Shown: piece by piece, positions 1 to 64,000 of the stretch | How the letters are laid out: each line of letters starts with the position of its first letter | Numbering within the stretch: the first letter of the stretch is position 1 | IMG/VR virus record: IMGVR_UViG_3300027917_000018 | Coordinates: 32,001-96,000 of that record | DNA from: a virus | Taxonomy: Duplodnaviria; Caudoviricetes | Reading direction: 5' to 3' (one strand) | DNA length: 64,000 bases | Position numbers and translations under genes: made by a program | Notes under the pieces: model-generated | What the model was told of the DNA's origin: nothing | The model's input: the letters and a program-made list of their open reading frames with translations, nothing else | Database searches by the model: none

Positions 1-205
1 GGGCTACTACAAGATTCCTCTGCTGGATCGCCGAGGCGAAGGCTGGTACAATCTGTTCCGGCCCCAAAAGAACCCCAAGGCCGAGTTGAAAAAGCGGCTT
101 CAGCACCTGGTCCAGAATCGGCGGGGCTACCAGCCAGGCGACATTTTCCTGAGCCCTTGGGGCCGTTTTCTCGTGACCGACGTTCTTGGTATTAAGGAAA
201 TCTAG
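1..205 (+). CDS. 3' end of a hypothetical protein (partial, runs in from window start)
   Basis: Open frame from base 2 (GYYKIPLLDRRGEGW...LGIKEI) to TAG at 203-205, 3 nt before the tape measure start. Confidence 0.6.
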   Translation, partial: GYYKIPLLDRRGEGWYNLFRPQKNPKAELKKRLQHLVQNRRGYQPGDIFLSPWGRFLVTDVLGIKEI

Positions 206-208
206 CCA

Positions 209-2524
209 ATGGCAGCACCAGTACCAGCCGGAGCCGGACCGATTGGTGGAGCCACCGCCGGGCTGAGCGGCCTGGCCAGCGCCGCTACCCAGGTCGGCCA
301 GTCGGCCAATCAAGCACAGCAGGACATCGAGAGCCTCAATGCCTCGCTTTTTTCGCTTGGCAGGATTGCGGTCGCCGGAGGTCTCTTCAAGCTGGGCGAA
401 GCGCTCGTGGGGTACGCCAAAGACTACCTGATTTTTGGCCAAAGACAGGCGCGGGCGCTCCAGGAACAGCTTGTTGAACAGCGGCAGCAGGCGGCGCTCA
501 TGGAGCTTCAAGCTCAGTCCGCCCGCGATATTTTGGAGGCCCTAAGCCAGCTTCCCGGCATTGGAGTCGAGCAAGTTGCCGCGCAGCAAGAGCTGGTACA
601 GCAAGCCGAGCAGCTGGCGGAGAGCACGAGGAAGTCCGCTGAATTTGCTGAGTTCAAATTGGAGGCGCATCAGCGCCTGCGAGGCCCACTGACCTTGCTC
701 ACCACTACGGCAGGAATCCTCCTCGGCACGTACAGGTCCTTGCTGGATTACGCCGTTGCGTTGAACAAGAGTCTGGAGCAGGCCAATACCTCCTACCGGG
801 TTCGCAATGAGATTCTCACGCGGGGCATGGAAGTCATGCGGCGGTCCGGCGTTGCCCAGGGCGAGGTCGCCGAGGCGGCGCGGGCCTTGGTCAATTACCG
901 CCTGGAGGAGAGCGGCAGCCTCGGCACCAACCTGGATTTGATGACGAAGATGAACGTCGCCTTGGGCGTTCACTACGAGACCAGCGCCAAGGTCGCTACC
1001 GTTTACGAAAGAACGCTCGGGCGGGGCGTGCAGATGGTGGCTGACACCGTCGCCCGGATCGCCGCCAATACGGCCATCGCCGCCGAGAAGGCCGCCGATT
1101 ACGCCTTCCACGTGGCCAGGGCAGTGCGGCTTCTTGGTCCGGGCATGCGGATGGAAAGCGAACGGATCACGGAAGTCATCGCGAACTTGGCTGGCCGCAT
1201 TCAGGAGCTTGGCGGCGACTCCGAAACCGTCCTGAACCTGTTCCAGCAGATGACCTCTGGCACCGGCATGGGGCTTTGGCTCCGGGGTCGCGCCGGGGTC
1301 ACCGCTGCCGAACTGGGCACAGCGGGCGGTGCTGAGGCGGGATTGAGGGGTGTGGCGCGGGCAATCCGCGAGCTGGTTACGGCGGACCCTGAGAGGCAGA
1401 CCGAACTGTACCTGTTCCAGCTGACCGCTGCTGGCGAGGCGTTCGGCATGACCGCGCACCAAATTCGTGACTTGTTGGACGCAGTCGATGCCTTAAACAA
1501 GCCGCTTTCGCAACAAGCCACGTTGGAGAAGGCGTTTCGGGAGCAGCAGGCGCAAACGGCCAAGTCCGTTGAGCAGCTTCGGAATGCCTGGAGAGCCCTG
1601 ATCAATCAGGCTTTCATGCCAATCTATCCGGTTATCCGATCGATCATTGACGCCGTTACGGGCCTCCTGCGGGAGCTGACCGGCCATCCTGGAGCGCTCA
1701 AGCTTGCGATGGTGGGATTGACGGCAGCTGCCCTCGGAGCGGGCGTTGCCGTCGTTAATCTGACCAGGGCTCTCGTAGGCTTGATGACCCAAACAACGTT
1801 CGGCCAAGGTGCTCTGGCAGCGGCTAGGGGAACTGTTGGAGGCCGCCTGGCTGTGGGCGGTCTTGGCTGGTTGGCCACCGCCATTCGGGTCTCTGCGCCG
1901 TACGTTTTGCCGCTGATCGGCGGGTATCTGATTGGCAGCATTTTTCGCGAGTCGCTTATCCAGTGGCCGATCTTCAAGCAGTTCGACAAGCTTACGGAAC
2001 TCGTTGCGCGCTGGTATTACGGCTGGAAGGAAACCGCCACACCCAGCTATACCCCGACTCAAAGACTCGGAGCAAAAAGCGGTATTGGTCTCTTGACGGA
2101 GGCGGCGATGGCTGGAGTCAAAGGTGATGTCGAAGCTCTTCGGGCCAGGTATTACGAGGCGACGAAGATTGGCGTTGATCCGACCAAAGGCGCGGCTTGG
2201 ATCGAAGCCGTCATGCCAAAAATGATGGCTGGGTATCAGCAACAGGAGCGCCTGAGTCGGCTGTCTCTGCCCAGCGCGGAGTCGGTCGCGGCTGAGAACC
2301 GCATCGTGGAAGGCTTCAAGCGGGCTTTGGCGGAAGTCGCTGGAGACGAACTGAAGAGCATTGGCGCACGAGGTCAAAAGAGCTTCGAGCTGAACCAGAA
2401 AATGTTGAGGTTACGGCAGGAGGGCGAGGGCCTGTACGACAAAGAGCTGTTTGAAAACACATTCAGGGAACTTGGCACGGGCGCTGGCGTAGGCTCATAC
2501 TCAGTGCCCGGCTTTGGAATTTAG
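209..2524 (+). CDS. Tail tape measure protein
   Basis: 771 aa, Ala/Gly/Leu-rich helical and coiled-coil sequence with a hydrophobic stretch near residues 500-580; upstream of a tube-like/baseplate gene. Confidence 0.7.
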   Translation: MAAPVPAGAGPIGGATAGLSGLASAATQVGQSANQAQQDIESLNASLFSLGRIAVAGGLFKLGEALVGYAKDYLIFGQRQARALQEQLVEQRQQAALMELQAQSARDILEALSQLPGIGVEQVAAQQELVQQAEQLAESTRKSAEFAEFKLEAHQRLRGPLTLLTTTAGILLGTYRSLLDYAVALNKSLEQANTSYRVRNEILTRGMEVMRRSGVAQGEVAEAARALVNYRLEESGSLGTNLDLMTKMNVALGVHYETSAKVATVYERTLGRGVQMVADTVARIAANTAIAAEKAADYAFHVARAVRLLGPGMRMESERITEVIANLAGRIQELGGDSETVLNLFQQMTSGTGMGLWLRGRAGVTAAELGTAGGAEAGLRGVARAIRELVTADPERQTELYLFQLTAAGEAFGMTAHQIRDLLDAVDALNKPLSQQATLEKAFREQQAQTAKSVEQLRNAWRALINQAFMPIYPVIRSIIDAVTGLLRELTGHPGALKLAMVGLTAAALGAGVAVVNLTRALVGLMTQTTFGQGALAAARGTVGGRLAVGGLGWLATAIRVSAPYVLPLIGGYLIGSIFRESLIQWPIFKQFDKLTELVARWYYGWKETATPSYTPTQRLGAKSGIGLLTEAAMAGVKGDVEALRARYYEATKIGVDPTKGAAWIEAVMPKMMAGYQQQERLSRLSLPSAESVAAENRIVEGFKRALAEVAGDELKSIGARGQKSFELNQKMLRLRQEGEGLYDKELFENTFRELGTGAGVGSYSVPGFGI

Positions 2525-2527
2525 CGT

Positions 2528-3337
2528 ATGCCGCAAAGTGTCAGACGCCAAAAGAGCTACCCGTACATCGGGCGCTTGATCGTCCTGGAGGGGCCGGGCG
2601 ACAAGCCGCTTTTGGACGGCAACTACACTGGCGAGTACACGTCGGCGGTGCAGATCAATTTTCCGGCGATGCCGGACACCATCGAGCTGGCGCGCCGGGC
2701 CAATTACACGGTGCGCACGAGCCCGGCCTTCCCGGACGGCATCCACCAATACATGGGCACGGAGGTTCTGAACATTCCGATCAGCTTCGAGTTGCACCAT
2801 GCCGATCGTGAGTACTGTCCAAAGGGTCCCTACACGCTGCTGCAACTTGCGGCGGAGCTGGAGTCCCTGATTCTGCCGTTCGGTAGCGACGCGATCCAGA
2901 CCGAGGTTGGCGAAACCTTCCAGTCCGAAAGGACCAACGCCGCCGTTAATCAGAGTGCGGCCCAACCCACTCAGGAACTGGGTGGCAACGTTATCAACGG
3001 CGAGTCGCTGTACCCGCCGCCGGTTTGCTACCTCCAGCTCATGCTGACCGAGTCGACGGGGCCGGGCATCGCCTGTCGCGGCTACGTTAACGACATCAAT
3101 GTCAAGCTTCACGGACCTTACATGCGCGGGCCGGGGATGGCGTTCAATTTGCCCACCAAAGGCACGTTCAGCTTCACCTTCGTTCACAATCCCGGCCACC
3201 AGAACGCCTTTCCGGCGTCCCGTTACAGCACGGTCTCAGTCAAGCAGGCGTACGCGCAGACGGTGCGCCGGAGGCTCTTCAACACGGTCGGGATTCAGAA
3301 TCCTGCGAACTACAAGGGCTTCAACGAAAGCCCTTAG
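2528..3337 (+). CDS. Tail tube-like baseplate junction protein (gp48/CIS-tube-like)
   Basis: 269 aa after the tape measure; FPAMPDTIEL...IPISFEL...CRGYVNDINV pattern typical of tube-fold baseplate proteins. Confidence 0.45.
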   Translation: MPQSVRRQKSYPYIGRLIVLEGPGDKPLLDGNYTGEYTSAVQINFPAMPDTIELARRANYTVRTSPAFPDGIHQYMGTEVLNIPISFELHHADREYCPKGPYTLLQLAAELESLILPFGSDAIQTEVGETFQSERTNAAVNQSAAQPTQELGGNVINGESLYPPPVCYLQLMLTESTGPGIACRGYVNDINVKLHGPYMRGPGMAFNLPTKGTFSFTFVHNPGHQNAFPASRYSTVSVKQAYAQTVRRRLFNTVGIQNPANYKGFNESP

Positions 3338-5280
3338 CGCTCCCATCGGTAGGTCGTGCCGTCTTTACCCTTCGTGGCCACAAGAATGTGGTCGGCGTAG
3401 CTCGCGGCTTCGGGGTTGTGCGTCACCAGGAAGATGACGGTTCCCGTGCGGTTTGCTGTTTCCCGGAGGTAGCTGAAGATGGCCCGCCGGACCACGTCGT
3501 CGTGGTTGGCCCCAACCTCATCGTACCACCGATAGCCGATCCTGGAGGCCGTGTTGCCGACCTCGGCCAGAGTCTCCGCCACGATCAGGTTGATGAGGCT
3601 GGCCTCGCCCTTACTGCTGCCCTCGGCTCGGCGGCAGCCTAGCTTGTTGGTCACACTGATAACCAGTTCGGCTTTTTCCTTGCCCGAAGCCAAGGCTCGG
3701 GTCGTCGAGTACCCGACTTGAAGCAGGCCGCCGGTCATCGCGTTGCTGATCCGCCTGGCAGTCTCGTTGAGCGGCCCGATAGCGTCCCGGAGGATCATGT
3801 TTGGAATGCCGGTCGGCCCGAAAGCCTCTTGCCAGTAGCCGACGACGCCCACCAGCTGTTCGGACTCGGTGACCTGCTGGGCGATCTTCTGGACGGCCTG
3901 TTCTGCTTTGGCTTTCGCCTCGATCTTCTCGCTCAAAACTGCCTTGGCCTTTTCGACTGCCGAGTCGCTGATGGGAGCCTCCGCCGTGGCCAGGTCGCGG
4001 GTCGCCGCCACCATCTCGTTGTGGGACCGCCGCTGGGCGTTTTCGAGGTCCTCGTAATCCTCGCTGAGCTGGGTAACGGGAGCTTGGTCACGGAGCGTCT
4101 CCCAGCGCTCTTCAGATTCGTTTACGGATTTCTCCGCCGAGGCTTTTGTCGTATCCTCGAAGTCCTTGGCTTTCGACCTAGCCGCTTCGAGCTTCTTCGT
4201 TGCCTTCTCAACGGCTGCTTCCTGGGCGGTGATGGCTTTTGAGCTGTGACCCTTGTCCCAGGGCTTGCCGCAGGTCGGACAGTTTTTGGGCGTGTCCTGC
4301 ATTTCCCGAAGCTTTCGCTCCTCAGTGTCCAGCGCCTGGCGAGCGAGCTTTCGGTCGGCCATCAGTTCGGCGAACTTGGCCTCGGCCTGCCGGAGCGCTT
4401 CGCGGCGTTCGCGGACTTCTGTTTCCAGCTTCTTTTCGGCGTCCGCGTTTTTGGCGGTGTTGACCTCAATCTGCTTTTTGAGCTTGGCCATCTGGCCGTC
4501 GCGCTTTTCGGCTTCGGCCTTGATCCGGGCGACGCGATCCTTGGCGGCTTTGACCCTGGCTTTCTGCTCAGCGAGCGCAGTTTCGTAAACGGTCTCGGCT
4601 CTCTCCACGGCCTGGGTGGCGGTTTGGACGTTGTAGTCGGCGGTCTCCAATTCGGCGTGCTTGCGTTCCAGGTCCTCCCGGTCGGAGCTTAGCTCCCTTT
4701 TGCATTGGGTAAGGCGGCTGGTGAGTTTCTGGTGGTATTGCGTCCACGGTGGCTGCATCAGGGCGGTCATGAGCAGCTCAACCGCGCTTTTCTGGCCGAG
4801 ATTGCCGAATTTGAGTTGGTCGCCGTCCAGGTGAACGGTCCACCCCGCAAGGTCAGTTGAGACAGTCAGCAGCCTTTCGAGGTCGGTCCTGGTGCTGTTG
4901 ATGCGGTCGCGCCAGACCTGCTCGCCGTCGTAGGTGAACCGGAGTGCCTCGCCGGTCGGGCTCAAGCTGGGGTCTTTGTAGCCCATCTCCACAAGCAACG
5001 GCTTTTTGGCGTGGATACATTCCAGGGAAACCAAGGTGTCGCCCTTGTCATCCCGGCTGTAATGGCCAAGATGGGCAAAGCGGCCAGGCACGCCGAGCAG
5101 GCATCGACTGATGGCTTCGCCCAATGCGGTTTTCCCCGCCCCGATGGACTTGAATCGCCCGTGGGCCGCGACGTTGGAACCTTGCACCAAAACCAGCCCG
5201 CGATCGGGGAACTGAAGCGCGGCCTCTTGGACTGTTTGCCAATTTCGGATCGTGATGGCCTTCAGCTTAGTCTGCGGCAT
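3334..5280 (-). CDS. SbcC/Rad50/T4 gp46-like recombination ATPase
   Basis: Start likely MPQTKLKAITIRNW at 5280; Walker A GAGKT, long coiled coil with CPTCG zinc hook, SSKGE signature variant, WYDEV Walker B, VTHN H-loop. Confidence 0.9.
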   Translation of the reverse strand: MPQTKLKAITIRNWQTVQEAALQFPDRGLVLVQGSNVAAHGRFKSIGAGKTALGEAISRCLLGVPGRFAHLGHYSRDDKGDTLVSLECIHAKKPLLVEMGYKDPSLSPTGEALRFTYDGEQVWRDRINSTRTDLERLLTVSTDLAGWTVHLDGDQLKFGNLGQKSAVELLMTALMQPPWTQYHQKLTSRLTQCKRELSSDREDLERKHAELETADYNVQTATQAVERAETVYETALAEQKARVKAAKDRVARIKAEAEKRDGQMAKLKKQIEVNTAKNADAEKKLETEVRERREALRQAEAKFAELMADRKLARQALDTEERKLREMQDTPKNCPTCGKPWDKGHSSKAITAQEAAVEKATKKLEAARSKAKDFEDTTKASAEKSVNESEERWETLRDQAPVTQLSEDYEDLENAQRRSHNEMVAATRDLATAEAPISDSAVEKAKAVLSEKIEAKAKAEQAVQKIAQQVTESEQLVGVVGYWQEAFGPTGIPNMILRDAIGPLNETARRISNAMTGGLLQVGYSTTRALASGKEKAELVISVTNKLGCRRAEGSSKGEASLINLIVAETLAEVGNTASRIGYRWYDEVGANHDDVVRRAIFSYLRETANRTGTVIFLVTHNPEAASYADHILVATKGKDGTTYRWER

Positions 5281-5304
5281 ACTGCGTAGAACGTAGTTAA
5301 GGCG
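5281..5304. promoter_or_regulatory. Divergent junction with back-to-back GTTCTA (minus) and TAGTTA (plus) motifs
   Basis: 24-nt gap ACTGCGTAGAACGTAGTTAAGGCG between two start codons; motifs at 5287-5292 and 5294-5299. Confidence 0.6.
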
Positions 5305-6060
5305 ATGCGCGAAGCGGTTTTGCTTGCCAACATGCTCCTGGAGGCCAAGGCGGCGATGGTCCTGTACGGGCCGAAGCTGCCTGAGAACGGTCTTTACTTC
5401 CACGCCGACAGCGACCAGGCGCTTTCGGACAAAATGACGGCCTCGCTGCGCCCGCTCGTCCGGGGCCTGCCCGAAAAGGCTGACTTGGACACGCTCTTGC
5501 GGGTCCTGCAACAGTCTGGTTATCAGGCGATTTCCCGTGGCGTGGCCGGAGCAAAGGCAAAGCGGACCACGGCGCGAACTTACGGCCAGGGCATGCAGGT
5601 GACGCCGCGCTCCGCTCAATTGCTTGGGATCAAATCAGCCAGCGCAGTCCGATCCGTAAGCGATCCGTTCGGTCGCGCTGAGAAGACAACCGCAGGCCGC
5701 GTGCTTAAAGGCGCGGTCGCGGGCGAGAAGCCGGGGCGCAGACTGGTTCCAGGTTACGTCGGGTTTACGGCGATGACCAATCAAGGTCCCACGCCGGGAA
5801 TTCGCATCAGCGACGTGGAGGCCAACAGCCCGGCCCGTGACGGCAGGATTCGCCGGGGCGACATTATCACCGCCGGTCGAACCACAGAAGCGGGAAAAGC
5901 CAGTGCCTGGCAGGATATTCGCAGCATGGACGGCTACATGCGTTTCATCAGAACCTGGAAGGCAGGCCAGGGTGTTCAGTTCAAGTACGCACGCGGGGAC
6001 CGGGACGGAGAAACCCAGGTCATCTACCCCGTGCCGCCGGAAAGGGGTCAGACGTTGTAG
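5305..6060 (+). CDS. PDZ domain-containing protein
   Basis: C-terminal GYVGF...GIRISDVEANSPARDGRIRRGDII PDZ pattern; preceded by TAGTTA motif. Confidence 0.7.
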   Translation: MREAVLLANMLLEAKAAMVLYGPKLPENGLYFHADSDQALSDKMTASLRPLVRGLPEKADLDTLLRVLQQSGYQAISRGVAGAKAKRTTARTYGQGMQVTPRSAQLLGIKSASAVRSVSDPFGRAEKTTAGRVLKGAVAGEKPGRRLVPGYVGFTAMTNQGPTPGIRISDVEANSPARDGRIRRGDIITAGRTTEAGKASAWQDIRSMDGYMRFIRTWKAGQGVQFKYARGDRDGETQVIYPVPPERGQTL

Positions 6061-6063
6061 GCC

Positions 6064-7230
6064 ATGTACCTCTACCTTTCCGAAAGACTCACGTTTGATC
6101 AGTTGTTTCGGGCCTCGGAGCCCAAGCGGATCAAGCGCAGCAGCACGGTCCGGGGACCGCCGCTCCAGATCACCGCCTACAGCGATCAGGTCTGGCATTC
6201 CTTCAATTTCAAGGCACACCCCAGCACAACCGGGCTGCGGCATCACGGCTACATTCGCTTTTACCGGCCACGGCAGGGGCAGTCGATGCCACTTCAGCAC
6301 GTGCCGTGTATGGTGGATTGCACGTGCCCGGATTTCCGGTACCGCTGGGCGTGGGTTTTGAAACAGCGGAAAAGCTCGATGGTGGGAACCACGAGCATGA
6401 ACCAGGCGCTGAATCTTCCGCCGGACAAAACCAATCCAAGGCGGCGAATCGGATTGTGTAAACATATTCTCGCCGCCCGCGATTACATCTACGGCATGCT
6501 TTCCGCGTTTCCCGGCGGTGAGAAAGACCCAGGCGAGACGCTGGTTCAATTGGTTCGCTACGGCCAGGGCCGGTGGGAGGACTTCCCCGCGCAGACCGCT
6601 CGCGCCAAGGAGCGTGAGGCATGGTTCAAGGCTGCCAAGCAGGCAAGAAATGCAGGGCTTCCCGTCCCGCCAGGCCCGCCAGAGCCTTATCGAATGCGCC
6701 TGGGGCCTGGAATTCTACCGGCAGCTGGAGAGGAAAACCCACCGGCACCGGAGAAAATTCCTGAACCCAAGAAAGGCGGCCCGGTGCTGCCCAAGCGGGG
6801 CAGGCCAACAACGGAACCGGGGCGAGCACGCGCCGAGCGACCAAAGCGTCCGGGTCGTCCAGGCCGTCCGGCCCGAGGAGAAAGTCGTGAAGTAGACTCG
6901 GCAAGTGTAGATAGAATGAACGGACCAAATTTGACGCGTATGAAACTGACTGAGGCCATCAAGATCGTCGAGGATGCCGCTGTGGATTTGCCACCGAGCG
7001 AGCCGCCCGTGAGCGATACCGCCGTTGGAGCCGACACGCAAGGCAACGTCGTCGTTCAGCTGCTGACCGACATCAAGGACTTGATGGGCCAGCTGGTCGA
7101 CCTCGAAGCGGGCGAGGAAGCGGCTGAAGGTGGAGAGGACCTGGAGACCGCTGTCGAGGTTCCCGAACCCGATGTCGAAGGCGAAGAGGATTTGGCGGCA
7201 CCTGCTGCCCGCCCTATGCCGCCCGAATAA
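6064..7230 (+). CDS. SWIM-type zinc finger protein with basic Pro-rich linker and acidic tail
   Basis: CTCPDF...CKH SWIM motif; acidic C-terminal part from MKLTEAIK (6941) may be a fused second gene. Confidence 0.65.
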   Translation: MYLYLSERLTFDQLFRASEPKRIKRSSTVRGPPLQITAYSDQVWHSFNFKAHPSTTGLRHHGYIRFYRPRQGQSMPLQHVPCMVDCTCPDFRYRWAWVLKQRKSSMVGTTSMNQALNLPPDKTNPRRRIGLCKHILAARDYIYGMLSAFPGGEKDPGETLVQLVRYGQGRWEDFPAQTARAKEREAWFKAAKQARNAGLPVPPGPPEPYRMRLGPGILPAAGEENPPAPEKIPEPKKGGPVLPKRGRPTTEPGRARAERPKRPGRPGRPARGESREVDSASVDRMNGPNLTRMKLTEAIKIVEDAAVDLPPSEPPVSDTAVGADTQGNVVVQLLTDIKDLMGQLVDLEAGEEAAEGGEDLETAVEVPEPDVEGEEDLAAPAARPMPPE

Positions 7231-7257
7231 CCGGACGTAAACGAAGCTGAACTTGTT

Positions 7258-7707
7258 ATGATCTACCCTGGCGAATACCCGCAGCCGTTGCTGCGCACGA
7301 CCAATGTCAAGTGCCCCGTCGTGGCGGGTTACGTCACGGCGCGTCTTCAGGTTCAGGGCGCTCCGGGCACGATTGCAGTATCTGGCTATGCGGACAACAC
7401 AGTGATGGTACTGGCGCAGTCCGCTGGCTCAAACTGTCAGTTCCGACTTCAGCAGACCAACGACTACACTTCGGGACCGTGGGAATGGCTTGGTGTGGCC
7501 CAGGCTCTCGTTCCAGGCGGACAAAAGACCTATACGGTCACCCCGAGGCAGAAGTACATTGAGGTCAAGGGCCTGGCTGGAACGGGAGCTGTGAACTTCC
7601 AGCTCAGCAGCCGCTTGAAATGGGATGTTCTTGGCTTCGACAAGACCGATCCGTTCTATCCGCCATTCCTCTGGAACGCGAAGACCCCGACTACGTCTGC
7701 GGTTTAA
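7258..7707 (+). CDS. Small beta-sandwich virion-type protein (paralog family 1 of 3)
   Basis: 149 aa; aligns by eye with the ORFs at 15566 and 32968. Confidence 0.55.
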   Translation: MIYPGEYPQPLLRTTNVKCPVVAGYVTARLQVQGAPGTIAVSGYADNTVMVLAQSAGSNCQFRLQQTNDYTSGPWEWLGVAQALVPGGQKTYTVTPRQKYIEVKGLAGTGAVNFQLSSRLKWDVLGFDKTDPFYPPFLWNAKTPTTSAV

Positions 7708-9013
7708 TGGCCTTGTTCGGGTCCTGGACCGTGAGGTAAACCCCACCGGTAAGGCTGCGGCCTTTGCTCCGAGTCAATGCGGAGTCTTGCGCGGCCTTCA
7801 GATTCAGCGGAACGCCCTGAGCTTTCTGTTCGCTTTGGAGGGCTTGTACACCCAGGGAGGCTAGCTCCGGCGCTACGCTGGGCTTGCTGTTGAACTCGCC
7901 CCGGCGCAAAATGTAAACGGAATAGATTGCGCCACGCCGAATCAGATGTTCCGCTTGGGTCACCAGGTAAACGCCGCCCCAGGTGCTGGAAACTTGCTCC
8001 TTGGGATTGATCGTGACCCGCAGGAAATCTCCGGCCCGAACTGGCGGCAGTTTCTCCACTGATAGCTTTATCTCGAAACACTCCATCCTGGAGGCTTCGT
8101 AGGCGTTCTGCGCGAAATTCTCCGGCTCCTCGGGCCGGTTGGCTCCCAGGTGCCACATGATGTTGCGCTGGCCGCCCGCGATCCGGTCAATGCGATGAAC
8201 GTTGTCGGCCAGGCGAAGGGCAAGGTCCGGGTCGCTGTTGATTTCCTTCTGAACTCCGCTGTAGGGATCGTACATGACCAGCCGCGTTCCAGCCGCCCCG
8301 GTGTTGACCTGATGCTGGCTGCGGTCGATCTGAACCAGCTTCATGCCGCCGCTGGAATTGTAAACGATGTCCAGCAAGCTGGCCTGGTACTCAGGGCTGT
8401 GAAAATGTACGACGTTGTCCCGAGCGAAGAACAAATAGTTTCCCCGGCCTTTGGCGCTGCGGGCCATGCGCACCAGGCGCTCCCGGATAAAGTCGTGGTC
8501 GGACTGGTAGCTTTGAATCCAAAGTCCGTCGCCCGTGGTCGGCTCAACCACCGCGTCCTGGTCGCCCAGCATGCGCTGAACAATCTGGCTGACAGTGCCC
8601 CGGTGGGCCACGGTTTTGTTGCCTCTGTCCGCCAGCCCCAGGATGCCCTTGGTCTCGATAACAATGAAATGGCCTGCGCCCGAACCGATACCCTCCTGCT
8701 TGGCGCGAAAAGTGTAAACGAAATGAAGCTGCCAGGGCAGCCAGCGAACATCGTCGCCCGATCCGAAGCCCAGTCTCCACCGAATCAAGGGCGTTCCGTT
8801 GGCCTGGTTCAGAGCCAGGACGGCGTCCACGTAATCCGGGGTTGACGTGCGCAGTGTGAACTTCGTGACCGCCTCGTCGTGGACGCTTTCGTGGATCGTC
8901 GCGTCCTCCAGCCGGACGACGTTGGCGTACAGGGGAAAAGTGCGCGTTTCGATCTTCAGCTCGAACTGGAGCTGGGCGTATCCCTCTAGCGGTTGTGAGA
9001 TGTCGACCGGCAC
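7691..9013 (-). CDS. Baseplate hub protein (gp27/gpD-like)
   Basis: 440 aa; WIQSYQSDHDFIRERLVRMA...YLFFARDNVVHF pattern of hub proteins; TAGTTA 4 nt upstream. Confidence 0.65.
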   Translation of the reverse strand: MPVDISQPLEGYAQLQFELKIETRTFPLYANVVRLEDATIHESVHDEAVTKFTLRTSTPDYVDAVLALNQANGTPLIRWRLGFGSGDDVRWLPWQLHFVYTFRAKQEGIGSGAGHFIVIETKGILGLADRGNKTVAHRGTVSQIVQRMLGDQDAVVEPTTGDGLWIQSYQSDHDFIRERLVRMARSAKGRGNYLFFARDNVVHFHSPEYQASLLDIVYNSSGGMKLVQIDRSQHQVNTGAAGTRLVMYDPYSGVQKEINSDPDLALRLADNVHRIDRIAGGQRNIMWHLGANRPEEPENFAQNAYEASRMECFEIKLSVEKLPPVRAGDFLRVTINPKEQVSSTWGGVYLVTQAEHLIRRGAIYSVYILRRGEFNSKPSVAPELASLGVQALQSEQKAQGVPLNLKAAQDSALTRSKGRSLTGGVYLTVQDPNKAIKPQT

Positions 9014-9023
9014 AACTTAACTA

Positions 9024-9323
9024 TCAAACCTCGTCGACGGCGGCAAAGTAGCGCTCCAGAGCGTCTTCCACGGCCTGTTCCAGAACCACGCTATGAAGCT
9101 CGATTGCGCAGTCTTCCGGCTCATCGAGGGCCTCGTGGAGCTGCCGGACGGTTTGCGGCGTGTCCAGGAGCAATTCACACTGGCGGGGATTGAGCAAAAT
9201 CCCCTCAGCGTCTTCCGCCAGATAGACTTTCATCCAGCTGTCCTCCAGGGTCACCACGCTGGAGTCGAGCGTCTCGGACTCCAGGTCATCCAGTAGTTGG
9301 ATCAGTGCGCTGGGCTTCTTCAT
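9024..9323 (-). CDS. Acidic hypothetical protein
   Basis: Start likely MKKPSALIQ at 9323 (a longer start overlaps the divergent gene); 99 aa. Confidence 0.55.
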   Translation of the reverse strand: MKKPSALIQLLDDLESETLDSSVVTLEDSWMKVYLAEDAEGILLNPRQCELLLDTPQTVRQLHEALDEPEDCAIELHSVVLEQAVEDALERYFAAVDEV

Positions 9324-9342
9324 CTTGTTGTAGTTACCTTGA

Positions 9343-9894
9343 ATGCTTTTTACTGAGCGAAAAGAGTTCCTGTACGATCCGGCGCTGTTCAGGCGGGCGG
9401 ACACTCAGACGGCCCTGAAATTCCACAGGGAACACACTGTCGCTTTTGCGCCACGGCCTTATCCCAAGTTTTTCGAGGCGGACCATCGGTCTCAAAAGAT
9501 CGACCATCTCTGGCACATGCCATTGGACAACAGAACGGTTTTCAGCCGAGTCCTGGATATTCCGTGCCTGAATAGCCACGAGCGGCCTCGGTGGAGCCAA
9601 ACCAAAGTCGGCCTCTACGCACAGAGAAACGACCGTTTCACGCTGTCCAACCTGATCCTCCAGGAGCTGGACTATTTCCCGGAGCGCGGGGACCAGGTTT
9701 ATTACAACGGTTACCGGTACATGATCGTGGACGTGGTACTGGAGCCCCAGGGCTATTGGCAGCAGACCAACGTCTGGCTGGGCCTGGCCGTTGTCTGCAT
9801 CATCCCGCCGGATGGGGATGCCCGCCCAGTGACCAATCCCGGCGAAGCCGTGCCCTCTGAGCTGTATCAAACCCGGCCATTGCCTGAAGCCTGA
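9343..9894 (+). CDS. Neck/head-closure-like virion protein
   Basis: 183 aa, first gene of the neck-sheath-tube run; beta-barrel-like C-terminus (PERGDQVYYNGYRYMIVDV); TAGTTA upstream. Confidence 0.4.
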   Translation: MLFTERKEFLYDPALFRRADTQTALKFHREHTVAFAPRPYPKFFEADHRSQKIDHLWHMPLDNRTVFSRVLDIPCLNSHERPRWSQTKVGLYAQRNDRFTLSNLILQELDYFPERGDQVYYNGYRYMIVDVVLEPQGYWQQTNVWLGLAVVCIIPPDGDARPVTNPGEAVPSELYQTRPLPEA

Positions 9895-10232
9895 TGTGGG
9901 AAAACTTGATCACCGATGAGGTCAGCCGGGCCGGAACTTCCGTTCTTGGAGATGCCTTGACGCCACCGGCTCGGGAGGCCGTGGCCCGCAATCTCTATGA
10001 CTGGCTGGTCCGGGCACCGAAGGCCAGCGTCGACAACTTGGAGGCCAGGCTGGAGCAAATGCGTAAACGAATTGACGCAATGACCGCTGGCTTGGTTGTC
10101 GGTTTGGACAACGGCGAACTCGTAGTTACTGCGACGGGCGACGCCGAGACGGTGTTGCGAATGTTTGAGCTGGGGACGGACTGGTTTCCGCCAGCTCCTG
10201 TAGAAGACATGATCTTTGCCGTGCTGGCGTAA
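9894..10232 (+). CDS. Hypothetical (neck region) protein
   Basis: 112 aa, start overlaps the upstream stop. Confidence 0.55.
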   Translation: MWENLITDEVSRAGTSVLGDALTPPAREAVARNLYDWLVRAPKASVDNLEARLEQMRKRIDAMTAGLVVGLDNGELVVTATGDAETVLRMFELGTDWFPPAPVEDMIFAVLA

Positions 10233-10247
10233 CGTAATTAAGAGCGT

Positions 10248-10511
10248 ATGAACACCGAGCGAATCAAGAAGCTGATCGACGAGTGCGATGGCAGCCCCGA
10301 TGGGATCAAGACCACCGCCAATCGCATTCTGGCTGAGGATACGACCATCAAAGTCGGCGACGTTGTCGGGGTTGTCTCCGAGGACGAGTCGATGGGCATG
10401 GTCGGAAAAGGCAAGGTCCAGAGCTTCAGCGACGACAAGGCTTACGCCAACGTCGCTTTTGACGACGGACGCGTTGTTCCGATCCTCACCAACGGCTTGT
10501 ACAAGGTCTAA
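10248..10511 (+). CDS. Small protein with SH3/KOW-like C-terminus
   Basis: IKVGDVVGV...GKGKV...YANVAFDDGRVVPI pattern; GTAATTAAG motif variant upstream. Confidence 0.55.
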   Translation: MNTERIKKLIDECDGSPDGIKTTANRILAEDTTIKVGDVVGVVSEDESMGMVGKGKVQSFSDDKAYANVAFDDGRVVPILTNGLYKV

Positions 10512-10543
10512 TCCTAGCCGTAGCGCCCGCCGTCCGCTTTTGC

Positions 10544-10575
10544 AGCCGGTCGTCGCCTGGCGACCGGCTTTCCAT
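10544..10575 (+). terminator. Rho-independent terminator-like hairpin
   Basis: AGCCGGTCG / CGACCGGCT stem followed by a pyrimidine run, 30 nt after the 10511 stop. Confidence 0.55.
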
Positions 10576-10609
10576 TTCCTTCATCCAGCCTGTCCGTAGT
10601 TAAGGCGGT

Positions 10610-12010
10610 ATGCCGCTTAACACGAATGACGGCAGGCTGGAACTTCCGACCGGCAAGGTTGACATCACCAGCATGCGCTACCACGAATTGTGGTTGCAGC
10701 GCTGGCTGTACCAGAGGTTTTTCGTGCGGGAAGGCTACCCGGTGCCGGTCGTTTTCGCCACCCCGATGGACGCCTTTGGCATGTTCAGCAGGCTGTGGCG
10801 GGACGACGCCAACCCGTTTGCCTATCTTCTGGCGCTCAAGGACGAAAACGGCACCCCGCTCTACCAGCCCTACCCGTCCCCGCTTCGGTATCCCCTGCTT
10901 TCGGTGACGCGAAAGAACATCAAATACCGGACGTACCAGAACTTTTCGATTCACCAGTGGCGGCACATCAACTATCCGACGATCAGCGATGCTGGCGAAG
11001 CCCTGGAGGGTAAGGAGCAACAAGGCGTCGACTTGACTCAGTGCGACCTGGGCAACGTGACCACGGCCCGCATGCCGATGGCCTTCGACTACCGGTTCCA
11101 GCTCGACCATTTCTGCATGCGGCCCGATACGCAGGCTTTTTACATCGAGCGCCTGCTGCGGCAGTTCTGGCGAACGGGCGGAACGCTCCAGACGTGGATG
11201 ACGATTGATTACCCAGGCTGGGGTGAGCAGTACGTGCGAATGTACCTGGAAGGGGATGTGATCGACCACCCGGCTCCCGAGGAAACGGAGGGCAAGGCCG
11301 TCGAATTCAGAACCACCGTAAACCTCGTGATCGAGGGCTTCAGCGTGGATACCGACTTCCAGGTGAAGCCGACGCTTTGGTACTACGTCTTTAATGCTGC
11401 GTCCCCGCAGGACCTTGAGGCTCTGAATTTGCCCGTCGGCAAGGTTGACATGAGGCCGGTGGCTGAAAATCCGGTCCTCGAAGACCGGGCCGACGAACTG
11501 CCTTCAGCCGGAACCTGCAAGGAGGAAGGAGTGATCGAGGCGTACACCGCCGCCGGGACACAGTGGGTTTATTTCGGCGACCCAGGTGTCCAGGTCGTTC
11601 CGCCCGACAACGTCTTTGGCCCGAACAACGACCCAGCCAGTTATCCGACCGACGCCCAGTTCCATCCCAGCGCCTGGTCTTACGGCATCGCCTCTACTGT
11701 GGCCTTTGGCACGCCGACTATCGACTACGGACCGCCGGTCGCGGCTACAAACGTAAACGGAACATTGGCTGTCGGGCCGAGCATCGATGTGAGCTGGGAC
11801 GATAACGCAGTGGGTGAGTACAGCTACAACGTCCTGCGGCAGACCAACGGCGCGGGCGGATTTTTCGGCATCGACAGCGTTCCGGCGGACTCGGTGGCGT
11901 ACAACGATCCGAGCGTCTCCGGCGGCAACTTTTACGAGTATGTGATCCAGACGGTGGGCGGTGGCGGTACGACGGATTCGGTTTCCAGCGGCACGATAGC
12001 TGTGCCGTGA
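10610..12010 (+). CDS. Tail terminator (gp15-like) with C-terminal fibronectin type III domain
   Basis: Position before the sheath; PMAFDYRFQLD...FRTTVNLVIEG terminator-like core; C-terminal VSWDDN...YNDPSV...YEYVI FN3 pattern. Confidence 0.6.
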   Translation: MPLNTNDGRLELPTGKVDITSMRYHELWLQRWLYQRFFVREGYPVPVVFATPMDAFGMFSRLWRDDANPFAYLLALKDENGTPLYQPYPSPLRYPLLSVTRKNIKYRTYQNFSIHQWRHINYPTISDAGEALEGKEQQGVDLTQCDLGNVTTARMPMAFDYRFQLDHFCMRPDTQAFYIERLLRQFWRTGGTLQTWMTIDYPGWGEQYVRMYLEGDVIDHPAPEETEGKAVEFRTTVNLVIEGFSVDTDFQVKPTLWYYVFNAASPQDLEALNLPVGKVDMRPVAENPVLEDRADELPSAGTCKEEGVIEAYTAAGTQWVYFGDPGVQVVPPDNVFGPNNDPASYPTDAQFHPSAWSYGIASTVAFGTPTIDYGPPVAATNVNGTLAVGPSIDVSWDDNAVGEYSYNVLRQTNGAGGFFGIDSVPADSVAYNDPSVSGGNFYEYVIQTVGGGGTTDSVSSGTIAVP

Positions 12011-12032
12011 GGAGCACTGTAGTTAAGGCTGA

Positions 12033-12200
12033 ATGTGTGTTGGACGTTTCGATGAATGGCGCGCCATTGCTAACGGTGAGAATCGCGGCGGAGCGGTTGC
12101 AGTCGCGCAAGCTGGGCTGCCCTCCGCAAGGCGGCAAAAAGCCCCGAGCATTGATTCGTTTACGCCGAAAGCAGATTCCGACGCGCCCGACGCAACGTAG
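12033..12200 (+). CDS. Possible 55-aa ORF (or structured RNA) between terminator and sheath genes
   Basis: ATG 7 nt after TAGTTA (12020-12025); its stop lies inside the next TAGTTA; peptide not obviously protein-like. Confidence 0.25.
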   Translation: MCVGRFDEWRAIANGENRGGAVAVAQAGLPSARRQKAPSIDSFTPKADSDAPDAT

Positions 12201-12218
12201 TTAAAGCGAGAAACGAGT

Positions 12219-14429
12219 ATGGCAACGATTCGCACGAAAACATTTCCGGGCGTCTATACGCAAATCATCGACCGGAGCTATCTGCTACCGCAGACAAGCC
12301 GGTTCCGTGGCGGCCTGATTGGCGTGGCGCGTAAAGGCCCGTTTGACACGCCAACCTCAGTGCGGTCGCTCCAGGAATTCCAGCGGCTGTTTGGCCAACC
12401 TCTGGTTGGGAACTATTTCCTGGCCAATGCGGTCGCCATTCTGTCCGACCTCACGGACGGCATGAAGGTGGTCCGTGTCGGGTTCCGGTCCGACAGCCTG
12501 CCGGGTGCGACCTTCACGGCTTCGGCGCTTTCCGTCACTGGGACGGTTACGCCCTACGCCAAGGGGTCGGTGCTCGATCCGGCGCTGTGGAGCGGGGACG
12601 TTTACGTCACCGTCAAGCAGGCTGGGCTGGCGCAGACTGTCAACCAGGTTGTGACCTCGGTCGGCAGCATCGGCCCGGACAGCGCCCTGGTTTCGTTTAC
12701 GGACGCCGACGCCATCAAGGCTCTCTACACCAACGCGACGGTCGAGTACTCGATCGGCAACCCGCACGCCAACGAGGCTCAGGGCCTGCTTTACGCCTAC
12801 ACCTACGGCTCCAACAGCGGCGATCCGTGGGATGCCCCGCTTTACACGGGCTCCTACGTGGTGACCTGCTCGGGCGATAAGGGCGACTACGAGATTCAGC
12901 TGACCCACCCGAGCACCTATTCGCTTTTCGCCGTTGGTGACCTGCTCAAGATCAGCCAAACCGGCAAGAACGACACCCAGGAAGTCAGGGTCAAGCAGGC
13001 GCTCCCCGATGGGCGCGTGTTGCTGGAAACCACCGATTTGCCGGGCAAGGGCTACCAAGCCCTGGCGCTTCAGGACAGCTACACGGCTGCCTACGTTTAC
13101 CGGAAAACCGGCTCCATCTCCTACATCAACCTTGAGGCGGCTTCGGCGGGTGACTGGGCCAACAGTGGCGACATCACCGCCGGGCTCTTCGTTAAGGTGC
13201 GCCCCGGCGGCAAGGCCAACACCAAGAAGTTCGAGGTTTACGAGGACGGGGCCTTGGTCGAGACCATCGACAACCTCTACAACGGCAGCGGCACCAATTC
13301 GTGGTCGGGCCGGATCAACGGCAACAGCCAGTACATCAGCGTCGTCAGCGTGGCCACGTCCGGGACGATGAATTACCTCCCGGCCAATTACAGCTATGGC
13401 TACGAGGCCGGGGCCTATCTGATCAACTCCGGGTACAACAACTCGGGCGGCAGCTTCAGTGAAGGCTACAACGGCGAGGCCGCCACGGCGGAGGACTTCA
13501 TTGGACGCTACGACCCGACGACGGATCGGTACACCGGCATCCAGTCCTTCATCGATACGCCCGAGGCGCGGGTCGACATCATGTGCTGCCCCGGCATCAC
13601 CGACGGCGGAAGCTACGATCCGCTCGGCGGCGACACCAGCGGCCTCCACCGCCGGATGTATGAAGTCTGCAACCGGATCAATGCCCTGGCCATCATCGAC
13701 GTTCCTCCGGCGCTCAATGCTCGGCAGGCCATCGACTGGCACAATGGCGATGGCCTCTACAGCGGGCGTGGCCGGATCGACAGCTACAACATCAGCTGTT
13801 TCTGGAACTGGTTCACCATTTCCGACCCGTTCACCGGGGAGGACAAGACGGTGCCGCCCACCTTGGGCGCTCTGCGATGTTTGGCCTTCACGTTCGACCG
13901 CGACAAGCCGTGGTATGTGGCGGCGGGCGACCAGCGCGGCATCATCCCCGAGGCCAAGTACGTCGAGTTCGAGCACGTGTCCGACGACACCAAGCAGTCG
14001 ATGTACGGCAACGGGCAGTCCATCAACGGCATCTTCCTCGATCGGGGACAGATCAAGCTGTGGGGCGAGCGGACGATGCAGGTGGCCGAGAGCAAGCTCT
14101 CCGTCAACCACAACGTTATCCTCGTCAACTATGTGGTCTACAACCTGTCGGAGATTGGCCGCCGGTTCATCTTCGAGCCCAACGATCCCGAGCTGCTGGT
14201 GCGGGTCCGCCTGGCCTTCGCCCAGTTCCTCGACAACGTCAAGACGGAGCGCGGCATCGAGGAATACGTGCTGGTCATTGACGACACCAACAACTCGGCG
14301 GACACGCGGAACCGCCGCGAGGTCATTGTTGACCTGGCTATTGTCCCGACCGATTCGGTCGAGCGCATCTACATCACCGCCACGGTGCGCGAAAGCGGCG
14401 CGGTGCTTGATGAACTGAACGCTGAGTAA
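12219..14429 (+). CDS. Tail sheath protein
   Basis: N-terminal FPGVYTQIID and C-terminal WYVAAGDQRG...FIFEPND...GIEEYVLVIDDTNN...ERIYI sheath motifs. Confidence 0.95.
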   Translation: MATIRTKTFPGVYTQIIDRSYLLPQTSRFRGGLIGVARKGPFDTPTSVRSLQEFQRLFGQPLVGNYFLANAVAILSDLTDGMKVVRVGFRSDSLPGATFTASALSVTGTVTPYAKGSVLDPALWSGDVYVTVKQAGLAQTVNQVVTSVGSIGPDSALVSFTDADAIKALYTNATVEYSIGNPHANEAQGLLYAYTYGSNSGDPWDAPLYTGSYVVTCSGDKGDYEIQLTHPSTYSLFAVGDLLKISQTGKNDTQEVRVKQALPDGRVLLETTDLPGKGYQALALQDSYTAAYVYRKTGSISYINLEAASAGDWANSGDITAGLFVKVRPGGKANTKKFEVYEDGALVETIDNLYNGSGTNSWSGRINGNSQYISVVSVATSGTMNYLPANYSYGYEAGAYLINSGYNNSGGSFSEGYNGEAATAEDFIGRYDPTTDRYTGIQSFIDTPEARVDIMCCPGITDGGSYDPLGGDTSGLHRRMYEVCNRINALAIIDVPPALNARQAIDWHNGDGLYSGRGRIDSYNISCFWNWFTISDPFTGEDKTVPPTLGALRCLAFTFDRDKPWYVAAGDQRGIIPEAKYVEFEHVSDDTKQSMYGNGQSINGIFLDRGQIKLWGERTMQVAESKLSVNHNVILVNYVVYNLSEIGRRFIFEPNDPELLVRVRLAFAQFLDNVKTERGIEEYVLVIDDTNNSADTRNRREVIVDLAIVPTDSVERIYITATVRESGAVLDELNAE

Positions 14430-14450
14430 ACCAAACAGTCCTAACGTTTT

Positions 14451-15056
14451 ATGGCAAGGCTACGTTACAAAAACACGTTCGCGTCGCAGAATTCGCGACT
14501 CGACCTCCAGCGTGTTGACCTTTTCAAGATCACCCTGGAGCTGCCCACCGCGCTCGGCCTTCCGTGGGACGAGCACGTTGAATTTGCCGTCGAGAAGTTC
14601 CCATTCCCTGACCGGAACAAGGAACTCATCGCCGTCAAGTACATGCAGCAAACCAACCAGATGCTTGGTGCCGACTCGAACAGCGGGCCGGTCGACATCC
14701 CGGTGCGGTATGCCTTCGCCCAGCGCACTGCCGAGGCGCTGGAGAAGTGGTTCTGGCTCATTGCCAACCCGCTCACGGGCGGCGTCGGTCTGACCAGCGA
14801 GGTCAAGTGTATGGGCTTCATGCGCTGGCTGATCCCCAACATGCGCAAGCAGATCGCCGACATCCGCAGCCAGGCTATCCCTGGTGAGGACACGATGCGG
14901 GACGGAGCCACCTACGTCCTGGAAGGCTGCCTGATCCGTGGCCTGAAGTTCATCGACGCGGACATGACGACCAGCAACTACGTCAACCTGCAATTCGGCC
15001 TGTCAGTTGACCGTTGGTATCCCGAAAACATTGAGGCACTCCAGCAAACCTATTGA
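14451..15056 (+). CDS. Tail tube protein (gp19-like)
   Basis: 201 aa directly after the sheath; tube-fold pattern ending VNLQFGLSVDRW. Confidence 0.75.
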   Translation: MARLRYKNTFASQNSRLDLQRVDLFKITLELPTALGLPWDEHVEFAVEKFPFPDRNKELIAVKYMQQTNQMLGADSNSGPVDIPVRYAFAQRTAEALEKWFWLIANPLTGGVGLTSEVKCMGFMRWLIPNMRKQIADIRSQAIPGEDTMRDGATYVLEGCLIRGLKFIDADMTTSNYVNLQFGLSVDRWYPENIEALQQTY

Positions 15057-15553
15057 TGCGCCCCTCTGGCCTAGTCAGTGTCACTCGGATTGTCGACGGT
15101 TTCGGGCGGGAGATTCCCCTCGAAGCCGCGATCCGTTATGGGTGGATCAGCCCCGAGCACCTGGCCGACACGCCAAACCTTTTTGTCGACCAGGGACGCC
15201 AGCTGCTGGCCTATTGCTTCGCGTTTCGCAGCCCGATCGAGAATTACACCTGCTCCAAGTTCGGCGTCGGCACAGGCACCACGGCGGCCAAGGTGACCGA
15301 TGTCGGCCTGGAAGCCCCGGTGGCGCTCTCCTCGGGCAATTACACCGCTGCGGTGGACAGCGTGGACTTCCTGACGGCCTTTGTGGTCCGGGTGGCCTTT
15401 ACGCTCGGCTTAGCCGACGCCAATGGCAGCCTGATCACCGAGATGGGGCTTTTCAGCGGGAACGATTCCTTGATGGCACGGCGCGTCAGGACCGTGGGCA
15501 TCAACAAGACGAGCGACTTTGCTCCAACCCTGACGTGGCGAATCCGATTTTAA
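15053..15553 (+). CDS. Baseplate wedge / tail-collar fibre N-terminal-type protein
   Basis: NLFVDQGR...FGVGTG...ITEMGLF...MARRV...INKTSD...LTWRIRF pattern. Confidence 0.6.
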   Translation: MMRPSGLVSVTRIVDGFGREIPLEAAIRYGWISPEHLADTPNLFVDQGRQLLAYCFAFRSPIENYTCSKFGVGTGTTAAKVTDVGLEAPVALSSGNYTAAVDSVDFLTAFVVRVAFTLGLADANGSLITEMGLFSGNDSLMARRVRTVGINKTSDFAPTLTWRIRF

Positions 15554-15565
15554 CCCCTTGCGATT

Positions 15566-15919
15566 ATGGTAATTCACTGCACTGACGGCCAGGTGGTAGG
15601 CGAGACTGAAAGCACACTTTTCAACGTGCTCCAGCAAGGCCCGGTCTCCATGATGGTCATTATCAAGAATTCGGGCGTGAACACCATGAACTACCGGTTC
15701 CAGGAGTACAACGGAACCGCGTGGGTCGACCTCGGGGCCTCGGGGACGGACTATTACAACACGCTGAGTGCCAGCCAGGTCCGCTCCTTCAAGGTCACGT
15801 CCAATTACCCGCAGGTGCAGATGGTTGGCAATGCGTCCGGTGGTGCGTTCATCGACTTCTCAGTGACCCGCTACTATAACCGGGCCGCAGGCGGGAGCAT
15901 TCCTATCCTCGCGCTGTAG
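15566..15919 (+). CDS. Small beta-sandwich virion-type protein (paralog family 2 of 3)
   Basis: 117 aa; aligns with the ORFs at 7258 and 32968. Confidence 0.55.
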   Translation: MVIHCTDGQVVGETESTLFNVLQQGPVSMMVIIKNSGVNTMNYRFQEYNGTAWVDLGASGTDYYNTLSASQVRSFKVTSNYPQVQMVGNASGGAFIDFSVTRYYNRAAGGSIPILAL

Positions 15920-16802
15920 GCACGTCCTCCTCGTCGTCCTCGACCATCCGGCTGCGGCTGTGTTCCCGCAGCCGGTAGCTTCGGTAGATCGGCATGTAAG
16001 TGCCGTACAAGTCCTGCCAGTCCTCCAGCAGTTTCGGATCGCCAAGTTGGAGCGGTCTCGGCTCCGGCACATCTACCTCCATGTGGAGCAAGGTTCGATC
16101 GAGGCAGTCCGTGAATTGAAGATGGAGGGAATGAGGCAGTTGCGCCAGGATGGCTTCAAAGGCCGCCTCAAAGCTCATGTCCTCGGTGACCTTCTCGAAG
16201 AGCTTCTTCACTTTGACCGGCCCGTAGCCGTAGAGACCGGAGATGGCATCGGTCTTGTCGCCGAGAATGGCCAGAGCGATGGCCAGCTGGCTGGGATGCT
16301 TAATATGCCACTTGTTATTGATGGCCCGGCTGGTTAGCAGTGACTTTTGGTTGAGGCAGAAAAACTGGACGCGACCGCCCTGGAGCTGTTGCAAGTCTTT
16401 GTCGCCGGACGCGACAAAGATGATGTCAGCCTTACTTTTGTAAACGGCGCTGCACACGACATCGTCGCCTTCGCAGCGGTTGGCCACCGCGTTGGCTGTA
16501 TCGAGGACAGCTTCCAGCATACCCATGACGATTTCGCGGGTCTCGTGATAATTGCTTGGCTTGGGGTCCCTGCCCTTGTCCGAAATGCCCTGGCCGCCTT
16601 CGCCGTCCCAGGCAAACAGCGTTCTGTCGATCCGCTCACCCAGCCGGTCGCTTAAGGGATCGATCAAGCTCAGCGCCGTGGCCATGCAGGCTTTCATCGC
16701 GTCGGCGGGCCTGGCCATCTTGCTCCCGGAGCGCTGGGCGTACGCCACGGCGTAGTAGGCCCTGGCGTAGAGGCTGTTGCCATCCACGATGAGGTCGGTC
16801 AT
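15903..16802 (-). CDS. 5'-3' exonuclease / flap endonuclease (T4 RNase H-like)
   Basis: LIVDGNS, EGDD, SGDKDL, GDKTDAISG...GPVKV (H3TH) motifs. Confidence 0.9.
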   Translation of the reverse strand: MTDLIVDGNSLYARAYYAVAYAQRSGSKMARPADAMKACMATALSLIDPLSDRLGERIDRTLFAWDGEGGQGISDKGRDPKPSNYHETREIVMGMLEAVLDTANAVANRCEGDDVVCSAVYKSKADIIFVASGDKDLQQLQGGRVQFFCLNQKSLLTSRAINNKWHIKHPSQLAIALAILGDKTDAISGLYGYGPVKVKKLFEKVTEDMSFEAAFEAILAQLPHSLHLQFTDCLDRTLLHMEVDVPEPRPLQLGDPKLLEDWQDLYGTYMPIYRSYRLREHSRSRMVEDDEEDVPTARG

Positions 16803-16999
16803 AGTTCGTCTTCCACTTCAGGAGGAAGAACCGGGCTCCCCTCGTCCTGTTTGAGCCGCTCAACGGACATCTCCGTGAAGAGGTCCAGGACCCAGTCGGG
16901 AGCTTTGGAAAGGTCGCAAGTAAAGCCGCGTCGCAGCCAGCAAAGGTCAAAGACTCTTTGCCACCTGTTTTGTAAACGTTCCGACGCGGCCCGAACGAA
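16799..16999 (-). CDS. Hidden +1-frame C-terminal extension of the gp26-like protein (gp51-like helical segment)
   Basis: 66 open codons after the T6 run (16998-17003 on minus), no start codon near the 5' end, and the stop overlaps the exonuclease ATG (ATGA). Confidence 0.55.
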   Translation of the reverse strand, partial: FVRAASERLQNRWQRVFDLCWLRRGFTCDLSKAPDWVLDLFTEMSVERLKQDEGSPVLPPEVEDEL

Positions 17000-17762
17000 A
17001 AAATTCGGTCCCTATATTCAGCGGCCACCGGTAGACTTGCTTGCAATTCACGCACTGCTGCTGGAGGTCCAGCTCAAGATGGGGCGTGATGTCGTTTTCT
17101 TGGTCCTCCAGGAACTTGGCATCCTTGGGCGGCAGCGCTGTGTACCACGCTACCAATTCCTGCATGTTGTCGGGCCGCTCGCCTCCCACGGTCTCGACCA
17201 TCGTCACGATCCGGGCGACCGAATCCGGGCAGAGTTTCTTGGACTCAGGGGTTCGGCCAAGGATGTTGATTTCGTCCCCGATCAGGAGCGGACGGATTGT
17301 TAGCGTGTCGCCGACGACCGGAAGCGTGATGCTTTCGTGCCCCGGATAGCCGGGAGGCTTCTTGCCCATCGGCACCAGTTCGTCGGGCACGATGATCTTG
17401 TCTTCCTCCTCGTGATTGCAGTAGGGGCAGGAGGCCACGTAGAAGATTTCGCAGTCGGTTTGGATGGACCGGGAAACCATCAGCACGGTCAGCACGTCCC
17501 CTGAGACGAACCGTTCCAGCGGGCAGCCATTGAGGTTGCAGACCTTCTCCAGGAGCCTGAAGAGGATCGCCTCGTTCTCCATCCCGGCCTCGCGGCGCGC
17601 CTCTTGCAGCCAGGTGTCGATTTGATAATCCCAGGGGTAAACCGTGATTTCTCCGTTGGGGAACGCCTCCGGGCAGCTGTAGCCGCCGCTCAGAAGCGCG
17701 ATCTTTTTAGCGAACTTTTCCCGGCGCGGGGTCAAGTCCTTCAGGTTCGTCTTGATAGCCAT
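16947..17762 (-). CDS. Baseplate hub assembly chaperone (T4 gp26-like)
   Basis: CPYC and CVNC zinc-ribbon pairs, LTIRPLLIGDE, near-terminal EFF; GTTCTT 6 nt upstream. Confidence 0.7.
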   Translation of the reverse strand: MAIKTNLKDLTPRREKFAKKIALLSGGYSCPEAFPNGEITVYPWDYQIDTWLQEARREAGMENEAILFRLLEKVCNLNGCPLERFVSGDVLTVLMVSRSIQTDCEIFYVASCPYCNHEEEDKIIVPDELVPMGKKPPGYPGHESITLPVVGDTLTIRPLLIGDEINILGRTPESKKLCPDSVARIVTMVETVGGERPDNMQELVAWYTALPPKDAKFLEDQENDITPHLELDLQQQCVNCKQVYRWPLNIGTEFFRSGRVGTFTKQVAKSL

Positions 17763-17775
17763 ACAGGGAAGAACG

Positions 17776-18774
17776 TTATTCCACGAAGACCTTCTGCGAG
17801 ATGAGCTGGGCGGACTGCGGCTGGATCACGGTTGGTGGCACCTGCGGCGGACTGGTTGGCGTCCCTGGCGTGGCGCTGGTGTGAGTATGCGTGCCCAGCC
17901 ACGCCAGAAGTGAGGCAACCCAGGTCGTGAATTGGATGCCCTTGACGGCGGGCTCGACTGCCGATTCGCTGCCGATCCGTAAAAGCGGGGCCGTGGCGAC
18001 GAAGCTGCTCTGCGCCGTCAAATTGATCTGGTTGGCGGTGACCTCAAAATTGTTTACGAAAGTCGCGCTCAAACCCGAGTCGCCGCTGGCGATCACGTCG
18101 CCCACGAAGTCCAGGTTCGTGTTGCCTGCGATCGTCATATCCAGATCGCCGCTCATGGTCTCCACCCGGATGCTGTTGGCCTGGATGTTCAGCTCCAAGC
18201 CGATTTGCATGTAGAAGTCCTCCAGGATATTCAACAGGCCACCTTGGGTTTCGTCGTTCAGCTCCAAAAACTGTCCGCTTTGCGTGATAAGCTGGAGGTA
18301 GCCGTCGGAGCCAGCACTTGTGGCGTCCAGAGCAAAAAGCCGGTAACCCTTGGAGGTTGTCAGGACGATGCTGCCGGAGGTCCATTCGACCGTGTGGCCG
18401 TAACGGGTCAGAGCGGAGCGCTTGGGCTTGCCTTGGCTCGGACCGACGGCTTCGTACTGGTGAAGCGGAAAATCCTCGTTGGCGGTCGTCGTTTGCATGA
18501 ACCAGGCCCACACCGGCTTTTCCGGTTCGCCGTCGAGGAACTGTACGGCGACCTGGTCACCTGGCTCCGGTAGCCAATCCATGCCGCCGCTTTGCTGAGA
18601 CTGCCCGGCGGGCAGGCCCAAGGGGATCGCCCACGGCAAGTCATCAAGCGGGACCTGGCCGACTGCGCTGCCAAGAATGCCGTAAACGTGCGGTACGCGC
18701 ACTTTAACGCGGCCCAGCTTCTCCGGGTCGTTGACCGCTTCGACCTTTCCAACGTAAATGCCGTTGAGATTCAT
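17776..18774 (-). CDS. Baseplate central spike (gp5/VgrG-like), no lysozyme domain
   Basis: OB-fold YVGKVEAVNDPEKLGRVKVRVP...WAIP...PEPGDQVAVQFLDGEPEKP; beta-helix repeats; HTH metal-binding tip (THTH); start MNLNG at 18774. Confidence 0.9.
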   Translation of the reverse strand: MNLNGIYVGKVEAVNDPEKLGRVKVRVPHVYGILGSAVGQVPLDDLPWAIPLGLPAGQSQQSGGMDWLPEPGDQVAVQFLDGEPEKPVWAWFMQTTTANEDFPLHQYEAVGPSQGKPKRSALTRYGHTVEWTSGSIVLTTSKGYRLFALDATSAGSDGYLQLITQSGQFLELNDETQGGLLNILEDFYMQIGLELNIQANSIRVETMSGDLDMTIAGNTNLDFVGDVIASGDSGLSATFVNNFEVTANQINLTAQSSFVATAPLLRIGSESAVEPAVKGIQFTTWVASLLAWLGTHTHTSATPGTPTSPPQVPPTVIQPQSAQLISQKVFVE

Positions 18775-18816
18775 CGTTCTCAGTGTAACTAGCTTGGGAG
18801 CGCCGATACTTAAGGT

Positions 18817-19590
18817 ATGCCGTTCATCCGGGACACCTTGAACCAATGGGGCCGCCGTGGCGGGGAAAATCCCCAGCGAAACGACCTTTGGCAGGTCGAT
18901 CTTAGCTCCGTGGTCGTGGGCATCAATCTAGCCTTCGAGACTGAGTTTCGCATCGTGCCGAAATGGTACCCGGCATCCATTAGAATTCCTGAGCCAAAGG
19001 TCAAGGCGGAGGCCACGCGCCGGGACAGCCGGTCCTACATGATGCCGAGCTGGGACGAGCCCTTTGACCCGATCATGCTCAATTTCCTGGTCGACGACGG
19101 CGGCTATCGTACTAAGCAGAACACGGCTGTCACGCCCTACAGCGAGATTTACGCAATTCTGGATGCCTGGCGGCGCATGGTGCGCTCTGGTCGTGGCTCG
19201 GTGGGTGCGGAAAGTGAGCCGCTCCGGCTCAACGAGAACTATCAGCAGCCTTTCCTGTTTCCGATTTACCTTTGGACGGCACGGGGCGTGCGCCCGGTGA
19301 ACGCTCTGGCCGCCGCGTACAGCCGGGCTGCGGCTACGTCGCCGCTGGGCGATCCGGCCACCATGTTTCCGGGCTCGACCTCCGCCGCCATCGCCAACAA
19401 GTACGCGACGCTTTCGACCGATAAATTCAGCGCGTCCATGCAGCGTGCGATGGAGACCTCGGGCATTTACATCCTGGAAAGCTGCTGGCTAGGAGGTTTC
19501 AAGCTCGCCGAGCTGAGTTACCGGGGCAGTGATGTCCTTACCTGCGAGGCCACCATTCACACCGCCAACGTCTTGCAACAAATCCCGTGA
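18817..19590 (+). CDS. Tail tube paralog / tube initiator (gp54-like)
   Basis: PQRNDLWQVDL resembles LQRVDLFKITL of the tube protein; C-terminal YILESCW...ELSY tube-like pattern. Confidence 0.5.
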   Translation: MPFIRDTLNQWGRRGGENPQRNDLWQVDLSSVVVGINLAFETEFRIVPKWYPASIRIPEPKVKAEATRRDSRSYMMPSWDEPFDPIMLNFLVDDGGYRTKQNTAVTPYSEIYAILDAWRRMVRSGRGSVGAESEPLRLNENYQQPFLFPIYLWTARGVRPVNALAAAYSRAAATSPLGDPATMFPGSTSAAIANKYATLSTDKFSASMQRAMETSGIYILESCWLGGFKLAELSYRGSDVLTCEATIHTANVLQQIP

Positions 19591-20711
19591 GCGACCAAGC
19601 AACAGTCCTGCGCCAGATGAGGCCGCCCTACGCGGGCAACGCCAAAATCGTTTACGGCTTTCGCCGCTCCGTTCCTAAAAACTTCGGCTATACGCTGGAG
19701 ATTCCGGTGGGTGGCAACGTCATCGCCCCGGCTGACGGCTCCGTCGAGCTTATTCAGCCGAGTTCGGTCGGATGGCGCTATACCAGTCCTGCGTTAAAGG
19801 GAGGCGCGATCCTGATTCGCATTAACCACGGCTACGGGGTCAAAACCTACATTCACGGCGTTGCCAATCCCAGCGTCGGCTACGGCCAGGTGACGCGGGG
19901 ACAGGTGCTCGGAACCTCGGCTTATGGCGAGGTCTTTTTTGCCGTCGAAGTCTTTGGTTCCATGACCAACCCGTCGCGGGTCAACAGTTTCTTCGCGCCG
20001 CGCAGCGGCAATCTTTACGCGGGTCAGTCCGCGACCATTCGGCAGGCTCCGAACGTGGGCACCTGGTTTGTCTCGGCGCTATCCCAAGTCTGGTACAACG
20101 GCCTTCGTTATTTTACCACGCCCCAACCGTTTTTCGTAAACGTGGATTTCAACGGCGGAGGTTCCAAAGCAGGGCTAGCGGCGGTGGGCTACGCGGAAAC
20201 CGATTACTGGAACGTGCTGGTGCCCTTGGCGGGGCCTTTTGGCTACGCCTCCTACACCACGGACTGCGGCCCGACAGCCTATACCTGGACGGCGGAGCCC
20301 AGCGTCCCGCTGCTGGATTACCGAGGCAAGCCCTCGAAGGTTAGCCTGCGGCGCGTTATCGAGGACAATTTCTATGGCTCCAGCGCTGAATTCGACCCGA
20401 TGCTTAGCACCTACTACGGTGGCTGGAGCGGCAGCACGCCTCGCCAGCAGTGGTACGACATTCGGGGCTTAGCGCCGGGGTCGTACGACATCTACGTTTA
20501 CGCCAATCAGAAAAGTGGCTCGTACACTTCGATCATTTCGATGGCAGTGGCTGGCAGCCTTCCCACGACAAAAGTGCCGCTCAGCACGACTCAGGCTGCT
20601 TGGATTGAGGATTACAATTACGTCAAGTTCACCAAGACCCTGGGTGTCGGCGACTACTTGACCTTTGAGGTCTTAGGCTACATAGGCGGCCTGCAAATCA
20701 CGCGTTCTTAA
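19587..20711 (+). CDS. Degenerate M23-fold domain fused to a beta-sandwich carbohydrate-binding-like domain
   Basis: IPVGGNVIAPADGSV...INHGYGVKTY...RGQVLG M23 fold lacking HxxxD/HxH; C-terminal NVDF...DYWN...GLAPGSYDIYVY...NYVKF...GLQI. Confidence 0.55.
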   Translation: MSDQATVLRQMRPPYAGNAKIVYGFRRSVPKNFGYTLEIPVGGNVIAPADGSVELIQPSSVGWRYTSPALKGGAILIRINHGYGVKTYIHGVANPSVGYGQVTRGQVLGTSAYGEVFFAVEVFGSMTNPSRVNSFFAPRSGNLYAGQSATIRQAPNVGTWFVSALSQVWYNGLRYFTTPQPFFVNVDFNGGGSKAGLAAVGYAETDYWNVLVPLAGPFGYASYTTDCGPTAYTWTAEPSVPLLDYRGKPSKVSLRRVIEDNFYGSSAEFDPMLSTYYGGWSGSTPRQQWYDIRGLAPGSYDIYVYANQKSGSYTSIISMAVAGSLPTTKVPLSTTQAAWIEDYNYVKFTKTLGVGDYLTFEVLGYIGGLQITRS

Positions 20712-20715
20712 CAGC

Positions 20716-21249
20716 GTGCGCGTGCCTTGGCCTCAATATCCACTGGTTTCTGGCTTGTTGGCGATCACCCGCCCGGATCGATTGGCTTTCGGTCGGGCCA
20801 CGCTAATGAGCTTCATGGCTCAAGACTGGCCGTGCCTGGAAGCAGTGGTATTCAACACGACCGATAGGAAGCTCAACCCGCCACGGGGCATCAGGGAAAT
20901 ACGGCTTAGAGCGATGCCACAGGCTCAGATGCTTGGCCTCTGTCGCCACAACGCCGACGGCCAGTATTGCGTGGTTCTGGAAGACGATACTTGGTACGGC
21001 CAGGGGCTCGTCACGACGCTGATGGAGCACGCGGAGCAGGACGCCTTGGTGCTCCTGCGGCGCAAGGTTCGTTATTCGGTCCAGGAGCAGCGTGGGTACT
21101 TGGTCGAGGACGACAGCATTGTGTGCCCGCTGTTTCCAAGGGTCCACCCAGCACCCTATGGTCCAAAGCTGTCGGAGATGGCCGCTCAGTTTCAGTACGT
21201 TCGGCACGCCGATGGCCCGGTTGACCTGATGGTGAAGTTCACGCGATGA
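20716..21249 (+). CDS. Glycosyltransferase family 2-like (GT-A) protein
   Basis: SFMAQDWPCLEAVVFN, GQYCVVLEDDTWY DxD-like motif; GTTCTT 6 nt upstream of the GTG. Confidence 0.6.
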   Translation: MRVPWPQYPLVSGLLAITRPDRLAFGRATLMSFMAQDWPCLEAVVFNTTDRKLNPPRGIREIRLRAMPQAQMLGLCRHNADGQYCVVLEDDTWYGQGLVTTLMEHAEQDALVLLRRKVRYSVQEQRGYLVEDDSIVCPLFPRVHPAPYGPKLSEMAAQFQYVRHADGPVDLMVKFTR

Positions 21250-22979
21250 AAGCTCTGGAAAAGGCAGTGCGCGAGTGGTCTTCGATCAAAGGCTACGCTC
21301 CTGAGCGCTTCGACCCCTTCAGCGTGGATACCGGCATCAAGGTTTACGATCGGAATAGGCCGCGCAGGTTTTACCACAGCGGCGACATCGGCGACATCAT
21401 CTATGCTTTGCCCACCATGCGGGCCTTGGGCGGAGGAGAGCTGGTCCTGGGGCCGCAAATGCGCCAGGATGTGCGGGCCACGGTTCGGGCGGCAATGACC
21501 GAGAAAATGGCCGCGATGCTCCGTCCGCTGCTGCAATTGCAGAGCTACGTCAAGTGGGTGGCCTTCGCGCCCGCAATGCCGGAAGTGGACGTTGACCTGA
21601 ACAAGTTCCGCGAGGAGCTGGTAGTCGACAGCGCCGCCTTCCGGCGCACAGGCCGTCTGCTGAATCTCGCCGAGGCACACTTGAAGCGCTTCCGGCTGGA
21701 TTTGCGCGAATGCCAAAAACCGTGGCTGGTTGTCGACCGGGCGGTGGCCATTAAAGACCGGCCCGTAATTCTGCACCGCTCGCCCCGGTGGCGGAATTCG
21801 GATTTTCCTTGGCAGGACGTGCTCGAAAAATACGGATCGCAGGCACTCTTTGTCGGACTGCGAAGCGAGTACGACGACTTCGTGTCCGACTGGGGCGCTG
21901 ACCTGCCGTTCTACCAAATCAGCGACTTTCTGGACATGGCCAGGCTGATCGCCGGGTCCGAGCTGTTCATCGGTAACCAGAGTTTTCCATACGCCCTAGC
22001 TGAGGGCATGAAGAAGACTTCGCTGCTCGAAGTATGGCCGGATGGTCCGAACTGTCTGTTTCAGAGGCCCAACGCCAACTACGGCCTGGGCAAAAACGTT
22101 TACATTCCAAACCTCAAGTTCAGTATGGTCGAAGAAAAGCTGACTGAATGCCCGATGTGCGGCACTGCCGACGCTGTCCCCGTCAGGCGGAGCGCGGACA
22201 TCGTTTCCTGCAACAGCTGCAATCTCGTTTACCTGCGAACTCGCATGAGCGCCGACAGCATGGAGGAGCACTATCAGCGGTACGCTGACGGCACATCTCA
22301 CATGCGGCTGCCTGAGCGGATCGAGGAAGTCCGCACGTCCGGCTTGCGTCGGGAGTACTTCATGCAAGAGCTTCTGGAGCACGTCAAATCCGGCGCGTTA
22401 CTGGACATCGGGAGCGGGTGGGGTGCCTGGCTGTCCAACGCCAGGGCCAAGGGCTTTTCGGTGCGCGGTGTCGAAATATGCCGTAAAATGGCCGATTTCG
22501 CCTGTTCGGTCCTCGGCGTTCCCACTATGACTCGGCAGCTTGAAGACTGCGGCTTCGCCAACGCCGACTTTGACGTGGTCACGGCGATTCACTCGCTGGA
22601 ACACCTGCCCTACCCGAAAACGGCGTGGGAGACTGTGCGCCGCATTCTTCGTCCGGGCGGTTTCTTCTGCGGCATCGTTCCCAACTTCGAGTCATTGTGC
22701 TCCAGAGCACAGAAGGAGGGATGGATGTGGCTGGACCCGAACATGCACTACGTCCACTATACCGAAAACACCCTGCGGCAGTGCTTGGAACGCTTCGGGT
22801 TCCAGCCAATTCGCATTTACACCGCGACCGGTGACTTTGATCCGGGCCAGGTCGCCAAAGTGGTCTCAGCCAGCTCACAAGTACCGATCGGCGAAGAGGA
22901 GATGAAAAGCCGCATTGAGGCAGTCTGCGCCAGCGGCGAGGGAGAGGAATTACGATGGTTTGCACAAAAGAAGAGCTGA
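21246..22979 (+). CDS. GT9-like glycosyltransferase fused to zinc-ribbon class I SAM methyltransferase
   Basis: HSGDIGDIIYALP...LFIGNQSFPYALAEG GT-B half; CPMC...CNSC then LLDIGSGWG, HSLEHL, LRPGG methyltransferase half. Confidence 0.8.
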   Translation: MKALEKAVREWSSIKGYAPERFDPFSVDTGIKVYDRNRPRRFYHSGDIGDIIYALPTMRALGGGELVLGPQMRQDVRATVRAAMTEKMAAMLRPLLQLQSYVKWVAFAPAMPEVDVDLNKFREELVVDSAAFRRTGRLLNLAEAHLKRFRLDLRECQKPWLVVDRAVAIKDRPVILHRSPRWRNSDFPWQDVLEKYGSQALFVGLRSEYDDFVSDWGADLPFYQISDFLDMARLIAGSELFIGNQSFPYALAEGMKKTSLLEVWPDGPNCLFQRPNANYGLGKNVYIPNLKFSMVEEKLTECPMCGTADAVPVRRSADIVSCNSCNLVYLRTRMSADSMEEHYQRYADGTSHMRLPERIEEVRTSGLRREYFMQELLEHVKSGALLDIGSGWGAWLSNARAKGFSVRGVEICRKMADFACSVLGVPTMTRQLEDCGFANADFDVVTAIHSLEHLPYPKTAWETVRRILRPGGFFCGIVPNFESLCSRAQKEGWMWLDPNMHYVHYTENTLRQCLERFGFQPIRIYTATGDFDPGQVAKVVSASSQVPIGEEEMKSRIEAVCASGEGEELRWFAQKKS

Positions 22980-23857
22980 AAAAGATCGCTGTGGCCATTC
23001 CGTCCTATCGGAGGCCCGAATTCCTGAAGCGATGTATCGCCGCTGTAGCCGCCATGCCGGAGGTCCAGGCAGGCGTCCCGGTCTTCCTGCTGGCTGACGG
23101 CGGCTTGGAATCGCAACGAGAGCGCTGTATGGCCGCTTTTCTGGCGGAGTACGTGCCCGACAGGACCGTGATCTGCCGCACGGATCGCCACCGGCAGCCT
23201 CGGAATATGATCCTTGGTAAGCAAGAGCTGTTTAGCAGGGGCTTTGAGTGGGTGGCGATCATCGAAGAAGATGTCGTTGTTCACCAGCATTGGCTGGCGC
23301 TCATGCTTTCGCTACATCGGTGGGCGGACGAGAACTTTGACAACTGCGGCATGGTTGGGAGCAGCATTGTGGACGACGCCAACGACCCAGCCTGGGTTTC
23401 GGATGCTGGTCAGTCCATTTGCAATCATCTGATTTCAAAGCGCGCTTGGACCCGGATATGGCCGATGCTCTGCGATTACCTGGATCGCGTGCCTGAAAGC
23501 GAGGAACGCGACGACCCGCGTGTGATTCAGGTCCAGCGTTGGTTCAATGAGCAGGCCGCCAGAATTCCCGCAGGCGGGCCGCGCAGCATTCCTCACCACT
23601 GGCGGTCGGAGCCCAAAGACTTCTACTTAGCGGAATCGGTGCCCGCCAGCCAGGATGCTGCGCACGATCTGGCCCTTCGTGTAAACGGCATGGCTAGGCT
23701 TGTTTGCGACGCCAATCGGGCCGTGCATATCGGCAGCTATGGCGAGCACACAACGCAGAACGAGAAGTACGATCAAACCTTAAAAGGCTGGCCTGAAGAT
23801 GCCGACCGAACCTCATTTGTCTTGCGGAGGAAAAGGCCCGCTCCCGCCGTGGCGTGA
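22955..23857 (+). CDS. GT-A fold glycosyltransferase (GT2/GT13-like)
   Basis: VAIPSYRRPEFL, LLADGG, IIEEDVVV, HIG motifs. Confidence 0.7.
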   Translation: MVCTKEELKKIAVAIPSYRRPEFLKRCIAAVAAMPEVQAGVPVFLLADGGLESQRERCMAAFLAEYVPDRTVICRTDRHRQPRNMILGKQELFSRGFEWVAIIEEDVVVHQHWLALMLSLHRWADENFDNCGMVGSSIVDDANDPAWVSDAGQSICNHLISKRAWTRIWPMLCDYLDRVPESEERDDPRVIQVQRWFNEQAARIPAGGPRSIPHHWRSEPKDFYLAESVPASQDAAHDLALRVNGMARLVCDANRAVHIGSYGEHTTQNEKYDQTLKGWPEDADRTSFVLRRKRPAPAVA

Positions 23858-23876
23858 CAGCCTGTGGTTCAAAGCC

Positions 23877-24440
23877 ATGATCCAGGTTTTGACGGACGGG
23901 CCGCGCCATTCGCTGGTAAACCCGAGCCGCCTGTGGATTCTGGCCGAAGCATGCTCTTTGGTTCGGGGCCTTGTCGGCTGTGCCGTTGAATTTGGTGTTT
24001 ACCGGGGAGGCTCGGCCTGGTTCCTACGAAATGTGCTGCCATCCGACGTGGTTCTCCATCTGTACGATAGTTTTCAGGGCCTGCCAAAGCCATCGCCCCA
24101 CGACGGGTTTCACGAGGGCGATTTCGGGGACACGTCCCTCGATCAGATCAACGACTTGGCGCAAAAGCCCAACGTGGTAATTCATACTGGCGTGTGGAGC
24201 GCCGACGTGGAGGTCCCTGAATCGGTTTGTTTTGCCCATCTGGACTGCGACATTTACCCAAGCGCCAAGGATGCGCTCGCCGCCCTTTGGCCGAAGATGC
24301 TGCCCGGCGGACTGATTGTCTGCGACGACTACGGTTTTCCGAATTGCCAGGGCGTTTACAAAGCTGTAAACGAATTTATCGCCAGCTACGGTGTCCGCCC
24401 CATGCGGCTTGAAACAGGCCAATGCCTGCTGTTCCGATGA
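23877..24440 (+). CDS. TylF/MycF-family sugar O-methyltransferase, copy 1
   Basis: EFGVYRGGS, LYDSFQGLP, FAHLDCDIY, LPGGLIVCDDY motifs; start likely 23877. Confidence 0.85.
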   Translation: MIQVLTDGPRHSLVNPSRLWILAEACSLVRGLVGCAVEFGVYRGGSAWFLRNVLPSDVVLHLYDSFQGLPKPSPHDGFHEGDFGDTSLDQINDLAQKPNVVIHTGVWSADVEVPESVCFAHLDCDIYPSAKDALAALWPKMLPGGLIVCDDYGFPNCQGVYKAVNEFIASYGVRPMRLETGQCLLFR

Positions 24441-25366
24441 AAAGGCAAAAGATCGATGATCGGTTTCCAAGCAAAGTGATGTACAGGACGCATCCGTGCG
24501 TTTTTGAGCGCTCAATCGCGCCCGAGCCTGGAACCGCGTGGGCGGTGCGGGGACCCAGGCGGCTGATGACTTACCGCGTAGAGCTTGAGCCCCTGAACCA
24601 GCGCAGCTCGACGTGCCTGTGTCCTCTCGACGATAACTGGACGCCCATGTACCATTTGGAGCACCACCTGGATTTCGGTCTTCCGCGCAATGAACAGCGC
24701 ATGGCCATCGAGGAGGACTGCCGGTTGTTCAATTTTTGCGGCAGGGTTTGGTTCAACATCACCAACCGCAACGATACGTTCCTGGGCGAGCTGGATTGGC
24801 AGGCCCACGACCCGAAGGTGGTCGGCTGCGGCATTCTCGCGTTTCCGTTTGAGGTCGGCAGCACGGAAAAGAACTGGATGTTCTTTGAACAGGGTGGCCT
24901 GCTCTACGGGGTCAGATGGGTTCACGCCCACGTCGTTCATCGGATTTACCCCGACTTCCAGAAAGGTCACGCGGTTAGCGAGCCTATCGTCCACGAATAC
25001 CGGCTGGACTGGCCGCATGGCCGTCCCCACGGCGGCACGTCGCCAGTTGCGATCGGCGACGAGTACCTCAGCCTTTTTCAGTCCAGCAAGCTCGCTGCGG
25101 TAAATGGCCGCAAAGACTACTACGTTGGCGTTTACGCTTTTGAGGCCAAGCCACCTTTTAGGGTTACGCGTGTGCCAAAAGAGCCTTTGATTTCTCCGCT
25201 GACCTGGCCCGAACATTCTGTCGGGTTCAATGGGCACAACACTTTCTTTCCGTTGGGCCTTGCACGAGAGAACGACACCTGGAGGGTCAGTCTTGGGGAT
25301 GACCGCGCCATGTGGCTGCTCGAATACAGCACCGATGAACTCCTCGACGCAACCAAACCTGTTTGA
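24437..25366 (+). CDS. Five-bladed beta-propeller glyco-enzyme (GH130/GT91/GT108-like)
   Basis: EDCRLF, EKNWMFF, HGGT, FPLG motifs; ATGA overlap with the upstream stop. Confidence 0.6.
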   Translation: MKRQKIDDRFPSKVMYRTHPCVFERSIAPEPGTAWAVRGPRRLMTYRVELEPLNQRSSTCLCPLDDNWTPMYHLEHHLDFGLPRNEQRMAIEEDCRLFNFCGRVWFNITNRNDTFLGELDWQAHDPKVVGCGILAFPFEVGSTEKNWMFFEQGGLLYGVRWVHAHVVHRIYPDFQKGHAVSEPIVHEYRLDWPHGRPHGGTSPVAIGDEYLSLFQSSKLAAVNGRKDYYVGVYAFEAKPPFRVTRVPKEPLISPLTWPEHSVGFNGHNTFFPLGLARENDTWRVSLGDDRAMWLLEYSTDELLDATKPV

Positions 25367-25370
25367 GCTG

Positions 25371-25958
25371 ATGGAGCAGACGATGGGAATGCTCTGCTTT
25401 CCCAGGGCCACCCATCTGGCGCATTACCTTCTTCAGACGGCCACGGTTCCAGGAGCGGTGGCTGAATTTGGCTGCCACCAGGGCCGTACGGCGGCCTTTA
25501 TGACGGCTCTGACCAAGAAGCACGTTTACGTTTACGATAGCTTTGCCGGGCTGCCGCCACCGTCGGAGCATGACAGGCCATCGGAGGTCTTCCACGAGGG
25601 CGCGATGGCTATAAGCCCGCAAGAGCTGGTAGACCTATTCAAGAGACTCGGGCTGCGCACACCGATCATTGAGCCCGGCTTCTTCAAGGACCTCCAGCCC
25701 CACCAGTTGCCCAAGGAAATCGCTTTTGCCCACTTGGACGGCGACTTCTACGAAAGCATTGCGGGGCCGCTGTACGTGGTCTGGCCGAGGCTGTCGCCCG
25801 GAGGCTACATCGTGGTCGACGATTGGGACTGGGACCAGCTACCGGGCGTCACGGACGCGGTCAAGGCGTGGTCGAAAGATATAGGGATCAAGCCGGAGGT
25901 TCAGTACGGCACGGACGGGGCAGGATGCCACCAGGCGGTGCTGCACAAACCTAGTTAG
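25371..25958 (+). CDS. TylF/MycF-family sugar O-methyltransferase, copy 2
   Basis: EFGCHQGRT, VYDSFAGLP, FAHLDGDFY, LSPGGYIVVDDW; start likely MEQTMG at 25371. Confidence 0.85.
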   Translation: MEQTMGMLCFPRATHLAHYLLQTATVPGAVAEFGCHQGRTAAFMTALTKKHVYVYDSFAGLPPPSEHDRPSEVFHEGAMAISPQELVDLFKRLGLRTPIIEPGFFKDLQPHQLPKEIAFAHLDGDFYESIAGPLYVVWPRLSPGGYIVVDDWDWDQLPGVTDAVKAWSKDIGIKPEVQYGTDGAGCHQAVLHKPS

Positions 25959-26145
25959 GGACCGGTACGGCCTTAAGCTGAACCGGTTCAGGCTCGGCGG
26001 GCTTTGATTCGGCAAGGTGCTTCATCACGTCCACGCTAACCTGAGCTGTCCGGTCCTCGACCAGCTGCTGGCCCGATTCCTCGACCGGGCGCGTTTCGGG
26101 CTCGAACTGACGGGCCAGGTCGATATGCTCATGTAGGCGACTCAT
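25951..26145 (-). CDS. Small hypothetical protein
   Basis: 64 aa, TAGTTA 6 nt upstream. Confidence 0.5.
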   Translation of the reverse strand: MSRLHEHIDLARQFEPETRPVEESGQQLVEDRTAQVSVDVMKHLAESKPAEPEPVQLKAVPVPN

Positions 26146-26159
26146 CGTTCTTAACTACG
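26146..26159. promoter_or_regulatory. 14-bp bidirectional element CGTTCTTAACTACG between head-to-head start codons
   Basis: Contains GTTCTT (plus, 7 nt before the primase ATG) overlapping GTAGTTAA (minus, 6 nt before the 26145 ATG). Confidence 0.65.
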
Positions 26160-27221
26160 ATGACTGGCGATCAGCTACGCGAAACGGTCGAGCAGCTCTT
26201 TCAGCCGGTGCCGCACCGCAGCACCGCGACGGAGCTGGCTTTCGTCTGCCCGCAGCCCGGATGCACGGATTCTTCCGGCCACCGATCCGTTAACCTGAAG
26301 ACCGGCCAGACCAACTGCTGGATTTGCGGGGTCGGCGGCGATTTTGTGCGCTGGGCACAGCGGCTTGGCTACGCGGTCACGGAGGAACACCGGGTTACCA
26401 AGCCGATGGAGGAGGCTGAGTTCGACCGCATCAGCCGGACTCCGGTCAATGACTTGCCGGTGGTCACCAATATCAAACTGCCGAAGGGTTTCAGGCTTTG
26501 CCGGGACTACCCGAACAGCGTTTACACGGAATTCATCGCCGAAATGGCCGAGCGCAAGGGACTGAAAATCGATGACCTCATGTCCGTGAGTGTGGGCTTT
26601 ACGAAGACCGATCCGTTATGGGAGCCTTACGCGATCTTCCCCAGTTTCGAGTATGACAAGGTCGTTTACTATCAAGGCCGGACCTATGTCGACGAGCCCG
26701 ACCAGAAAACCAAGAAGTTCCCCAGCCGCCGGGAAGTTCCCTACAGCGCCAAGTACTGGGTCTACGGCATTGACGAACTGCGCGCCGAGCGGCCCGAGAC
26801 CGTGCTGGTCATGGAATCCATTTTGAACGTGCTGACCATGCGGCGGTTCATGCGCCGTCACAAAATCAAAGGCGTCGGTACAGCCTGTGTTTTCAGCCAC
26901 AGCATCAGCGAGCCGCAGGCCACCAAACTCAGGCAGCTGGAATTCCTGAAGGAGGTTGTGCTTCTATTCGACCACGACGCGACTCGTCGCGGCTGGCAGA
27001 AATCGCCCAGGCTCGGCAACAAGTTCAACCTGACGATCGCGGACATGCCGCCTGGCCCCGGCGGCGAGAAGAATGACCCGAACGACGATCCAGAGGGTGC
27101 GTGGCGGGCTTTTGAAAAGCGCGAGCACGTGAATACTGTTTTGGCTGCTGGTGCCGACATGTTCGATTTCGACCGGGAACCGCTGGACGCTGATTCGTTT
27201 ACGCGCCGACGCCGTTCTTAG
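26160..27221 (+). CDS. DNA primase (zinc-binding domain + TOPRIM)
   Basis: CPQPGC...H...NCWICG zinc domain, YYQGR, VMES and FDHD TOPRIM acidic motifs. Confidence 0.85.
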   Translation: MTGDQLRETVEQLFQPVPHRSTATELAFVCPQPGCTDSSGHRSVNLKTGQTNCWICGVGGDFVRWAQRLGYAVTEEHRVTKPMEEAEFDRISRTPVNDLPVVTNIKLPKGFRLCRDYPNSVYTEFIAEMAERKGLKIDDLMSVSVGFTKTDPLWEPYAIFPSFEYDKVVYYQGRTYVDEPDQKTKKFPSRREVPYSAKYWVYGIDELRAERPETVLVMESILNVLTMRRFMRRHKIKGVGTACVFSHSISEPQATKLRQLEFLKEVVLLFDHDATRRGWQKSPRLGNKFNLTIADMPPGPGGEKNDPNDDPEGAWRAFEKREHVNTVLAAGADMFDFDREPLDADSFTRRRRS

Positions 27222-27225
27222 GGGC

Positions 27226-27849
27226 ATGAAGCAAATCAAAGCGCTGTTTGGCAACCGTCTTGCCGTTCAACTGGCCGAAGAGGAATACGAGGGGCTGATT
27301 GTGACCGCTCCGACCGCGATGCGGATGCACGTGCTGGCCAAAGTCATTGCCAAGGGGCCGGAGGTCAAAGGCATTGAGGTCGGCGACATCGTGTTTTACC
27401 AGAAGGTGATTCACCCGTTCGGGAACGCGCAAACTGACCCGTTCGGTGACGCCAAGCGCTACGACCTTAATGGAACGCCCACTTTCATCGAGATGGCCGG
27501 TGACATGATCGCCAAACTCACGGCGCAAAAGGTCAAATTGGAGCATTTTCAGGCCATCGGGGATTGGTGCCTCTGCCGTAAGAAAGTGATCGAACCGAGC
27601 AAGCTGATCGTTGTGCCCGACACCGCCGAGGCTACGAACCAGGACATCATGGTCGAGTTCCACGTGGAACAAGTTGGTGAGTCGGTAAACATGGACTTGC
27701 CGCATGGGGCGGAGCTGATTCTGGACCGGGGACGCGCCAACCCGCTACAAATCGAGCGCGAGGACTTCGTCTACGTCCACAAGAACTTCATCCTGGGCGT
27801 TCTTGGGTATCCGACGGACACAACAGAGCCTGAAGCGACCGGTAGTTAG
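27226..27849 (+). CDS. Tandem two-domain GroES/Cpn10 co-chaperonin
   Basis: Two GroES-like repeats: LFGNRLAV...GLIV...KVIAKGPEV..IEVGDIVF...DMIAKL and AIGDWCLC...LIVVPDTA...VEQVG...FILGVL; start 27226 is 6 nt after GTTCTT. Confidence 0.7.
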   Translation: MKQIKALFGNRLAVQLAEEEYEGLIVTAPTAMRMHVLAKVIAKGPEVKGIEVGDIVFYQKVIHPFGNAQTDPFGDAKRYDLNGTPTFIEMAGDMIAKLTAQKVKLEHFQAIGDWCLCRKKVIEPSKLIVVPDTAEATNQDIMVEFHVEQVGESVNMDLPHGAELILDRGRANPLQIEREDFVYVHKNFILGVLGYPTDTTEPEATGS

Positions 27850-27852
27850 GAC

Positions 27853-30800
27853 GTGGTAACGCTCACGCTTAACGGCGCTCCAGCACCAACAAGCTACGCT
27901 CTAGGGTCCGTTTACACGCTTCTGGCGCTGGTTGACGCGCAGGAGCCGCTTTCGGTTGAATGGTCGGTTGCCCGCCAGGGCGAGCCGCCCATCGCCGGTA
28001 CCGGTCCCATTCGTTTTGAGCCGGTCGCCGCCGAGACTCACTATCTTCACGTCGCTGCCGTTGGCCAGGACGGTGTCCTCCAGCAAACCGTTTTCCAGCT
28101 TCAGGTCGTCGCTGCCGGGGCTTCTGCCATGTCGCCCACGATCCAGTGGTCGACGACCAGCCCCGCCATCCGCCAGACAGTTGTGGCAACCATTTCGGCG
28201 GCCAATCCCAGCACTGGGTCACGGCGTCCGCCGCGCAACATCGCCTGGACAGTCTACCTGAATGGCACACCCATCCTGGGCGGTGAGGGAGCCCAAACCG
28301 GCTTTCCGATCCTCTATCCTGGCGTTTACCGGCTCGTGGCAACGCTTGTGGACGAGGGAGGCAATTCGGCCACGGCGGACAGCTCGATCGTGGTTCCGGG
28401 TGGTTTTGAGCTTCAGACCGCCGTTGTGCCAAAACAGCCCACTGGGACTCTGTACTACTTGGGCAGCGTTTATTCTGCCACGGTCGAGGGCTACGCACAG
28501 CTGGCCACCGAGCTGCCTTACCTTGTCATTAGCGCCAACAGCGCGGTCCACCTGCTGCCGGGCACGACGCATGTCATCGCCGAAGTTGAGGAAGGCGGCG
28601 TTGTTCAAGATGAAGTCGTGCTCAGGTCCAGGCTGGGAAACTGGTCCCTGGTTGGCGGCCCAGGCGGCTTGACCACTGAGTCCCTGTTTTACGATTACGT
28701 CCCGGCAGTGCCGCTGCCCGCCCCGCACGACCGCCTGTTCCGCTACACGCTCGACCAATGGAAAGTGGGCGGCACTTCCGTTTCCGACTATCGGTTTCGG
28801 GTCCGGTTCAAGTGCTACCGCGAGGGCCAGAAGCTTTACGAGTACAGCGCCTGCCCGTACGCCAACTACCCAGGCGGTGAGGCGCTTCGCGAAAAGCGGA
28901 TGGTGGCGTTGATCACGAACGTCGATTTCAGGCTGGATGCCGAAAGCCCGGACAACCGCCTCGGTTCGACGGACACGATCACGTACACGACACCCAATCA
29001 GATCACGCTGGAAGGCAACTTTACGCCGGACGGTGCGCCCTACGGTGTCGCCTACCGCGAGGAAGACCACGGGTTCACGGCGCAGAACATCATCGCCAAC
29101 TACGAGGCCGCCGGGCACCCGGACATCAAAACCCACGCTGTTTACGGAATACCGGGCGTCCGGCCCGCCCTGCTGGACTTCACACAGCCTGGCCTGCCAA
29201 GGATCATTCAGTACGCCAAGCGCTTGCACGGTAAGCTGGTGGTCTACATGGCGGGCGGAGGCGTGTCCTACGACACGGTCATTTGGGCTCGAATTTATAC
29301 CGGCAAGTCGCCGGGTTACCAGGTGGTCCGTCTGCGCTGCGCCGACGTGCTCTACAATGGCTCCTTGGAGCGCTACGTGAAAGTTGCCGAAGCGGACATT
29401 GACCTCAGCGACTTCGAGTTCGGCAAAGTCGGCTTGGCCATTGATTTGACGCTGGATGAGGCCGAGGCGCACACGACGCCCTACTATCGCACCGAGGATA
29501 CCGACGATGCTTGGGAGACGGAGGAGGGCGGCTTTTTCTGGCAAGTGGAAGAGTCGGGCACCGACGTAAATTACCAGCCGCCTGAAATTGCGCCGGAAAG
29601 GGTCTACGCGACCTCGGGCAGCCAGGCCGTTCACTACGAGGGAGCCTGCTACTATAGGCCGGTTCCCGTGGCGGTCTTCGACGGCACCCACGCCGTCGCG
29701 GGCACAGTCATCGAGAGCTGTGCCGATCCCGTTTGCGGCGACCGTGGCGTTTACTGCTACACCGACGGAACGAATTTTGCCCAAGTCATTCAGCCGCTGG
29801 ATCACCCCGCGCCCTACTTGGCGTTTGCCAGCGACCAGGCTCATTGTTGGTACGACCCGTACTTCGTTGCCATTGCCGGGGACGGGACCGTGGCGATCAA
29901 CGAGCCCTACCTGCCGTATTCGGGGACAAGCGGCTGCGGCATAGGTTACGCTTACGCCAGCTGCGGATCACTCGCCGCCATCGCCGTCATTTACCCGGCG
30001 GCGGCCTCACCACACAGCTTTGTGGCCTACGGCAGCAACTGCTACGCGCTGAGTGGCAGCGTCGCGGACCTGCGCCCTTACGAGACTGTGGCTTTGGTGG
30101 CGGACGTGACTGCCGTAGCGAGCTGCGATGACGTAGCCTGTACGGGCAGCGATGCCTCGGGTGACTCGGCCTGGTACCTCGACCAGCACGGCCAGCGGGT
30201 CCAGGTCTACTTCCCGCATTTGAATCAGGGAATTCCCAGCTACGGGGCGGCACAGGAGAGGATGAGCCCCGGCTATGGGAGGACGCCGCCGGGCCGCCTC
30301 TACTACAATTCCTGGGCGCAGCCGATCTGGCCCATAATGACGGCGCAGGAGGCCGCCACGGTGGACTTCGTAATGACCCCGCTGGGCTGGACCCGGAAGC
30401 TTTACGTGCGCCGTGGCACTACCGTTACCGAGTACTCTTATGGCCTTGGCACGGTGCGCAAACGCATCGATTTGCAAGCCGGGGACCACGTCTTTCTTCA
30501 GTTCGGCTCCAGGTCGACCAATCTGGAAGGCTACGTGGACTACGCCAAGCGCGTAACGCTGCCCGCGTATTACGACAGCGCAGTCTTGGACACCGGTACG
30601 GCCTCCTCAATCAGGGCTCTTGGCTTCTGCGGCTTCTCCCAGGTCGAGGATTACGTTTTCTTCGGCACGCTGCCGGTAGAAACCGCCATGTCCCTGCCCA
30701 ATCCCGACAGTATCGTCACTGTCACTGGAAGCGGAGCGGAGGAGCAGCTTCTCGTCAGAACTTTTGCCTACGGCGATCGGTACTACCCGCTGTCCTGGCC

Positions 30801-31269
30801 AGCTTACGGCGGCGAGGTCCTCAACATGCCCGTGACCTTCAAATTTTACGCCGGGCGGAACATCGCGGGGCGGCATGGTGAAATGGATGTCTGGCTCGAC
30901 CTGGATCAGAGCCTTCCCGGATTCCTCAAAGTCTCGCGCTATCACGTTTTGACCGCCGATGCGGGCCAATATCGCGTCACGGCGCAAATAGGCGACATCA
31001 ACCGGCGCGGTTTGCGAGTTTCCTCCAGCACCGAGGCGAATGAGCTGCTCTTGCCGCGTGTCTACGCAACGACAGAAGGGCAAACGATCGTGGTCGTTGG
31101 CGGTGGCACCGAGATTTACCACGATGGAAATGTTTACGCCGTAGTTGGAACTGACACAGGCATCTCGACCCAAGTCTACACAGCTCAGAGCGTATTTAGT
31201 GGTGGTGCCTGGACCACTGCGGATGGTTCGGCGTGGCTGACATCAGGAACGTTGCCTTGGCTCTCATGA
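27853..31269 (+). CDS. Large virion structural protein with N-terminal PKD/Ig-like domains
   Basis: 1138 aa, Y/G/T/A-rich beta composition, PGVYRLVATLVDEGG PKD-like motif, Cys-rich middle; TAGTTA 4 nt upstream. Confidence 0.6.
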   Translation: MVTLTLNGAPAPTSYALGSVYTLLALVDAQEPLSVEWSVARQGEPPIAGTGPIRFEPVAAETHYLHVAAVGQDGVLQQTVFQLQVVAAGASAMSPTIQWSTTSPAIRQTVVATISAANPSTGSRRPPRNIAWTVYLNGTPILGGEGAQTGFPILYPGVYRLVATLVDEGGNSATADSSIVVPGGFELQTAVVPKQPTGTLYYLGSVYSATVEGYAQLATELPYLVISANSAVHLLPGTTHVIAEVEEGGVVQDEVVLRSRLGNWSLVGGPGGLTTESLFYDYVPAVPLPAPHDRLFRYTLDQWKVGGTSVSDYRFRVRFKCYREGQKLYEYSACPYANYPGGEALREKRMVALITNVDFRLDAESPDNRLGSTDTITYTTPNQITLEGNFTPDGAPYGVAYREEDHGFTAQNIIANYEAAGHPDIKTHAVYGIPGVRPALLDFTQPGLPRIIQYAKRLHGKLVVYMAGGGVSYDTVIWARIYTGKSPGYQVVRLRCADVLYNGSLERYVKVAEADIDLSDFEFGKVGLAIDLTLDEAEAHTTPYYRTEDTDDAWETEEGGFFWQVEESGTDVNYQPPEIAPERVYATSGSQAVHYEGACYYRPVPVAVFDGTHAVAGTVIESCADPVCGDRGVYCYTDGTNFAQVIQPLDHPAPYLAFASDQAHCWYDPYFVAIAGDGTVAINEPYLPYSGTSGCGIGYAYASCGSLAAIAVIYPAAASPHSFVAYGSNCYALSGSVADLRPYETVALVADVTAVASCDDVACTGSDASGDSAWYLDQHGQRVQVYFPHLNQGIPSYGAAQERMSPGYGRTPPGRLYYNSWAQPIWPIMTAQEAATVDFVMTPLGWTRKLYVRRGTTVTEYSYGLGTVRKRIDLQAGDHVFLQFGSRSTNLEGYVDYAKRVTLPAYYDSAVLDTGTASSIRALGFCGFSQVEDYVFFGTLPVETAMSLPNPDSIVTVTGSGAEEQLLVRTFAYGDRYYPLSWPAYGGEVLNMPVTFKFYAGRNIAGRHGEMDVWLDLDQSLPGFLKVSRYHVLTADAGQYRVTAQIGDINRRGLRVSSSTEANELLLPRVYATTEGQTIVVVGGGTEIYHDGNVYAVVGTDTGISTQVYTAQSVFSGGAWTTADGSAWLTSGTLPWLS

Positions 31270-31424
31270 AACGACGAAGCTTCTTCCAACTTCTGGCGGC
31301 AGGCTTTGCGCTCCTCGTAAAAGGGTGCGTGATGCCGCCAATTCAGCCCTATAAAAACGCCTGGCTGACCGAGAACGGCGAGCCCTGGCTCACCGAGGAT
31401 GGTAAACCCTGGCTGATTGAATAG
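31266..31424 (+). CDS. 52-aa protein with twin-arginine/lipobox-like N-terminus and WLTExG repeats
   Basis: MKRRSFFQLLAAGFALLVKGC...WLTENGEPWLTEDGKPWLIE; ATGA overlap with the upstream stop. Confidence 0.55.
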   Translation: MKRRSFFQLLAAGFALLVKGCVMPPIQPYKNAWLTENGEPWLTEDGKPWLIE

Positions 31425-31432
31425 GAAACGCT

Positions 31433-32353
31433 ATGCCAAAAGTCTCTCAATTTGACGTGGTGACCTCTGTGTCACCGATCGACGATTATGTGCCAATCAT
31501 CGAGCTAACCGGCACTGCCCCGGACACCTACCGCCAGCGCAAGGTTCTCAAGGGCAATTTGTACGGATCGGCAGTCACGTACACCAGCACGGGCAATTAC
31601 TACCCGGACGACGGTGTGGGATTCATCAACATCAATCAAGCCACCGGCTCGGACCAGATCGACGTTCACCTTCCTCTAATTCCGCCGGGTAACACGATCG
31701 CGATTTACGTTCAAAACATCACGTTGATCGGCATTGGCTACGTGCGGATTCATGCGCCAAGTGGAAAGAAGATCGACAAGGCGGGCACGACTGCGGTGGG
31801 GCGCGACAGTGTTTTGCTACCCAAGGCTTTGGGCGCTGCCTATGGGCCGGTTGTGCTGATGGCGACTCCCAACCAGGACTACGCCTATGCCTCGGCCAAT
31901 GTCGGCAGTGCCGGGATGAACTTCCTGTTTTTTCATAGTAGTAGCGTCAGTTTGCCGAACGGAACGGGTTGGCAGCCCTGGCCCAATTTGGCGGCGGCAA
32001 CCATTATTTGGGATGACGCCTCGATGTGGAACGCGTCAGCGACGCCAACGCCAGGCTTCAATGTGCTCGGCGTTGACGCCTACATGCTTAACTGGAGCCT
32101 CGGCCAGAATTCTCCTTTGGTCATTCCGGCGGGCGTCTCGCTGGAAATTGGTTTGGGGTTCTGGTCGGTGAGCAGCTACCAGGGAACGGCTTATCAGCAA
32201 ATCGTGGGCGACGGCGTGACCGAGAACAAATTCTACGGTCAGACCAGGTTCACTGGGTTCACATCGGTTGCGATGCACCCTGTTTTCAGGCACAACCACA
32301 CATCTCCCATTGCCGTGGGCCAGCCTTATTGGAGCATCTATCGTTTCACCTAG
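31433..32353 (+). CDS. Tail fibre / fibre-like protein
   Basis: N-terminal KVSQFDVVT...DDYVPII motif common at fibre N-termini; beta-rich C-terminal domain. Confidence 0.5.
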   Translation: MPKVSQFDVVTSVSPIDDYVPIIELTGTAPDTYRQRKVLKGNLYGSAVTYTSTGNYYPDDGVGFININQATGSDQIDVHLPLIPPGNTIAIYVQNITLIGIGYVRIHAPSGKKIDKAGTTAVGRDSVLLPKALGAAYGPVVLMATPNQDYAYASANVGSAGMNFLFFHSSSVSLPNGTGWQPWPNLAAATIIWDDASMWNASATPTPGFNVLGVDAYMLNWSLGQNSPLVIPAGVSLEIGLGFWSVSSYQGTAYQQIVGDGVTENKFYGQTRFTGFTSVAMHPVFRHNHTSPIAVGQPYWSIYRFT

Positions 32354-32904
32354 ACCCAGTCCGGCAGCTGTTCGGGCCGGTAAGGCAATTGCTTCTGCTT
32401 GAGCGCGACGCCCAGGCGATCACCGCGCTCCCTGAGCGAGGCTAGGAAGCCCATAATCGACTTGATGATGTGGGCTTCGGGGTCCTCCAAGCTTTCATCC
32501 AGCGCCACGTAAACGGGCGGCCCACTGGCCTCCTTGCCCACCACGATTTGGATGGCGAACTCGCTTTTGATTTCGTCGGCCAGGCGGTAGATGCAGCCAC
32601 CGTGTTTGGCCTTCCTACCCTGTGCCCCGACGGTCCAGGACGTGACATAGGCGACGTTCTCAGGCCGCTGAACCCGGAAATCGAGCAGAACGCCCGCGTA
32701 GTGCATCGAGACGCTGTGCTCGCACTCGTAATGGGTCTGAAAGCCAAGATCGCGCAGGATGCCCGCCACGCGCTTTATTCCCGCCCTGTAGGCGTCGACG
32801 CGTTCCTCGCGGGACAAGGCTCGGCGCGGCTGCGGCAGCTGATCTGAGCGAACAACAAGGCCGTTGGCGTCCGCGATCCACGTAAGCTGCTTCTGTTCAG
32901 CCAT
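32350..32904 (-). CDS. Hypothetical protein
   Basis: 184 aa; GTTCTA 6 nt upstream. Confidence 0.55.
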   Translation of the reverse strand: MAEQKQLTWIADANGLVVRSDQLPQPRRALSREERVDAYRAGIKRVAGILRDLGFQTHYECEHSVSMHYAGVLLDFRVQRPENVAYVTSWTVGAQGRKAKHGGCIYRLADEIKSEFAIQIVVGKEASGPPVYVALDESLEDPEAHIIKSIMGFLASLRERGDRLGVALKQKQLPYRPEQLPDWV

Positions 32905-32916
32905 ACCCTATAGAAC

Positions 32917-32946
32917 AAAAAGCCGTCTCCCCGGAGGAAGACGGCT
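32917..32946 (-). terminator. Rho-independent terminator
   Basis: AGCCGTCT / AGACGGCT stem followed by TTTTT on the minus strand, just downstream of the 32968 stop. Confidence 0.7.
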
Positions 32947-32967
32947 GTGTGAAGACTGCTAACCAGA

Positions 32968-33480
32968 TTACTGGTAGCGCGGATCGGCGGTCGGGTCGAT
33001 GGCACCACTGCCAGAATTGACCGAACCCCACTTCTTCCGCAGCTCGGGCGGCGCAAACGCGTCGTCCACAGTCCAGCCACGGCGTCCGACGGCGACCAGG
33101 TCGATCTGCGCTCCACGGATGTCACCCTTGTTGTGGATGACCGCCGTGATGTTCGCAGTGGTGGACGTGACGTATTTGCTCACTCCACCCACGGTGACCG
33201 TCGCGGCAACGCCGGAGCCGAAAAAGCCGACCCGCCTTGAGAGCAGGTTGTAGCTGATCGTCCGTTTGCCACGGGCAGCGACCGAGTACTGGGCACCAAC
33301 GTTCGCATAGCCGGACGGCGAGGTCGTTCCGTCGTACCGGCGCAGCTGGAAGGCCAGCGCAATATCACCAGTATTCTCGACAAGGAAGTCGACCGCACCG
33401 AGCCGTTCGTTTGCGGCCTGGGCGTAGCCACGCAAGGTGGTTGCGTCATTGCCGAAACCGATTGAGCTTAGTTGGTTCAT
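32968..33480 (-). CDS. Small beta-sandwich virion-type protein (paralog family 3 of 3)
   Basis: Start likely MNQLSS at 33480; VENTG...FQLRRY...YANVG...KRTI aligns with the ORFs at 7258 and 15566. Confidence 0.6.
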   Translation of the reverse strand: MNQLSSIGFGNDATTLRGYAQAANERLGAVDFLVENTGDIALAFQLRRYDGTTSPSGYANVGAQYSVAARGKRTISYNLLSRRVGFFGSGVAATVTVGGVSKYVTSTTANITAVIHNKGDIRGAQIDLVAVGRRGWTVDDAFAPPELRKKWGSVNSGSGAIDPTADPRYQ

Positions 33481-33620
33481 ACTTTGTTCCTGTTGGTTTC
33501 TGTTGCCCGCCACTCAGCGAGCTGTTGTTCACGCTAAAAACCTGGTAACGGGCCTCGGTGCTTCCTTCGATTGAACTTCAATTGTTAAAGTTGGCGGCCC
33601 GTAACAGCGAGTGCGATCCG

Positions 33621-34658
33621 TTATTCCGCTTCAACCAGCTCCAAGCCAAGTTCCACTAGCTCCTCGGGCTCGATTTCGATGTTGCGGGTTCCAGGCGGCA
33701 CGCGCTCTGTGTAGCGCCGCATCACGTCCTCCCTGGACCAAAGTTTTTGCGCATCGGCGGCCTTGGCGACTTCGGTCGGAAGCTCGAAGCTGTAGACCGG
33801 TTCGGCGCGGCCCATCAGTGGATGAGCGTAGAACGCTTCCGCCTCGTCCGAATTGGCCAACAGGACCTGGAAGCGGTCTTCGCTTTTATCGCTCGCCTCC
33901 TTGCGCCAGGTATCGAAATCGACCACGCGATAGCGCGGGTAGCCAGGCAGCGGGACCCAGGTGATGTCGAAGGTATCCAGGTCAAAGACGGCCACGCGCT
34001 TGTCTTCGTCGCGTTCCCCGAAGTCCTGCTGGAACGGGCTCCCCACGTAGAAGCCTGATTTGCCGACTTTCTGCGGCTTGTGGATGTGTCCCAGGAATGT
34101 GACGCTGAAAGGCTTGAGCGCTGCCGCTGGAATGCCAGTTACGGCCTGGCCGCTGTTGAGCAAGCTGCCGACGACCTGGAAATGGCCGAGCAGCACGGAA
34201 TCGCGTCCGTGTACTTTGTGCCCGGTGTGCTTCAGCCAGTCGGTAAGGACACCGTCCGTCGACGGAAACGCGGCGCAGGCAATATAGAGGTCGTCAAACT
34301 CAATCAGGTCCGTGCGGTCGACGATCCGAAACGTTTTCCTAAACATTCTGCCGACGTGGACGGTGGTGTCGCGCAGGTACTGCTCGTGGTTGCCGATCAG
34401 CTTGATGTTCAGGTCGTGGGTCGGGAACGGCTCCAGGCCCTCCATGACCGCGTCGATCGCGGGGACGGGCAAGGAACTGCGGTCATCGGTCGTGTCCCCG
34501 AGGTCCCACAGGCAGTCGCAGCGGTGTTCCTCAAAGACGGCGTGGAGGTCCCGGTAGAACTTGCGCACGCGCATCAGCTGGAGCGGCACGTTGGCATCGA
34601 GAAAGGACATTTCATGCCCGTCGGTGGCCTGGAGGTCGGTGTAAATCAGGGCTTTCAT
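33621..34658 (-). CDS. SbcD/Mre11/T4 gp47-like nuclease
   Basis: Metallophosphoesterase motifs DLQ, LGD, GNHE, GHF, GHIH, followed by YVGSPFQQDFGE. Confidence 0.9.
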   Translation of the reverse strand: MKALIYTDLQATDGHEMSFLDANVPLQLMRVRKFYRDLHAVFEEHRCDCLWDLGDTTDDRSSLPVPAIDAVMEGLEPFPTHDLNIKLIGNHEQYLRDTTVHVGRMFRKTFRIVDRTDLIEFDDLYIACAAFPSTDGVLTDWLKHTGHKVHGRDSVLLGHFQVVGSLLNSGQAVTGIPAAALKPFSVTFLGHIHKPQKVGKSGFYVGSPFQQDFGERDEDKRVAVFDLDTFDITWVPLPGYPRYRVVDFDTWRKEASDKSEDRFQVLLANSDEAEAFYAHPLMGRAEPVYSFELPTEVAKAADAQKLWSREDVMRRYTERVPPGTRNIEIEPEELVELGLELVEAE

Positions 34659-34739
34659 GAATTTGGTTTACGGCACGGGCCGCCTGGCTTAAAAAGGAGC
34701 GTGCCCGCGCTTCGACATAAGAGAAGAACGGCGGAAGCG

Positions 34740-34850
34740 TTGACGTTGGGCGAATTGATCACGGCGGCTTACTCCCTCTTTCCAGAGCCCATCGCGGCCT
34801 GGCTGTTGCGGGAAATGATGCGCCGTGGCTCCATCAAGCGCCTTGCCTGA
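34740..34850 (+). CDS. Possible 36-aa peptide (TTG start)
   Basis: LTLGELITAAYSLFPEPIAAWLLREMMRRGSIKRLA is amphipathic and protein-like; fills an otherwise empty gap. Confidence 0.3.
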   Translation: MTLGELITAAYSLFPEPIAAWLLREMMRRGSIKRLA

Positions 34851-34939
34851 ATACCGTTGACGTAATTGACGTACCGTTTTTTAAGACGCAAACCCCAGGC
34901 TCCACCGATAGCGTTCTATAAGGTGCGGAGCTAAGGGTG

Positions 34940-35095
34940 ATGCGACTCTACACGCTTCAAGTCAACAACGAGACCGTGATCCAGGTCGACGCGGAGCTTC
35001 CGAGCTGGTTGCCAAGAAGGCCCCGGCTCAACCTTCGGTGGCTTAGGAACCTGCTGGCGTCGTCTCTGCGTGAGCTGCTCTTGGATGCCGCGTAG
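34940..35095 (+). CDS. 51-aa hypothetical protein (not in ORF track)
   Basis: MRLYTLQVNNETVIQVDAELP...LLLDAA; its stop TAG forms part of the next TAGTTA motif. Confidence 0.45.
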   Translation: MRLYTLQVNNETVIQVDAELPSWLPRRPRLNLRWLRNLLASSLRELLLDAA

Positions 35096-35102
35096 TTAAG
35101 GC

Positions 35103-35474
35103 ATGAATCTGAAGCAGCTGGCTCAGCTGTTGATTGAGGGACCGAATGCTGCCGAGCAGGCTCCTGAAATCGACAAGAAGATCGCGGTTTTCCTCAACCG
35201 CGTGCTGCTGCGGCATTGGAATACGCCCAGTTTCCTCTCCTTCCTCAAAGACGTGGCGATGTTCCCGAAGGACGATGAAAGCGGCCAAGTCGTAATCCAA
35301 TTCGTTTACAATCGCCTGCCCGAGGAAGCGATCCCTTCCCTGGCCCGTTTGCTGGCTTCGCCTTCGGACCCCAAGTACTCGCGGTTTGTCGACAACGGCC
35401 AAGCCTATACCGGCGTTGAGCTGTGCGTTAAGCCGGATGACTTCGGCGGCGAGGAATACGACTACGCTTACTGA
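35103..35474 (+). CDS. Hypothetical protein with LAQLLIE N-terminal tag
   Basis: 123 aa; TAGTTA 4 nt upstream. Confidence 0.6.
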   Translation: MNLKQLAQLLIEGPNAAEQAPEIDKKIAVFLNRVLLRHWNTPSFLSFLKDVAMFPKDDESGQVVIQFVYNRLPEEAIPSLARLLASPSDPKYSRFVDNGQAYTGVELCVKPDDFGGEEYDYAY

Positions 35475-35485
35475 CGTAAACGAAA

Positions 35486-35794
35486 ATGAGCGCGGTCGCA
35501 AAGAGGATCATGGGCACGTACATCGCGGACGCGGCCCTTCCTATTTCTTCCACACGGGCTTGGCTCCAGACTCAGATGCGGCAAGGCGTCCTGCGGGGCG
35601 TCATCGAGAGGTTTGTCCGGGAGCAGCCCGAGGACTTGGACGCAGGCTTGGTGCTCGTGGAAAAAGTGGATGAATCCGTGGTAGTTGGGCGGATTCCGTG
35701 CTACGCCTACGATCACGAGAATCCGCACCCGTTTCGCACGGAAGTCCGGTTTAGCCTGGACTTGGCCAGGCGCGCCTTCACCCGGCTGGTGTAG
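35486..35794 (+). CDS. Hypothetical protein
   Basis: 102 aa, co-directional with 35103. Confidence 0.55.
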   Translation: MSAVAKRIMGTYIADAALPISSTRAWLQTQMRQGVLRGVIERFVREQPEDLDAGLVLVEKVDESVVVGRIPCYAYDHENPHPFRTEVRFSLDLARRAFTRLV

Positions 35795-36029
35795 CCACCG
35801 CCGCCTTGGCCACTTCGACTTCGTAGGTGGTCTTTCGGGCTTTCTCAGTTTTCCAGCGGAGTCGCCCCATCGCGTAGTCCATCGCCAATTTGCGGCACAT
35901 GTCGAACGCGCTGCGCACGCCCTGGATGTCCGTTTTGTCCTGGTCGTAGGCTTTCTCGAAGAGGGCGTACTCTTCAGGGGTTAGCCGGAACGCGACCACT
36001 TTGCTCTTGATGACTTTGCCGTTTGCCAT
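35778..36029 (-). CDS. Small ribbon-helix-helix-like DNA-binding protein
   Basis: KVVAFRLTPEEYALFEKA beta-strand-helix pattern; GTTCTA 6 nt upstream. Confidence 0.55.
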   Translation of the reverse strand: MANGKVIKSKVVAFRLTPEEYALFEKAYDQDKTDIQGVRSAFDMCRKLAMDYAMGRLRWKTEKARKTTYEVEVAKAAVATPAG

Positions 36030-36079
36030 GCTTGGTAGAACGGCATTTTCCAGTTCTTATGTCTCGGTAGTTAAAGCAA

Positions 36080-37999
36080 ATGGCACAGACCATCGGAACC
36101 AATCTTCTGCGCTACTTGGGCATGGTCGGCTCGACTGGCGTAAACACGGGGCGGCTTGTACCTCCTGCGGCCAGCGCCATCGCCAATCAGTTCCTTTTCA
36201 GGGAATTCGAGGAATCGGGCGCGGTGGCCGACCCCGACATCTGGACCAAGTACAACAGCGTCATGAAGCGTCCGACGACCTTCGACGCGATGCTCCAGCT
36301 GTGGGAAGAAATGGCCGATTGGGACCTGATGCACGCCGCTTTGGTCGAGGTCGTGGATGAGGCGACCGCCGTGGATATTACCAGCCCAGGCGCGATTTGG
36401 TACCAGTGCAACGACAAGGCTTTTGAGGACGAGCTGAACAGCCTGCTGGTCAAGGTGGATGCGGAGACCATCATTCGCAGCCAGGTCTGGCACGTTGCCG
36501 CCGTCGGAAACCACTTTGAGAAGATCGAGTACGCCCCGGTGGAGGGCGTGTTGGGGCTGTCCTTCGTTCATCCGATGGACATGCGGCGGTATTGGCTGGA
36601 GCGGAACCGGAAGTGCATCGGCTTTAAGTGGGCTGGGCACCGCCCGGACAAGGAGCCGGTGTTTGTTGGGCCGGACAACCAGACGCCGGTTGAGCGCGTC
36701 GCGCTTTCCACAGGCCAAAACGTTGAGGAATTGTGGTATCCGTGGGATTTCCTGCACATGCGCCGGATGTACCGGCTGCGCATTTCCGAACACGGCGAGC
36801 CCCTCTTCGCCGAGGCCGAGGGCATCTACAAGAAGCTACGGATCGCCATTGACCAGATGGTGGTTCACCGTGCCCAGGTTCAGCCCGACCGCTACGCCAT
36901 CAACATCGACGTTCAGGAGCAGCCTCCGGCAGAGCAGATGCGCACGGTCCAGCGGTGGAAGCAGCAGCTTCGGGCGAAGCTGGCGTTCGGCCAAACTGGA
37001 AACGTAAACAGTTTGAACGCGCCCACGGACTTCAGCAGCTACTACAACGCCTGGGCGCTGGACACCATCCTCTACGTGGCCCAGCCCAAGGGCTTCAATC
37101 ACGTGGTCAACAAGCTTCAGGGCACGCAGCAAGTCCCTGACGTTTACGATATTGAGCTGCTCACCGACCTTTTCTACAGCATCATCGGCATGCCGCGTTC
37201 CTGGTTTGGCGGCCAAAAGGAGGGCCAGACTTCACCGTCGGGCAAGGCGCTCCTGGCCCAGGACATCCGGTTCCTGCGCAAGATCAAGTCCATTCGAGCG
37301 CCCATCATCCAGGCGTACGTGTGGCTGGCCTACTTCCACGCAGTCCTCAAGGGCAAGGACATCCGGGAGCTGGACATCAAGGTCCTCATGCCGCCCATCG
37401 GGAGCTTGGAGGACCAGATGAAGCTGGAGATGCTCAAGCTCCAAACTGAAGTCCTGTCCGAGCTGGCCGACGTGATGCAGAAGTACAACCTGCCGCAGGA
37501 AGCCTGGGTCGAGACGGTTTTCAAGCGCTACATGCACCTGCCGGATGAGGTCGTGAACATGTTCATCACGGCCATGCCGCTGCCGTCGGAATCCTCCGAT
37601 GTGACGGGCGGCCCGGCGGAAGGCCGCAAGCCCGCGCCCAGGGTTGGAAAGCTCATCCAGGAGGCTGAAGCCCTGGCGGACAAGAATCCCAGGCTGCGCC
37701 AACTGCTGGGTCAGATGCGCGAGGCGCAATGGGGTGTCAATGTCACGGATGTCAACCGGGCCGTGCTCCGCCGCTTCAAGACTCGCGACGATGTCGCCCT
37801 TGCGCCGCAGCTTAAGGAGAACGATCTGATCATCAGTTCCTTTGGCAAGCACCCGCTCGAACTCAAACGCGTAAACGGAAATGGTTCGAGCCAGGGGCGT
37901 ATGTCTTTGACCGAGCAGTTGCAGGAAGGCATCACCCAGGGCGAGCCGGTCGCCCAGCCTAATGGCGGTTGGCGGCAATTCTATCCTGAGAAGTTCTGA
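36080..37999 (+). CDS. Portal protein (T4 gp20-like)
   Basis: EEMADWD...VVDEA, HMRR...HGEPLF...KKLRIAIDQMVVHRA...YAINIDV, DIELLTDLFY motifs; TAGTTA 6 nt upstream. Confidence 0.85.
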   Translation: MAQTIGTNLLRYLGMVGSTGVNTGRLVPPAASAIANQFLFREFEESGAVADPDIWTKYNSVMKRPTTFDAMLQLWEEMADWDLMHAALVEVVDEATAVDITSPGAIWYQCNDKAFEDELNSLLVKVDAETIIRSQVWHVAAVGNHFEKIEYAPVEGVLGLSFVHPMDMRRYWLERNRKCIGFKWAGHRPDKEPVFVGPDNQTPVERVALSTGQNVEELWYPWDFLHMRRMYRLRISEHGEPLFAEAEGIYKKLRIAIDQMVVHRAQVQPDRYAINIDVQEQPPAEQMRTVQRWKQQLRAKLAFGQTGNVNSLNAPTDFSSYYNAWALDTILYVAQPKGFNHVVNKLQGTQQVPDVYDIELLTDLFYSIIGMPRSWFGGQKEGQTSPSGKALLAQDIRFLRKIKSIRAPIIQAYVWLAYFHAVLKGKDIRELDIKVLMPPIGSLEDQMKLEMLKLQTEVLSELADVMQKYNLPQEAWVETVFKRYMHLPDEVVNMFITAMPLPSESSDVTGGPAEGRKPAPRVGKLIQEAEALADKNPRLRQLLGQMREAQWGVNVTDVNRAVLRRFKTRDDVALAPQLKENDLIISSFGKHPLELKRVNGNGSSQGRMSLTEQLQEGITQGEPVAQPNGGWRQFYPEKF

Positions 38000-38748
38000 T
38001 GGCCTTGAGGATTTACGACGCGGGCGGCACGGACATTCTGGCCAACAAGCCAGCGGAGGTCACCTTTCGGATTCCGAGCGGCACCTATGCGGTGGCCGTC
38101 TATGCCGAAATCGTGGAGGATGACCTGTGTCTGCCCTACCGGCTGCTCAAGGCAACGTTGGATTGGAATGACGGAACCCAGCCCGTCTCCTTCCCCGAGA
38201 CGAACTATTCGACCTCGCCTTTAATCGTAAACACTTCTCGCCGACTTGGGTTTGGCGCGTACGCGATCACGCTCATCGTGGAGAACAACCGCCTGCCGAT
38301 CCGTGATTCTGAAAAGATCACGTTCTATGTGAACGTAGAGCCGGTCCAGGCGACGACCGAGCAGACCAAACTGTTGCTCGGGCCGATCTTGCCGAAGGAC
38401 ACGGGATTGCCCAATCGGCAGACGTGGATGTTCGACGTGGAAAACGACATCGCGCTCCTGGCCAGCTCCGTGAAAATGCTGCTGTTGACGACCAAGGGTG
38501 AGCGGGTGATGCAGCCCACCTACGGCACGAACCTGCGGCGCATATTGTTCGAGCTGAACATCGAGAGCGTGGAGTCGATCGTGCAACAGGAAATTTCGAC
38601 CGCCCTTGCCGCCTGGGAGCCTCGGGTGGTGATTCAAAGCCTTGGAATCACCCGGTACCCCAATGAGCGCAAAGTCGAGGTCCTAGCGTCCTTCCTGGCG
38701 AGAACTGCGGCCCAGCCTTTCGAGGTTCAGTTGAGCTTTGGCTCCTGA
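37999..38748 (+). CDS. Baseplate wedge gp25-like protein with extra N-terminal PKD-like domain
   Basis: LLLTTKGERVMQPTYGTNLRRILFE...AAWEPRV gp25 motif. Confidence 0.85.
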   Translation: MALRIYDAGGTDILANKPAEVTFRIPSGTYAVAVYAEIVEDDLCLPYRLLKATLDWNDGTQPVSFPETNYSTSPLIVNTSRRLGFGAYAITLIVENNRLPIRDSEKITFYVNVEPVQATTEQTKLLLGPILPKDTGLPNRQTWMFDVENDIALLASSVKMLLLTTKGERVMQPTYGTNLRRILFELNIESVESIVQQEISTALAAWEPRVVIQSLGITRYPNERKVEVLASFLARTAAQPFEVQLSFGS

Positions 38749-39077
38749 TGGGCAAACGCAACGTAGTCACCCGTCGAGACTTCATCCGCAAGTTCATGGA
38801 CTGCGGATTGACGTTCGACCAGGCGTGCCGCTGCTACACCGGCATGGTCTCGGTGTTCGAGGACGCCGTTGTGCGCGCCGAGAAGATCGGCATTGGCCGC
38901 GTAGGTTGCCTCACGCCCACCATTTGCCCTCCACGAGACGTGGTCATGGGATTTCAGCGCGGAAAAGGCGGCAAGGTCGTTCGGACCAAGCGCCTCTACC
39001 ACTTGGATGAAAGAGTCAAATACCGGTTCACCCTGTACCGGGAATTCAAAACGAAACACGGCCTTCAGGGTAGTTAA
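38748..39077 (+). CDS. HU/IHF-like DNA-binding protein
   Basis: Two N-terminal helices, KIGIGRVGCL beta strand, basic arm; 109 aa. Confidence 0.6.
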   Translation: MGKRNVVTRRDFIRKFMDCGLTFDQACRCYTGMVSVFEDAVVRAEKIGIGRVGCLTPTICPPRDVVMGFQRGKGGKVVRTKRLYHLDERVKYRFTLYREFKTKHGLQGS

Positions 39078-39080
39078 GAC

Positions 39081-40547
39081 ATGAGCGACATCCGCCCACT
39101 TGATTTGCCGACCGCTGCCGGTATGGACTTCGGCTCGGGAGACGTGCGCCATTTCAGCGAAGACGACGCCGTAAACGTGCCGGGGCTCCAAAACCCGACG
39201 CGGATGCTCGCGGAGCGCGATAATCTGATCGCGGTCAAGCTCAACGAGGTCGTCACGGAGGTCAACAACAAGGAGCAGGTTGTCCCGCTGCCCATTCCGC
39301 GCACCGGTATTCCGTCCTCGACCGAAGAGGTTGTCTTCAATTTCAAAATTCCCGACGGCTTTGAGGCCCGCATTCTGAGCGCCGCCATCGGCAGCAGCCC
39401 CGTCACGACCGACCTGACCCTCAAGATTTACTTCAGCACCGGCTACGGCAACACCACTGGAACTGAGCTGGTCTCGACCACTGGCTCTTTCGACAGTGGC
39501 GTGGCCTTTTACAACACGGGCGAGTTCATCGTCGCCGTGGTCAACGATGGCAGCCAAAGCCTCGACGCCGTGGCCAGCGTGATCCTAACGGTCCGTCCGA
39601 TGGGCTCCGAGGCCAGTCTCCTGGTCGGCAGCATCATTCGGGGTGCTCGCGGCTATACGGGCGGTAGGGGCGACAAGGGCGACAAGGGTGATCCGGGCGT
39701 TGGCGGCGCTGGCACGCCTGGCCTTTCCTGGGCCGGAACTTTCTCCTCCGCAACCAGCTACAATCCTCCCCAGGCGGTTTATTACACACGCGAGAACGGA
39801 TCGACCGAAAGCTACATCGCGATTGCGGCCAATCCGTCCCCGGCCAAGCACCCGACCGACTCGGCTTATTGGGACCCGCTGGCGGCGGGTGCGGCGGCAG
39901 TGCTGACGTGGCGCGGGCCTTGGACCTCGGGGCAAAACTACTATCTGAACGACGCGGTTAAGCACAACGGGTCCTCTTACATCTGCATTCAGACGGTCAT
40001 CAACAGTACCGTCAACCCGGCCACGGATACGACAAATTTTGACCTCCTGGCCGAAGCCGGTACCGATGGCACCGACGGCACTTCAGTCTCCTTTGCCAGC
40101 CAGCCTGTTGGTTTCCCGGCGGCGGACGGCGGCAGCCTCGCCTCCACCGCTCCGGCGGAGGGCGACTACGAGCTGATCAATGTTGGCGGTTTGCCCGGAA
40201 CGATCACCGGCAAAGCCACGGAGTACTGCATCCTGGGCGGGCCGGACGACAGCTACCCTGGCCGTTACGTGATCATGAACGGGGCCTTCCTGGCGAAGTT
40301 CGTGGGCACGCTCAGCATCACCATGCCGGTGTCCTACTACACCCAGCAGCAGTACACCCAAAGCAATGTCCAGGTGACCGCTACCGCTCAGGGCGATCAG
40401 CCCGTGCCGTTCCCTTCACCGGCAGGAACGCACGCGGGCGGGGTGCGGATCGATTGGCCGTCCTCGACGCAGGTCGACATCATTGTGACCGAGACCGTGG
40501 GAGAGCAAAAGGTCGTCGTCAATGCGACGGGATTTCAGATAGCCTGA
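39081..40547 (+). CDS. Tail fibre-like protein with collagen repeat and CBM5/12-like modules
   Basis: NPTRMLAERD N-terminal motif, GARGYTGGRGDKGDKGDPG collagen stretch, WAGTFSSATSY and WRGPWTSGQNYYLNDAVKHNGSSYIC repeats. Confidence 0.65.
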   Translation: MSDIRPLDLPTAAGMDFGSGDVRHFSEDDAVNVPGLQNPTRMLAERDNLIAVKLNEVVTEVNNKEQVVPLPIPRTGIPSSTEEVVFNFKIPDGFEARILSAAIGSSPVTTDLTLKIYFSTGYGNTTGTELVSTTGSFDSGVAFYNTGEFIVAVVNDGSQSLDAVASVILTVRPMGSEASLLVGSIIRGARGYTGGRGDKGDKGDPGVGGAGTPGLSWAGTFSSATSYNPPQAVYYTRENGSTESYIAIAANPSPAKHPTDSAYWDPLAAGAAAVLTWRGPWTSGQNYYLNDAVKHNGSSYICIQTVINSTVNPATDTTNFDLLAEAGTDGTDGTSVSFASQPVGFPAADGGSLASTAPAEGDYELINVGGLPGTITGKATEYCILGGPDDSYPGRYVIMNGAFLAKFVGTLSITMPVSYYTQQQYTQSNVQVTATAQGDQPVPFPSPAGTHAGGVRIDWPSSTQVDIIVTETVGEQKVVVNATGFQIA

Positions 40548-41976
40548 GCAACTGTTTGACCCAGCGAACGCCCCAGGCACAGTAGCCCAGCAGTCCGCAG
40601 ATGGGCCGGACCACGTTGAAGATCACGGTTCCGGCTAGGTTGTCTTTCGGATGCACCCCATGCAAATAGGCCATGTGGTAGGTCCACGCCTTGATGGCGG
40701 GCAGCCAAAGAAGCAAAAGCCAGTTGTGTCGGTAGAGCTGCCGCGAGAGCGGGAAAGCCCACAGCGCGTAGCCGTCCTTCACTGCGCGGCTCACGTGGCG
40801 CTGGGTGTAAATCAGGTCGGCCAAATAGATATGCTTCGGGATGTAGCCCCGGTGATAGGCCACGGTGCAGAGCCAGCTGGAGGACCGGTCCTTCATGTGG
40901 TTGTAAAACGCAGGGAAGCTAACGCTTGTGCCACCACTGTCTTCGTTGGTGATGGTTAAGCGCAAGTACCACGCGCCGCTGTCGTCACCGCCCGGTGTTC
41001 TTAGACCACATCTGAGAAAGACTTCGCCCGAAGCGTCCACAGCTTGTGCGATATAATCGTCCCCATCTGGAGGGTTATCGTCAATCTGGCACGGATTAAC
41101 GTCATCGCGGTTGGTCCAGTCAATAGGCGTCAGTCCGCAGCCGTTACCAGTTTGAAAACCTCCGCGAGGCACCCGCGTCCAATTGCCGGTGCCGATCTTG
41201 TACTCCCACAGGTAGCAAAGCGGCCTGGTTCCCTTGATTCCCGTGTACGTGAACCTGACATAACTCGGCCACGGATCGCCGCCGTCCACGTGGTAATAAA
41301 CGGTGTTGTTGCTCGTGTTGTAGTAGAAGGTGCCGTGGATTGGCGGCGCAAAGTAAACGCTCGGAGTAAGGCTACTGGTAAGGCGCGGATTCTGAAACGG
41401 ACCTCCCAGCCGGGTATCCGCCGGGATTTCCCAAACGAAGTTGTTGACCTGGATGCGCACGCGGTTGCGGCCCACGGTGTCCCCATTGCTGTCGAGGACA
41501 CTTGAGCTGAGCGCGCTTAAGGCGAAATGGGCGTTCTGCGACGACTTGCGGGTGTGCTCCAGGAGCAGGCTGTTGGTGTTGACCGCAGCCGCGCTTTCAA
41601 GCGTCACAAATTCGGTGATGAGCGTGGTGCCGATCGGCTCGTCCGAAATTGCGTCAGGCTCGACCAGTGCGCCAGTATCCTCGGGTTGGCCCGCTAAAGC
41701 CGTGTCGAGTGCTGGGGCGTAGTAGGGCTGCCCGTTGATGACGAACCGGATGAAGTTAAAAGCGTTTACGTCCGTGTTCGACCACGTGTCGCCGTTGGAG
41801 TCCTGGTAAATGCGCAGGTCATTGCCGTAGCCATCCACATAGCCCTTGACCAAAGCAACGCCGTGGCCTTTATCGAGCGGGCCATTGATGTGGTAGGCCA
41901 AGTTCTCGGCCAGGAGCGCCAGCGCCTCGTTGAATTCGCCCAGCTCACTTTGGGTTGCCAGTTGCTCGCTGCCCAT
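40519..41976 (-). CDS. Fibre-like protein with C-terminal CFI-box-like (WLCT) helical domain
   Basis: Short beta repeats (RFVINGQPYYAPA, RIQVNNFVWEIPA); C-terminal SWLCTVAY..G...GYALWA...HMAY...G...PIC. Confidence 0.45.
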   Translation of the reverse strand: MGSEQLATQSELGEFNEALALLAENLAYHINGPLDKGHGVALVKGYVDGYGNDLRIYQDSNGDTWSNTDVNAFNFIRFVINGQPYYAPALDTALAGQPEDTGALVEPDAISDEPIGTTLITEFVTLESAAAVNTNSLLLEHTRKSSQNAHFALSALSSSVLDSNGDTVGRNRVRIQVNNFVWEIPADTRLGGPFQNPRLTSSLTPSVYFAPPIHGTFYYNTSNNTVYYHVDGGDPWPSYVRFTYTGIKGTRPLCYLWEYKIGTGNWTRVPRGGFQTGNGCGLTPIDWTNRDDVNPCQIDDNPPDGDDYIAQAVDASGEVFLRCGLRTPGGDDSGAWYLRLTITNEDSGGTSVSFPAFYNHMKDRSSSWLCTVAYHRGYIPKHIYLADLIYTQRHVSRAVKDGYALWAFPLSRQLYRHNWLLLLWLPAIKAWTYHMAYLHGVHPKDNLAGTVIFNVVRPICGLLGYCAWGVRWVKQLLRLSEIPSH

Positions 41977-42500
41977 TATTCCTCCACCGTGACGTACGCC
42001 TCGGCGCTGGTAACCGAGCCGTACTGGTTGGTGATCACGCAGTAATAGGTTGCCTGGTCAGCTTTGACGACGCCCGTGTTCAAATAGAAGTTCGCGGTTG
42101 CCCCGCTGACGGCCTCATCGTCCTTGTACCACTGGTAGGTCATCGGAACCTCGCTGATCGCCACCGTGATGAGCGTCAGCTGATCGCCAACGCCGACCGT
42201 AATGTCAGTAGGCTGAACAACGATCTGTGGCGCGCTGCCAGGTGTAAACGCGGCTCCGTAGGCGATAATGGGCGTGATCACGGCCCGGTCGCCCGAAGTG
42301 TCGGTCAACAGCATGCGCAAGCTGTAGACAGCGCAGGTATGCCCGGCATCGTCCGCGAACTCTTGGTTGTAAACGCGAACGGCATTATGCCGACCCCAGT
42401 CACCGCCGGTATGCGCGGCTACACCGTTGCCAAAGCTGGCCAAAACCAGCTCCGCTGCCGCCTGGGCGGCCTGGGTAACCAGTGCGGTGTTGTCACTCAT
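41976..42500 (-). CDS. Ig-like (I-set) domain protein
   Basis: PQIVVQPTDITV..G..LTL...MTYQWYKD...DQATYYCVITNQYGSVTS. Confidence 0.8.
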   Translation of the reverse strand: MSDNTALVTQAAQAAAELVLASFGNGVAAHTGGDWGRHNAVRVYNQEFADDAGHTCAVYSLRMLLTDTSGDRAVITPIIAYGAAFTPGSAPQIVVQPTDITVGVGDQLTLITVAISEVPMTYQWYKDDEAVSGATANFYLNTGVVKADQATYYCVITNQYGSVTSAEAYVTVEE

Positions 42501-42514
42501 TCCTTAGAAGAACG

Positions 42515-42946
42515 CTATTCGGCTGGCGGGGCAGGAAGCCCCTCCGGGCCACCGCGCAGAAGTTCACGCGGCGAGGGCACTTCCTCGGGGCCAATACCAC
42601 CGCCTGGGCCTTCCTCGGGGCCTTCTTCCGGCGGCGCTCCGGGGCCTACCGGCTCCTCGCCGGGCTTGGGAAGCAGGTCATCGGCACTGGGCTTGACGGG
42701 CCGTCCCTCCCCGGCTTCCTTGTCCGCCATGCCGCTTTCCTCGGCATCCTCGGCGGCTTTGATGTCCTCCTCGCTCTCGCCAGGGCCGGGAATGTTGTCC
42801 AAGTACCAGGTAAGCTCGGCGTACAGCTCATCGGCCAACGGATCGGCGTGATCAGCGGCCAGGGCGTTGCGCATGGCTTCGAGCTGCCCGAAGGACATCT
42901 CGACCTGGTAGTCGTTGTAGGTGCCTTTGATCTTCTTAATTTTCAC
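42515..42946 (-). CDS. Acidic Pro/Glu-rich hypothetical protein
   Basis: 143 aa with low-complexity tail. Confidence 0.55.
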   Translation of the reverse strand: MKIKKIKGTYNDYQVEMSFGQLEAMRNALAADHADPLADELYAELTWYLDNIPGPGESEEDIKAAEDAEESGMADKEAGEGRPVKPSADDLLPKPGEEPVGPGAPPEEGPEEGPGGGIGPEEVPSPRELLRGGPEGLPAPPAE

Positions 42947-42990
42947 AATGACCTCGTAAAAGCTTTCCCTAAATACTGTTCTTCCAAGGC

Positions 42991-44247
42991 ATGAACATCG
43001 TCACGTTCGCAGAACCTGTCACCGTTGCCTTCAAAAAGTCCGCTGGCGGGTCCACGGCGGTTTTTGAGCCCATGCGCCCGTACATCATCACCGGAGCGCA
43101 GCTAGACCGCATTACCCAGGACGAAAACGTCAGGAACCGGCTTTACAAGTGCTCCCGGCTGGAGCCCCGCCTCGGGCCGTTTCACCCCGGCATGCGCAAT
43201 CCCAATGGCTCCAACCGGCTGCTTTTCTACAACGGCAGCGGCGGCTACGGGGATGCCATGATGAGCTGGCCGCTAACCAAGTGGCTGGCCGAGCAGGGCT
43301 TTGAGGTCCACGTCCTCAGCGATCCGGGCAATCAGGTTTGCTGGTACGGCTTTCCCTGGATCAAAACCATCCAGATGACGCCCATCGCCTACGACGCCTG
43401 GAGGCTGTTTGACTTTCACTTCGTCATGGAGCACGTGAGCAACCTGGACGAGCACCAGGACCAGCTCCATCCGGTCGACGCGATGTTCACGAAGATGGGC
43501 GTTGACCACCGTTCAATCGACGCCAGTCATAAGGTCGTCCACCCAATTTTCACCTGGGCCGAGCAGCAGGGAGCCAGCCAGGACATGCCGAATCGGACCA
43601 AGCTGGGGTTCTACCAGCTATCAAGCGCCAATCCAGTCCGGGCCAGCCTGCCCAACGATTCAGCCTTTCTGTTGTCCCGGATCGCGGAAGCTTTCCCGGA
43701 CATCCACTGGCTGGCTCTTCACGATGAATTCGTGCCCAAGACTTACGTGGAGGCGCTCAAGTGCCGTACCTGCGGCGGTACTGGCACCCTGGGCGTGCCG
43801 GAGCAGGGCACCGTGGCCACGGAAGGCACGGCTGCTCCAGTGGTCCCCGCGCAGCCGTGCCCGGACTGCAAGGGCTGGAAATGGCTGGCCCCTAACGTCG
43901 AACCCTACGTTTCCGGCAGCCTGCGGGCGCTGTGGGCACTGATCTGGCGGCGGGCGACGGTCTGTGTCGGCCCGGACAGCATGATCGTCCACGTGGCCGG
44001 TTCTATGGGCATTCCGTGCGTTGGGTTGTGGGGACCTGTCGCGCCGCCCAACCGGGTTGGCTACTACAAAAATCACATGCCGGTTTGGCACCGAGAAGCC
44101 TGCCCGCACACGCCCTGCTACGCTTATCTGGCCAATTTCCCCAAATACTGCCCGCCTCGGGGCGCGGGAGCACGCACCGTCTGCGAGGTCATGGCCGCCG
44201 TAACCCCGGCAGAAGTCATTGACGCTATCGCCAAGATCAAGCGATAA
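42991..44247 (+). CDS. GT9-family glycosyltransferase with inserted DnaJ-type zinc finger
   Basis: GGYGDAM, VGPDSMIVHVAGSMGIPCVGLWGP GT9 motifs; CRTCGGTG...CPDCKG insertion at about 43762-43880. Confidence 0.8.
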   Translation: MNIVTFAEPVTVAFKKSAGGSTAVFEPMRPYIITGAQLDRITQDENVRNRLYKCSRLEPRLGPFHPGMRNPNGSNRLLFYNGSGGYGDAMMSWPLTKWLAEQGFEVHVLSDPGNQVCWYGFPWIKTIQMTPIAYDAWRLFDFHFVMEHVSNLDEHQDQLHPVDAMFTKMGVDHRSIDASHKVVHPIFTWAEQQGASQDMPNRTKLGFYQLSSANPVRASLPNDSAFLLSRIAEAFPDIHWLALHDEFVPKTYVEALKCRTCGGTGTLGVPEQGTVATEGTAAPVVPAQPCPDCKGWKWLAPNVEPYVSGSLRALWALIWRRATVCVGPDSMIVHVAGSMGIPCVGLWGPVAPPNRVGYYKNHMPVWHREACPHTPCYAYLANFPKYCPPRGAGARTVCEVMAAVTPAEVIDAIAKIKR

Positions 44248-44264
44248 TTCGTTTACGAATTTGC

Positions 44265-46058
44265 ATGATCAAGCTGATTGAGCGCTCACGCTACATCCAT
44301 CTTGAAGGTGATCAGGAACAGCTGAAGTGGCTGCGTTCCAAGTTGCGCTATCGGCCCAAGAACTATTGGCGCAGTGATGCCTACCGGTGCTACCGGCAGA
44401 CCGACGGCAAGAAAGGCTGGGACGGGTACCGCTACCCATTGAGGTACTACGCCAACCAAGGCTGGGCTGTACTGCGGGGTCGGAAGGATGACATCCTGGA
44501 GCTGTGCGCCGAGGAAGGCATCCGCGTGGACCGCGACGGCCTATTCAAAAGCCCGTTTGCGGAATGGACCCTGGACGACATCCCGGATGACCTGATCCAG
44601 GCCGACTTCGCGCTGGACGACCACCAAAAGGAGGCGGTGCTTCAGTGGCTCCAGAACTGTTTCGGCATCGCCAATATGGCCGTAAACGCCGGGAAGACCG
44701 CGACATTCGCGGCGGCGGCTTCGCTGATCAAGCGCAACTACGGGAAGGCCAGGTTCCTTTACTTCACCTTCTCGGAGCGGCTCGTGCGCCAGGTCTACGC
44801 CGCCATGCGCGAGTTCCTGCCCGGCTGGGAGATTACCCAGTACGGCGGCGGCAAGAAGGACAAGACCGGCCAGGACATGGTGGTGGCGACCCAGGCCATG
44901 CTTAACAAGCACTTCCCGGAGCTTCAGCAGGAAGGCTGGTTTGATTCGTTTACGGGGCTTCTCCTGGACGAAAGCCACCACACCCAGTCGGAGACCGCGC
45001 AGAAGATCATTTTGGCCTCCAAGGCTCTGTTTAGGCTCGGGGCGTCCGACTCCACCAAGGAGGCCGACCCGGACAAATGGAACGCCATACGCGGGCTTTG
45101 CGGCCCGGTAAGGTGCGGTGTGAGCAGCTCCTGGCTGATCGACGAAGGCCGGAGCGCGGCCCCGGTCGTCTACATCGTCGACGTGCCGGAATGGAACAAC
45201 CTGTACGAGGGCGCACCCCATACGGCGGAGCCCAATAGCCCGGCCCGCTGGTTCCGGCATGGCCAGTGGGTGGACGGCGTTTATCGTGGTCCGGTCCTGA
45301 AGCGAGACGACGAAGGCAAGACGGTTTGGCGTAAGCGCCGGATTTGGGACGACGAAGAGGAAACCTGGAAGACGGAAACGGTGGCTGAAACCGAGCCCAG
45401 CCTTCACCGGGTTGAATTCGACGGCAGGATTTGGAGGGCGGACGCCCGCTACGTTCTGCTGGATCGTCGCTACGACGAGGCCATCATCCGCTTCGACCGG
45501 AGGAATCAGATGATCGCGGACTGGGTCCGCTTTTACAGCGGCAAGGGCTGGCCGACCCTGGTGGTCGCCACGCGCACCCCGCACGTTCTGCTGCTGGAGG
45601 AGATGCTCAGGGAGGTTGTGGGCAGCAAGGTGACACTGCTCTTCGGGGAGGACACGAGCGCTCACCGGGACAAGGTCTTCGACTGGTTCAAGCGGACGCC
45701 CGGATCAGTCCTGGTGACGCCGCTGGTCAAGGAGGGCGTGTCGATCAACGAAATCAAAGCCGGGGTCATCGCCGATCCGATCGCGGACATCGAGGTAGCC
45801 CGGCAGATCATCGGGCGATTCATGCGGCGCAAAAAGGACGAAAACGTCTGCCACATCACCTGGTTCCTGGATCGGCAGCACCCGAGGTTTCGGCGCAACG
45901 CCACCGAGATTATCGGGTCCCTGGAAAAACTGAAGGGGTTTACCTTCTACTACCCTTGCGCTGGCCCCGAGACGATCGGCCAGGCTTTGATCCATCGAGG
46001 CGGTTCCCCAGGCCAAAGTGCCACGCCTGGTCGGACGCGAATTCTAAAGCGTTCGTAA
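44265..46058 (+). CDS. SF2 helicase (UvsW-like)
   Basis: LDDHQ Q-motif, AVNAGKT Walker A, DESHH, GASDS, EGVSINEI, QIIGRFMR motifs. Confidence 0.85.
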   Translation: MIKLIERSRYIHLEGDQEQLKWLRSKLRYRPKNYWRSDAYRCYRQTDGKKGWDGYRYPLRYYANQGWAVLRGRKDDILELCAEEGIRVDRDGLFKSPFAEWTLDDIPDDLIQADFALDDHQKEAVLQWLQNCFGIANMAVNAGKTATFAAAASLIKRNYGKARFLYFTFSERLVRQVYAAMREFLPGWEITQYGGGKKDKTGQDMVVATQAMLNKHFPELQQEGWFDSFTGLLLDESHHTQSETAQKIILASKALFRLGASDSTKEADPDKWNAIRGLCGPVRCGVSSSWLIDEGRSAAPVVYIVDVPEWNNLYEGAPHTAEPNSPARWFRHGQWVDGVYRGPVLKRDDEGKTVWRKRRIWDDEEETWKTETVAETEPSLHRVEFDGRIWRADARYVLLDRRYDEAIIRFDRRNQMIADWVRFYSGKGWPTLVVATRTPHVLLLEEMLREVVGSKVTLLFGEDTSAHRDKVFDWFKRTPGSVLVTPLVKEGVSINEIKAGVIADPIADIEVARQIIGRFMRRKKDENVCHITWFLDRQHPRFRRNATEIIGSLEKLKGFTFYYPCAGPETIGQALIHRGGSPGQSATPGRTRILKRS

Positions 46059-46356
46059 GCTTGGCGACGCGTTCGCCGCGCTCGCGGGTGGCGGGCTTCT
46101 TCATTTCCGCGTCCAGCGCCTTGATGACGGTGCGGCTCATTCCCACCAGATGCTTGAGCCAGCGCCGGACATTTTGGGCGTCCGAGCTGAGGGGCCGCAG
46201 CAGTGCGTAATGGTGCGTGACGCCTGGGAAGCTGTAGATGTCGCCCTGGTCCTGGTTTAGCCGCCACTCAAGCGCTTTGGCCAGCTCGCGATACCGGGCC
46301 TTGGTAACCGGGCCTTCAACAACCAGCCGAATGTGAAACTCGTGCTCCTCTTTCAT
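45940..46356 (-). CDS. Hypothetical protein
   Basis: 138 aa, last gene of the leftward cluster; convergent overlap with the helicase. Confidence 0.5.
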   Translation of the reverse strand: MKEEHEFHIRLVVEGPVTKARYRELAKALEWRLNQDQGDIYSFPGVTHHYALLRPLSSDAQNVRRWLKHLVGMSRTVIKALDAEMKKPATRERGERVAKLTNALEFASDQAWHFGLGNRLDGSKPGRSSRGQRKGSRR

Positions 46357-46667
46357 CGGTCGAAAAAGTGGGTGGGGTCGCTGTCCTCGTAGAAGGGTTT
46401 GGGCGGCAGCTTGGGTTTCGGCCTGGGTTCCTCTGGCCCTAAAACCTCCACATCAACAGGCGTGTCTTCCAGAAAGTCGGTTACAGGCGTCTCCTTGGGC
46501 GCGAACGTAAGCGGCATTTGGTTGTTGAGCATGAGCGGCTGGTTTAGAGCCGGGCACATTGCCCAAAAGACCCAGTGGCTCTCCGGGTCGTGATTGGTCA
46601 GCGGCGCAAACTCAAGGTCCTCGTGCGTGCCGCCGCACCGCTCGCACTGTATCACGGTCACTTTCAT
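46353..46667 (-). CDS. Small Cys-containing hypothetical protein
   Basis: CERCGGTH...CP; ATGA-coupled to its neighbours. Confidence 0.55.
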   Translation of the reverse strand: MKVTVIQCERCGGTHEDLEFAPLTNHDPESHWVFWAMCPALNQPLMLNNQMPLTFAPKETPVTDFLEDTPVDVEVLGPEEPRPKPKLPPKPFYEDSDPTHFFDR

Positions 46668-46996
46668 TCCAGAATGCAGTCAAAATCGATCGGCTTTTCT
46701 TTCGGATCACTCTCGGCGCTGATGATTGCGTGGCAGGACCAGCCGTCGCACATGTCGACGCGGCACATCAGCCGAATCTTCAGCTCCCGGAACCGATGCA
46801 GCCGCCACGTCAGCTCGCGGGGCACGAAGCCAATATGGTGCCTGCCCTTGTAAACGGCGATGGCCCACGGGTCGTGGCCATTCTCCAAATCCCACTGCAA
46901 CGCCAGCAAGTCGCCCGGCTGCAAGTGGGCTGCATCGTAGGTTTTCTGGCGGTACTTGATGCCCGCCACGGCAAAGGAGGTAACGGGTCTGCTCAT
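46664..46996 (-). CDS. HIRAN domain protein
   Basis: VAGIKYR...LQPGDLLAL...ENGHDPWAIAVY...IGFVPR. Confidence 0.85.
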   Translation of the reverse strand: MSRPVTSFAVAGIKYRQKTYDAAHLQPGDLLALQWDLENGHDPWAIAVYKGRHHIGFVPRELTWRLHRFRELKIRLMCRVDMCDGWSCHAIISAESDPKEKPIDFDCILE

Positions 46997-46998
46997 GA

Positions 46999-47685
46999 TT
47001 ATTCGATCATTTTGGTGGCTCTTTCTTCAAGCTGCTGGGCTACTGCGGCAGCTCCAGCGCTTTGCAAAAGCTGCTTGGTGTACGAAGACAAGTCTGACTT
47101 GGCCTCGTTGAGCATGTCGTCCAGAGCTTCGTTCCATTGGGACGCCATGAAGGGCAGATTCTGGCCGATTTGGCACTTGAGCATCTGGAGCGCCTTGACG
47201 AACTCCACGCGTTCCTTCTTGGGCACTCGGTCGGCCTGGGCCATCGTTTCGGCGGTGGTGATCACTGCGTCGCAAATCTGGTCCAGCTCCTGCATCTTCC
47301 GCCGAAATTCGGCCTCCAGCTCCTGGCGCTCGTTCTTCTCGGGGCAATCGGGCTGTTTCTCAAAGTTGATGGCCTCGATCGTGCAGGGAACGCCGTCCCC
47401 GACGTTCATGTGGCTCAAGAGCTGGCCAAATTGGGCCTCGGTTAAGCTGATTTCGATGATCGGCTTGGACATCATGTACCGATCGGCGTAAAGCTGCCGG
47501 TGCTTCTCGGCGTGCCCAATGCGGATGGTCACGCCCGCATGGTGCCGGATGGACGATCCGAAAAAGTTCTGAGGCGGCGTGCAAGTGTACCGGCTGACGC
47601 CGATCATGCCGTAGCTGGGGTGCTCCTCGATCGTGCTGTCGTGATCGCCTTTACGGATCGTCGGAGGGACTGTGGTTGTTTTCAT
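46999..47685 (-). CDS. Conserved phage hypothetical protein
   Basis: Start MKTTTVPP at 47685; HPSYGMI.VSR...FGSSI.H...SLTEAQF...MNVGDGVPCTI pattern. Confidence 0.6.
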   Translation of the reverse strand: MKTTTVPPTIRKGDHDSTIEEHPSYGMIGVSRYTCTPPQNFFGSSIRHHAGVTIRIGHAEKHRQLYADRYMMSKPIIEISLTEAQFGQLLSHMNVGDGVPCTIEAINFEKQPDCPEKNERQELEAEFRRKMQELDQICDAVITTAETMAQADRVPKKERVEFVKALQMLKCQIGQNLPFMASQWNEALDDMLNEAKSDLSSYTKQLLQSAGAAAVAQQLEERATKMIE

Positions 47686-47686
47686 A

Positions 47687-48052
47687 TCAGTTGCTGGCCG
47701 AAGCATCGGCCAAATCGAGCCTGGCAATTGAGCTTCGGCATTCGGCGCAGAAAACCTCAACAAAACCAGCGTTCCATTGGTAGGAAGCCCATACACCCGC
47801 TTTAGAATGGCAGACCGCCTTGATCTGCGTGGCTTGAAGCGGTTCACGCAGTTTAAGAACGACAATCGTTCGGTAGCACTCGCGGCACGAGATGGTCGCG
47901 ACCTGGCCCTTGATGTCGATTTGGGTCGGTTCATCCAGGTGGCACTTGCCGTGAAGAAAGACCTCCTTGGTATGGTTCTGGTGGTCACAGCCTGGCATCG
48001 TGCAGCCCCTGACCGCGATATTGTCCATTTGCTCTTTGCCTAGAGGGTTCAT
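47687..48052 (-). CDS. Cys/His-rich hypothetical protein with two CxxC repeats
   Basis: Start MNPLGK at 48052 (ATGA overlap); CHLDEP...CREC and CHSKAG...CAEC internal duplication. Confidence 0.55.
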   Translation of the reverse strand: MNPLGKEQMDNIAVRGCTMPGCDHQNHTKEVFLHGKCHLDEPTQIDIKGQVATISCRECYRTIVVLKLREPLQATQIKAVCHSKAGVWASYQWNAGFVEVFCAECRSSIARLDLADASASN

Positions 48053-48453
48053 GCCTTGAGTTTCTGAAAAGCTTCGCGCCATTTGGGGTCCACCCGGATG
48101 GCCGTCAGCATCTGGTAGATGACGCCGGGGCTGAAGAGCGCCTTGGCCATCTTGTCGGCGGGGCACAGGTTGGTGTCCACGATGAAGCGCGGCAGCGTGT
48201 CCCCGAGGTCGGTGATGAGCGGGTAAAGCTGGCATTCCAGCGGTTTGCGTTCCTGGACTTTGCACATGCCGCCCTCGTAGTAGACGCACTGGCCGTCCGG
48301 CTTCTTGGCGACGGTCTGAAATTCGACTCCCTCGAACGAGCGGGACTCGGTCTGGTAGCCCTTGTTCAGCTCGTGCGGAAACAGCACTGGGATCAGGTTT
48401 GGGTTGACGCAGCACTTGCCGCAGTCCATGCAGTTGATGATGACAGGAGTCAT
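48049..48453 (-). CDS. YkgJ-like CxxCxxCC zinc/iron-chelating protein
   Basis: CMDCGKCC...CVY...CKV...KPLECQLYP; start MTPVII at 48453. Confidence 0.8.
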   Translation of the reverse strand: MTPVIINCMDCGKCCVNPNLIPVLFPHELNKGYQTESRSFEGVEFQTVAKKPDGQCVYYEGGMCKVQERKPLECQLYPLITDLGDTLPRFIVDTNLCPADKMAKALFSPGVIYQMLTAIRVDPKWREAFQKLKA

Positions 48454-48656
48454 TGTCGGTAGAGCAAGTGGCGGATGATTTTTCCTTCGTGGTCGATGAA
48501 GCAGACGTGGCCTTCGCGCCCGCAAATGCAGCGGATGTCCCACTGTAACGGATCGCTGTAACGGCAGGAGCCGGGCACTTCCCAGGCGCGCCCACAGGGA
48601 CATGGGTGTTGGGCCATGTAATCTCGCATGCGTTGCAGCTCTTCTTCCTGGGTCAT
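48450..48656 (-). CDS. Small Cys-rich protein
   Basis: 68 aa, CPC...CIC; coupled to its neighbours. Confidence 0.5.
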   Translation of the reverse strand: MTQEEELQRMRDYMAQHPCPCGRAWEVPGSCRYSDPLQWDIRCICGREGHVCFIDHEGKIIRHLLYRQ

Positions 48657-49177
48657 AAATCCATGCGCCCTTTTCCAATGAAGTGGTCGAAAATTTCCGT
48701 GGTGAGGTAGATGCGCCTAACGAACAAGGGCAAAGGCTGCCTGGCTTGCCTCGCTTGCCTCATTTCGGCGTCGGTGGGCCGCCGAACAAGCCATCCGGTA
48801 AGCTCGCCAGGTTTTGGCGGCATGTCCCGAGGGTCAATCGGAGGAGACTGTAACGGAAAAGCGGTATTCACGGGCGACTGGCTGTAAGCCGCGAGCAGGT
48901 CTGTGAAACCGGCGTCCGTAACCGCCCAGGTTTCGTCGTGCATCAGCAAACTCAAAAAGTCATGCAACGACACGGTGGTCCAGGAATTCGGACTGACGTT
49001 CCGAAGGCTTTCCAGCTCAGTGCTGTTGACGAGAAGTGTCGCCCCGTTCCCGTCAGGGATGTTGACAGTGCGCAGCACGGTGTCTCCTTCGGCAGGAGCA
49101 CAACCGACTGTCAGCCCTTTGGCCTTTAGCACTTCAGCATCGATCATTTCATTGATATTGGCTTGTTCCGGGCTCAT
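48653..49177 (-). CDS. Hypothetical protein
   Basis: 174 aa, coupled. Confidence 0.5.
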   Translation of the reverse strand: MSPEQANINEMIDAEVLKAKGLTVGCAPAEGDTVLRTVNIPDGNGATLLVNSTELESLRNVSPNSWTTVSLHDFLSLLMHDETWAVTDAGFTDLLAAYSQSPVNTAFPLQSPPIDPRDMPPKPGELTGWLVRRPTDAEMRQARQARQPLPLFVRRIYLTTEIFDHFIGKGRMDL

Positions 49178-50070
49178 AGGTCTTCGCTCAGTTCATTCCA
49201 TTGTTCGGACACCGCCTGGAGCTTTTTACGGGCCGCCTCTTCGGCCTCGTCGCGCTCCGCCCAAAGGTCAGCGTCCCGTACAGAGAACACGGCGTCGCGG
49301 ATCAGGTCGGCAATAACTTGAGGTTCGAGTGCGTCCAGCTCCCAGCTGTCGTTGCCGAATTGGGCAATGTAGGCGGCGGCCCGTGAATCCGTGATCTTGG
49401 CCGGATTGGGCGGCGGCTGGAACTGGTCGATCTGGTCCATGTTGAGCGCCAGCCGCTTGATTTCGATGTCGCGGCCCGCAAACTCGGAGAGCCGGTCCAC
49501 GATGTCGCGGGTCATGTCCTTGCCGGAGGGGTCGTGGTCGCCCAAATGGAACACGAGCGGCGTCTGCCCCTGCCGGGCAAACTTGGCCAGGCGCTGCGCG
49601 GCGCTCCACATCTCCGATTGGCTGGTGTAGCCCCGGCAGGAGAAGTAGGGCACGTCGAGGTCGTTGCACACGCCCTCGATGACACCCACCAGCGCATCCT
49701 TCTCGATCCAGACCTCGACGTGGTAGGGCTGGTCATTCCATTTGTCGAAGCGGAACTGGTTCGCGCAGGCCCGAATGATGTCCGAGGGCGATTCCCAGTG
49801 GGCTAGGCTGCGCAAGTTCCGGGTCCGGTCGACGATGGCCTCCCAGTCAATCAGCCCCGCCAACCGGGCATCGCTGATGATGTCGCCGAGGTTCTTGTAG
49901 TCCTTCTGCGTATTGGGGATCAGGTCGCGGCTGACGAACTGGTAGTAGAGCTGGCGCAGTGTCAGGGTGAATCCCTGCTGCGCGTATTCCGCGATGATCT
50001 GGTTCGCGGTCTCGATCAGCGCCTGGCGGGCCGCGCTGAACCTCTTCTCTCGGTAGCAAATCTTTGGCAT
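49174..50070 (-). CDS. Topoisomerase VI-A/Spo11/JetD-like protein (winged helix + TOPRIM)
   Basis: TLRQLYY, VWIEKD, SCRGY, LGDHDPSG, WELDAL motifs. Confidence 0.75.
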   Translation of the reverse strand: MPKICYREKRFSAARQALIETANQIIAEYAQQGFTLTLRQLYYQFVSRDLIPNTQKDYKNLGDIISDARLAGLIDWEAIVDRTRNLRSLAHWESPSDIIRACANQFRFDKWNDQPYHVEVWIEKDALVGVIEGVCNDLDVPYFSCRGYTSQSEMWSAAQRLAKFARQGQTPLVFHLGDHDPSGKDMTRDIVDRLSEFAGRDIEIKRLALNMDQIDQFQPPPNPAKITDSRAAAYIAQFGNDSWELDALEPQVIADLIRDAVFSVRDADLWAERDEAEEAARKKLQAVSEQWNELSEDL

Positions 50071-50117
50071 GGTACTATCCTTATACCCAAATCTCGGCAG
50101 TTTTTAACCCTTGGCCC

Positions 50118-50426
50118 TTAAGGTTGAGGAAGATTGCCGCTTCCAACGGTGTCGTCCTGAATGGGCTTGTCCGACTCGTCGCGCACTGTCCAGCCCGCCA
50201 GGGGCAGGAGCGATTCGGTGGATTCGTCGCCGGGGCCGGTGCGCCAGAGGATACAATGCTTTTTGTCGACGCGGTAGATGGTCAGCGACCTGGGTATAGC
50301 CCAGGTTCCGCCGTCGTTTATGCGCCCCAGGTGCGCGAGAAGCCACGTCAGCGCCGGGGCAATGTCCTCCCGGCGGGCAAGACTCAGCTGGCCCTTACGA
50401 AGGCGCTCTAAAGCTTGCTTATTCAT
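50118..50426 (-). CDS. Hypothetical protein
   Basis: Start MNKQAL at 50426. Confidence 0.5.
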   Translation of the reverse strand: MNKQALERLRKGQLSLARREDIAPALTWLLAHLGRINDGGTWAIPRSLTIYRVDKKHCILWRTGPGDESTESLLPLAGWTVRDESDKPIQDDTVGSGNLPQP

Positions 50427-50515
50427 AGTAGCGTGCTGGTGAAAGCCCAAACCAGAGCAACAAGCGCCGCCACGAGCAAAATAACGGCGGCGCAGCCAAG
50501 GTCTTCGCGGCTCAT
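50423..50515 (-). CDS. 30-aa single-transmembrane microprotein (not in ORF track)
   Basis: MSREDLGCAAVILLVAALVALVWAFTSTLL; ATGA overlaps at both ends. Confidence 0.65.
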   Translation of the reverse strand: MSREDLGCAAVILLVAALVALVWAFTSTLL

Positions 50516-51702
50516 AGGTCCCTCTGAGAACAGGTCATGTAGTGTCCGGCGCTGGGTTCCGCGCTGCATTCGGGGCACGCAACTGGCAACGTTGCCAGTT
50601 CCTCTTCCACCTTGTCGGGAATGTCGGCGATAGCGATTTCAGGATGCTGCATGGCGTAGGCAATCCACGGAGCGGCCTCGGCCATCGTCTTTCCACGGCG
50701 GATGGCTTCGTCCTGAAGTGCGTTCCACCGGTCGAGCTTGGACTGGAACTGGGGCTCGGCGAGCACTGGGTTGGCCTTGGCGATGGCCTCCTCGTCGACC
50801 GCCAGCTTGAGGATGCGGAAGTTGGCGGGGCGCTTCCAAAAGCCGAATAACGGATCGCCTTCCTTGGGCTCGACCGTGGCCTTGAATTCGACCGTGTCGC
50901 CGACCTTGAGAATGTCGGACACGTAGGCGTCGTGCCCAGGCTTCTGCCAGTCGTGGCCCCGCGAGATGTTCACGTCGTCAAAAACCGTGCGCTCCGGGCA
51001 GCTGCCCCACAGCTTCACACCGTTGCCGAGGTCAACCAGGACCTTGGCCGTGTAAGTCGTCAGGGCCGAATAGCGCGACCGCTCGCGCTCCTCCAGGCGA
51101 ATCTTGCGGACGATGCCACGGATGACCTGCCGCCCGGCCTTGGCGGTCCCGGTCGCCTTGGCCCGACGGTCAATGTCGTCCTGGCGAACCTTCTCCAGCA
51201 GCGCGAGCTGCTTCTCGGAGATGTTGCCGTACCGGCGCAGCTTCTCGCAGATGTCCCGCGAAATGCGCGGAGCGTTGGGGCGCTTGGACCACTGGATGAC
51301 GCCGATCGCGTCGGGATTGGCGGCGAGGAAATCAGCCTCGCGCTTGTCGCACGCGATGCGCTGTGCCAGGGCCACCGTCGCGCCCTTGATAATGTCGCTG
51401 TAGCCCGCGAGCGCCTTGACGGTCTTGGCGCAGTCGCGGCCAATCCAGTAACCGTTGCCGGTGGGCCTGTGGGTGACGGCGCAGGCGATCTTCAGGCCGT
51501 GCCCGCACAGGGCGCACCGATTGGCCTCCTCCTTGGGCGCATTGAACTTCTCCCAGTCGGCCTCGTTAAGGACCTCCATCTCGACCACTGGAAGCTGCCG
51601 TCCCGTCTCCTCGTCCTCGTAAACGTCGGTGATTGACGCCACCGCCGTTATCGAAAGCTCGTTGAGGGGCAGGCCCTTGATGCTGTCGGCGCGGGGTGTC
51701 AT
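50512..51702 (-). CDS. Conserved phage protein with zinc-binding N-terminus and OB-fold-like C-terminus
   Basis: Start MTPRAD at 51702 with GGAAGG SD; CALCGH...DC, ISEKQL, VGDTVEFKATV...FWKRP. Confidence 0.55.
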   Translation of the reverse strand: MTPRADSIKGLPLNELSITAVASITDVYEDEETGRQLPVVEMEVLNEADWEKFNAPKEEANRCALCGHGLKIACAVTHRPTGNGYWIGRDCAKTVKALAGYSDIIKGATVALAQRIACDKREADFLAANPDAIGVIQWSKRPNAPRISRDICEKLRRYGNISEKQLALLEKVRQDDIDRRAKATGTAKAGRQVIRGIVRKIRLEERERSRYSALTTYTAKVLVDLGNGVKLWGSCPERTVFDDVNISRGHDWQKPGHDAYVSDILKVGDTVEFKATVEPKEGDPLFGFWKRPANFRILKLAVDEEAIAKANPVLAEPQFQSKLDRWNALQDEAIRRGKTMAEAAPWIAYAMQHPEIAIADIPDKVEEELATLPVACPECSAEPSAGHYMTCSQRDL

Positions 51703-51704
51703 GG

Positions 51705-52073
51705 CTATTTCCTTCCGGCAAGGGTTTCGATGGCGGCGACGGCGGCGGCCATCTCGCGGCTGCGAGCGGCGGCGTTTTCGGCCTCGATGGCGGCGACGAA
51801 CTGCCCCACGGTGCGGTGCTTGCCCGCTTCGGCGGCGAAGCGCTCGGCGCGCTGGCCGTGCGTCTCGTCCTTGCGCAGCGCAGACCACTTGCTGACGAGC
51901 TGAAGCTGGCGCTTGGACTCGGTCGGGTCGTTGCTACCGGCCACCAAAACGGTGTCGCTGTAGCGGTTGATGCGCAGCTCCACGGAGCCGCCGCTGGGGT
52001 ACTGAACCTTCACCACGAGGCGGTCGTAAGAATCCCGTCGGGTGACCTTGGTTTCGGTAATTCGCTTTGTCAT
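51705..52073 (-). CDS. Hypothetical protein, first gene of the early-type cluster
   Basis: 122 aa, GGTGG SD-like site upstream. Confidence 0.55.
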   Translation of the reverse strand: MTKRITETKVTRRDSYDRLVVKVQYPSGGSVELRINRYSDTVLVAGSNDPTESKRQLQLVSKWSALRKDETHGQRAERFAAEAGKHRTVGQFVAAIEAENAAARSREMAAAVAAIETLAGRK

Positions 52074-52082
52074 AGCACCACC

Positions 52083-52130
52083 AATATGGCAGCAGCCACG
52101 ACCCAGCGCAAGAACAAATTAAAGATTTTT
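52083..52130 (-). promoter_or_regulatory. Sigma70-like early promoter
   Basis: TTGCGC-N17-CATATT on the minus strand (52111-52106; 52088-52083) with an AT-rich UP-like tract at 52116-52130. Confidence 0.55.
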
Positions 52131-52147
52131 GGATACGTCTAACTGGC

Positions 52148-54337
52148 TCATGTGAGCGTATCTACGCCCCACCAACCCGCCGGGCGAGCGGCTATGACCA
52201 TCCAGCCCGTTGCCGCTACTGAAGTCCAGTCTCGCAGGTCGTAGGACGCGTCGTTGAAAAGCGTGTATGGGAAGCCGTTTGGCCCCAAAAGGTCCCTGAG
52301 CTGCGTGTGCAATGCGACCGCCTCGTCCCTGAGCCCGGCACCGACCCAGGCGTGAACCACGCCCGCCGTGCCCTCAATCCAGAGGCCGCCGGATGCGCCC
52401 GGATACCCGTAGTCCGGGCTGTAGGGCGTGTAGCCAACGAAGGTGCCGGACTGGGTGCCGTAGTAGGTGCCGCTGAACTCGCCGACCGGGGCAAAACTGC
52501 CGAAAAACGTGCCGTTGCTGTAAATGCCTCGGGTTTGGTAGTCGGGAATGATGTCCAGGACCACGGTGCCGTGCGGAGCGCCCACGTCCCGGACCACGCT
52601 GGAGTACCAACTGGCCACGTCCAGGGCGTGCGCCGTGTCCGGGCTGCTGTTGTTGGTCATGCCCTGGTAGGCCCGTGGCGGGCTGTAGGTGCCTTGCCAG
52701 AAGGTGGTGTTGAGGACCTGGCCGATGCGCGTGCCGTAGTCGTGCCACGCCTGGCTGCCGGTCATGGCGTAGTATTCCTTGGCAAACCAATAGGCGTCGG
52801 TATTGTGCTCGGTCGAGACCCACGGAACCTGGTAGGTGCCGTTGAATTCCCACACCGGAAGCTGATAGCGGCCCCTGCCGCCCCGGAAGGTGGAGACCTG
52901 CTTGTCATCGCTATCGACCCAGTACTCCGTGACCATCGTTCCGGCGAACTCGCCCAGGACGTGCTCGATCGAGCTTTGCAGGTCGGGCGGCACGGTCGGG
53001 GCCTTGTTCAGGTACCAGGCCAGGGCCGAGGCGCACCAGAAGTTGGCCCCGGTTCGGTAATACGGATCGGGAGGAACGGCGGAGACCGTGTTTACCGAGA
53101 AAGCCCACTGGCGATCCAGCGGGGTCCACGCGGCGACGAGGCCCCGCGACCAGCGCTCGGCGGTCTCCCAGTCCTCCATGCCCACGGCGGCCACAATTGA
53201 GAGAGCCTGATCGTAGGTGTAGGTGCGCTTGTAGAGGTAGGGCCACGACGGATCGCTCTGGTCCATGCCGTAGGAGCGGAGCAAGCCCTGACCCCAGTAA
53301 TGCTCGGCGATGAGGTTCTCCTCGGGAACCTTGACCAGTTTCAGGGTCTTGTAGCCAGGGGTGCCGAACGGGATTGAAAACCCGCCCAGCACCGCCCCGG
53401 ATTGCCCGACCGTGGTGCCATACGCGTTGGCCACCAAATCTGCGCGCTTGATGCCTGAATCGGTCTCCGCCACGAATCCGTAAACGAACGGCGCATAGGT
53501 GTGGCCGAAGATGCCACCGTCGCTTTTGCGGATGAGCTTGGCGATCTTGGTGCCCGTAAACGCTTGGGCCGCCGCCCAAGTGCCGTCGCCTTGGATCGTG
53601 CCGGTGGACTGGTAGTAATCCTGGTCGGTCTTGCTAAAGACCTGAATTTCATAGTCAGCGTACTGGCCGGGGTCCAGGCCCTCCACGCGGCCCACGATGG
53701 GGCCGAAGCTGCCTGAATACGGGTAGGGCTCGCTGAAAAGCACGGCTCCCGTAAACAGATTCGAGCGGGAAATCAGGTAGGGGATGTCGCTGACCGCGTA
53801 GATGTCCACGCGGAGGTCAGTGCCTGTGAAGTCGGACGGAAAGGCGGTGGCGCGACCAGCGGCACTTCCAGTATAGCCGTAGTCGTAGGTGCCCGTCTGG
53901 CTGTAGTCGAAGGTGCCGTCCGGGTTCGTTCCGTAGAAAACCAGTTCAGCCCGGTTGGGCGTGGCGCTCCCGACGAAGTAATCAACGTCGCTGGTGTTGT
54001 ATCCCCGGATCGAGTACTCGGTGTAAGCGTCGGTGCCGATGCCGGTGACGATGCCCGACACTTCGCCAACGTAGCTGGGCGCGTACGATCCTGTAAACGA
54101 AAGGCCGCTGGTGCCGTTGTAGAAGGTCGGCGGGTTCTCCAGCGTTTTGAGGACGGCGAAGGTTTCGTTTACGAAGTCGGCATCAAAATAGGCAAGCGGT
54201 GGCGTGGGAGGCGTGGGCGGAGCTGGATTGACCGGCCCGCTGCCATCGCTGCGGCCCGTGCGGCTGGTGTTCCAATAGGACGGAGCTGGCCATTTGTCCC
54301 CGGTCCTATCGAACGGGCGGATGACAAACGGAGGCAT
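52148..54337 (-). CDS. Ig-like repeats + six-hairpin glycosidase-like (alpha/alpha toroid) domain
   Basis: N-terminal repeats (Y.I..Y/F..TD.DY...DGT); C-terminal YTYDQAL, VSTEHNTD, WIEGT, SVAATGW helical-toroid motifs. Confidence 0.5.
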   Translation of the reverse strand: MPPFVIRPFDRTGDKWPAPSYWNTSRTGRSDGSGPVNPAPPTPPTPPLAYFDADFVNETFAVLKTLENPPTFYNGTSGLSFTGSYAPSYVGEVSGIVTGIGTDAYTEYSIRGYNTSDVDYFVGSATPNRAELVFYGTNPDGTFDYSQTGTYDYGYTGSAAGRATAFPSDFTGTDLRVDIYAVSDIPYLISRSNLFTGAVLFSEPYPYSGSFGPIVGRVEGLDPGQYADYEIQVFSKTDQDYYQSTGTIQGDGTWAAAQAFTGTKIAKLIRKSDGGIFGHTYAPFVYGFVAETDSGIKRADLVANAYGTTVGQSGAVLGGFSIPFGTPGYKTLKLVKVPEENLIAEHYWGQGLLRSYGMDQSDPSWPYLYKRTYTYDQALSIVAAVGMEDWETAERWSRGLVAAWTPLDRQWAFSVNTVSAVPPDPYYRTGANFWCASALAWYLNKAPTVPPDLQSSIEHVLGEFAGTMVTEYWVDSDDKQVSTFRGGRGRYQLPVWEFNGTYQVPWVSTEHNTDAYWFAKEYYAMTGSQAWHDYGTRIGQVLNTTFWQGTYSPPRAYQGMTNNSSPDTAHALDVASWYSSVVRDVGAPHGTVVLDIIPDYQTRGIYSNGTFFGSFAPVGEFSGTYYGTQSGTFVGYTPYSPDYGYPGASGGLWIEGTAGVVHAWVGAGLRDEAVALHTQLRDLLGPNGFPYTLFNDASYDLRDWTSVAATGWMVIAARPAGWWGVDTLT

Positions 54338-54344
54338 GGACCAG

Positions 54345-54620
54345 CTACTTCTTCCTCATCACCTTGCCGGGCGGCTTCGCAATGACGTTGAGCATCTTTT
54401 TGGATCGTGCCTCGGCCACTGGCATTTCCACATCTTCCTGCCGGTAGCTGACCTTGCCCGGTGACTTGGCCACCGGAGCCGTGCCGCTGCTGGACGCGCC
54501 CTTTTGCTTGGCCTTCTTCATGGCCTTGGGCACGCCCATCTTAGCTTCGGGCATTTCGATCTTCTCGCCGCTCAAGAGTCGTTGCGCTACGCGCTCGGCT
54601 GTTTCGCGAATGTCGTTCAT
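54345..54620 (-). CDS. Small basic protein with VAQRLLS N-terminal tag
   Basis: 91 aa, Lys-rich; TAGTTA 7 nt upstream. Confidence 0.55.
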   Translation of the reverse strand: MNDIRETAERVAQRLLSGEKIEMPEAKMGVPKAMKKAKQKGASSSGTAPVAKSPGKVSYRQEDVEMPVAEARSKKMLNVIAKPPGKVMRKK

Positions 54621-54664
54621 ACGTTCCTAACTACGGCGTCCAGGTTAACGCGTTCTATCTGGCC
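54621..54664. promoter_or_regulatory. Divergent junction with TAGTTA (minus) and GTTCTA (plus)
   Basis: TAACTA at 54628-54633; GTTCTA at 54652-54657, 7 nt before the 54665 ATG. Confidence 0.55.
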
Positions 54665-55765
54665 ATGCAGCAAATTCTCATTCACCGAAAACAGCGGGAC
54701 CCATTCAATCGGATTCCGAAAACGATCGCCGAAAATCCAGAGCTGACCCTGGCGCAAAAAGGGCTCTTCACCTACCTCCTGGGCAAACCGGAGGGCTGGC
54801 GCATCATCACCAACGACGTGGTCAAGCAAACCAAGGACACCGAGTACAAAGTCCGCAAGGTCATGAACGAGCTGAGAGCGCTGGGTTACATGGCCCTGGT
54901 TAAGGCACGAGAGGGCAGTCAGATCACGGCCTGGATTTGGCTCATCAGCGACGAGCCTATCTTCGCTACGCTTGAAGAGCTGGAAACCCTGGACCGGCAA
55001 TACGAGCTGGCTAATGTGGAATACTCACGCCTGGAACGGCTTAGGAAGAAAAGAGGCCCCAACGGCTCCGCTTCGAGCCAACTTCCTAAAAATCGAGAAG
55101 TTGTCGATTATGATGAGAATTTTCAACATGGGCCGGATCGCCACCATAGTAAGAAAGAGAGTAAGCAAGAACCAAATAAAGCAAGAACCACCACCACTAC
55201 CGCCGCTGGCGCGGGCGGTCCAGCCGCTGGCGCGGCTGGTGGTGGTAGTAGTGTCGCCCTATCGGGCGGGGAGGAGCAGGCTGCAAGCCCGCAGGCCGCA
55301 GGCGAGGAACCCAGCCGCAGGGGCAGGCCAGGTGGCAAGCCCAAACACAAAGAGCTGACCTTGCAGGAGCAGGAGGCAGGCGTCTTCCTGGCTCATTACA
55401 CCACCAAGCTGGGAAGGATGACCCGGAACTTCCAGATTCGGATTTCCCAGGAAACTGTGATCGAAGCCGGGAAGTTCTTCGAGGCGCATGGGCGGTGGGC
55501 AGGTTTGGACATAGTCCTGGTCTGCGCCCTGGCATGGGCCTGTGCCTACCAGAACCGCGCTCCGGGAAAGGGTAATTTCGACCGGTACTTCTACTCCAGG
55601 CGGTATGCCACCCGTCCAGAGAAGCTGTTCCAGGAAATGAACGGCCAAACCGTCATTGAACACATGGCCCACGAGGTCCGCTACGACTTCACCCAAACGT
55701 ACGATCAAGCCTGGGCCACCCTGGAGAGCTTGGTGGCCGAGGTTTCCAAGGGCTGGGGTAGTTAA
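54665..55765 (+). CDS. Helix-turn-helix replication initiator-like protein
   Basis: FNRIP...LTLAQKGLFTYLL...GW...VRKVMNELRALGY N-terminal HTH typical of lambda O/replisome-organiser-type proteins. Confidence 0.6.
   Translation: MQQILIHRKQRDPFNRIPKTIAENPELTLAQKGLFTYLLGKPEGWRIITNDVVKQTKDTEYKVRKVMNELRALGYMALVKAREGSQITAWIWLISDEPIFATLEELETLDRQYELANVEYSRLERLRKKRGPNGSASSQLPKNREVVDYDENFQHGPDRHHSKKESKQEPNKARTTTTTAAGAGGPAAGAAGGGSSVALSGGEEQAASPQAAGEEPSRRGRPGGKPKHKELTLQEQEAGVFLAHYTTKLGRMTRNFQIRISQETVIEAGKFFEAHGRWAGLDIVLVCALAWACAYQNRAPGKGNFDRYFYSRRYATRPEKLFQEMNGQTVIEHMAHEVRYDFTQTYDQAWATLESLVAEVSKGWGS
55163..55235 (+). repeat. Two pairs of short direct repeats inside the initiator-like gene
   Basis: AAGCAAGAACCA at 55163 and 55179; GCCGCTGGCGCGG at 55202 and 55223; preceded by an A-rich tract. 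Confidence 0.6.
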
Positions 55766-55769
55766 GGCA

Positions 55770-56633
55770 ATGGCAGACAAACCAAATCGCCCCGTGCGCG
55801 ACTGGCTCAAGAAGGTGGAGACCACCGGGCCGCTCACCACGCGATTACGGGCCGCCAAAATCAAGGACCCGACGCTGTACGTGGGCGCGGCAATCCGTGA
55901 AAACGGCAGGTACCCGCACTTCGGGGCTTTTGAGCCACAGGTAGAAGTCACCAGTGAGACCCAGGAGTCGGGCGACGAGTTCTATGACGCGATTCACAGC
56001 ACCCTGGTTGAGTGGCTGGCCGAAGAGGTTCAAAGCTTAAACCGCGAGTTTTTCAAAATTCTGGAGACCGAGTACGACTACCAGGTGAGCGATGAGGGCG
56101 TGGCCGACAGCCTGGACGCAAACGAAATGCACTTTGATGCTGATGGCCAGCCCGCCGACCTGAGCCACTACTACCACATCGATCAGTTGCCCAAACCGGT
56201 GGCGGTCAAGGTCATCGGCCTGTACTCGCGGATGTTTGGTAAAACGGAAGAGGAGGTTGCCGAGGCGCTCCTGGCCAACAAGATCAAGTTCGACAAGCGG
56301 GGCAACCGCGTGGACACCGACGAGTTCAAGCGCGTCAGCGAGCTGCCGCCCGAAGTTCGCAAAAAGGTCCTCGAAAAGCATCGTTACTGGAACGTTGAGG
56401 ACAACGACTGGGCGCACTGGCTTCAGGAAAACTTCGCCGAGGAACGCTTGCAGGGCTGGCGGAACCCACAGTTTGAGTGGGAACTTTACGGATCGGTCCA
56501 CGCTGCCCGAATTCTGACGGACAACGTCGACCTGGACACTTTCATTCCCGAGGCGGAAAAGCACCGGCAGAGCCAGTCAAGAAAGCAAACGAGCGAGGCC
56601 CGGCAGGTGGCACAAAGGGTTCTCGTAACATGA
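55770..56633 (+). CDS. Hypothetical protein with internal repeat
   Basis: Start MADKPN at 55770, 5 nt after TAGTTA; repeated E.VA..L.AN...FD..G units. Confidence 0.6.
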   Translation: MADKPNRPVRDWLKKVETTGPLTTRLRAAKIKDPTLYVGAAIRENGRYPHFGAFEPQVEVTSETQESGDEFYDAIHSTLVEWLAEEVQSLNREFFKILETEYDYQVSDEGVADSLDANEMHFDADGQPADLSHYYHIDQLPKPVAVKVIGLYSRMFGKTEEEVAEALLANKIKFDKRGNRVDTDEFKRVSELPPEVRKKVLEKHRYWNVEDNDWAHWLQENFAEERLQGWRNPQFEWELYGSVHAARILTDNVDLDTFIPEAEKHRQSQSRKQTSEARQVAQRVLVT

Positions 56634-57073
56634 AACTCGACGCGGAAACCCATGACTACATCGCCCAACGAGCGCAGTGGTACTTCGACGTTTACCCGGC
56701 GGGCTACCCATACTCGGTTGAGAATTTCGTTCTCACCGGGGACGGCGTGGACGATCTTGATTTCGCCATCACGCGGATCGAGGCGTACGGAACCATCCGC
56801 CCGCCTCGCATTGTCTGCGAGGTCGGCACGAGCGGCACGGTCATGCTCGGGAACGCCTTTCCCAAATATCTTCCCTGCGACGTTGAAGATGTTAGAGCAA
56901 TTCGTGAAGCGTTTATCGCATGGTATGGGACGGTCAACAGGCCGGACATCTACGCGACCGGGACCGGTGCGTCTATGGAGACACCCTGCCAGCCACAAGC
57001 TGTTTGCGTGTGGTGTACCACCGGGTCCCTCACCGGGACTTACGCGGGTACGGTCTTTCCGGGACAATGCTGA
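56630..57073 (+). CDS. Hypothetical protein with Cys-rich C-terminus
   Basis: Start MKLDAE at 56630 (ATGA overlap). Confidence 0.5.
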   Translation: MKLDAETHDYIAQRAQWYFDVYPAGYPYSVENFVLTGDGVDDLDFAITRIEAYGTIRPPRIVCEVGTSGTVMLGNAFPKYLPCDVEDVRAIREAFIAWYGTVNRPDIYATGTGASMETPCQPQAVCVWCTTGSLTGTYAGTVFPGQC

Positions 57074-59103
57074 TGAAGAAGGTTACGGAAGCGGACGGCG
57101 GAGCTGAGCGCGCCCGGCGCGACTTCAAAGCCATGATTCAGGCCCAGCGCGACGCTGAGGCCGCCAAGGCGCGTGCCCGCGAGGCGGAACGGGCCACGGC
57201 CCGCCACCAAAAGGTCTTGGATAACGGGCCGCCGCTGCGGGACGGCGAGGAGGATAACCCGAAGATGATGTGGTTTCGGGAGAACCTGGAATGGGAGCCG
57301 CACCCGGAACTGTGGTGCCCGCCGAGTACTGGCTACAGCGACGGCAGCGGCAGCTTCGTCGAGCGCTCCAACGCCAAGTGGTTCACCGAAAACATGGGTG
57401 AAATCTTCAGCCAGGTCGGCGGCGGCTACGGCACGGTATGGACCGGCATTACCGATGAGGACCGGTGGGTCATCACCGACGAGCAGTTTGAGCAGCTCAA
57501 GGATGTGGTCGAGGGCCTGGAGGGCTACCCCATCATCGACGAGCAGCTCTACAGCGAAATGGAGTACGACGCCTACAACGAGTACTACCAGGGCGAAGGG
57601 CGCAAGGACCTGCGCCAGGCGCTCCTGCAAAGGTTCTCCGGCGACCCCGAGGCGCAGATGGCCGTGCGCTTCAGCTCGGTCGACGCGTTCGACCACCTGG
57701 CCTGGAATAGCGACATCAGCCAGGCTTTTGAGACAGAAACGGGCGGCGGCGTTTACTTTCGGGCCAACGCGGCTGCCGAAGGCTTCAACCGGGACGAGGT
57801 CGTGGACCTGGTCAGCGAGGAGGAGGCCCGCACGGCAATGGCCAGCGCGTGGGCCGAGCGTATTCAGCCTGGGTGGATCGACACGCTGGCTGAGGTTCGA
57901 CGCGACGATGAACGGCTGGTCAACACGGTCGCGGAGCTGGAGCCCTCGTCAGGCTTCAATTTGTTTACGAAATTGATGGTTAAGGTTGGAGCCGACTGGG
58001 AATGGGATCAGCGGGAGGATGAGGCCAGGGACGCGTTCGACATCGATAGTGATTCTATGAAGGAAATGGCGCAGGCACTGGAGCCGGGCATGCTGAGCGG
58101 TCTTCGCCCCGAGGACCCGCGCCAGCTGCGCTTGGCCATCGAGCAGATTCTCAATGGCGAGCCGACCTTCACGCTCTTCGAGGGGTTTAAGGAGAAGAAG
58201 CAGCTTTTCGTCAGCCAAGGCGCGAGCCCCGAGGAAGTCGACGCACTCCTTACCCAGTTCAAGCGCCTGAAGCAACGCGGCCTGCTCCAGGGTGAGGAGG
58301 CCGACATCGACCGGTACACTGACTTGGATTCGCTGCGGCAGGCGGTCGAAGCCGCGTCGCAGAAACAGAGCAAAACGGGGCGCAAGCGGGAGGTTCGGCA
58401 CAAAGAGGCTATCGTGCTCCGGGATGACGAGGAGATGCAGATTGTCGTTCCGAAAACCTGGGCCGCCGCGAAAGCCTACGGCAAGGGGACCAAGTGGTGC
58501 ATCAGCATGAAGGAGTACCCGAGCCACTGGACCGAGTACCACAAGAAGCTCGCCAAGCATTACATGATCTGGAACAAGCGGCTGCCCGCGCCCACGATGG
58601 GCACCCACGGCGAGCCGATCGGCGGCAGCCCGCTCTACAAGATTGCCGTTACGATTTACCCGGACGGCCATTCATCGATCTACAATGCGCAGGACCAGGC
58701 CATCACCGAGCAGGACCTGAAACGAGCCACCGGTTTCAGCCTTTCGGATTTCAAGTCTTGGGAGGAGCACGAGCTTGCGGGCCGCGACCTGTTCCGCCTG
58801 ATGGGCGCGAAGAACGTGCCGTTCCGCGAGCGTGTGGAGCGGATCGGGGCCGAGGGCTGGGCCGAGATGGGCAAGAATGTGGCCATGCGCGAACTGTGGT
58901 CCAGTGACCAGGCCGAGGACCTGAAGGGCAAAAGCAAAGAGGAGGTCGACGCGGCCTGGGACGAGTTCTGGCAGAAGGCCCGGCAGGAGCTGCTGGACTA
59001 CCCGGACGACGAGGACTACGAAAAGAGCCTGAAGTTCTACGTCGAGTCGCTGCGGCTGCCGCCCGGCAAACAGCTGGCACTGCTGGAGGACGCCGATGAA
59101 TAG
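57067..59103 (+). CDS. Large acidic multi-domain protein (jumbo-phage head-protein type)
   Basis: N-terminal ERSN...GLEGYPIIDE domain; C-terminal DIDRY...GKGTKWCIS domain recurrent in large phages. Confidence 0.55.
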   Translation: MLMKKVTEADGGAERARRDFKAMIQAQRDAEAAKARAREAERATARHQKVLDNGPPLRDGEEDNPKMMWFRENLEWEPHPELWCPPSTGYSDGSGSFVERSNAKWFTENMGEIFSQVGGGYGTVWTGITDEDRWVITDEQFEQLKDVVEGLEGYPIIDEQLYSEMEYDAYNEYYQGEGRKDLRQALLQRFSGDPEAQMAVRFSSVDAFDHLAWNSDISQAFETETGGGVYFRANAAAEGFNRDEVVDLVSEEEARTAMASAWAERIQPGWIDTLAEVRRDDERLVNTVAELEPSSGFNLFTKLMVKVGADWEWDQREDEARDAFDIDSDSMKEMAQALEPGMLSGLRPEDPRQLRLAIEQILNGEPTFTLFEGFKEKKQLFVSQGASPEEVDALLTQFKRLKQRGLLQGEEADIDRYTDLDSLRQAVEAASQKQSKTGRKREVRHKEAIVLRDDEEMQIVVPKTWAAAKAYGKGTKWCISMKEYPSHWTEYHKKLAKHYMIWNKRLPAPTMGTHGEPIGGSPLYKIAVTIYPDGHSSIYNAQDQAITEQDLKRATGFSLSDFKSWEEHELAGRDLFRLMGAKNVPFRERVERIGAEGWAEMGKNVAMRELWSSDQAEDLKGKSKEEVDAAWDEFWQKARQELLDYPDDEDYEKSLKFYVESLRLPPGKQLALLEDADE

Positions 59104-59803
59104 CCAGGCCCTCCGTCTCGCCCGATGCCTGCTGGAGCAGAAGTTCAGCTACAGCACAACGCAGATCAATCTGCCGTCGCCGCTCGACGATTTCGTCGTG
59201 AAGTGGGGCCGGATGCACGTGCAGGACCAGGACCTCTACTACTTTGACGATGGCGGCGGTGGCCGTGAAACCGAACCTCATATCACGGTGCTTTACGGGC
59301 TGCTGGAACCCGAGCCCAGCGATGCGCTCCGGCAAATCGTCCGCCGGACTTCGCCCTTCTGGATTCGGTTGGGGCCGACGAGCCTCTTCGAGAACGAGGA
59401 CTTTGACGTGCTCAAGTTTTCCGTGGTGAGCCCCGACTTGGAGGCGCTCAGCGGTGCGATCCGCCAGGCGTGCCCAAACGAGAACAAGTACCCGAAGTAC
59501 ATCCCGCACGCCACAATAGCCTACGTGAAAAAGGGCCGCGCCAAGCACTTGAACGGGCTGTACCCGTTCGAGGGTTATCCGCCCGTTCCCAGCGAGTTCG
59601 AGGCTAACACGTTGATTTTCAGCGCTGCCGGGGATGACGACGACCCGAAGCGCCGAACAGTGAGGCTTCCATTCAACCGGACGAGGAACGAAAGTCTCAA
59701 TCAGGACAGCCCATTCCAGGGTTTATGGTTCCCGGCAGACGCGTCCGAGCTGGCCAGCAAGATTCTCGGACTCAAGAAACAAGACCCAAAGCAGGTTGTT
59801 TAG
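59096..59803 (+). CDS. 2H phosphoesterase, T4 gp57B/Acb1-like
   Basis: Two HxT motifs (PHITV, PHATI), GRETEPH, YIPH.TIAY pattern. Confidence 0.75.
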   Translation: MNSQALRLARCLLEQKFSYSTTQINLPSPLDDFVVKWGRMHVQDQDLYYFDDGGGGRETEPHITVLYGLLEPEPSDALRQIVRRTSPFWIRLGPTSLFENEDFDVLKFSVVSPDLEALSGAIRQACPNENKYPKYIPHATIAYVKKGRAKHLNGLYPFEGYPPVPSEFEANTLIFSAAGDDDDPKRRTVRLPFNRTRNESLNQDSPFQGLWFPADASELASKILGLKKQDPKQVV

Positions 59804-59836
59804 CACTCATCCTGCGAAGGGGTAGTTAGAGCAGGC

Positions 59837-62800
59837 ATGAGCTTAATCAACCTGACCGAAGATTTCCTCTACGACCGGCTGCCCGAGGGGCTGATCCAGC
59901 TGGACGAGAGGGGTCTGATCCAGGCTGTCCTCGGTGGGTTTCAGGACCGCATCGAGGATTTGCGCTTCTACGCCAAGCGCTTCCAAAGCTTCTACACGCC
60001 GATCCCCGAGGCGCTTTATCGCCCAAACGTCGTGCTGGTCACTTATCGCACCGATCAGGGGCGCGACATCACGCGGAGCATTGACCTGGAGACCGAAACG
60101 CCGCAGGACGGGACGAGCGACCTGCTGGTATGGGCCGCCACGCAGCTGAATGTCGATACGGACCGAGTCTCCAACGCCCGCTATGGCGTGGACCCGCTGC
60201 GAGACATCGAACCCAGCCTGCTCGATTACCTGGCCACCAACGTCGGGGCCGTCCTCTACGCCAGCGCGATCCTCAAGGAGAGCCCGTCGGTTACGACCAG
60301 CACGGGCACACTGACCGCCGCCAATTACGCCTACAGTAAGCTCTTGGAGACGTACTTCCCTCGGCTCAAGTTCAAGGGCACGGCCAAGAGCTTCGAGGCG
60401 CTTGGCAAACTGCTGGGATGGGATGACGTGCGGGTCACGCCGCTTTGGGGCCGGGTGAGCCCACGGCTGCCAAACGATCCAGGCAGCGACGTGAACGACC
60501 CGGACTTCTCGGAGATGCCGGAATTCTGGCCGCAGCAAACGATCGGGCCTTTTTACGACCCGCTCGACCAGGCCGATGGGCCTTTTTACGACTGGACCGG
60601 GACCGCGTCGGCGGGCACTGCGTCAACGAAGTTTTACAGCCAGGTCGTAAACGGATTTCAGCCGTACGTGGAGGTTCTCGTGACCGGGACCGCCTCCGGC
60701 ACGGTCATCCAGCACCCGTCCAGCGGCAGTTACGTGCTGGCCGACGGAGCGCCGCACCAAAAGGCGATGGTCGACGCCGGGGACATTCAGTTCCGGGCGC
60801 TGGGCGAGGGCGAAAGCTACAACGGCGTCACGGTCACCGTCTTCGACGTGGTGGACGCGGACTTGCGGGGCGTCAACGTGGATGGACGCCTTTCCTCGAT
60901 CAAGTACCGGACCAGCTTCTACAACCTGGGTCTGACCATCACATCGGAGAAGGCGCAAGCGGTTTTCGGAACCCTGACGGCCAAGGCCAACAAGGACCTG
61001 GCGGTCGCGCCCCACGAGTACCAGAGCTTTGTCGGCAACCTCACGGCGGTCAGCCCCTACCGGCCATTCACCAGCGGCACCGTGGCCCTGGACACGCTGA
61101 CCACGGACTGGCTGACGCCGTTTACCGGGACGATTTCAACCTACACCGAGCGTCGGGAAGCCGGGTTGGGCGATCGGCAGGAGAATTGGGACGACCTGTC
61201 CCGCGCCGGAGCCCAGGCCACGCAGGCGCTGGAGGAAGTGCGGGCCGCCACCCGGCGTCCTCGCGTCAGCTCCTTCGGCTATCTGCAAAAGGACCAGGTG
61301 GGCTACGCGCCCTATCCGGCGCAGGACTGCCTGTTTACACTTTACGGTTCGATCGTCGCGGGGACGTATCACGGCACGTTCAGCACTTACCCGCTGCCGC
61401 CCTATTACGCCGACGTAGGCTATGTGAGCGGTGGCTTTGTGACCGTTTTCGACGCGGGGACCAATCCGGCCTTTCCAGGCATCGTCACCTATCAAAATTG
61501 CGCGGACGGCGGGACGATCGCGGGTACGATCGGCTACACCGGCACAGGCACGAACTCCTATTTGTTTACGGCGACGGGCACGTGGCCTCAATGGGGTACT
61601 GTTTGTGCGCTGTTCACGGTGACCGACACTGAAGTTGTCCGGCCAGAGCCCTTCAGTTGGTCGACCGGCACGACGGTCCTGGCTGCCTTGGCGGATTACG
61701 GCCTGGCGGGCACGAACCACGATGAGGTCGCCGCGCTCATCAACAGCTGGAGCCCGCAGGCGGTCGTGGCGATGGGCGACAACAACTACCCGGACGGACA
61801 GGCGGCCACGATTGCGGCCAATAACGTCGGGTACGAGAGCTACATTGTCAGCGACCGTTTCTTCCCGGCGATCGGCAACCACGATTACTGCTGCTCCTCG
61901 ACCGGGACCGACCTCACGCCGCACCTGACCTATTTCTTTGACGGCACCGCTCCAGGCGAAGGTGGTCGCTACTACAGCCGCCGGATCGGCAACGTCGAAA
62001 TCTTCTGCCTCAACGCGGGCTGGAACAGCAGCCAGGCAGCGGCAGCCGTCGGCGACCCTTATTACGTGACCACGCAGGAGCCCAGCGGGAACAGCCTGAC
62101 CAGCACCCAGGCGCTCTGGCTCAAGCAGGCCCTCCAGGAATCGACGGCGACGTGGAAAATCGTTTACAGCCATTACCCGCCCTACGCGTCGGAGACCACA
62201 ACGAACAACTATGCGCCCGGTTACCCAAGGCTGCGCTGGCCGTTCAAGGCGTGGGGTGCTGATCTGTACCTGGCCGGGCACGTTCACGCCTACGAGCGGC
62301 TGGAGGTCGATGGCCTGACCTACATTACGTGCGGCGTGGGCGGGGCGGGAAATCGCGTCTTCGACGGTTACGTGTCTCCAGGGAGCGTGGTCCGCTATGC
62401 GCCCTTGGGCGCAACGACCGAGCATGGGGCGCTCCGCATCTTCGCGACCGGCCAAGGGCTCCAGATTGATTTCATTCTCGACACCGGCCAGGTCATCGAC
62501 CGCGTGTTCTTGGACGCCACCAAGAAGTATCTGGCGCGGCCCGAGGACGAGATTGACGACGATGAGGTCTACGGCACCGCCGACATGTACCCGTGGCGGC
62601 GCGACATCGTGGGCAACGGCGAGCTGGTCGAGCAGGACTACTACACGGCTGGCACCAACAACCTGGCCGTCTCGATCCTGGAGAAGACCATGACCGTGCC
62701 GGACCAGACCGGTGCGGAATACGACGTTTACGCGATTAAAGGCCAGGAGCCTTACCGTCTGGTGGCGGCGCTTCGCGCCACGAGTCCGGCCTCGGATTAC

Positions 62801-64000
62801 GTGCCCGGCCAGCCCAGCGTGGCCTTCAGCGGCACGTTCCGGGATCAGGCTGGCCTCGGGGCCGACGACCTCAATCCGTACGTCAACCCACACGACCCGG
62901 ACAATTTCCGAACCCAATTCAGCCGGATTGACTACGACACGGTTTTCAATCCCGGCTGGGCGATTTACAACGCGGGCCTGGTTCAGGGCGTTTTGGTCGC
63001 CGACCCGGACAAGTTCGGCGGGGCCTACCACACCGAGAACCTGGTGGGCTGGCTGCCGTTTAACGAGCACCCGCTTGATGACCTCACTGTCACGGATCAC
63101 GCCCGCACGCTGGCTGTGAGCCAGTTTCTGAACGCAGCACCCGAGGACCGCGTTTGGGACGACACCTTTGGGTGGGTCCTCTACATGCGGCCCGGTGCCA
63201 CACTTCAGGTTTTCGCCGACCGGGAGATGACGACCGAGGGGCTGATGACCTTCTGGATCAACGTGGACTCGACCACAACCGGCCCCACACAGGAAATCAT
63301 CTTTGAGTTCGGCCCGATGCGCTGGACGTTGGACGCCGGGGCCAACCAGATCACGTCCTGGGGCAATGTTCCTGGGGTTGGCTGGACGGTTAGCTCCAAC
63401 TACCCTGTGACGCCCGGCCAATGGCATCTGTTCGGTATGGGATTCACCACGACCGCCGACGTGTTCCTCGATGGCGACCTGTCATCGTTCAACTATTCGG
63501 CGCTCGGCGGAGGCGGCCTGGTGGCCACAACCGACGACACGGTTCTGTCGCTGTCCGGCAAGTCGCGGCGCTACAAGATTCACGACCTGCGCATTTGGAC
63601 CGAGGTCAAGACCTACGGTCAGATGGAGCTGGTCCACAACTACCAGCCGAGGCCGACGCAAACCCTTTACAGCCTGGGCCACATTCTGGCCGCCAACGAT
63701 GGCGACCGGTTTGGGCTGAAAGTGCTGCCCCGTGGCTGGCTGGTTCCAGCACAGCTTCCGGCCTGGGTTCGCACGCCCAAGTACGCCCGCGTGGAGCGCT
63801 ACGACGGCGGCGGGGAATACCAGGGCGAGGCGCGTTTTAAGGAGGTCGGGCTCGGCGGCGGACAGATGCCTCCCTACAATTGGCAATTGGGCACGCAGGG
63901 GCCGACTTTGACCGGCGCTGGGACTGTGGTGGTAAGCACGCAGATCGGCGCGTACCCCGGCACGAACGCCTACTGGGGCAAAGATTCGATTCCCGGCACC
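59837..64000 (+). CDS. Large baseplate/tail protein (partial, at least 1388 aa) with embedded purple-acid-phosphatase and LamG domains
   Basis: Translated by hand with no stop to the window end; N-terminal LLDYLA.NVG...KFKGT wedge motif; metallophosphoesterase at about 61670-62510; LamG-like at about 63040-63650; TAGTTA 8 nt upstream. Confidence 0.8.
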   Translation, partial: MSLINLTEDFLYDRLPEGLIQLDERGLIQAVLGGFQDRIEDLRFYAKRFQSFYTPIPEALYRPNVVLVTYRTDQGRDITRSIDLETETPQDGTSDLLVWAATQLNVDTDRVSNARYGVDPLRDIEPSLLDYLATNVGAVLYASAILKESPSVTTSTGTLTAANYAYSKLLETYFPRLKFKGTAKSFEALGKLLGWDDVRVTPLWGRVSPRLPNDPGSDVNDPDFSEMPEFWPQQTIGPFYDPLDQADGPFYDWTGTASAGTASTKFYSQVVNGFQPYVEVLVTGTASGTVIQHPSSGSYVLADGAPHQKAMVDAGDIQFRALGEGESYNGVTVTVFDVVDADLRGVNVDGRLSSIKYRTSFYNLGLTITSEKAQAVFGTLTAKANKDLAVAPHEYQSFVGNLTAVSPYRPFTSGTVALDTLTTDWLTPFTGTISTYTERREAGLGDRQENWDDLSRAGAQATQALEEVRAATRRPRVSSFGYLQKDQVGYAPYPAQDCLFTLYGSIVAGTYHGTFSTYPLPPYYADVGYVSGGFVTVFDAGTNPAFPGIVTYQNCADGGTIAGTIGYTGTGTNSYLFTATGTWPQWGTVCALFTVTDTEVVRPEPFSWSTGTTVLAALADYGLAGTNHDEVAALINSWSPQAVVAMGDNNYPDGQAATIAANNVGYESYIVSDRFFPAIGNHDYCCSSTGTDLTPHLTYFFDGTAPGEGGRYYSRRIGNVEIFCLNAGWNSSQAAAAVGDPYYVTTQEPSGNSLTSTQALWLKQALQESTATWKIVYSHYPPYASETTTNNYAPGYPRLRWPFKAWGADLYLAGHVHAYERLEVDGLTYITCGVGGAGNRVFDGYVSPGSVVRYAPLGATTEHGALRIFATGQGLQIDFILDTGQVIDRVFLDATKKYLARPEDEIDDDEVYGTADMYPWRRDIVGNGELVEQDYYTAGTNNLAVSILEKTMTVPDQTGAEYDVYAIKGQEPYRLVAALRATSPASDYVPGQPSVAFSGTFRDQAGLGADDLNPYVNPHDPDNFRTQFSRIDYDTVFNPGWAIYNAGLVQGVLVADPDKFGGAYHTENLVGWLPFNEHPLDDLTVTDHARTLAVSQFLNAAPEDRVWDDTFGWVLYMRPGATLQVFADREMTTEGLMTFWINVDSTTTGPTQEIIFEFGPMRWTLDAGANQITSWGNVPGVGWTVSSNYPVTPGQWHLFGMGFTTTADVFLDGDLSSFNYSALGGGGLVATTDDTVLSLSGKSRRYKIHDLRIWTEVKTYGQMELVHNYQPRPTQTLYSLGHILAANDGDRFGLKVLPRGWLVPAQLPAWVRTPKYARVERYDGGGEYQGEARFKEVGLGGGQMPPYNWQLGTQGPTLTGAGTVVVSTQIGAYPGTNAYWGKDSIPGT

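Follow-up and report, generated by a model that had tools for sequence, protein, structure and literature searches.

Cells are known to carry few genome-wide signals, and hyper-abundant short words such as HIP1, uptake sequences and Chi belong to these. The uptake sequences (DUS and USS) of Neisseriaceae and Pasteurellaceae occur about once per kb, in both orientations and inside genes, and their single-letter dialects between related lineages are thought to co-evolve with the receptor protein for self-DNA. In cluster A mycobacteriophages, stoperators (sites of the L5 repressor) form a dispersed operator word that changes together with the repressor; they are 13-14 bp long and asymmetric, number 20-40 per genome, and lie mostly in short gaps, aligned with transcription. 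In cyanobacteria, HIP1 (GCGATCGC) and alternate highly iterated palindromes have been attributed to selection or to biased repair, a matter still debated (PMC5861425, PMC4390886). The hexamer GTTTAC, the subject of this analysis, is the -35 box (-36 to -31) of T4-type early promoters (PMC1524935).

The window that we analysed is a 64,000-nt stretch of the 203-kb contig of an uncultured T4-like phage. The original prediction had counted about 70 GTTTAC/GTAAAC sites in it against roughly 16 expected. The excess is real and larger: 84 dispersed sites (1001..62731, both strands) occur where dinucleotide shuffles give 15.0 +/- 3.8 and at most 25. The longer form TTCGTTTACG has 11 exact copies against 0.10 expected; all nine positions listed for it are correct, and copies at 10062 and 12692 had been overlooked. 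Four TTCGTTTACA variants (8713, 24365, 35301 and 54092) and the tandem GTTTACGTTTAC at 25524..25535 (+ strand, coding, with Val-Tyr-Val-Tyr written as GTT-TAC twice) were also found as described. The whole contig carries 264 sites, about 1.3 copies per kb or about 0.65 per kb per orientation. A literature search on GTTTAC over-representation in phages found no report.

As a control we used a synonymous shuffle that permutes codons within a gene and thereby retains its amino-acid sequence, all its dipeptides and its codon usage. The excess persists in this codon- and dipeptide-preserving test, which the original prediction had itself proposed: 84 sites against 33.6 +/- 3.8 (largest 42) in the window and 264 against 107.5 (±8; largest 127; z 20.6) in the whole contig. 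For CGTTTACG the corresponding counts are 32 against 7.4 and 96 against 23.8 (z 21.4). These shuffles, like the coding and intergenic counts below, depend on crude, ORF-based gene calls. Ranked in this way, GTTTAC is the top 6-mer and CGTTTACG the top 8-mer of the contig, and the excess of GTTTAC on the contig amounts to 2.5-6 fold. Maximal-order Markov z-scores mask the signal because sub-words of GTTTAC are enriched too; it becomes visible at lower orders.

The codon pairs that can spell the word account for much of this pattern. Contig-wide, 110 of 176 Val-Tyr pairs read GTT-TAC (31 expected) and 44 of 163 Val-Asn pairs read GTA-AAC (7 expected), corresponding to an odds ratio of about 8 for either orientation. 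Although no Val codon is used more than GTC, GTT-TAC outnumbers GTC-TAC 110 to 40, and GTG-TAC occurs 3 times against 47 expected. Since the dipeptides Val-Tyr and Val-Asn are not enriched in the phage proteins and GTT-TAC and GTA-AAC are nevertheless strongly preferred, the pressure acts at the level of DNA rather than protein, on synonymous and non-coding positions. All reading frames that permit GTTTAC carry the hyper-abundance, beyond codon usage, as is the case for HIP1. Both the codon-pair counts and the synonymous shuffles thus bear out the proposal of a selected, dispersed DNA-level signal that steers codon choice. Phage codon choice is strongly bent by a DNA-level word here, which is relevant to codon-based host prediction and to the design of recoded phages.

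The sites are spread uniformly along the contig with Poisson spacing (CV 0.98), and their largest gap is no wider than random placement gives, leading us to reject evenly spaced priming or compaction sites. In the distances between sites neither clustering nor even spacing was found, and GTTTAC keeps no fixed distance to TAGTTA, GTTCTT or ACGGATCG. The excess in short intergenic gaps (19 sites against 3.2 expected) is as strong as in coding DNA. The core logo is YGTTTACR, which 60 of the 84 window sites fit and whose best copies take the form TCGTTTACGA. The flanks are two-fold symmetric, C/T at -1 having its mirror image in G/A at +1; relatives show symmetric TTGT..ACAA flanks, and one dialect, GTATAC, is a perfect palindrome. 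We conclude that GTTTAC/YGTTTACR is a strand-symmetric recognition word of double-stranded DNA. We rejected a primase site of the T4/T7 kind (GTT/GTC), since the signal requires the whole hexamer together with both flanks; CGTTTA lacking the final C has just 22 copies.

The likeness to the T4-type early promoter consists in the identical -35 hexamer, and this phage has T4-type virion genes. The arrangement differs: 85% of the copies here (224/264) lie inside gene calls, in both directions (161 sense, 63 antisense) rather than in intergenic, co-directional positions, and the -10 partner TAnnnT (offset +24 from the G) is absent. Using the same script (TANNNT), 39 of 129 GTTTAC sites in T4 have a -10 at +24, compared with 2 of 264 in this phage. 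An early or late promoter role in this phage was therefore rejected. T4 ORFs show no GTTTAC excess (GTT-TAC 6 vs 11.8 expected), and the outgroups have no genome-wide excess of the word. In the outgroup G004, GTTTAC sits in promoter-like units, with TTGTTTACAA as -35 and a -10-like hexamer about 17 nt downstream. The word is thus promoter-confined in T4 and the outgroup and spread through coding DNA in the ingroup, which gives polarity to a signal of the kind known from cells, found here in a virus family.

We retrieved relatives from IMG/VR with the T4-type portal gene (36080..37999, + strand) as marker. The word differs by clade, being GTTTAC, GTATAC or GTCTAC, and each clade's word is enriched in both orientations. 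On the portal tree the word has to change 5 times, where shuffled labels require 17 changes; the third letter (T, A or C) has switched at least 4-5 times, with at least four of the one-letter switches independent. Orthologous Val-Tyr pairs are recoded accordingly; the conserved Val-Tyr at alignment column 369 of the portal protein reads GTTTAC, GTATAC or GTCTAC by clade. Whether a conserved Val-Tyr carries the word appears independent between this phage (G000) and G002, G003 and G005 (5 vs 5.1, 2 vs 3.2 and 5 vs 5.4 expected), on small numbers taken across a deep divergence. Clade B genomes have the word overlapping or beside sigma-70-like promoters, its position varying as that of an operator would. 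This phage genome avoids about 35 hexamers, an extreme restriction-site avoidance that suggests very heavy restriction pressure, and such pressure may drive the word switches. The one-letter switches constitute a natural experiment that could expose the reader through covariation and separate selection from biased repair.

Compared with HIP1, the word is likewise a short (pseudo)palindrome, hyper-abundant in all frames through codon distortion and with lineage-specific alternates. It differs in a lower excess (5-6 fold here, 15-300 fold for HIP1), in belonging to a virus family rather than to cells, in its Poisson spacing, in an apparent lack of positional conservation (small numbers, deep divergence), and in that no cognate orphan methylase is conserved: the phage contigs offer only an island enzyme in G000 and a marginal fragment in G002. 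With DUS/USS it shares a density of about 1 site per kb, both orientations, intragenic placement and single-letter dialects; DUS/USS are asymmetric words of 9-12 nt whose reader is the competence machinery of cells, and we know of no uptake step for a phage genome. Stoperators resemble it as an operator-type word at many dispersed phage positions that varies between related phages, but here 264 copies of 6-10 bp are orientation-independent, and this phage shows no sign of lysogeny.

The excess points to the work of a putative DNA-reading protein or process across the whole phage chromosome. Our tentative preference, held at somewhat less than even confidence, is that GTTTAC is the two-fold-symmetric binding word of a putative sequence-specific phage DNA-binding protein, which would bind TCGTTTACGA specifically over TCGTATACGA or TCGTCTACGA. 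Whatever its reader, weak uniform pressure on synonymous and non-coding positions holds the word at about 1.3 copies per kb. The protein may at first have been a regulator seated on early promoters and may now mark or coat the entire phage chromosome, possibly for discrimination of phage from host DNA, for protection or for compaction. The word and the specificity of this protein would evolve together, and a new host with restriction against the existing word might force a switch. We consider doubtful the further proposal of a self-marking system in a large T4-like phage family, in which a phage-encoded reader and GTNTAC about once per kb form co-evolving dialects, some 200 synonymous sites are rewritten per switch when host restriction outlaws the old word, and the phage tells its own chromosome from that of the host during host-DNA destruction, protection or packaging. 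If true, such a system would be to viruses what uptake sequences or Chi are to cells. Against the binding-word reading, we know of no phage system in which a dimeric binder requires about 1 site per kb.

Two candidate readers had been put forward. The HU-like protein (38748..39077, + strand) does have an IHF/HU fold; its role as reader is not supported, as it is conserved in outgroups free of the genome-wide excess and has no alignment column that tracks the word. For the small conserved protein at 35778..36029 (- strand, divergent from the portal gene), a model of low confidence (pLDDT 49) suggests a topology like that of ribbon-helix-helix (RHH) proteins; a GTCTAC phage has the same putative ribbon residues as GTATAC phages, and its candidacy is unsupported. 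Both proteins, encoded beside the portal gene here, occur in the outgroups too. When 10 proteins encoded near the portal gene were scanned for alignment columns that follow the word, only partial-alignment artefacts came up. Ten small genes that this phage shares with G001 and G002, and that were not found in G004 or T4, gave no Pfam match and two PHROG matches, both to families of unknown function. These searches identified no reader protein.

Motif-directed biased repair or gene conversion, by which a phage or host nuclease or methylase-linked repair turns near-cognates into the word and leaves functionless sites, has a precedent in Elhai's HIP model (PMC4390886). A neutral biased process predicts the Poisson spacing and the apparently clade-independent site occupancy equally well, and it accords with a pull that is uniform, independent of orientation and position, and confined to synonymous or non-coding positions with dipeptides unchanged, as well as with private second words in each genome (ACGGATCG, 73 copies here; GTACGATC, 23 in G005). 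We nonetheless regard it as unlikely: the main flux would be a transversion from GTG to GTT, which known T:G patch repair does not resemble, and the clade-dependent target base fits a change of protein specificity better than a mutational bias. Moreover, a search of six phage contigs found no Vsr, MutH or C5 methylase in the ingroup and no Dam, N6 or N4 methylase conserved across it, a marginal D12 (Dam-type) match of 22.8 bits to a fragment in G002 being the one exception. Nor is there an excess in the two metagenome-assembled genomes (MAGs; a Flavobacteriales and a Sphingomonadales bin) in which a host search of GTDB found related contigs; the word is below the reversed control in both, although binning is no proof of host. 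That the copies are landing pads for host RNA polymerase, with sigma-70 region 4 (plus the alpha subunit) reading the word and hundreds of -35-only copies concentrating or sequestering the enzyme, seems quite unlikely. The hexamer shared with T4 early promoters (PMC1524935), the promoter-like units of the outgroup and the T/A flanks of relatives, which resemble T4 promoter flanks, would all suit it, but TANNNT is at the -10 position in so few sites, intragenic sites face both ways, and clade B promoters carry a TTGACA of their own while the word occupies -10 or about -50. Two-fold symmetric flanks are also unlike a monomeric sigma contact, and T, A and C dialects are hard to reconcile with a conserved host sigma factor.

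The word had also been proposed as a modification target, and a target kept dense for protection or strand marking would find some encouragement in GTTTAC and GTATAC belonging to GTWWAC, which the Burkholderiaceae orphan m6A methylase M.BceJIV recognises, in GTATAC and GTCTAC belonging to GTMKAC (AccI), in specificity changes reminiscent of restriction-modification families, and in the single N6/N4-type DNA methylase of this phage. We consider this very unlikely. That methylase sits in a low-GC island, is absent from G001, G002, G003 and G005, and matches best in structure the N4-cytosine methylase 8s9m (8urk is a weak match), so we reject it as cause of an excess that relatives share. TGT/DpdA and ThyA-type genes were likewise not found in the ingroup in the search of six contigs, the phage relies on restriction-site avoidance, and targets of modification are normally not over-represented. 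The enriched set is neither GTWWAC nor GTMKAC (GTTTAC alone is enriched here, GTATAC has 0 copies and GTTAAC is depleted), GTCTAC falls outside GTWWAC, and no matching, M.BceJIV-like enzyme is conserved in these phages; in Burkholderiaceae hosts GTWWAC is rare and promoter-associated (about 700-780 marks per genome, both strands). A Chi-like self signal, another of the earlier candidates, would attenuate a host RecBCD/AddAB-type nuclease at permuted linear ends. The word is taxon-specific, as Chi is, and its uniform density on both strands is what a headful-packaged linear genome would need, but symmetric flanks and a perfectly palindromic dialect are unexpected for a polar single-strand signal, the word is AT-rich and known Chi sequences are not, and the candidate host MAGs are unenriched, which is weak evidence; we judge this reading highly improbable. 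That the excess simply follows from codon usage, dipeptide content or restriction-site avoidance is largely refuted and barely credible. The avoidance of about 35 hexamers would suit it, and in clade B the Val-Tyr alternatives GTATAC, GTCTAC and the GTAC-containing GTGTAC all have 0 copies, which by itself pushes towards GTT-TAC. In this phage, however, GTCTAC (52) and GTGTAC (42) are tolerated and GTT-TAC still prevails; GTA, the rarest Val codon, makes up 35% of Val codons before AAC and at most 16% in other contexts; and the excess outlasts synonymous shuffling and extends to non-coding gaps.

In favour of the binding-word reading, words enriched in one clade can be missing from others, as GTATAC is here and GTATAC and GTCTAC are in clade B. 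The full 12-bp pseudo-palindrome TTCGTTTACGAA has only 2 copies in the contig, one of them at 44248..44259 (+ strand) in a 17-nt gap between two co-directional genes, where the stop codon TAA is followed by the word and then by an ATG 8 nt after it. Copies of TTCGTTTACG on the - strand occupy a 27-nt intergenic gap (7236..7245) and the gap between the genes at 35103-35474 and 35510-35794 (35475..35484). A further copy (12155..12164, + strand) lies in the gap upstream of the tail-sheath gene, with a GTAGTTA late-promoter-like motif between it and the gene start at 12219.

The window spans bases 32001-96000 of a single viral contig of 202,975 bp from a sediment sample (59.8% GC, 89% complete by CheckV estimate) and encodes a tail-sheath gene and a T4-type portal gene, whose product shares just 19-25% identity with the portals of cultured phages. 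Within the window, GTTTAC and its reverse complement GTAAAC occur 84 times against 15.0 ± 3.8 in dinucleotide shuffles, and TTCGTTTACG occurs 11 times against 0.1 expected. The nine TTCGTTTACG positions listed in the original prediction are all right, with two more, at 10062 and 12692, that it had overlooked; its TTCGTTTACA variants and the tandem word copy at 25524-25535 lie where it had placed them. On the whole contig, GTTTAC is the top over-represented hexamer (264 copies; 45-59 expected under Markov orders 0-2) and CGTTTACG the top octamer (96 copies; 5-7 expected). The logo of the word reads YGTTTACR, with C (178 of 264) or T (51 of 264) at position -1 and G (150 of 264) or A (67 of 264) at position +1. 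Over the whole contig, sites are neither clustered nor evenly spaced: their intervals are close to Poisson (CV 0.976, compared with 0.993 ± 0.059 for the same number placed randomly), the longest site-free gap, 4.8 kb, matches simulations, and 10-kb bins hold 8 to 21 sites each. We found no constant distance between GTTTAC and TAGTTA, GTTCTT or ACGGATCG motifs.

The word is a strand-symmetric signal at the DNA level. Our own rough gene calls (252 genes, 91% coding) contain 224 of the 264 sites, read as sense GTT-TAC (110), G-TTT-AC (42) and xGT-TTA-C (9) or as antisense GTA-AAC (44) and xGT-AAA-C (19); the sixth frame would include a stop codon. In these genes the dipeptides themselves are not enriched (Val-Tyr 176 against 160 expected, Val-Asn 163 against 154). 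From codon usage, 31 Val-Tyr pairs should be coded GTT-TAC and 47 GTG-TAC, and we count 110 and 3; Val-Asn is coded GTA-AAC 44 times against 7 expected, GTA being the rarest Val codon of the phage (5.9%). GTT makes up 72% of Val codons before TAC and at most 49% before every other codon, and GTA makes up 35% before AAC and at most 16% elsewhere. By arithmetic on the codon counts, codon choice favours the word with an odds ratio of about 7.9 in sense and 8.2 in antisense, and since the two are about equal the pull is strand-symmetric. As a control, synonymous codons were permuted within each gene 60 times, keeping proteins, dipeptides and per-gene codon usage. The contig's 264 GTTTAC copies compare with 107.5 in these shuffles (largest 127; z 20.6), its 96 CGTTTACG copies with 23.8, and the window's 84 GTTTAC copies with 33.6 ± 3.8; the control errs on the conservative side, as codons recruited by the word itself remain among those shuffled. 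The original prediction of a selected, dispersed signal therefore survives the codon- and dipeptide-preserving shuffle that it had named as its own refutation test. In short intergenic gaps (up to 250 bp, 8.7 kb in total), where composition predicts 3.2 sites, there are 19, a fold excess equal to that in coding DNA. The pressure is uniform over synonymous and non-coding positions.

Relatives carry the word in dialects that are clade-specific and have switched repeatedly (TCGTTTACGA denotes the form in the phage's own dialect, TCGTATACGA and TCGTCTACGA the forms set against it). Among 30 IMG/VR loci fetched with the portal protein (47-85% identity), the leading hexamer follows the clade: GTTTAC leads in L001 and in nine loci that form a clade, GTATAC in seven (the 13 kb of L004, for example, have 16 sites where 0.5 would be expected) and GTCTAC/GTAGAC in eight, the loci of the GTATAC and GTCTAC clades being pieces of 4-40 kb; in the two outgroup lineages none of GTTTAC, GTATAC and GTCTAC is the top word. 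Each dialect is enriched at the codon level and in both orientations: GTT-TAC (37 against 9.6) and GTA-AAC (20 against 5.7) in GTTTAC loci, GTA-TAC (36 against 6.0) in GTATAC loci, and GTC-TAC (26 against 10.9) and GTA-GAC (26 against 8.0) in GTCTAC loci. The outgroup loci show no such codon-level enrichment. A maximum-likelihood portal tree requires 5 word changes, compared with a mean of 17 under label shuffling; it places the studied phage and L001, both GTTTAC users, as sister to the GTATAC clade, and nests L016, a GTCTAC user, within that clade. Counted as independent events, the switches number 4-5, one of them separating L016 from L003/L004. A conserved portal Val-Tyr (alignment column 369) is written GTTTAC, GTATAC or GTCTAC according to clade. 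Whole relative contigs show the same excess, with 239 GTTTAC copies against 73 expected in G002 (238 kb), 111 against 16 in G003, and 139 GTCTAC copies against 45 in G001 (160 kb). The flanks are T/A in the relatives (TTGTTTACAA, TTGTCTACAA) and C/G in the studied phage, and the arms are two-fold symmetric in all clades. One clade's enriched word can be wholly missing from another: the studied phage has 0 copies of GTATAC, and one GTT-TAC-using clade of relatives (clade B) has 0 copies of GTATAC, GTCTAC and GTCGAC, most members also lacking GTAC. That a sister clade's word is missing altogether suggests dialect switches forced by host restriction.

In T4 and in one outgroup, the word is restricted to promoters. 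Early promoters of T4 have GTTTAC, at -36 to -31, as their published -35 sequence (PMC1524935). When T4 was run through identical scripts as a control, TANNNT lay exactly +24 of GTTTAC at 39 of 129 sites, always on the same strand; 42% of sites fell in the 19% of the genome beyond long ORFs, and the ORFs were not enriched (GTT-TAC 6 against 11.8, GTA-AAC 10 against 15.8). The outgroup contig G004 (68% GC) has just 47 GTTTAC sites, of which 27 are TTGTTTAC, and several of the latter belong to a repeated early-promoter-like unit present in at least 8 copies (for example around 10996, 41644, 55368, 105130, 120785 and 131094). The unit consists, in order, of an A-rich/AT-rich stretch that contains the small palindrome GTCATAGAC, of TTGTTTACAA and, about 17 nt further along, of a CATAAT-like hexamer. 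In the studied phage, only 2 of the 264 sites have TANNNT at +24. AT-rich copies in clade B occur as GTTTACNNT with TTGAC 17 nt upstream, or upstream of TTGACA, so that the word has no constant place with respect to sigma-70-like promoters, as would be expected of an operator. The word looks to have been promoter-bound ancestrally and to have spread genome-wide later in the ingroup, a polarity that we infer from the outgroups. Maximal-order Markov analysis ranks a separate word, TAGTTA/GTAGTTA, first (37 against 8.8); it is found shortly before virion genes, at window 12190-12215 and at other gene starts, and is enriched in G004 too (38 against 5).

The original prediction had proposed an HU-like or ribbon-helix-helix protein as a reader of the word. 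The product of 38748-39077 (plus strand) does have an IHF/HU fold, though its sequence is divergent: its model has a pLDDT of 88, the leading Foldseek matches are IHF, HU, Hbb and ASFV pA104R, and its alignment profile weakly matches HU and SPO1 TF1, with no Pfam match. Its gene sits within the head-gene block, two genes downstream of portal in 19 relatives, but outgroups have it too, and no column of its alignment separates the three dialects. A canonical HU domain is encoded elsewhere (contig 14656-14925). The small conserved gene divergent from portal (35778-36029, minus strand), kept in all relatives examined, encodes a V(V/I)SFR(L/I) strand with two helices after it, which resembles a ribbon-helix-helix topology as far as a poor single-sequence model (pLDDT 49) can indicate; the strand is the same in L016 (GTCTAC) and L012/L013 (GTATAC). 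Thirty-two genes are common to the studied phage, G001 and G002, with no counterpart found in G004 or T4, and the ten smallest, non-structural-looking of these gave no informative Pfam or PHROG match.

We tentatively read the word as the putative binding site of a dimeric sequence-specific protein, because the two-fold symmetric flanks, the one-letter specificity changes and the operator-like placement near relatives' promoters fit such a protein. Biased repair, or neutral biased conversion, is an unlikely source: Poisson spacing fits it, as does the independence of word occupancy at conserved Val-Tyr between the studied phage and G002, G003 and G005 (5 shared against 5.1 expected, 2 against 3.2 and 5 against 5.4), but these two observations fit density selection equally, and a mutational bias matches the symmetric flanks and one-letter switches less well than a dimeric protein does. 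Neither Vsr nor MutH was found in the ingroup. RNA-polymerase landing pads are rather improbable; the T4 early -35 box is the nearest known element in sequence, but the phage word lacks a -10 and sits inside genes, and a monomeric sigma contact is a poorer match to two-fold symmetry. A single-strand signal likewise fits less well than the dimeric protein. That the word merely reflects codon or dipeptide content, or avoidance, is hardly credible, since its excess outlasts the synonymous shuffle.

The original prediction had named two further candidates, a modification target and a Chi-like signal. In behaviour the word comes closest to HIP1 of cyanobacteria (PMC5861425, PMC4390886) and to the dialects of uptake sequences in Neisseriaceae, but methylase-linked HIP differs from the phage word in that no methylase is conserved among these phages. 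A modification target is improbable. The studied contig encodes one DNA methylase, a 248-aa PF01555-family protein (N6/N4-type; contig 29166-29912), whose closest solved relative is an N4-cytosine methylase, and neither a D12 nor a C5 methylase was found on it. G001, G002, G003 and G005 have no PF01555 and no C5 methylase, G002 having a marginal D12 fragment and nothing more of D12; TGT/DpdA and ThyA-family enzymes were not found. The PF01555 gene lies just before the window in an island of about 52% GC (contig 29166-31266; L031:3166-5266), together with an overlapping 461-aa orphan gene that could encode its nuclease partner. A Chi-like signal is more doubtful still, as the word is symmetric and candidate hosts are not enriched: in two GTDB MAGs containing related contigs, YGTTTACR is less frequent than its reversed control (237 against 340 and 127 against 400), a weak indication that the excess is a property of the phage rather than of its host. 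A limited literature search found no paper describing a GTTTAC signal, and we file the word under the known kind of hyper-abundant genomic words, occurring here in a virus family.

The contig and G001-G005 also show extreme hexamer avoidance, with about 35 hexamers at 0-2 copies against 30-430 expected. These include CGCGCG, GCCGGC, GGCGCC, CCGCGG, CGGCCG, GGGCCC, CCCGGG, CTGCAG, GAGCTC, CTCGAG, GTGCAC, GACGTC, GGATCC and other RGATCY words, ATGCAT and GTATAC; CCCCC, CACCTC and CCCAGA are avoided non-palindromes, and clade B relatives further lack GTAC and every GTMKAC word. Such avoidance suggests that the hosts possess a very large number of restriction systems. Another iterated word private to the phage, ACGGATCG, has 73 copies on the contig (8 expected by Markov, 21.6 by synonymous shuffle), and TTACGGATCG has 29. 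Copies of ACGGATCG fall in every frame, in either orientation and in gaps, none of them overlapping GTTTAC, and relatives have only 2-8 each. The private word of G005 is a different one, GTACGATC (23 copies). Words that contain CCWGG, such as TCCAGG and CCTGGC, exceed Markov expectation 2-3 fold in the contig and in all relatives, and they still exceed synonymous shuffles about 1.4 fold.

Follow-up and report, generated by a model that had tools for sequence, protein, structure and literature searches.

Positions 20716-25958 of the window (the whole stretch of 64,000 nt that was analysed) carry an island of six co-directional plus-strand ORFs, g1 to g6, which overlap successively by 4 to 137 nt and together encode seven catalytic domains: four sugar-transferring enzymes and three methyltransferases. 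At a probability of roughly one half, we read the island as a cytoplasmic kit by which the phage uses host donors and SAM to make a short oligosaccharide that is methylated and probably contains mannose, with a virion protein as the most likely acceptor. Kits of this type have been described in a small number of other viruses; new here are the propeller family to which g5 belongs, the fusions and the accessory status of the whole.

The window is part of a 203-kb record of an uncultured phage (60% GC, CheckV completeness 89%). The six ORFs were found where the original prediction had placed them, and every one of its domain calls for g1 to g6 held in Pfam, Atlas, AF2/Foldseek and PDB profile searches. 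Its description of the island as embedded among virion genes applies to the upstream side (the 5' neighbours are a spike gene, a 257-aa gene and an M23-like gene); since a primase-like gene lies directly on the 3' side, virion genes flank the island on one side only, and the island plus the M23-like gene form an accessory insertion. The lack of nucleotide-sugar synthesis genes noted for the window extends to the 203-kb record (89% complete), in which no Epimerase or NTP_transferase family gene was found. None of the six island proteins has a membrane segment; all are soluble.

Glycosyltransferases and methyltransferases of the island

On their own sequences g1, the N-terminal domain of g2, g3 and g5 score below the Pfam thresholds. 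The first gene (20716..21249, plus strand) encodes a short GT-A glycosyltransferase (177 aa) in which EDD forms a DXD-like motif. It stays under the cut-off of the Pfam GT2 family (PF00535; E 0.023, 15 bits against 23.3) and matches GT2 clusters of the Atlas well (0.95 by features, TM 0.81-0.89 by structure); its orthologues adjoin a GT-B gene in the related loci L086, L087 and L110. Similarly, g3 (22955..23857, plus strand, 300 aa, EED motif) is a GNT-I/MGAT2-like GT-A glycosyltransferase, which falls just short of Glyco_tranf_2_3 (PF13641; 1.1e-5, 26 bits against 27) and reaches TM 0.83 to GNT-I-like clusters in the Atlas. Both enzymes are thus assigned by a good match at the level of the fold, outside the formal limits of the two Pfam families.

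The second gene (21246..22979, plus strand) encodes a fusion of 577 aa, made up of a GT9-fold GT-B domain (aa about 30-295, nt 21333-22130), a Lar-type zinc ribbon (aa about 298-341, 7e-4) and a class I SAM methyltransferase (aa 375-522, nt 22368-22811), the last of which passes the Methyltransf_23 cut-off (2e-21, 77 bits against 27). As modelled by AF2 (m37d4ba0696c7, pLDDT 92.4), the N-terminal domain has a GT9-type GT-B fold: the best Foldseek matches are GT9 structures (3tov, WaaF, WaaC and TibC), and VIA aligns ~225 residues with GT9 (3tov, 1psw, 2h1f, 4rap) at Z 14.7-16.0 and an rmsd of 3.5 A. Glycosyltransferase-type GT-B structures outside GT9 reach a Z of at most 9.4, and chains of the NDH-PSI complex 12.4-14.1. 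With WaaC/WaaF and TibC the domain shares the compact GT-B fold and a visible N-terminal G-D-x-x-x-x-x-P loop motif; it differs in that g2-type domains measure about 250 aa and are often tandemly duplicated or fused. At the level of profiles there is no such similarity: g2 has no match to PF01075 (GT9) on its own sequence, only three of 27 g2-type family domains touch that family (best E 2.7e-4, all sub-threshold), and profile A5 of the g2-type domain found no GT9 enzyme in the PDB. The architecture of g2 recurs in at least 35 protein clusters.

The remaining two methyltransferases, g4 (23799..24440, plus strand, 213 aa, start could be 23877) and g6 (25230..25958, plus strand, with 25299, 25335 or 25371 likelier starts than 25230), are TylF-family sugar O-methyltransferases well above the cut-off of 23 bits (PF05711; 66.5 bits and 2.9e-18 for g4, 92.8 bits and 2.8e-26 for g6). 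In the PDB, g4 matches 5i10/4cdz (2e-16), MycF and NovP, and g6 matches 4cdz (3e-21), MycF (1.6e-15), NovP and CalS11. The metal-binding Asp motifs (LDCDIY and DDY in g4, LDGDFYES and DDW in g6) are retained, and as LDxD...DD blocks they align with MycF, NovP and 4cdz. TylF, MycF, NovP and CalS11 act on macrolide or aminocoumarin sugars or on TDP-rhamnose; g4 and g6 are shorter than these enzymes (about 195-240 aa).

The propeller family of g5

The fifth gene (24422..25366, plus strand, start maybe 24437) contains the motifs EEDCRLF, EKNW and HGGT, and its earlier assignment to the GH130/GT108 superfamily of beta-propellers is sustained by profile as well as fold. Profile A1 of the g5 family retrieves 7fip (2.3e-18) from the PDB, together with Lin0857, Teth514_1788 and Uhgb_MS, and the AF2 model (pLDDT 75, pTM 0.79) has the five-bladed propeller of GH130, its top 34 Foldseek matches in the PDB all being GH130 or GT108 (TMq 0.54-0.69). 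MTP2 (6q4z, GT108) is similar by fold only (Foldseek rank 33, TM 0.54) and is not among the profile-search matches listed. The catalytic Asp99 sits within E98-D99-C100-R101; D99 and R101 are invariant (158/158 family members) and align with the EDCR/EDPR of Uhgb_MS, 7fip and 9fj8. Because g5 alone gives no match to PF04041 (Glyco_hydro_130) at E<0.1, whereas several family members do and profile A1 reaches solved GH130 enzymes, we regard g5 as a superfamily relative and not as a curated GH130 member. With about 1,700 clusters at 50% identity and a near-invariant YAFEAKPPF motif, its family is a large, hitherto undescribed branch of the GH130 mannoside-enzyme family.

The g5 family shares with GH130 enzymes (Teth514_1788/1789, Lin0857, Uhgb_MS; PMC12814180) and the GT108 MTPs of Leishmania (PMC10913872) the five-bladed propeller, an EDxR with the catalytic Asp, and the GGxPP, Y...G and YGxxD blocks. 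The E98/K150 pair of g5 moreover corresponds to E136/K184, which marks beta-1,2 specificity in GH130 (PMC12814180). The YAFEAKPPF block sets the family apart, as do its occurrence in biosynthetic clusters and fusions in place of mannan catabolism, and the sub-threshold PF04041 score of g5. A further difference concerns the phosphate-binding Arg at R202 of Uhgb_MS, which all GH130 phosphorylases possess and strict GT108 transferases lack (PMC12814180): in the g5 family Arg is not among the commonest residues listed at this column (mainly S, T, Q, L, M), and the residue is W or S in the five phage orthologues (W166 in g5 of the window), although so low an alignment identity allows only an approximate mapping. 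As a transferase g5 is nevertheless only weakly assigned, because in GT108 the active-site residues alone are insufficient to tell transferase from phosphorylase (PMC10913872). In addition, g5 deviates at four near-invariant family positions (P100C, Y165R, R203H and H220Q), of which H220Q is found only in this phage and could impair the enzyme.

Fusions and neighbourhoods suggest with which partners the propeller operates. In P0287 one chain combines GT9 (PF01075, 2.8e-10, 40 bits), TylF (3.5e-19) and the GH130-like domain; P0065, P0074 and P0078 join a g2-type GT9-like domain to the g5 family, and elsewhere the GH130-like domain is fused to Mannosyl_trans3 (P0207), Methyltransf_24 (P0249) or a GT1 domain (P0271). 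A TylF/MT24-type methyltransferase lies within 3 kb of the propeller in 62 of 79 IMG/VR loci (14 of 18 groups at 60% identity). Given these fusions and the nearby methyltransferases, the propeller family looks biosynthetic and not catabolic, and the single protein of P0287, together with the recurring neighbourhoods, lends support to the proposal of one coupled pathway towards a methylated oligosaccharide. A bacterial homologue (P0016) resides in a cluster with GT4, FkbM methyltransferase, sulfotransferase and GT2 genes, likewise a biosynthetic setting. Small-phage cassettes with the propeller carry GT25 'LPS biosynthesis' enzymes; in the commonest group the cassette is located 3' of terminase and a 749-aa gene (taken to be the portal, though it has no family match), near a tail fibre gene.

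An accessory module behind a dead LytM gene

Among 30 related loci the island is present in five variants only, with different enzymes in each, and in all five it follows a catalytically dead LytM (M23-like) gene. In a synteny comparison with the related phage loci, the insertion site is bounded by a baseplate-side gene on one side and the primase gene on the other. Island and dead-LytM gene hence form an accessory module that is rapidly reshuffled within a single jumbo-myophage lineage; the sister island L087, for example, additionally holds a radical SAM/SPASM enzyme and an FkbM methyltransferase. The LytM gene product, M23L (19587..20711, plus strand, 374 aa), begins with a degenerate LytM/M23 domain and ends with an orphan domain of ~240 aa, for which only 5 clusters exist among 5.8 billion proteins. 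Profile A4 finds 2hsi in the PDB at 2e-6, and Pfam M23 is recognized in 5/5 orthologues. Compared with 2hsi the zinc ligands are lost: the alignment shows a gap or EVFF where HxH should be, and N-x-G-Y-T at the HxxxD motif. The gene occurs in 5/5 island-bearing variants and is missing from about 20 island-less relatives.

Directly ahead of the island (20703..20711, plus strand), 4 nt before the start of g1 and overlapping the stop codon of M23L, we observed the motif CGTTCTTAA, which is found again 5 nt upstream of the primase start at 26160 and is common to the g1, primase and exonuclease genes. The related string GTTCTTAA has only 8 occurrences on both strands of the 203-kb genome; in this phage it stands ahead of g1 and of the primase, and in sister locus L084 ahead of the primase. 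The sheath, baseplate wedge and 1138-aa genes, all structural, have TAGTTA in place of CGTTCTTAA. Judged by its placement, CGTTCTTAA is possibly a promoter or start-proximal signal of a non-late class. If both motifs are promoters, the island would be expressed together with the replication genes, and this would fit modification of the host or of DNA at least as well as modification of the virion.

Proposed pathway and acceptor

From the enzyme complement we infer the following sugars, steps, donors and acceptor. The first sugars would be added by the three nucleotide-sugar glycosyltransferases (the GT-A enzyme g1, the GT9-fold domain of g2 and the GNT-I-like GT-A enzyme g3), after which g5 may add a beta-linked mannose, most likely beta-1,2, from GDP-mannose or mannose-1-phosphate by the substrate-assisted inverting mechanism of GH130/GT108. 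The Mg-dependent TylF enzymes g4 and g6, joined by the methyltransferase half of g2, would methylate sugar hydroxyls, and the host would supply the nucleotide-sugar donors. The acceptor is most likely a virion protein, following the precedent of mycobacteriophages and chloroviruses, with M23L as one candidate for acceptor or partner. We favour a virion acceptor over DNA or the host envelope by analogy and gene position. TibC, a protein-glycosylating GT9 enzyme, is among the best structural matches of the g2 domain and speaks for this choice, whereas GT9 and GT25 are classically LPS-core enzymes, which speaks against it. More tentatively, it might be argued that the YAFEAKPPF propellers make up a new family of inverting beta-mannosyltransferases with a role in biosynthesis, which would stand as a third branch next to GH130 and GT108 and which phages and bacteria would use with GT9-like and TylF enzymes for O-methylated mannose-containing glycans. 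In this jumbo-phage lineage the co-inherited dead-LytM protein, as part of the tail or baseplate, would carry or read the glycan, and the reshuffled enzyme set would give each phage its own virion sugar coat.

It is possible, though on balance doubtful, that the island instead remodels a host envelope glycoconjugate (LPS/LOS core, a lipid-linked precursor at the inner membrane face, or capsule), by which receptors would be masked against superinfection or the cell surface altered, with the dead LytM as the link to the cell wall. Peptidoglycan binding is a property of LytM domains, degenerate versions act as regulators of wall enzymes, and EnvC, DipM and SpoIIQ are among the closest PDB matches of M23L. 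The fold shared by g2 and the LPS heptosyltransferases WaaC and WaaF, the GT25 enzymes in small-phage cassettes, the surface-glycan-like cluster around P0016 and the upstream motif common to replication and not late genes all point the same way. On the other hand, no flippase, polymerase, priming phosphoglycosyl transferase or membrane segment was found in the island, the small-phage cassette adjoins the terminase gene near a tail fibre gene, and the phage looks virulent and T4-like, while it is typically temperate phages that cause seroconversion.

It seems unlikely that the product is a small molecule, soluble or bound to lipid (for instance a glycolipid or a polymethylated mannose oligosaccharide), or that g5 is a trimming phosphorylase or hydrolase. 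TylF-family enzymes such as MycF, NovP and CalS11, which g6 matches (g4 the first two), classically methylate sugars of small natural products; radical SAM/SPASM and FkbM enzymes, as added in L087, are typical of natural-product tailoring; and among solved enzymes g5 comes closest to beta-1,2-mannoside phosphorylases. Nonetheless, the island is devoid of aglycone-forming or lipid-forming genes, the phosphate Arg of GH130 phosphorylases is not among the commonest residues listed for the g5 family, and fusions to GT9 and mannosyltransferase domains point to synthesis. Very improbable is a methylated sugar chain on the phage DNA as protection from restriction, comparable to the glucosyl-hmC of T4 or the arabinosyl-hmC of RB69-type phages. 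T-even phages do glycosylate their own DNA, the island enzymes are all cytoplasmic, and the island adjoins the primase gene with which it has the upstream motif in common. However, no thymidylate-synthase-type (ThyA-type) hydroxymethylase was found in the 203-kb record (89% complete), which disfavours DNA as the acceptor; searches with the island proteins gave no match to any of the known DNA glycosyltransferase families; in small phages the propeller cassettes lie beside terminase, near a tail fibre gene; and we know of no multi-enzyme O-methylated glycans on DNA.

Freeman and colleagues reportedly showed virion glycans in mycobacteriophages in 2023. Like the cassettes of those phages, the island combines soluble glycosyltransferases and an O-methyltransferase in a compact block beside structural genes and would use host donors. 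It differs in its seven catalytic domains, which include the GH130-like propeller and the GT9-methyltransferase fusion, in a host that is not an actinobacterium, and in its position between a baseplate-side gene and the primase, where it is accessory in the lineage and tied to the dead-LytM gene; moreover, the island is known from its genes alone. In Corndog, gp35-gp38 (an O-methyltransferase, two glycosyltransferases and a GlcNAc-transferase) lie between portal and protease (PMC4351075), a location which that of the small-phage cassettes, after terminase and the presumed portal, would match.

A second parallel is found in PBCV-1, where the GT-GT-methyltransferase fusion A064R and the 209-aa methyltransferase A061L act on the capsid glycan and cap it in the cytoplasm with a doubly O-methylated sugar (PMC9614988). 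As in the island, a glycosyltransferase is fused to a SAM methyltransferase and accompanied by a second small methyltransferase. PBCV-1 is, however, a eukaryotic virus with rhamnose chemistry, other GT folds and an N-linked capsid glycan, and the likeness is one of architecture.

Enzymes of the island

The island belongs to a T4-like jumbo myophage with a GC content of about 60%, whose record comprises 202,975 bases (the window being bases 32001-96000) at a CheckV completeness of 89%. It consists of six plus-strand ORFs that overlap or abut at window positions 20716-25958: g1 (20716-21249), g2 (21246-22979), g3 (22955-23857), g4 (23799-24440), g5 (24422-25366) and g6 (25230-25958, with its true start probably at 25299, 25335 or 25371). 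On the 5' side lie the tail sheath (12219-14429) and a probable tube gene (14451-15056), the minus-strand genes for a 5'-3' exonuclease, a hub-like protein and a spike with a Phage_base_V domain, then a 257-aa gene and the 374-aa M23-like gene (M23L, 19587-20711); on the 3' side follow genes for a primase-like protein, a Cpn10-domain protein and a protein of 1138 aa. No match to the island DNA was found in 50,697 isolate phage records.

The enzyme classes assigned in the original prediction are borne out. Both g4 and g6 score far above the Pfam cut-off as TylF-family O-methyltransferases, with 4cdz/5i10, MycF, NovP and CalS11 as nearest solved relatives, and both retain the LDxD and DD metal-binding blocks. 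The fusion predicted for g2 is seen as well: a class I SAM methyltransferase (Methyltransf_23, 2e-21) makes up its C-terminal half, with a zinc ribbon ahead of it, and a model of its N-terminal domain based on 27 homologues (pLDDT 92) matches the GT9 structures 3tov, WaaF, WaaC and TibC (a protein heptosyltransferase) with Z scores of 14.7-16.0 over about 225 residues, against at most 9.4 for other glycosyltransferase-type GT-B enzymes. The same domain gave no significant match to Pfam or to PDB sequences, and a profile of the GT9-like domain (A5) retrieved nothing relevant from PDB sequences; because the resemblance is structural, we call the modelled domain 'GT9-like' at the level of the fold only. 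The remaining glycosyltransferases, g1 and g3, are GT-A enzymes that stay slightly under the Pfam threshold and match no PDB sequence, but carry DXD-type motifs and reach TM scores of 0.89 to GT2 (g1) and 0.83 to GNT-I-like proteins (g3) among the Atlas structural clusters. Membrane segments are absent from all six proteins. Together with the propeller g5, the island amounts to a seven-domain candidate glycosylation kit in an environmental jumbo phage.

Homologues of the GT9-like domain fall into 169 clusters, at least 35 of which have it joined to a methyltransferase of the g2 type. Elsewhere it is fused to GT2, GT1/4, FkbM or MT24 domains, and in three database homologues (P0065, P0074 and P0078) it shares a chain with a propeller of the g5 family. 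Tandem duplications of the domain occur in the metagenomic proteins P0022-P0025 and P0056, some of which, with a total length of about 920 aa, also include a GT2 domain.

A propeller family in biosynthetic settings

Taken alone, the g5 sequence has no Pfam match and finds GH130 proteins among PDB sequences at non-significant values only (E 0.3-0.5). Its homologues, several of which carry PF04041, are more informative: a profile of 15 of them matches solved GH130 beta-1,2-mannoside phosphorylases at 2e-18, and the top 34 Foldseek matches of the g5 AF2 model (pLDDT 75) are all GH130 or GT108, as had been expected of this propeller. In a profile search of 1.84 billion representative proteins the family comprises 1,723 clusters (at 50% identity) with E<=1e-30; it is mostly metagenomic and includes 79 IMG/VR phage loci. 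Searching the 50,697 isolate phage records by tblastn, with g5 and with the more typical propeller of locus L050, gave no matches, so that the family was found in no cultured phage among them. GH130-like propellers that lack sequence annotation have recently been noted in giant viruses, but the family found here is not described there (bioRxiv 10.64898/2026.08.04.742344).

Across 158 members the invariant or near-invariant positions are R52, E98, D99, R101, E149, K150, N151, W152, Y165, H170, R203, G204, G205, H220, Y233, F240, P245, F246 and D294, and the YAFEAKPPF block lies among them. HMMER alignments were used to map g5 residues onto Uhgb_MS, with the roles of the latter taken from PMC12814180. 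E98-D99 of g5 aligns with E136-D137 (the beta-1,2 determinant and catalytic acid) and K150 with K184. In the column of the phosphate-binding R202, arginine is not among the commonest residues of the family; this Arg is present in all GH130 phosphorylases and absent from strict GT108 transferases (PMC12814180). Since phosphorylase and transferase cannot be told apart by active-site residues alone (PMC10913872), the missing arginine makes us only lean towards a transferase. The window protein has further peculiarities: C100, R165, W166 and R201 are common to g5 and its 46%-identical orthologue in the related locus L086, both have lost the family R203, and H220Q is found in the window g5 only. 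Since the unusual residues are shared with this orthologue, we discarded a reading of g5 as a decayed pseudo-enzyme; the pattern looks like conserved remodelling of the donor pocket.

The fusions and neighbourhoods of the propeller are biosynthetic rather than mannan-catabolic. Among the long family members P0287 combines GT9, TylF and propeller in a single chain; other proteins join the propeller to Mannosyl_trans3 (P0207), MT24 (P0249) or GT1 (P0271). A TylF/MT24-type methyltransferase is encoded within 3 kb of the propeller in 62 of the 79 IMG/VR loci and, once the loci are grouped at 60% identity, in 14 of 18 groups. In the commonest group, represented by L050, the order is terminase, 209-aa gene, 749-aa gene, MT24, GT25, MT25, GT25 and propeller, with a tail fibre gene nearby. 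The 749-aa gene has no family match and is taken to be the portal; if so, the cassette would occupy the position of Corndog gp35-38 (PMC4351075). Homologues of g1, g2 and g3 were absent from the 79 loci in phmmer searches, so that, beyond its close relatives, the specific enzyme set of the island is not conserved as a cassette. A bacterial propeller locus (L083:1-10932, GCA_030432295.1) encodes AMP-binding/PP-binding, GT4, FkbM methyltransferase, three sulfotransferase-like, GT2 and TauE exporter proteins, and may serve the synthesis of a sulfated, methylated glycolipid or glycan.

Phage cassettes of glycosyltransferases and O-methyltransferases are already known; the novelty lies in a propeller family that repeatedly accompanies GT9-like and TylF enzymes in phages, apparently as a biosynthetic partner. 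It looks like a branch of the GH130 mannoside phosphorylases that has turned to synthesis. Should its members prove to be beta-mannosyltransferases that depend on nucleotide sugars or sugar phosphates, the glycosyltransferases would gain a new family, and beta-mannoside synthesis a useful catalyst.

A hypervariable slot beside the M23-like gene

For the synteny comparison suggested with the original prediction, 30 related loci were available: 29 retrieved through the primase gene, and L084. (A search with the single M23L protein as query returned nothing; an alignment of two primases succeeded instead.) The primase directly follows the 257-aa gene in some 20 of these loci. Insertions between these genes come in five variants only, each opening with an M23-like gene and each with a different enzyme set: g1-g6 in the window; g1, g2, g3, a 161-aa gene, g5 and g6 in L086; a g1-like gene, a 697-aa GT4 protein with a GT9-like tail, a radical SAM/SPASM enzyme, an FkbM methyltransferase and a propeller in L087; g3, g2 and an inverted g1 plus a 349-aa gene in L110; and propeller, GT-B, TylF and GT-A in L084/L111. 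The island is thus an accessory, reshuffled module. In L087 (7453-8875) the radical SAM/SPASM and FkbM genes replace the TylF genes, which suggests a different sugar tailoring chemistry.

The LytM domain of M23L is degenerate, having lost the HxH and HxxxD zinc ligands in the same way as EnvC, DipM and SpoIIQ. Its orphan C-terminal domain of about 240 aa has no Pfam match; homologues of the domain fall into just 5 clusters, and DFNGxGxK, DYWNV and NYVKF are its conserved blocks. M23L is present only in island-bearing relatives, and on account of this strict co-inheritance we infer that it is a candidate acceptor or partner of the island enzymes. The link between a hypervariable slot and a dead-LytM gene is likewise new; the slot supplies a natural set of cassette variants with which one could probe whether phage glycans serve to interact with receptors or to protect against defence or grazing.

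On the far side of the primase, the Cpn10-domain gene and the 1138-aa gene are kept in all relatives. The Cpn10 (GroES-like) domain is confined to the C-terminal third of a 232-aa protein (27151-27849); the 1138-aa protein (27853-31269) has no family match, and its gene is preceded by TAGTTA.

Possible glycan acceptors and a second cluster

The virion, DNA and the host envelope had all been proposed to receive the glycan. We tentatively favour the virion (probability about 45-50%) because of the gene position in small phages, the resemblance to TibC and two viral precedents that have been studied by experiment (PMC4351075, PMC9614988). Sequences ahead of the genes argue against it. The motif CGTTCTTAA stands 4-5 nt ahead of the g1 and primase starts (20703-20711 and 26146-26154) and also ahead of the L084 primase, whereas TAGTTA(A/G) is found 4-15 nt before structural genes that include those of the sheath, the 1138-aa protein and the baseplate wedge (12198-12204, 27843-27848 and others). 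The two motifs seem to form separate classes close to gene starts, which may mark expression classes; if they are promoters, the island would fall outside the late class. Also counted against a virion target is that both GT9 and GT25 belong to the classical families of the LPS core, which would fit enzymes acting on the host envelope; with no flippase, polymerase or priming transferase present, we consider that reading rather unlikely.

A small-molecule product, or a role in trimming, appears improbable. Glycosylation of DNA is very improbable: the genome record lacks a ThyA-type hydroxymethylase, which argues against modification of hmC or hmU. The sugar donors must come from the host, given that the lack of nucleotide-sugar synthesis genes reported for the window extends to the whole record, where no gene of the Epimerase or NTP_transferase families is present. 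To our knowledge, a few mycobacteriophages and giant viruses are the only cases in which virus-encoded glycosylation of virions has been demonstrated.

New as well is how much the phage invests, as a second cluster adds to the island. This glycan/methylation cluster of the same phage lies outside the window on the minus strand (positions 185969-193552 of the full record, equal to L115:2969-10552). In order, it encodes Methyltransf_24, GT2, TylF (the third in the phage, 1e-36), a protein without assignment, a 318-aa Methyltransf_24 protein, another without assignment, a radical SAM enzyme, GT-A and a last one without assignment; the region at about 186-193.5 kb thus holds two MT24, one TylF, two GT-A and one radical SAM enzyme. 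An extra ORF with a GT2 domain is located at positions 3816-4193 of the full record.

Follow-up and report, generated by a model that had tools for sequence, protein, structure and literature searches.

The gene that begins at an ATG at position 59837 of the window, the 64,000-nucleotide stretch of DNA analysed here, encodes a 1762-aa protein (P0002) in which a purple-acid-phosphatase (PAP)-type domain and a lectin-like jelly roll sit on what appears to be a gpI/gp7/TssG-type baseplate wedge subunit. We lean, by a small measure, towards six virion-displayed phosphoesterases that act on phosphorylated host-surface polymers during adsorption, a reading in which we infer catalysis, substrate and presence in the virion.

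The window corresponds to bases 32001-96000 of a 202,975-bp IMG/VR record (~203 kb) from an uncultured marine-sediment phage, and the gene occupies genome positions 91837-97125. Frame +2 is open from the ATG as far as position 64000 (1388 codons), as a preliminary description of this DNA had reported. That description also had the gene running off the window, which is true of the window but not of the gene: extension into the parent record, as it had advised, completes the ORF, which stops at window-equivalent 65125. Since 374 further residues lie past the window end, the gene has no 3' truncation. Logan contigs cover the whole gene and independent contigs bridge both domain junctions; an assembly artefact was rejected on these grounds and, given that the insertion recurs in relatives, the phosphatase is neither an ORF of its own nor a product of misassembly. 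The features in the window, with the evidence for each, are as follows.

59822..59828, + strand: upstream motif GTAGTTA, in which the core TAGTTA ends 8 nt ahead of the ATG
59837..64000, + strand: putative giant baseplate wedge protein gene (P0002), with the ORF running on to window-equivalent 65125 (ORF and parent record)
59837..60481, + strand: N-terminal helices and predicted Tail_P2_I (gpI/gp7/TssG-type) wedge domain, aa 1-215 (Pfam in homologues, profile, VIA)
60452..61651, + strand: aa 206-605, with a beta-rich domain (206-445) inside the wedge alpha/beta domain, the closure of the latter (446-484) and an Ig-like beta-sandwich (495-594) (AF2 model, VIA)
61652..62521, + strand: inserted PAP-type binuclear metallophosphatase domain, aa 606-895 (Pfam PF00149, PDB relatives, homologues without the insert)
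62522..63004, + strand: start of the conserved C module, an RPED motif and then a beta-rich linker region, aa 896-1056 (homologue comparison)
63005..63733, + strand: concanavalin-A-like/LamG-type jelly-roll (lectin-like) domain, aa 1057-1299 (VIA-align, Foldseek, P0019)
63734..64000, + strand: C module continued, aa 1300-1388 (AF2 model)

Why assign this protein to the baseplate? The Tail_P2_I domain (P2 gpI type, PF09684) of the baseplate wedge corresponds to residues ~86-212. The query's own N-terminus has no Tail_P2_I match in Pfam, but the model matches 7 of 27 homologue N-termini, and one homologue, P0020 (52% identity over aa 1-215), reaches 24.5 bits where the cut-off is 20.6. A profile of aa 86-212 gave 124 matches among 1.84 billion proteins; Tail_P2_I lay at the matched place in all eight of the remote matches tested (E 1e-7 to 5e-4, 984-1332 aa), above the cut-off in seven. 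Since P0020 and the family profile reach Tail_P2_I where the query does not, this transitive profile evidence places membership at the level of the family. The earlier attribution of the N-terminus to baseplate wedge proteins is thereby borne out, and the LLDYLA...K.KGT pattern on which it relied is present: LLDYLA...KFKGT (aa 128-182) is the most conserved stretch of the family's N-terminus and part of a conserved block, LLDYLA...FPRLKFKGT...LGWDDVR, at aa 128-200. The adjoining module, aa 206-605, is present in all family members, and the conserved N module ends with it.

In structural comparison, wedge proteins make up some 15 of the 50 highest-ranking VIA-align matches to the N-terminal model, at Z 5.2-7.3, although Z values below 8 are common among unrelated alpha/beta domains. 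These matches include phiCD508 (9g8s_C, 7.3), diffocin (8v3w_E, 7.2), pyocin (6u5b_m, 6.7), Mu (9ki1_H, 6.6) and TssG (6n38_G, 5.4), as well as 9ay5_a and 8kea_c. A Foldseek search of the model against pdb returned no baseplate match, and searches of BFVD and AFDB were uninformative.

The genome also encodes a gp6/gpJ-like wedge protein (182889-185249; phrog_219, E 7.6e-36, Baseplate_J) and a gp25-like protein (69999-70748), and a search for a second Tail_P2_I candidate elsewhere in the genome found none. The W-J-I or gp6-gp7 gene order is absent, the gp6-like gene lying ~91 kb and the gp25-like gene ~21 kb away; such synteny is typical of the Tail_P2_I family without defining the protein. A predicted complex between aa 1-480 of the gp6-like protein and aa 1-500 of the wedge protein scored 0.47, a pass that supports the pairing weakly and may reflect likeness to solved complexes, because similar complexes have already been solved; the best control scored 0.00. 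At least 69% of contacts agree between runs, and partner pLDDT is at least 68. Of 80 solved complexes, 58 passed the mark for such predictions, as did 2 of 110 mismatches; passes at 0.60 or less came from only 7 of the 80 and from both of these mismatches. Taken with the gene content, these data suggest that the protein is a gpI/gp7/TssG-type wedge subunit and would be present in the virion.

The phosphatase at aa 606-895 is a clean insertion, with boundaries set by homologues that lack it. Pfam Metallophos (PF00149) matches aa 634-819 at E 3.2e-11. The five motifs listed in the preliminary description are all in place, namely ADYG (D620 at 61694), GDNNY (61775), GNHD (61874), VYSH (H779 at 62171) and GHVH (62276), which correspond to the PAP pattern DxG / GDxxY / GNH(D/E) / VxxH / GHxH, a set far beyond chance. 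All seven metal ligands are intact, with codons at 61694 (D620), 61778 (D648), 61787 (Y651), 61877 (N681), 62171 (H779), 62279 (H815) and 62285 (H817); the histidine of GNH, H682, is also kept, and the seven ligands and H682 are identical in the 11 nearest bacterial homologues. Bacterial enzymes of 300-350 aa share ~40% identity with the domain along 93-99% of its length (E 5e-44). The nearest of them, named tartrate-resistant acid phosphatase type 5 by JGI, begin with signal peptides or lipoboxes and therefore act outside the cytoplasm. In a PDB search every one of the 12 best matches was a PAP or a TRAP (E 4.4e-5 to 0.019); PDB and metagenomic homologues alike place PAPs, and not other metallophosphoesterase families, closest. 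The ligand set had been described as that of purple acid phosphatases, and the nearest relatives agree; from its sequence the domain is probably a complete PAP-type enzyme, and catalysis would be expected. Conservation of the insert (47-53%) equals that of its flanks (46-56%), and its GC3 is that of the whole gene. By tblastn against 50,697 cultured or deposited phage records, nothing similar to the insert was found except one weak fragment.

The search for homologues with and without the insertion that the preliminary description had advised found both kinds. PAP domains occur in 18 of 115 long family members, 17 of them at the query's insertion site; a C-terminal PhoD with PhoD_N occurs in 23, PAP and PhoD together in one, and neither phosphatase in 75, so that the activity is dispensable for the scaffold. 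PAP-bearing and PhoD-bearing members form separate clades. Motifs are degenerate in some PAP-bearing members: P0056 is without most ligands, P0008 is without the tyrosine, and in P0006 and P0010 the motif reads GDSH. The PhoD_N and PhoD domains on the scaffold of the sister clade suggest an equivalent function, and the presence of PhoD on this protein in sister phages makes the cleavage of phosphate esters at the host surface a candidate virion function, apparently selected more than once. The PhoD of B. subtilis (PF09423) is an endo-acting teichoic-acid phosphodiesterase (PMC7086022). It differs from the present enzyme, which is PAP-type and sits at another position in the scaffold, and the link between PhoD and polymer cleavage rests on this one bacterial enzyme.

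Downstream of the phosphatase, the LamG/concanavalin-like domain noted earlier is recovered in the model of aa 1057-1299 (pLDDT mostly 85-95). VIA-align superposes it on lectin-like jelly rolls with Z 19.3 (rmsd 2.5, 199 residues aligned), with further matches to GH43 AbnA domain 4 (Z 17.3) and the Pan3 tailspike (Z 16.6), and Foldseek gives E 3.5e-9. The query has no match to Pfam Laminin_G_3 (PF13385); at the equivalent place the homologue P0019 reaches 24.1 bits, below the cut-off of 27.6, and P0017 carries a precomputed PF13385 annotation. As modelled, aa 1057-1299 adopts the jelly-roll fold of the LamG/concanavalin-A-like superfamily.

Upstream, GTAGTTA also precedes the sheath, portal and tail-fibre-like genes and is kept before the orthologous gene in L006, L007 and L008. 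The genome has 37 copies of TAGTTA; 17 of these are followed on their own strand by an ORF start at a distance of 2-16 nt. The motif is a candidate late-gene promoter or start-proximal element, and its presence before virion genes argues for placing the wedge gene in the late/virion class. The gene directly upstream encodes a 2H phosphoesterase with weak similarity to Acb1, and this pairing is conserved in relatives.

How might such a protein work? We propose that the wedge subunit of a contractile-tail baseplate has grown into a long arm at the periphery, which would be held in the wedge next to the gp6/gpJ-like protein by its first ~215 residues and aa 446-484. Tail_P2_I proteins (P2 gpI, Mu gp48, the N-terminal part of T4 gp7, TssG) are the single-copy subunit of the (gp6)2-gp7 heterotrimer, and the solved baseplates of T4, Mu and pyocin contain one gp7-type copy per wedge and six per virion; six copies would therefore be expected in the present phage. 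The rest would project outward in the order Ig-like domain, PAP-type domain, ConA/LamG-like domain and further beta-sandwiches. Lectin-like modules would bind glycans of the host surface. The binuclear metal centre (D620, D648, Y651, N681, H779, H815, H817) would then hydrolyse phosphomonoesters or phosphodiesters of a phosphorylated envelope polymer, for example LPS, capsule or a teichoic-acid-like polymer, and the receptor layer would be cleared or remodelled so that the baseplate could seat. As an enzyme that processes the receptor, the protein would be comparable to the depolymerases of tailspikes and the glycerophosphodiesterases of baseplates. Comparative support for this role comes from the sister clade with PhoD and from the secreted nearest bacterial relatives. 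Against it stand the lack of synteny with other wedge genes, the dispensability of the phosphatase and the degenerate motifs of some members; moreover, cleaving polymers is not what PAPs are classically known for, since those enzymes are chiefly monoesterases and work best at acidic pH.

Must the domain be an enzyme at all? It might only bind a phosphorylated surface ligand, without turnover, as a receptor-binding domain. Its retention in P0056, P0008, P0006 and P0010 despite lost or changed ligands would fit such a role, as would its lectin-like neighbours, but the query and most orthologues keep the seven ligands and catalytic histidine of the free-living enzymes, and recruitment of PhoD from an unrelated lineage to the same protein is more easily explained by chemistry than by one binding surface. 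We consider binding alone unlikely. A phosphate-scavenging role of the kind suggested for phage phoA/phoD, in which organic P in or near the infected cell would yield Pi, is distinctly unlikely: PAP and PhoD are classical P-scavenging exo-enzymes, and the PhoD of Anabaena phages has been so interpreted (bioRxiv 10.64898/2026.02.14.705889), but an enzyme that is covalently built into a wedge protein, with some six copies on each particle, would be a negligible nutrient source. The protein is also without a signal peptide for export from the infected cell, a search of the 203-kb record for PhoH, a PstS-like gene or a further Metallophos gene found none, and the habitat, marine sediment, speaks against scavenging as well.

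Nor does an action inside the cell account well for these data. Before assembly or after delivery, the domain could join the upstream 2H/Acb1-like gene in counter-defence directed at nucleic acids or cyclic-nucleotide immune signals; the conserved pairing of the two genes would suit this, and a mycobacteriophage metallophosphoesterase does subvert host immunity (PMC12287305). However, the nearest relatives are secreted PAP/TRAP-type enzymes and not nucleases or cyclic-nucleotide phosphodiesterases, the upstream motif is common to structural genes, and the domain has a wedge anchor on one side and lectin-like domains on the other, parts that remain extracellular in contractile systems. We regard such a role as highly improbable. 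Least probable of all is that the protein has no place in the baseplate and is a fibre attached elsewhere, or else a large multidomain protein of a secreted or cell-surface type, with an N-terminus that merely resembles gpI. The missing synteny, the uninformative Foldseek, BFVD and AFDB searches and the weakly supportive complex prediction would all allow it, but it is at odds with the profile-level homology to Tail_P2_I, the VIA-align matches to wedge proteins and a genome with gp6-like and gp25-like proteins yet no rival Tail_P2_I candidate. Moreover, members of the family occur only on large phage contigs, and 185,579 species genomes contained none.

With known Tail_P2_I systems this putative host-surface phosphoesterase shares the homologous domain at aa ~86-212 with its LxxLA...KGT...LG block, the gp6/gpJ-like and gp25/gpW-like partners in the genome and, with T4 gp7 (1032 aa) but not the ~176-aa P2 gpI, the character of a large multidomain protein. 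It differs in its 1762 aa, the beta-domain inside the wedge alpha/beta domain, the enzyme and lectin-like modules, a gene that does not adjoin the J-like and W-like genes, and a sequence too divergent for the Pfam model. With the small TRAP/ACP5-type PAPs (1qfc, 1war, 1ute) and kidney bean PAP (2qfp/4dhl) it has in common the five motifs and seven ligands, including the tyrosine of GDxxY, as well as GHVHAYER and the similarity to secreted bacterial homologues; unlike them, it is without a signal peptide, and its predicted enzyme domain has been inserted into the interior of a phage structural protein.

The preliminary description gave the architecture as one not known from characterised baseplates; this needs qualifying, since baseplate phosphodiesterases of another fold are known. 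The review PMC6116005 cites two cases (refs 39-40): Lactobacillus phage Ld17 has a glycerophosphodiesterase on its baseplate, and the appendage gp12 of phi29 degrades teichoic acid. The logic would be the same, a phosphoester-cleaving enzyme on the adsorption apparatus aimed at anionic surface polymers, but the folds are a GDPD TIM barrel and a beta-helix and the phages are sipho- or podoviruses of Gram-positive hosts; here a predicted binuclear metallophosphatase resides in a myovirus wedge protein. Phage-encoded PAP or PhoD, some among structural genes and with either no assigned function or one of a scavenging type, is likewise known from cultured phages: stand-alone PAP-like genes occur in Microbacterium phages (Rowlf gp26 and EK1-cluster gene 47; PMC12352085, PMC13560708), and phoD lies beside neck-fibre genes in the Anabaena phages cited above. 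Those are separate genes, whereas the present enzyme is fused inside an identifiable baseplate subunit.

Past the window, the AF2 model contains a confident beta-sandwich at aa ~1505-1665, possibly a carbohydrate-binding domain; leads for the C-terminal part are a weak malectin-like match at 0.83 and a weak GLEYA match.

To our knowledge, no purple acid phosphatase (PAP)-type or PhoD-type enzyme has been characterised within a conserved baseplate subunit. Enzymes known on phage particles include glycosidases, lyases, esterases and peptidoglycan hydrolases, and glycerophosphodiesterases are known on the particles of a few Gram-positive phages. A phosphoester-cleaving enzyme on the adsorption apparatus is a known concept, but in folds other than that of P0002, the protein that starts at the ATG at window position 59837. 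The preliminary description had frame +2 open from this ATG to the window end, as translation confirms; in the parent record (202,975 bp, GC 0.60, CheckV completeness estimate 89%), from which the window takes bases 32001-96000, the frame continues to a stop at window-equivalent 65125, giving 1762 aa. All five phosphatase motifs lie where they had been placed: ADYG (D620, 61694), GDNNY (61775), GNHD (61874), VYSH (H779, 62171) and GHVH (62276).

The boundaries of the phosphatase were set by BLAST of P0002 against 53 family members. Most of these homologues are without aa 606-895, so that the two conserved flanking modules, aa 1-605 and aa 896-1735, abut (query residue 605 next to 896) and the phosphatase appears as an insert. 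It matches Pfam Metallophos (E 3.2e-11), and its best solved relatives are purple acid phosphatases, those of kidney bean and the mammalian tartrate-resistant enzyme (E 4.4e-5 to 2e-4). The best relatives overall are bacterial proteins of 300-350 aa that align with 93-99% of the domain at about 40% identity (E 5e-44); many of them bear the JGI name tartrate-resistant acid phosphatase type 5. The ligand set described as intact is indeed so: all seven metal ligands are kept and, with the GNH histidine, are identical in 11 aligned bacterial relatives. These relatives start with signal peptides or lipoboxes and are therefore extracytoplasmic enzymes. The ligands are retained in most of the first 14 PAP-bearing family members examined; degenerate members include P0056, where most ligands are gone, P0008, which is without the tyrosine, and P0006 and P0010, which read GDSH. 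Conservation of the insert equals that of its flanks, and its GC3 (0.83) does not differ from that of the remaining gene; we therefore regard it as old and maintained. Recent horizontal acquisition was rejected on the same GC3 value and on the presence of the insert in deep branches of the family tree.

Is the fusion an artefact of assembly? The stronger argument against this is that the same insertion occurs at the same site in 17 further proteins from other assemblies. In addition, Logan contigs cover the P0002 gene from end to end without difference in two runs of a single marine-sediment sample, and separate contigs from one run of a second sample and study bridge both domain junctions (positions 9652 and 10522 of L002, the parent-record stretch that holds the gene), although these sediment samples may be the source of the IMG/VR record itself. 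Misassembly was rejected on the bridging of the junctions, and the phosphatase was not found as a separate ORF. Two short, low-depth sediment contigs share just 31 bases with the gene in the GNHD region (L002 9854-9884, window 61854-61884) and diverge on both sides; they are probably a related phosphatase gene from another organism of the sample.

The N-terminus had been described as that of a baseplate wedge protein, and family evidence supports this assignment. Pfam gave no match for the P0002 N-terminus itself. Tail_P2_I, the family of gpI/gp7/TssG-type wedge proteins, is the top Pfam family for 7 of 27 homologous N-termini, and in P0020, 52% identical to P0002 over aa 1-215, it scores 24.5 bits at aa 125-201 (cut-off 20.6). 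A profile of aa 86-212, built from 27 family members, was scanned against 1.84 billion representative proteins and gave 124 matches, 104 of them at E < 1e-10. Nearly all of the strong matches are proteins of 1200-2800 aa with the module in the same place, some shorter entries probably being truncated. The remote matches (984-1332 aa, E 1e-7 to 5e-4) have Tail_P2_I at exactly the matched segment in all eight proteins tested, seven of them above the Pfam cut-off. Profile searches of PDB sequences with two family alignments (A1, A3) found no solved wedge protein, hhalign of A3 against a single P2 gpI sequence gave nothing, and PHROGs returned nothing useful for family N-termini or remote relatives.

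The AF2 model of aa 1-610 (pLDDT 71) consists of several flexible domains. Foldseek found no match to it in the PDB at E <= 0.001, and searches of BFVD and AlphaFold DB clusters returned just low-TM, uninformative rows. Exhaustive VIA-align placed about 15 wedge subunits within the top 50, from diffocin, phiCD508, pyocin R2, Mu, P1, cyanophage A-1(L), PVC, AFP and other contractile injection systems, and TssG. These matches cover a small alpha/beta domain made from aa ~172-205 and 446-484; for the predicted fold, a likeness at Z 5.2-7.3 is no more than suggestive of a wedge relationship.

Does the genome encode partners for such a subunit? It has a gp25/gpW-like protein and a 786-aa gp6/gpJ-like wedge protein (Baseplate_J; phrog_219, E 7.6e-36), and a Tail_P2_I scan of the whole record gave no match at E <= 1 and no other candidate. 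A predicted complex of gp6-like aa 1-480 with P0002 aa 1-500 scored 0.47 against 0.00 for the best control, with contact agreement of at least 69% and partner pLDDT of at least 68. This lends weak support. Of 80 solved complexes, 58 reach the mark, as do 2 of 110 mismatches; passes at 0.60 or under comprise 7 of the 80 and both mismatches. The pass may reflect mere likeness because complexes of this kind have already been solved. The gp6-like partner is 57-84% identical among relatives, against 35-52% for the P0002 family protein, a difference that fits a peripheral, host-facing role for the latter. The wedge genes are scattered across the genome. The gp6/gpJ-like gene and the ORF after it lie at genome 182889-185995, the gp6/gpJ-like gene being about 91 kb from the P0002 gene. 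That next ORF, considered as a gpI, was rejected: it is an FkbM-like methyltransferase, and hhalign against A3 gave nothing.

Beyond the insert, the model of aa 896-1762 has a pLDDT of 73, rising to 85-95 over aa 1035-1335. Here the expected LamG/concanavalin-like domain was recovered: aa 1057-1299 model as a concanavalin-A/LamG-type jelly roll (Foldseek E 3.5e-9), matched by VIA-align to a lectin-like jelly-roll subdomain (Z 19.3, rmsd 2.5, 199 aligned). Clostridial neurotoxins have that jelly roll in their binding regions, as do their non-toxic partner proteins; the match is one of shared fold and has no bearing on toxicity. Further matches are a GH43 arabinanase carbohydrate-binding domain (Z 17.3), a cyanopodophage tailspike (Z 16.6), sialidase lectin domains, pentraxins and a phage Dit CBM. 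Laminin_G_3 matches the corresponding region of P0019, below the threshold. A second confident beta-sandwich is modelled at aa ~1505-1665, and the C-terminal aa 1480-1762 gave sub-threshold leads only (malectin-like clusters, 0.83; GLEYA, E 0.044).

The census below comes from local HMM searches for phosphatases in the 115 family members that are 1300 aa or longer.

Phosphatase domains among 115 family members
PAP domain: 18 members, 17 of them at the same insertion site
PhoD_N plus PhoD module at the extreme C-terminus: 23 members
Both PAP and PhoD: 1 member (P0326), counted within the 18 and the 23
Neither phosphatase: 75 members

Pfam searches of four proteins agreed with the PhoD positions, and in P0374 a PAP-like domain lies at a different position (aa 1634-1882). 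The N-module tree puts PAP bearers and PhoD bearers in different clades, each well supported, and has PAP in deep branches too. Judged from these sequences, phosphoesterases of two lineages appear to have been recruited to one scaffold, at two different positions. Other members have PA-IL lectin, SdiA-regulated propeller, vWA-like or CarboxypepD_reg-like modules; P0043, P0041 and P0018 are among those with a propeller, PA-IL lectin or vWA-like module in the arm. Given these varied modules and the two phosphatase types, the scaffold would therefore be a platform for exchangeable host-surface modules. New here are the occurrence across the family of phosphatases from two lineages at two sites of the scaffold, and the probable identity of their carrier: in a T4-like group of ~200-kb phages, it would be the conserved gpI/gp7 wedge subunit.

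What would a phosphatase do there? P0002 would serve as a wedge subunit of the gp7/gpI type, present in six copies per baseplate if solved systems are a guide. Its outward arm would bind surface glycans via its lectin-like domains while the PAP-type centre would hydrolyse phosphate esters of an envelope polymer. A wedge-mounted PAP-type phosphoesterase acting on envelope polymer is the best-supported reading. The nearest free-living relatives of the phosphatase are secreted enzymes. The parallel with PhoD bears on this reading: in Bacillus subtilis, PhoD breaks down wall teichoic acid as an endo-acting phosphodiesterase (PMC7086022). Baseplate- or appendage-borne enzymes of Ld17 and phi29 that cut teichoic-acid phosphodiesters are established (cited in PMC6116005). 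Stand-alone PAP-like and PhoD genes of Microbacterium and Anabaena phages are given a function that is unknown or scavenging (PMC12352085, PMC13560708, bioRxiv 10.64898/2026.02.14.705889). For P0002 we consider phosphate scavenging less likely: the enzyme is covalently anchored at a predicted six copies per particle, and no PhoH, PstS-like or other Metallophos gene was found in the record, which is 89% complete. The domain might instead only bind, or serve intracellular counter-defence; each is possible, at low probability.

Why two phosphatases? One clade has PAP, another has PhoD at the C-terminus, and a single protein has both; this pattern suggests that the chemistry itself is selected. 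A broader proposal, which we hold tentatively and think somewhat improbable as a whole, is a receptor-processing class in which PAP/PhoD-type binuclear metallophosphatases, interchangeable and sometimes combined, sit on the gp7/gpI wedge of large contractile-tailed phages. Hydrolysis of host envelope glycan phosphate would be obligatory for adsorption and phosphatase type would track envelope chemistry, making these 'phosphatase depolymerases' host-range determinants. If wedge-mounted phosphatases act on the envelope, they would add a new enzyme class to the adsorption toolkit, give a way into the envelope chemistry of sediment bacteria that are uncultured, and warn that a phage phosphatase need not be an auxiliary metabolic gene for phosphate scavenging. 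The ~300-aa insert is a compact, self-contained object for biochemistry.

A short motif precedes the P0002 gene and others.

Occurrences of (G)TAGTTA before ORFs (window positions: of the motif in the first row, of the ORF in the other rows)
59822-59828: before the P0002 gene, the TAGTTA core ending 8 nt before the ATG
7691, minus strand: before an ORF
9343: before an ORF
10610: before an ORF
12219: before an ORF
25951, minus strand: before an ORF
27853: before an ORF
36080: before an ORF
39081: before an ORF
54345, minus strand: before an ORF

TAGTTA has 37 copies in the genome, 17 of which sit 2-16 nt upstream of a same-strand ORF start, where by rough estimate fewer than one is expected by chance. 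Nameable genes behind it encode the tail sheath (phrog_23, E 4e-45), a tail-fibre-like protein and a T4-type portal (Portal_T4, E 1.1e-14), whose gene precedes the gp25-like gene. Three loci from relatives keep the motif, 4 nt ahead of the start codon of the orthologue: L006 and L007 (P0024, 37% identical to P0002) and L008 (P0053, 42%). From its placement we infer a candidate late promoter or start-proximal element, very near the start codon, that would put the P0002 gene in the late or virion class. The runs listed as containing this stretch include no RNA. The tail-fibre-like gene (39081-40547; 488 aa, phrog_5073, E 1.2e-18, weak CBM_5_12) sits two genes after the gp25-like gene.

Members of the P0002 family occur only on large contigs, up to 260 kb long, of uncultured phages. 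The N module had no match among 50,697 phage records by tblastn, the insert found nothing there but one weak fragment, and no relative of the family turned up among 185,579 species genomes. The best cultured relatives of the major capsid protein are about 27% identical. A second short Gp23 capsid-family match (24.4 bits; genome 111348-111482, window-equivalent 79348-79482) lies in a frame of 240 aa, a long way from the main capsid gene (genome 19228-20685). Relatives share the gene order: genes for a GT9 glycosyltransferase, a helicase and a large protein with a C-terminal 2H phosphoesterase domain come before the P0002-type gene, and those for a 413-428-aa PKD-like protein and later a sigma/HTH protein come after it. 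In our record the upstream neighbour is a 235-aa 2H phosphoesterase (59096-59803; 2_5_RNA_ligase2, E 5.7e-13, weak Acb1 similarity) whose gene overlaps by 8 nt the end of a 727-aa ORF (56920-59103). In relatives the 2H domain lies inside a single protein of 1196-1212 aa; two large phosphoesterase-bearing proteins are therefore conserved neighbours. Downstream, a 423-aa ORF with a weak PKD_4 match (L002 13122-14393, window-equivalent 65122-66393) overlaps the P0002 stop (ATGA); its orthologue, 34% identical, comes after the P0002-type gene in relatives, and its product may be a partner or fibre component.
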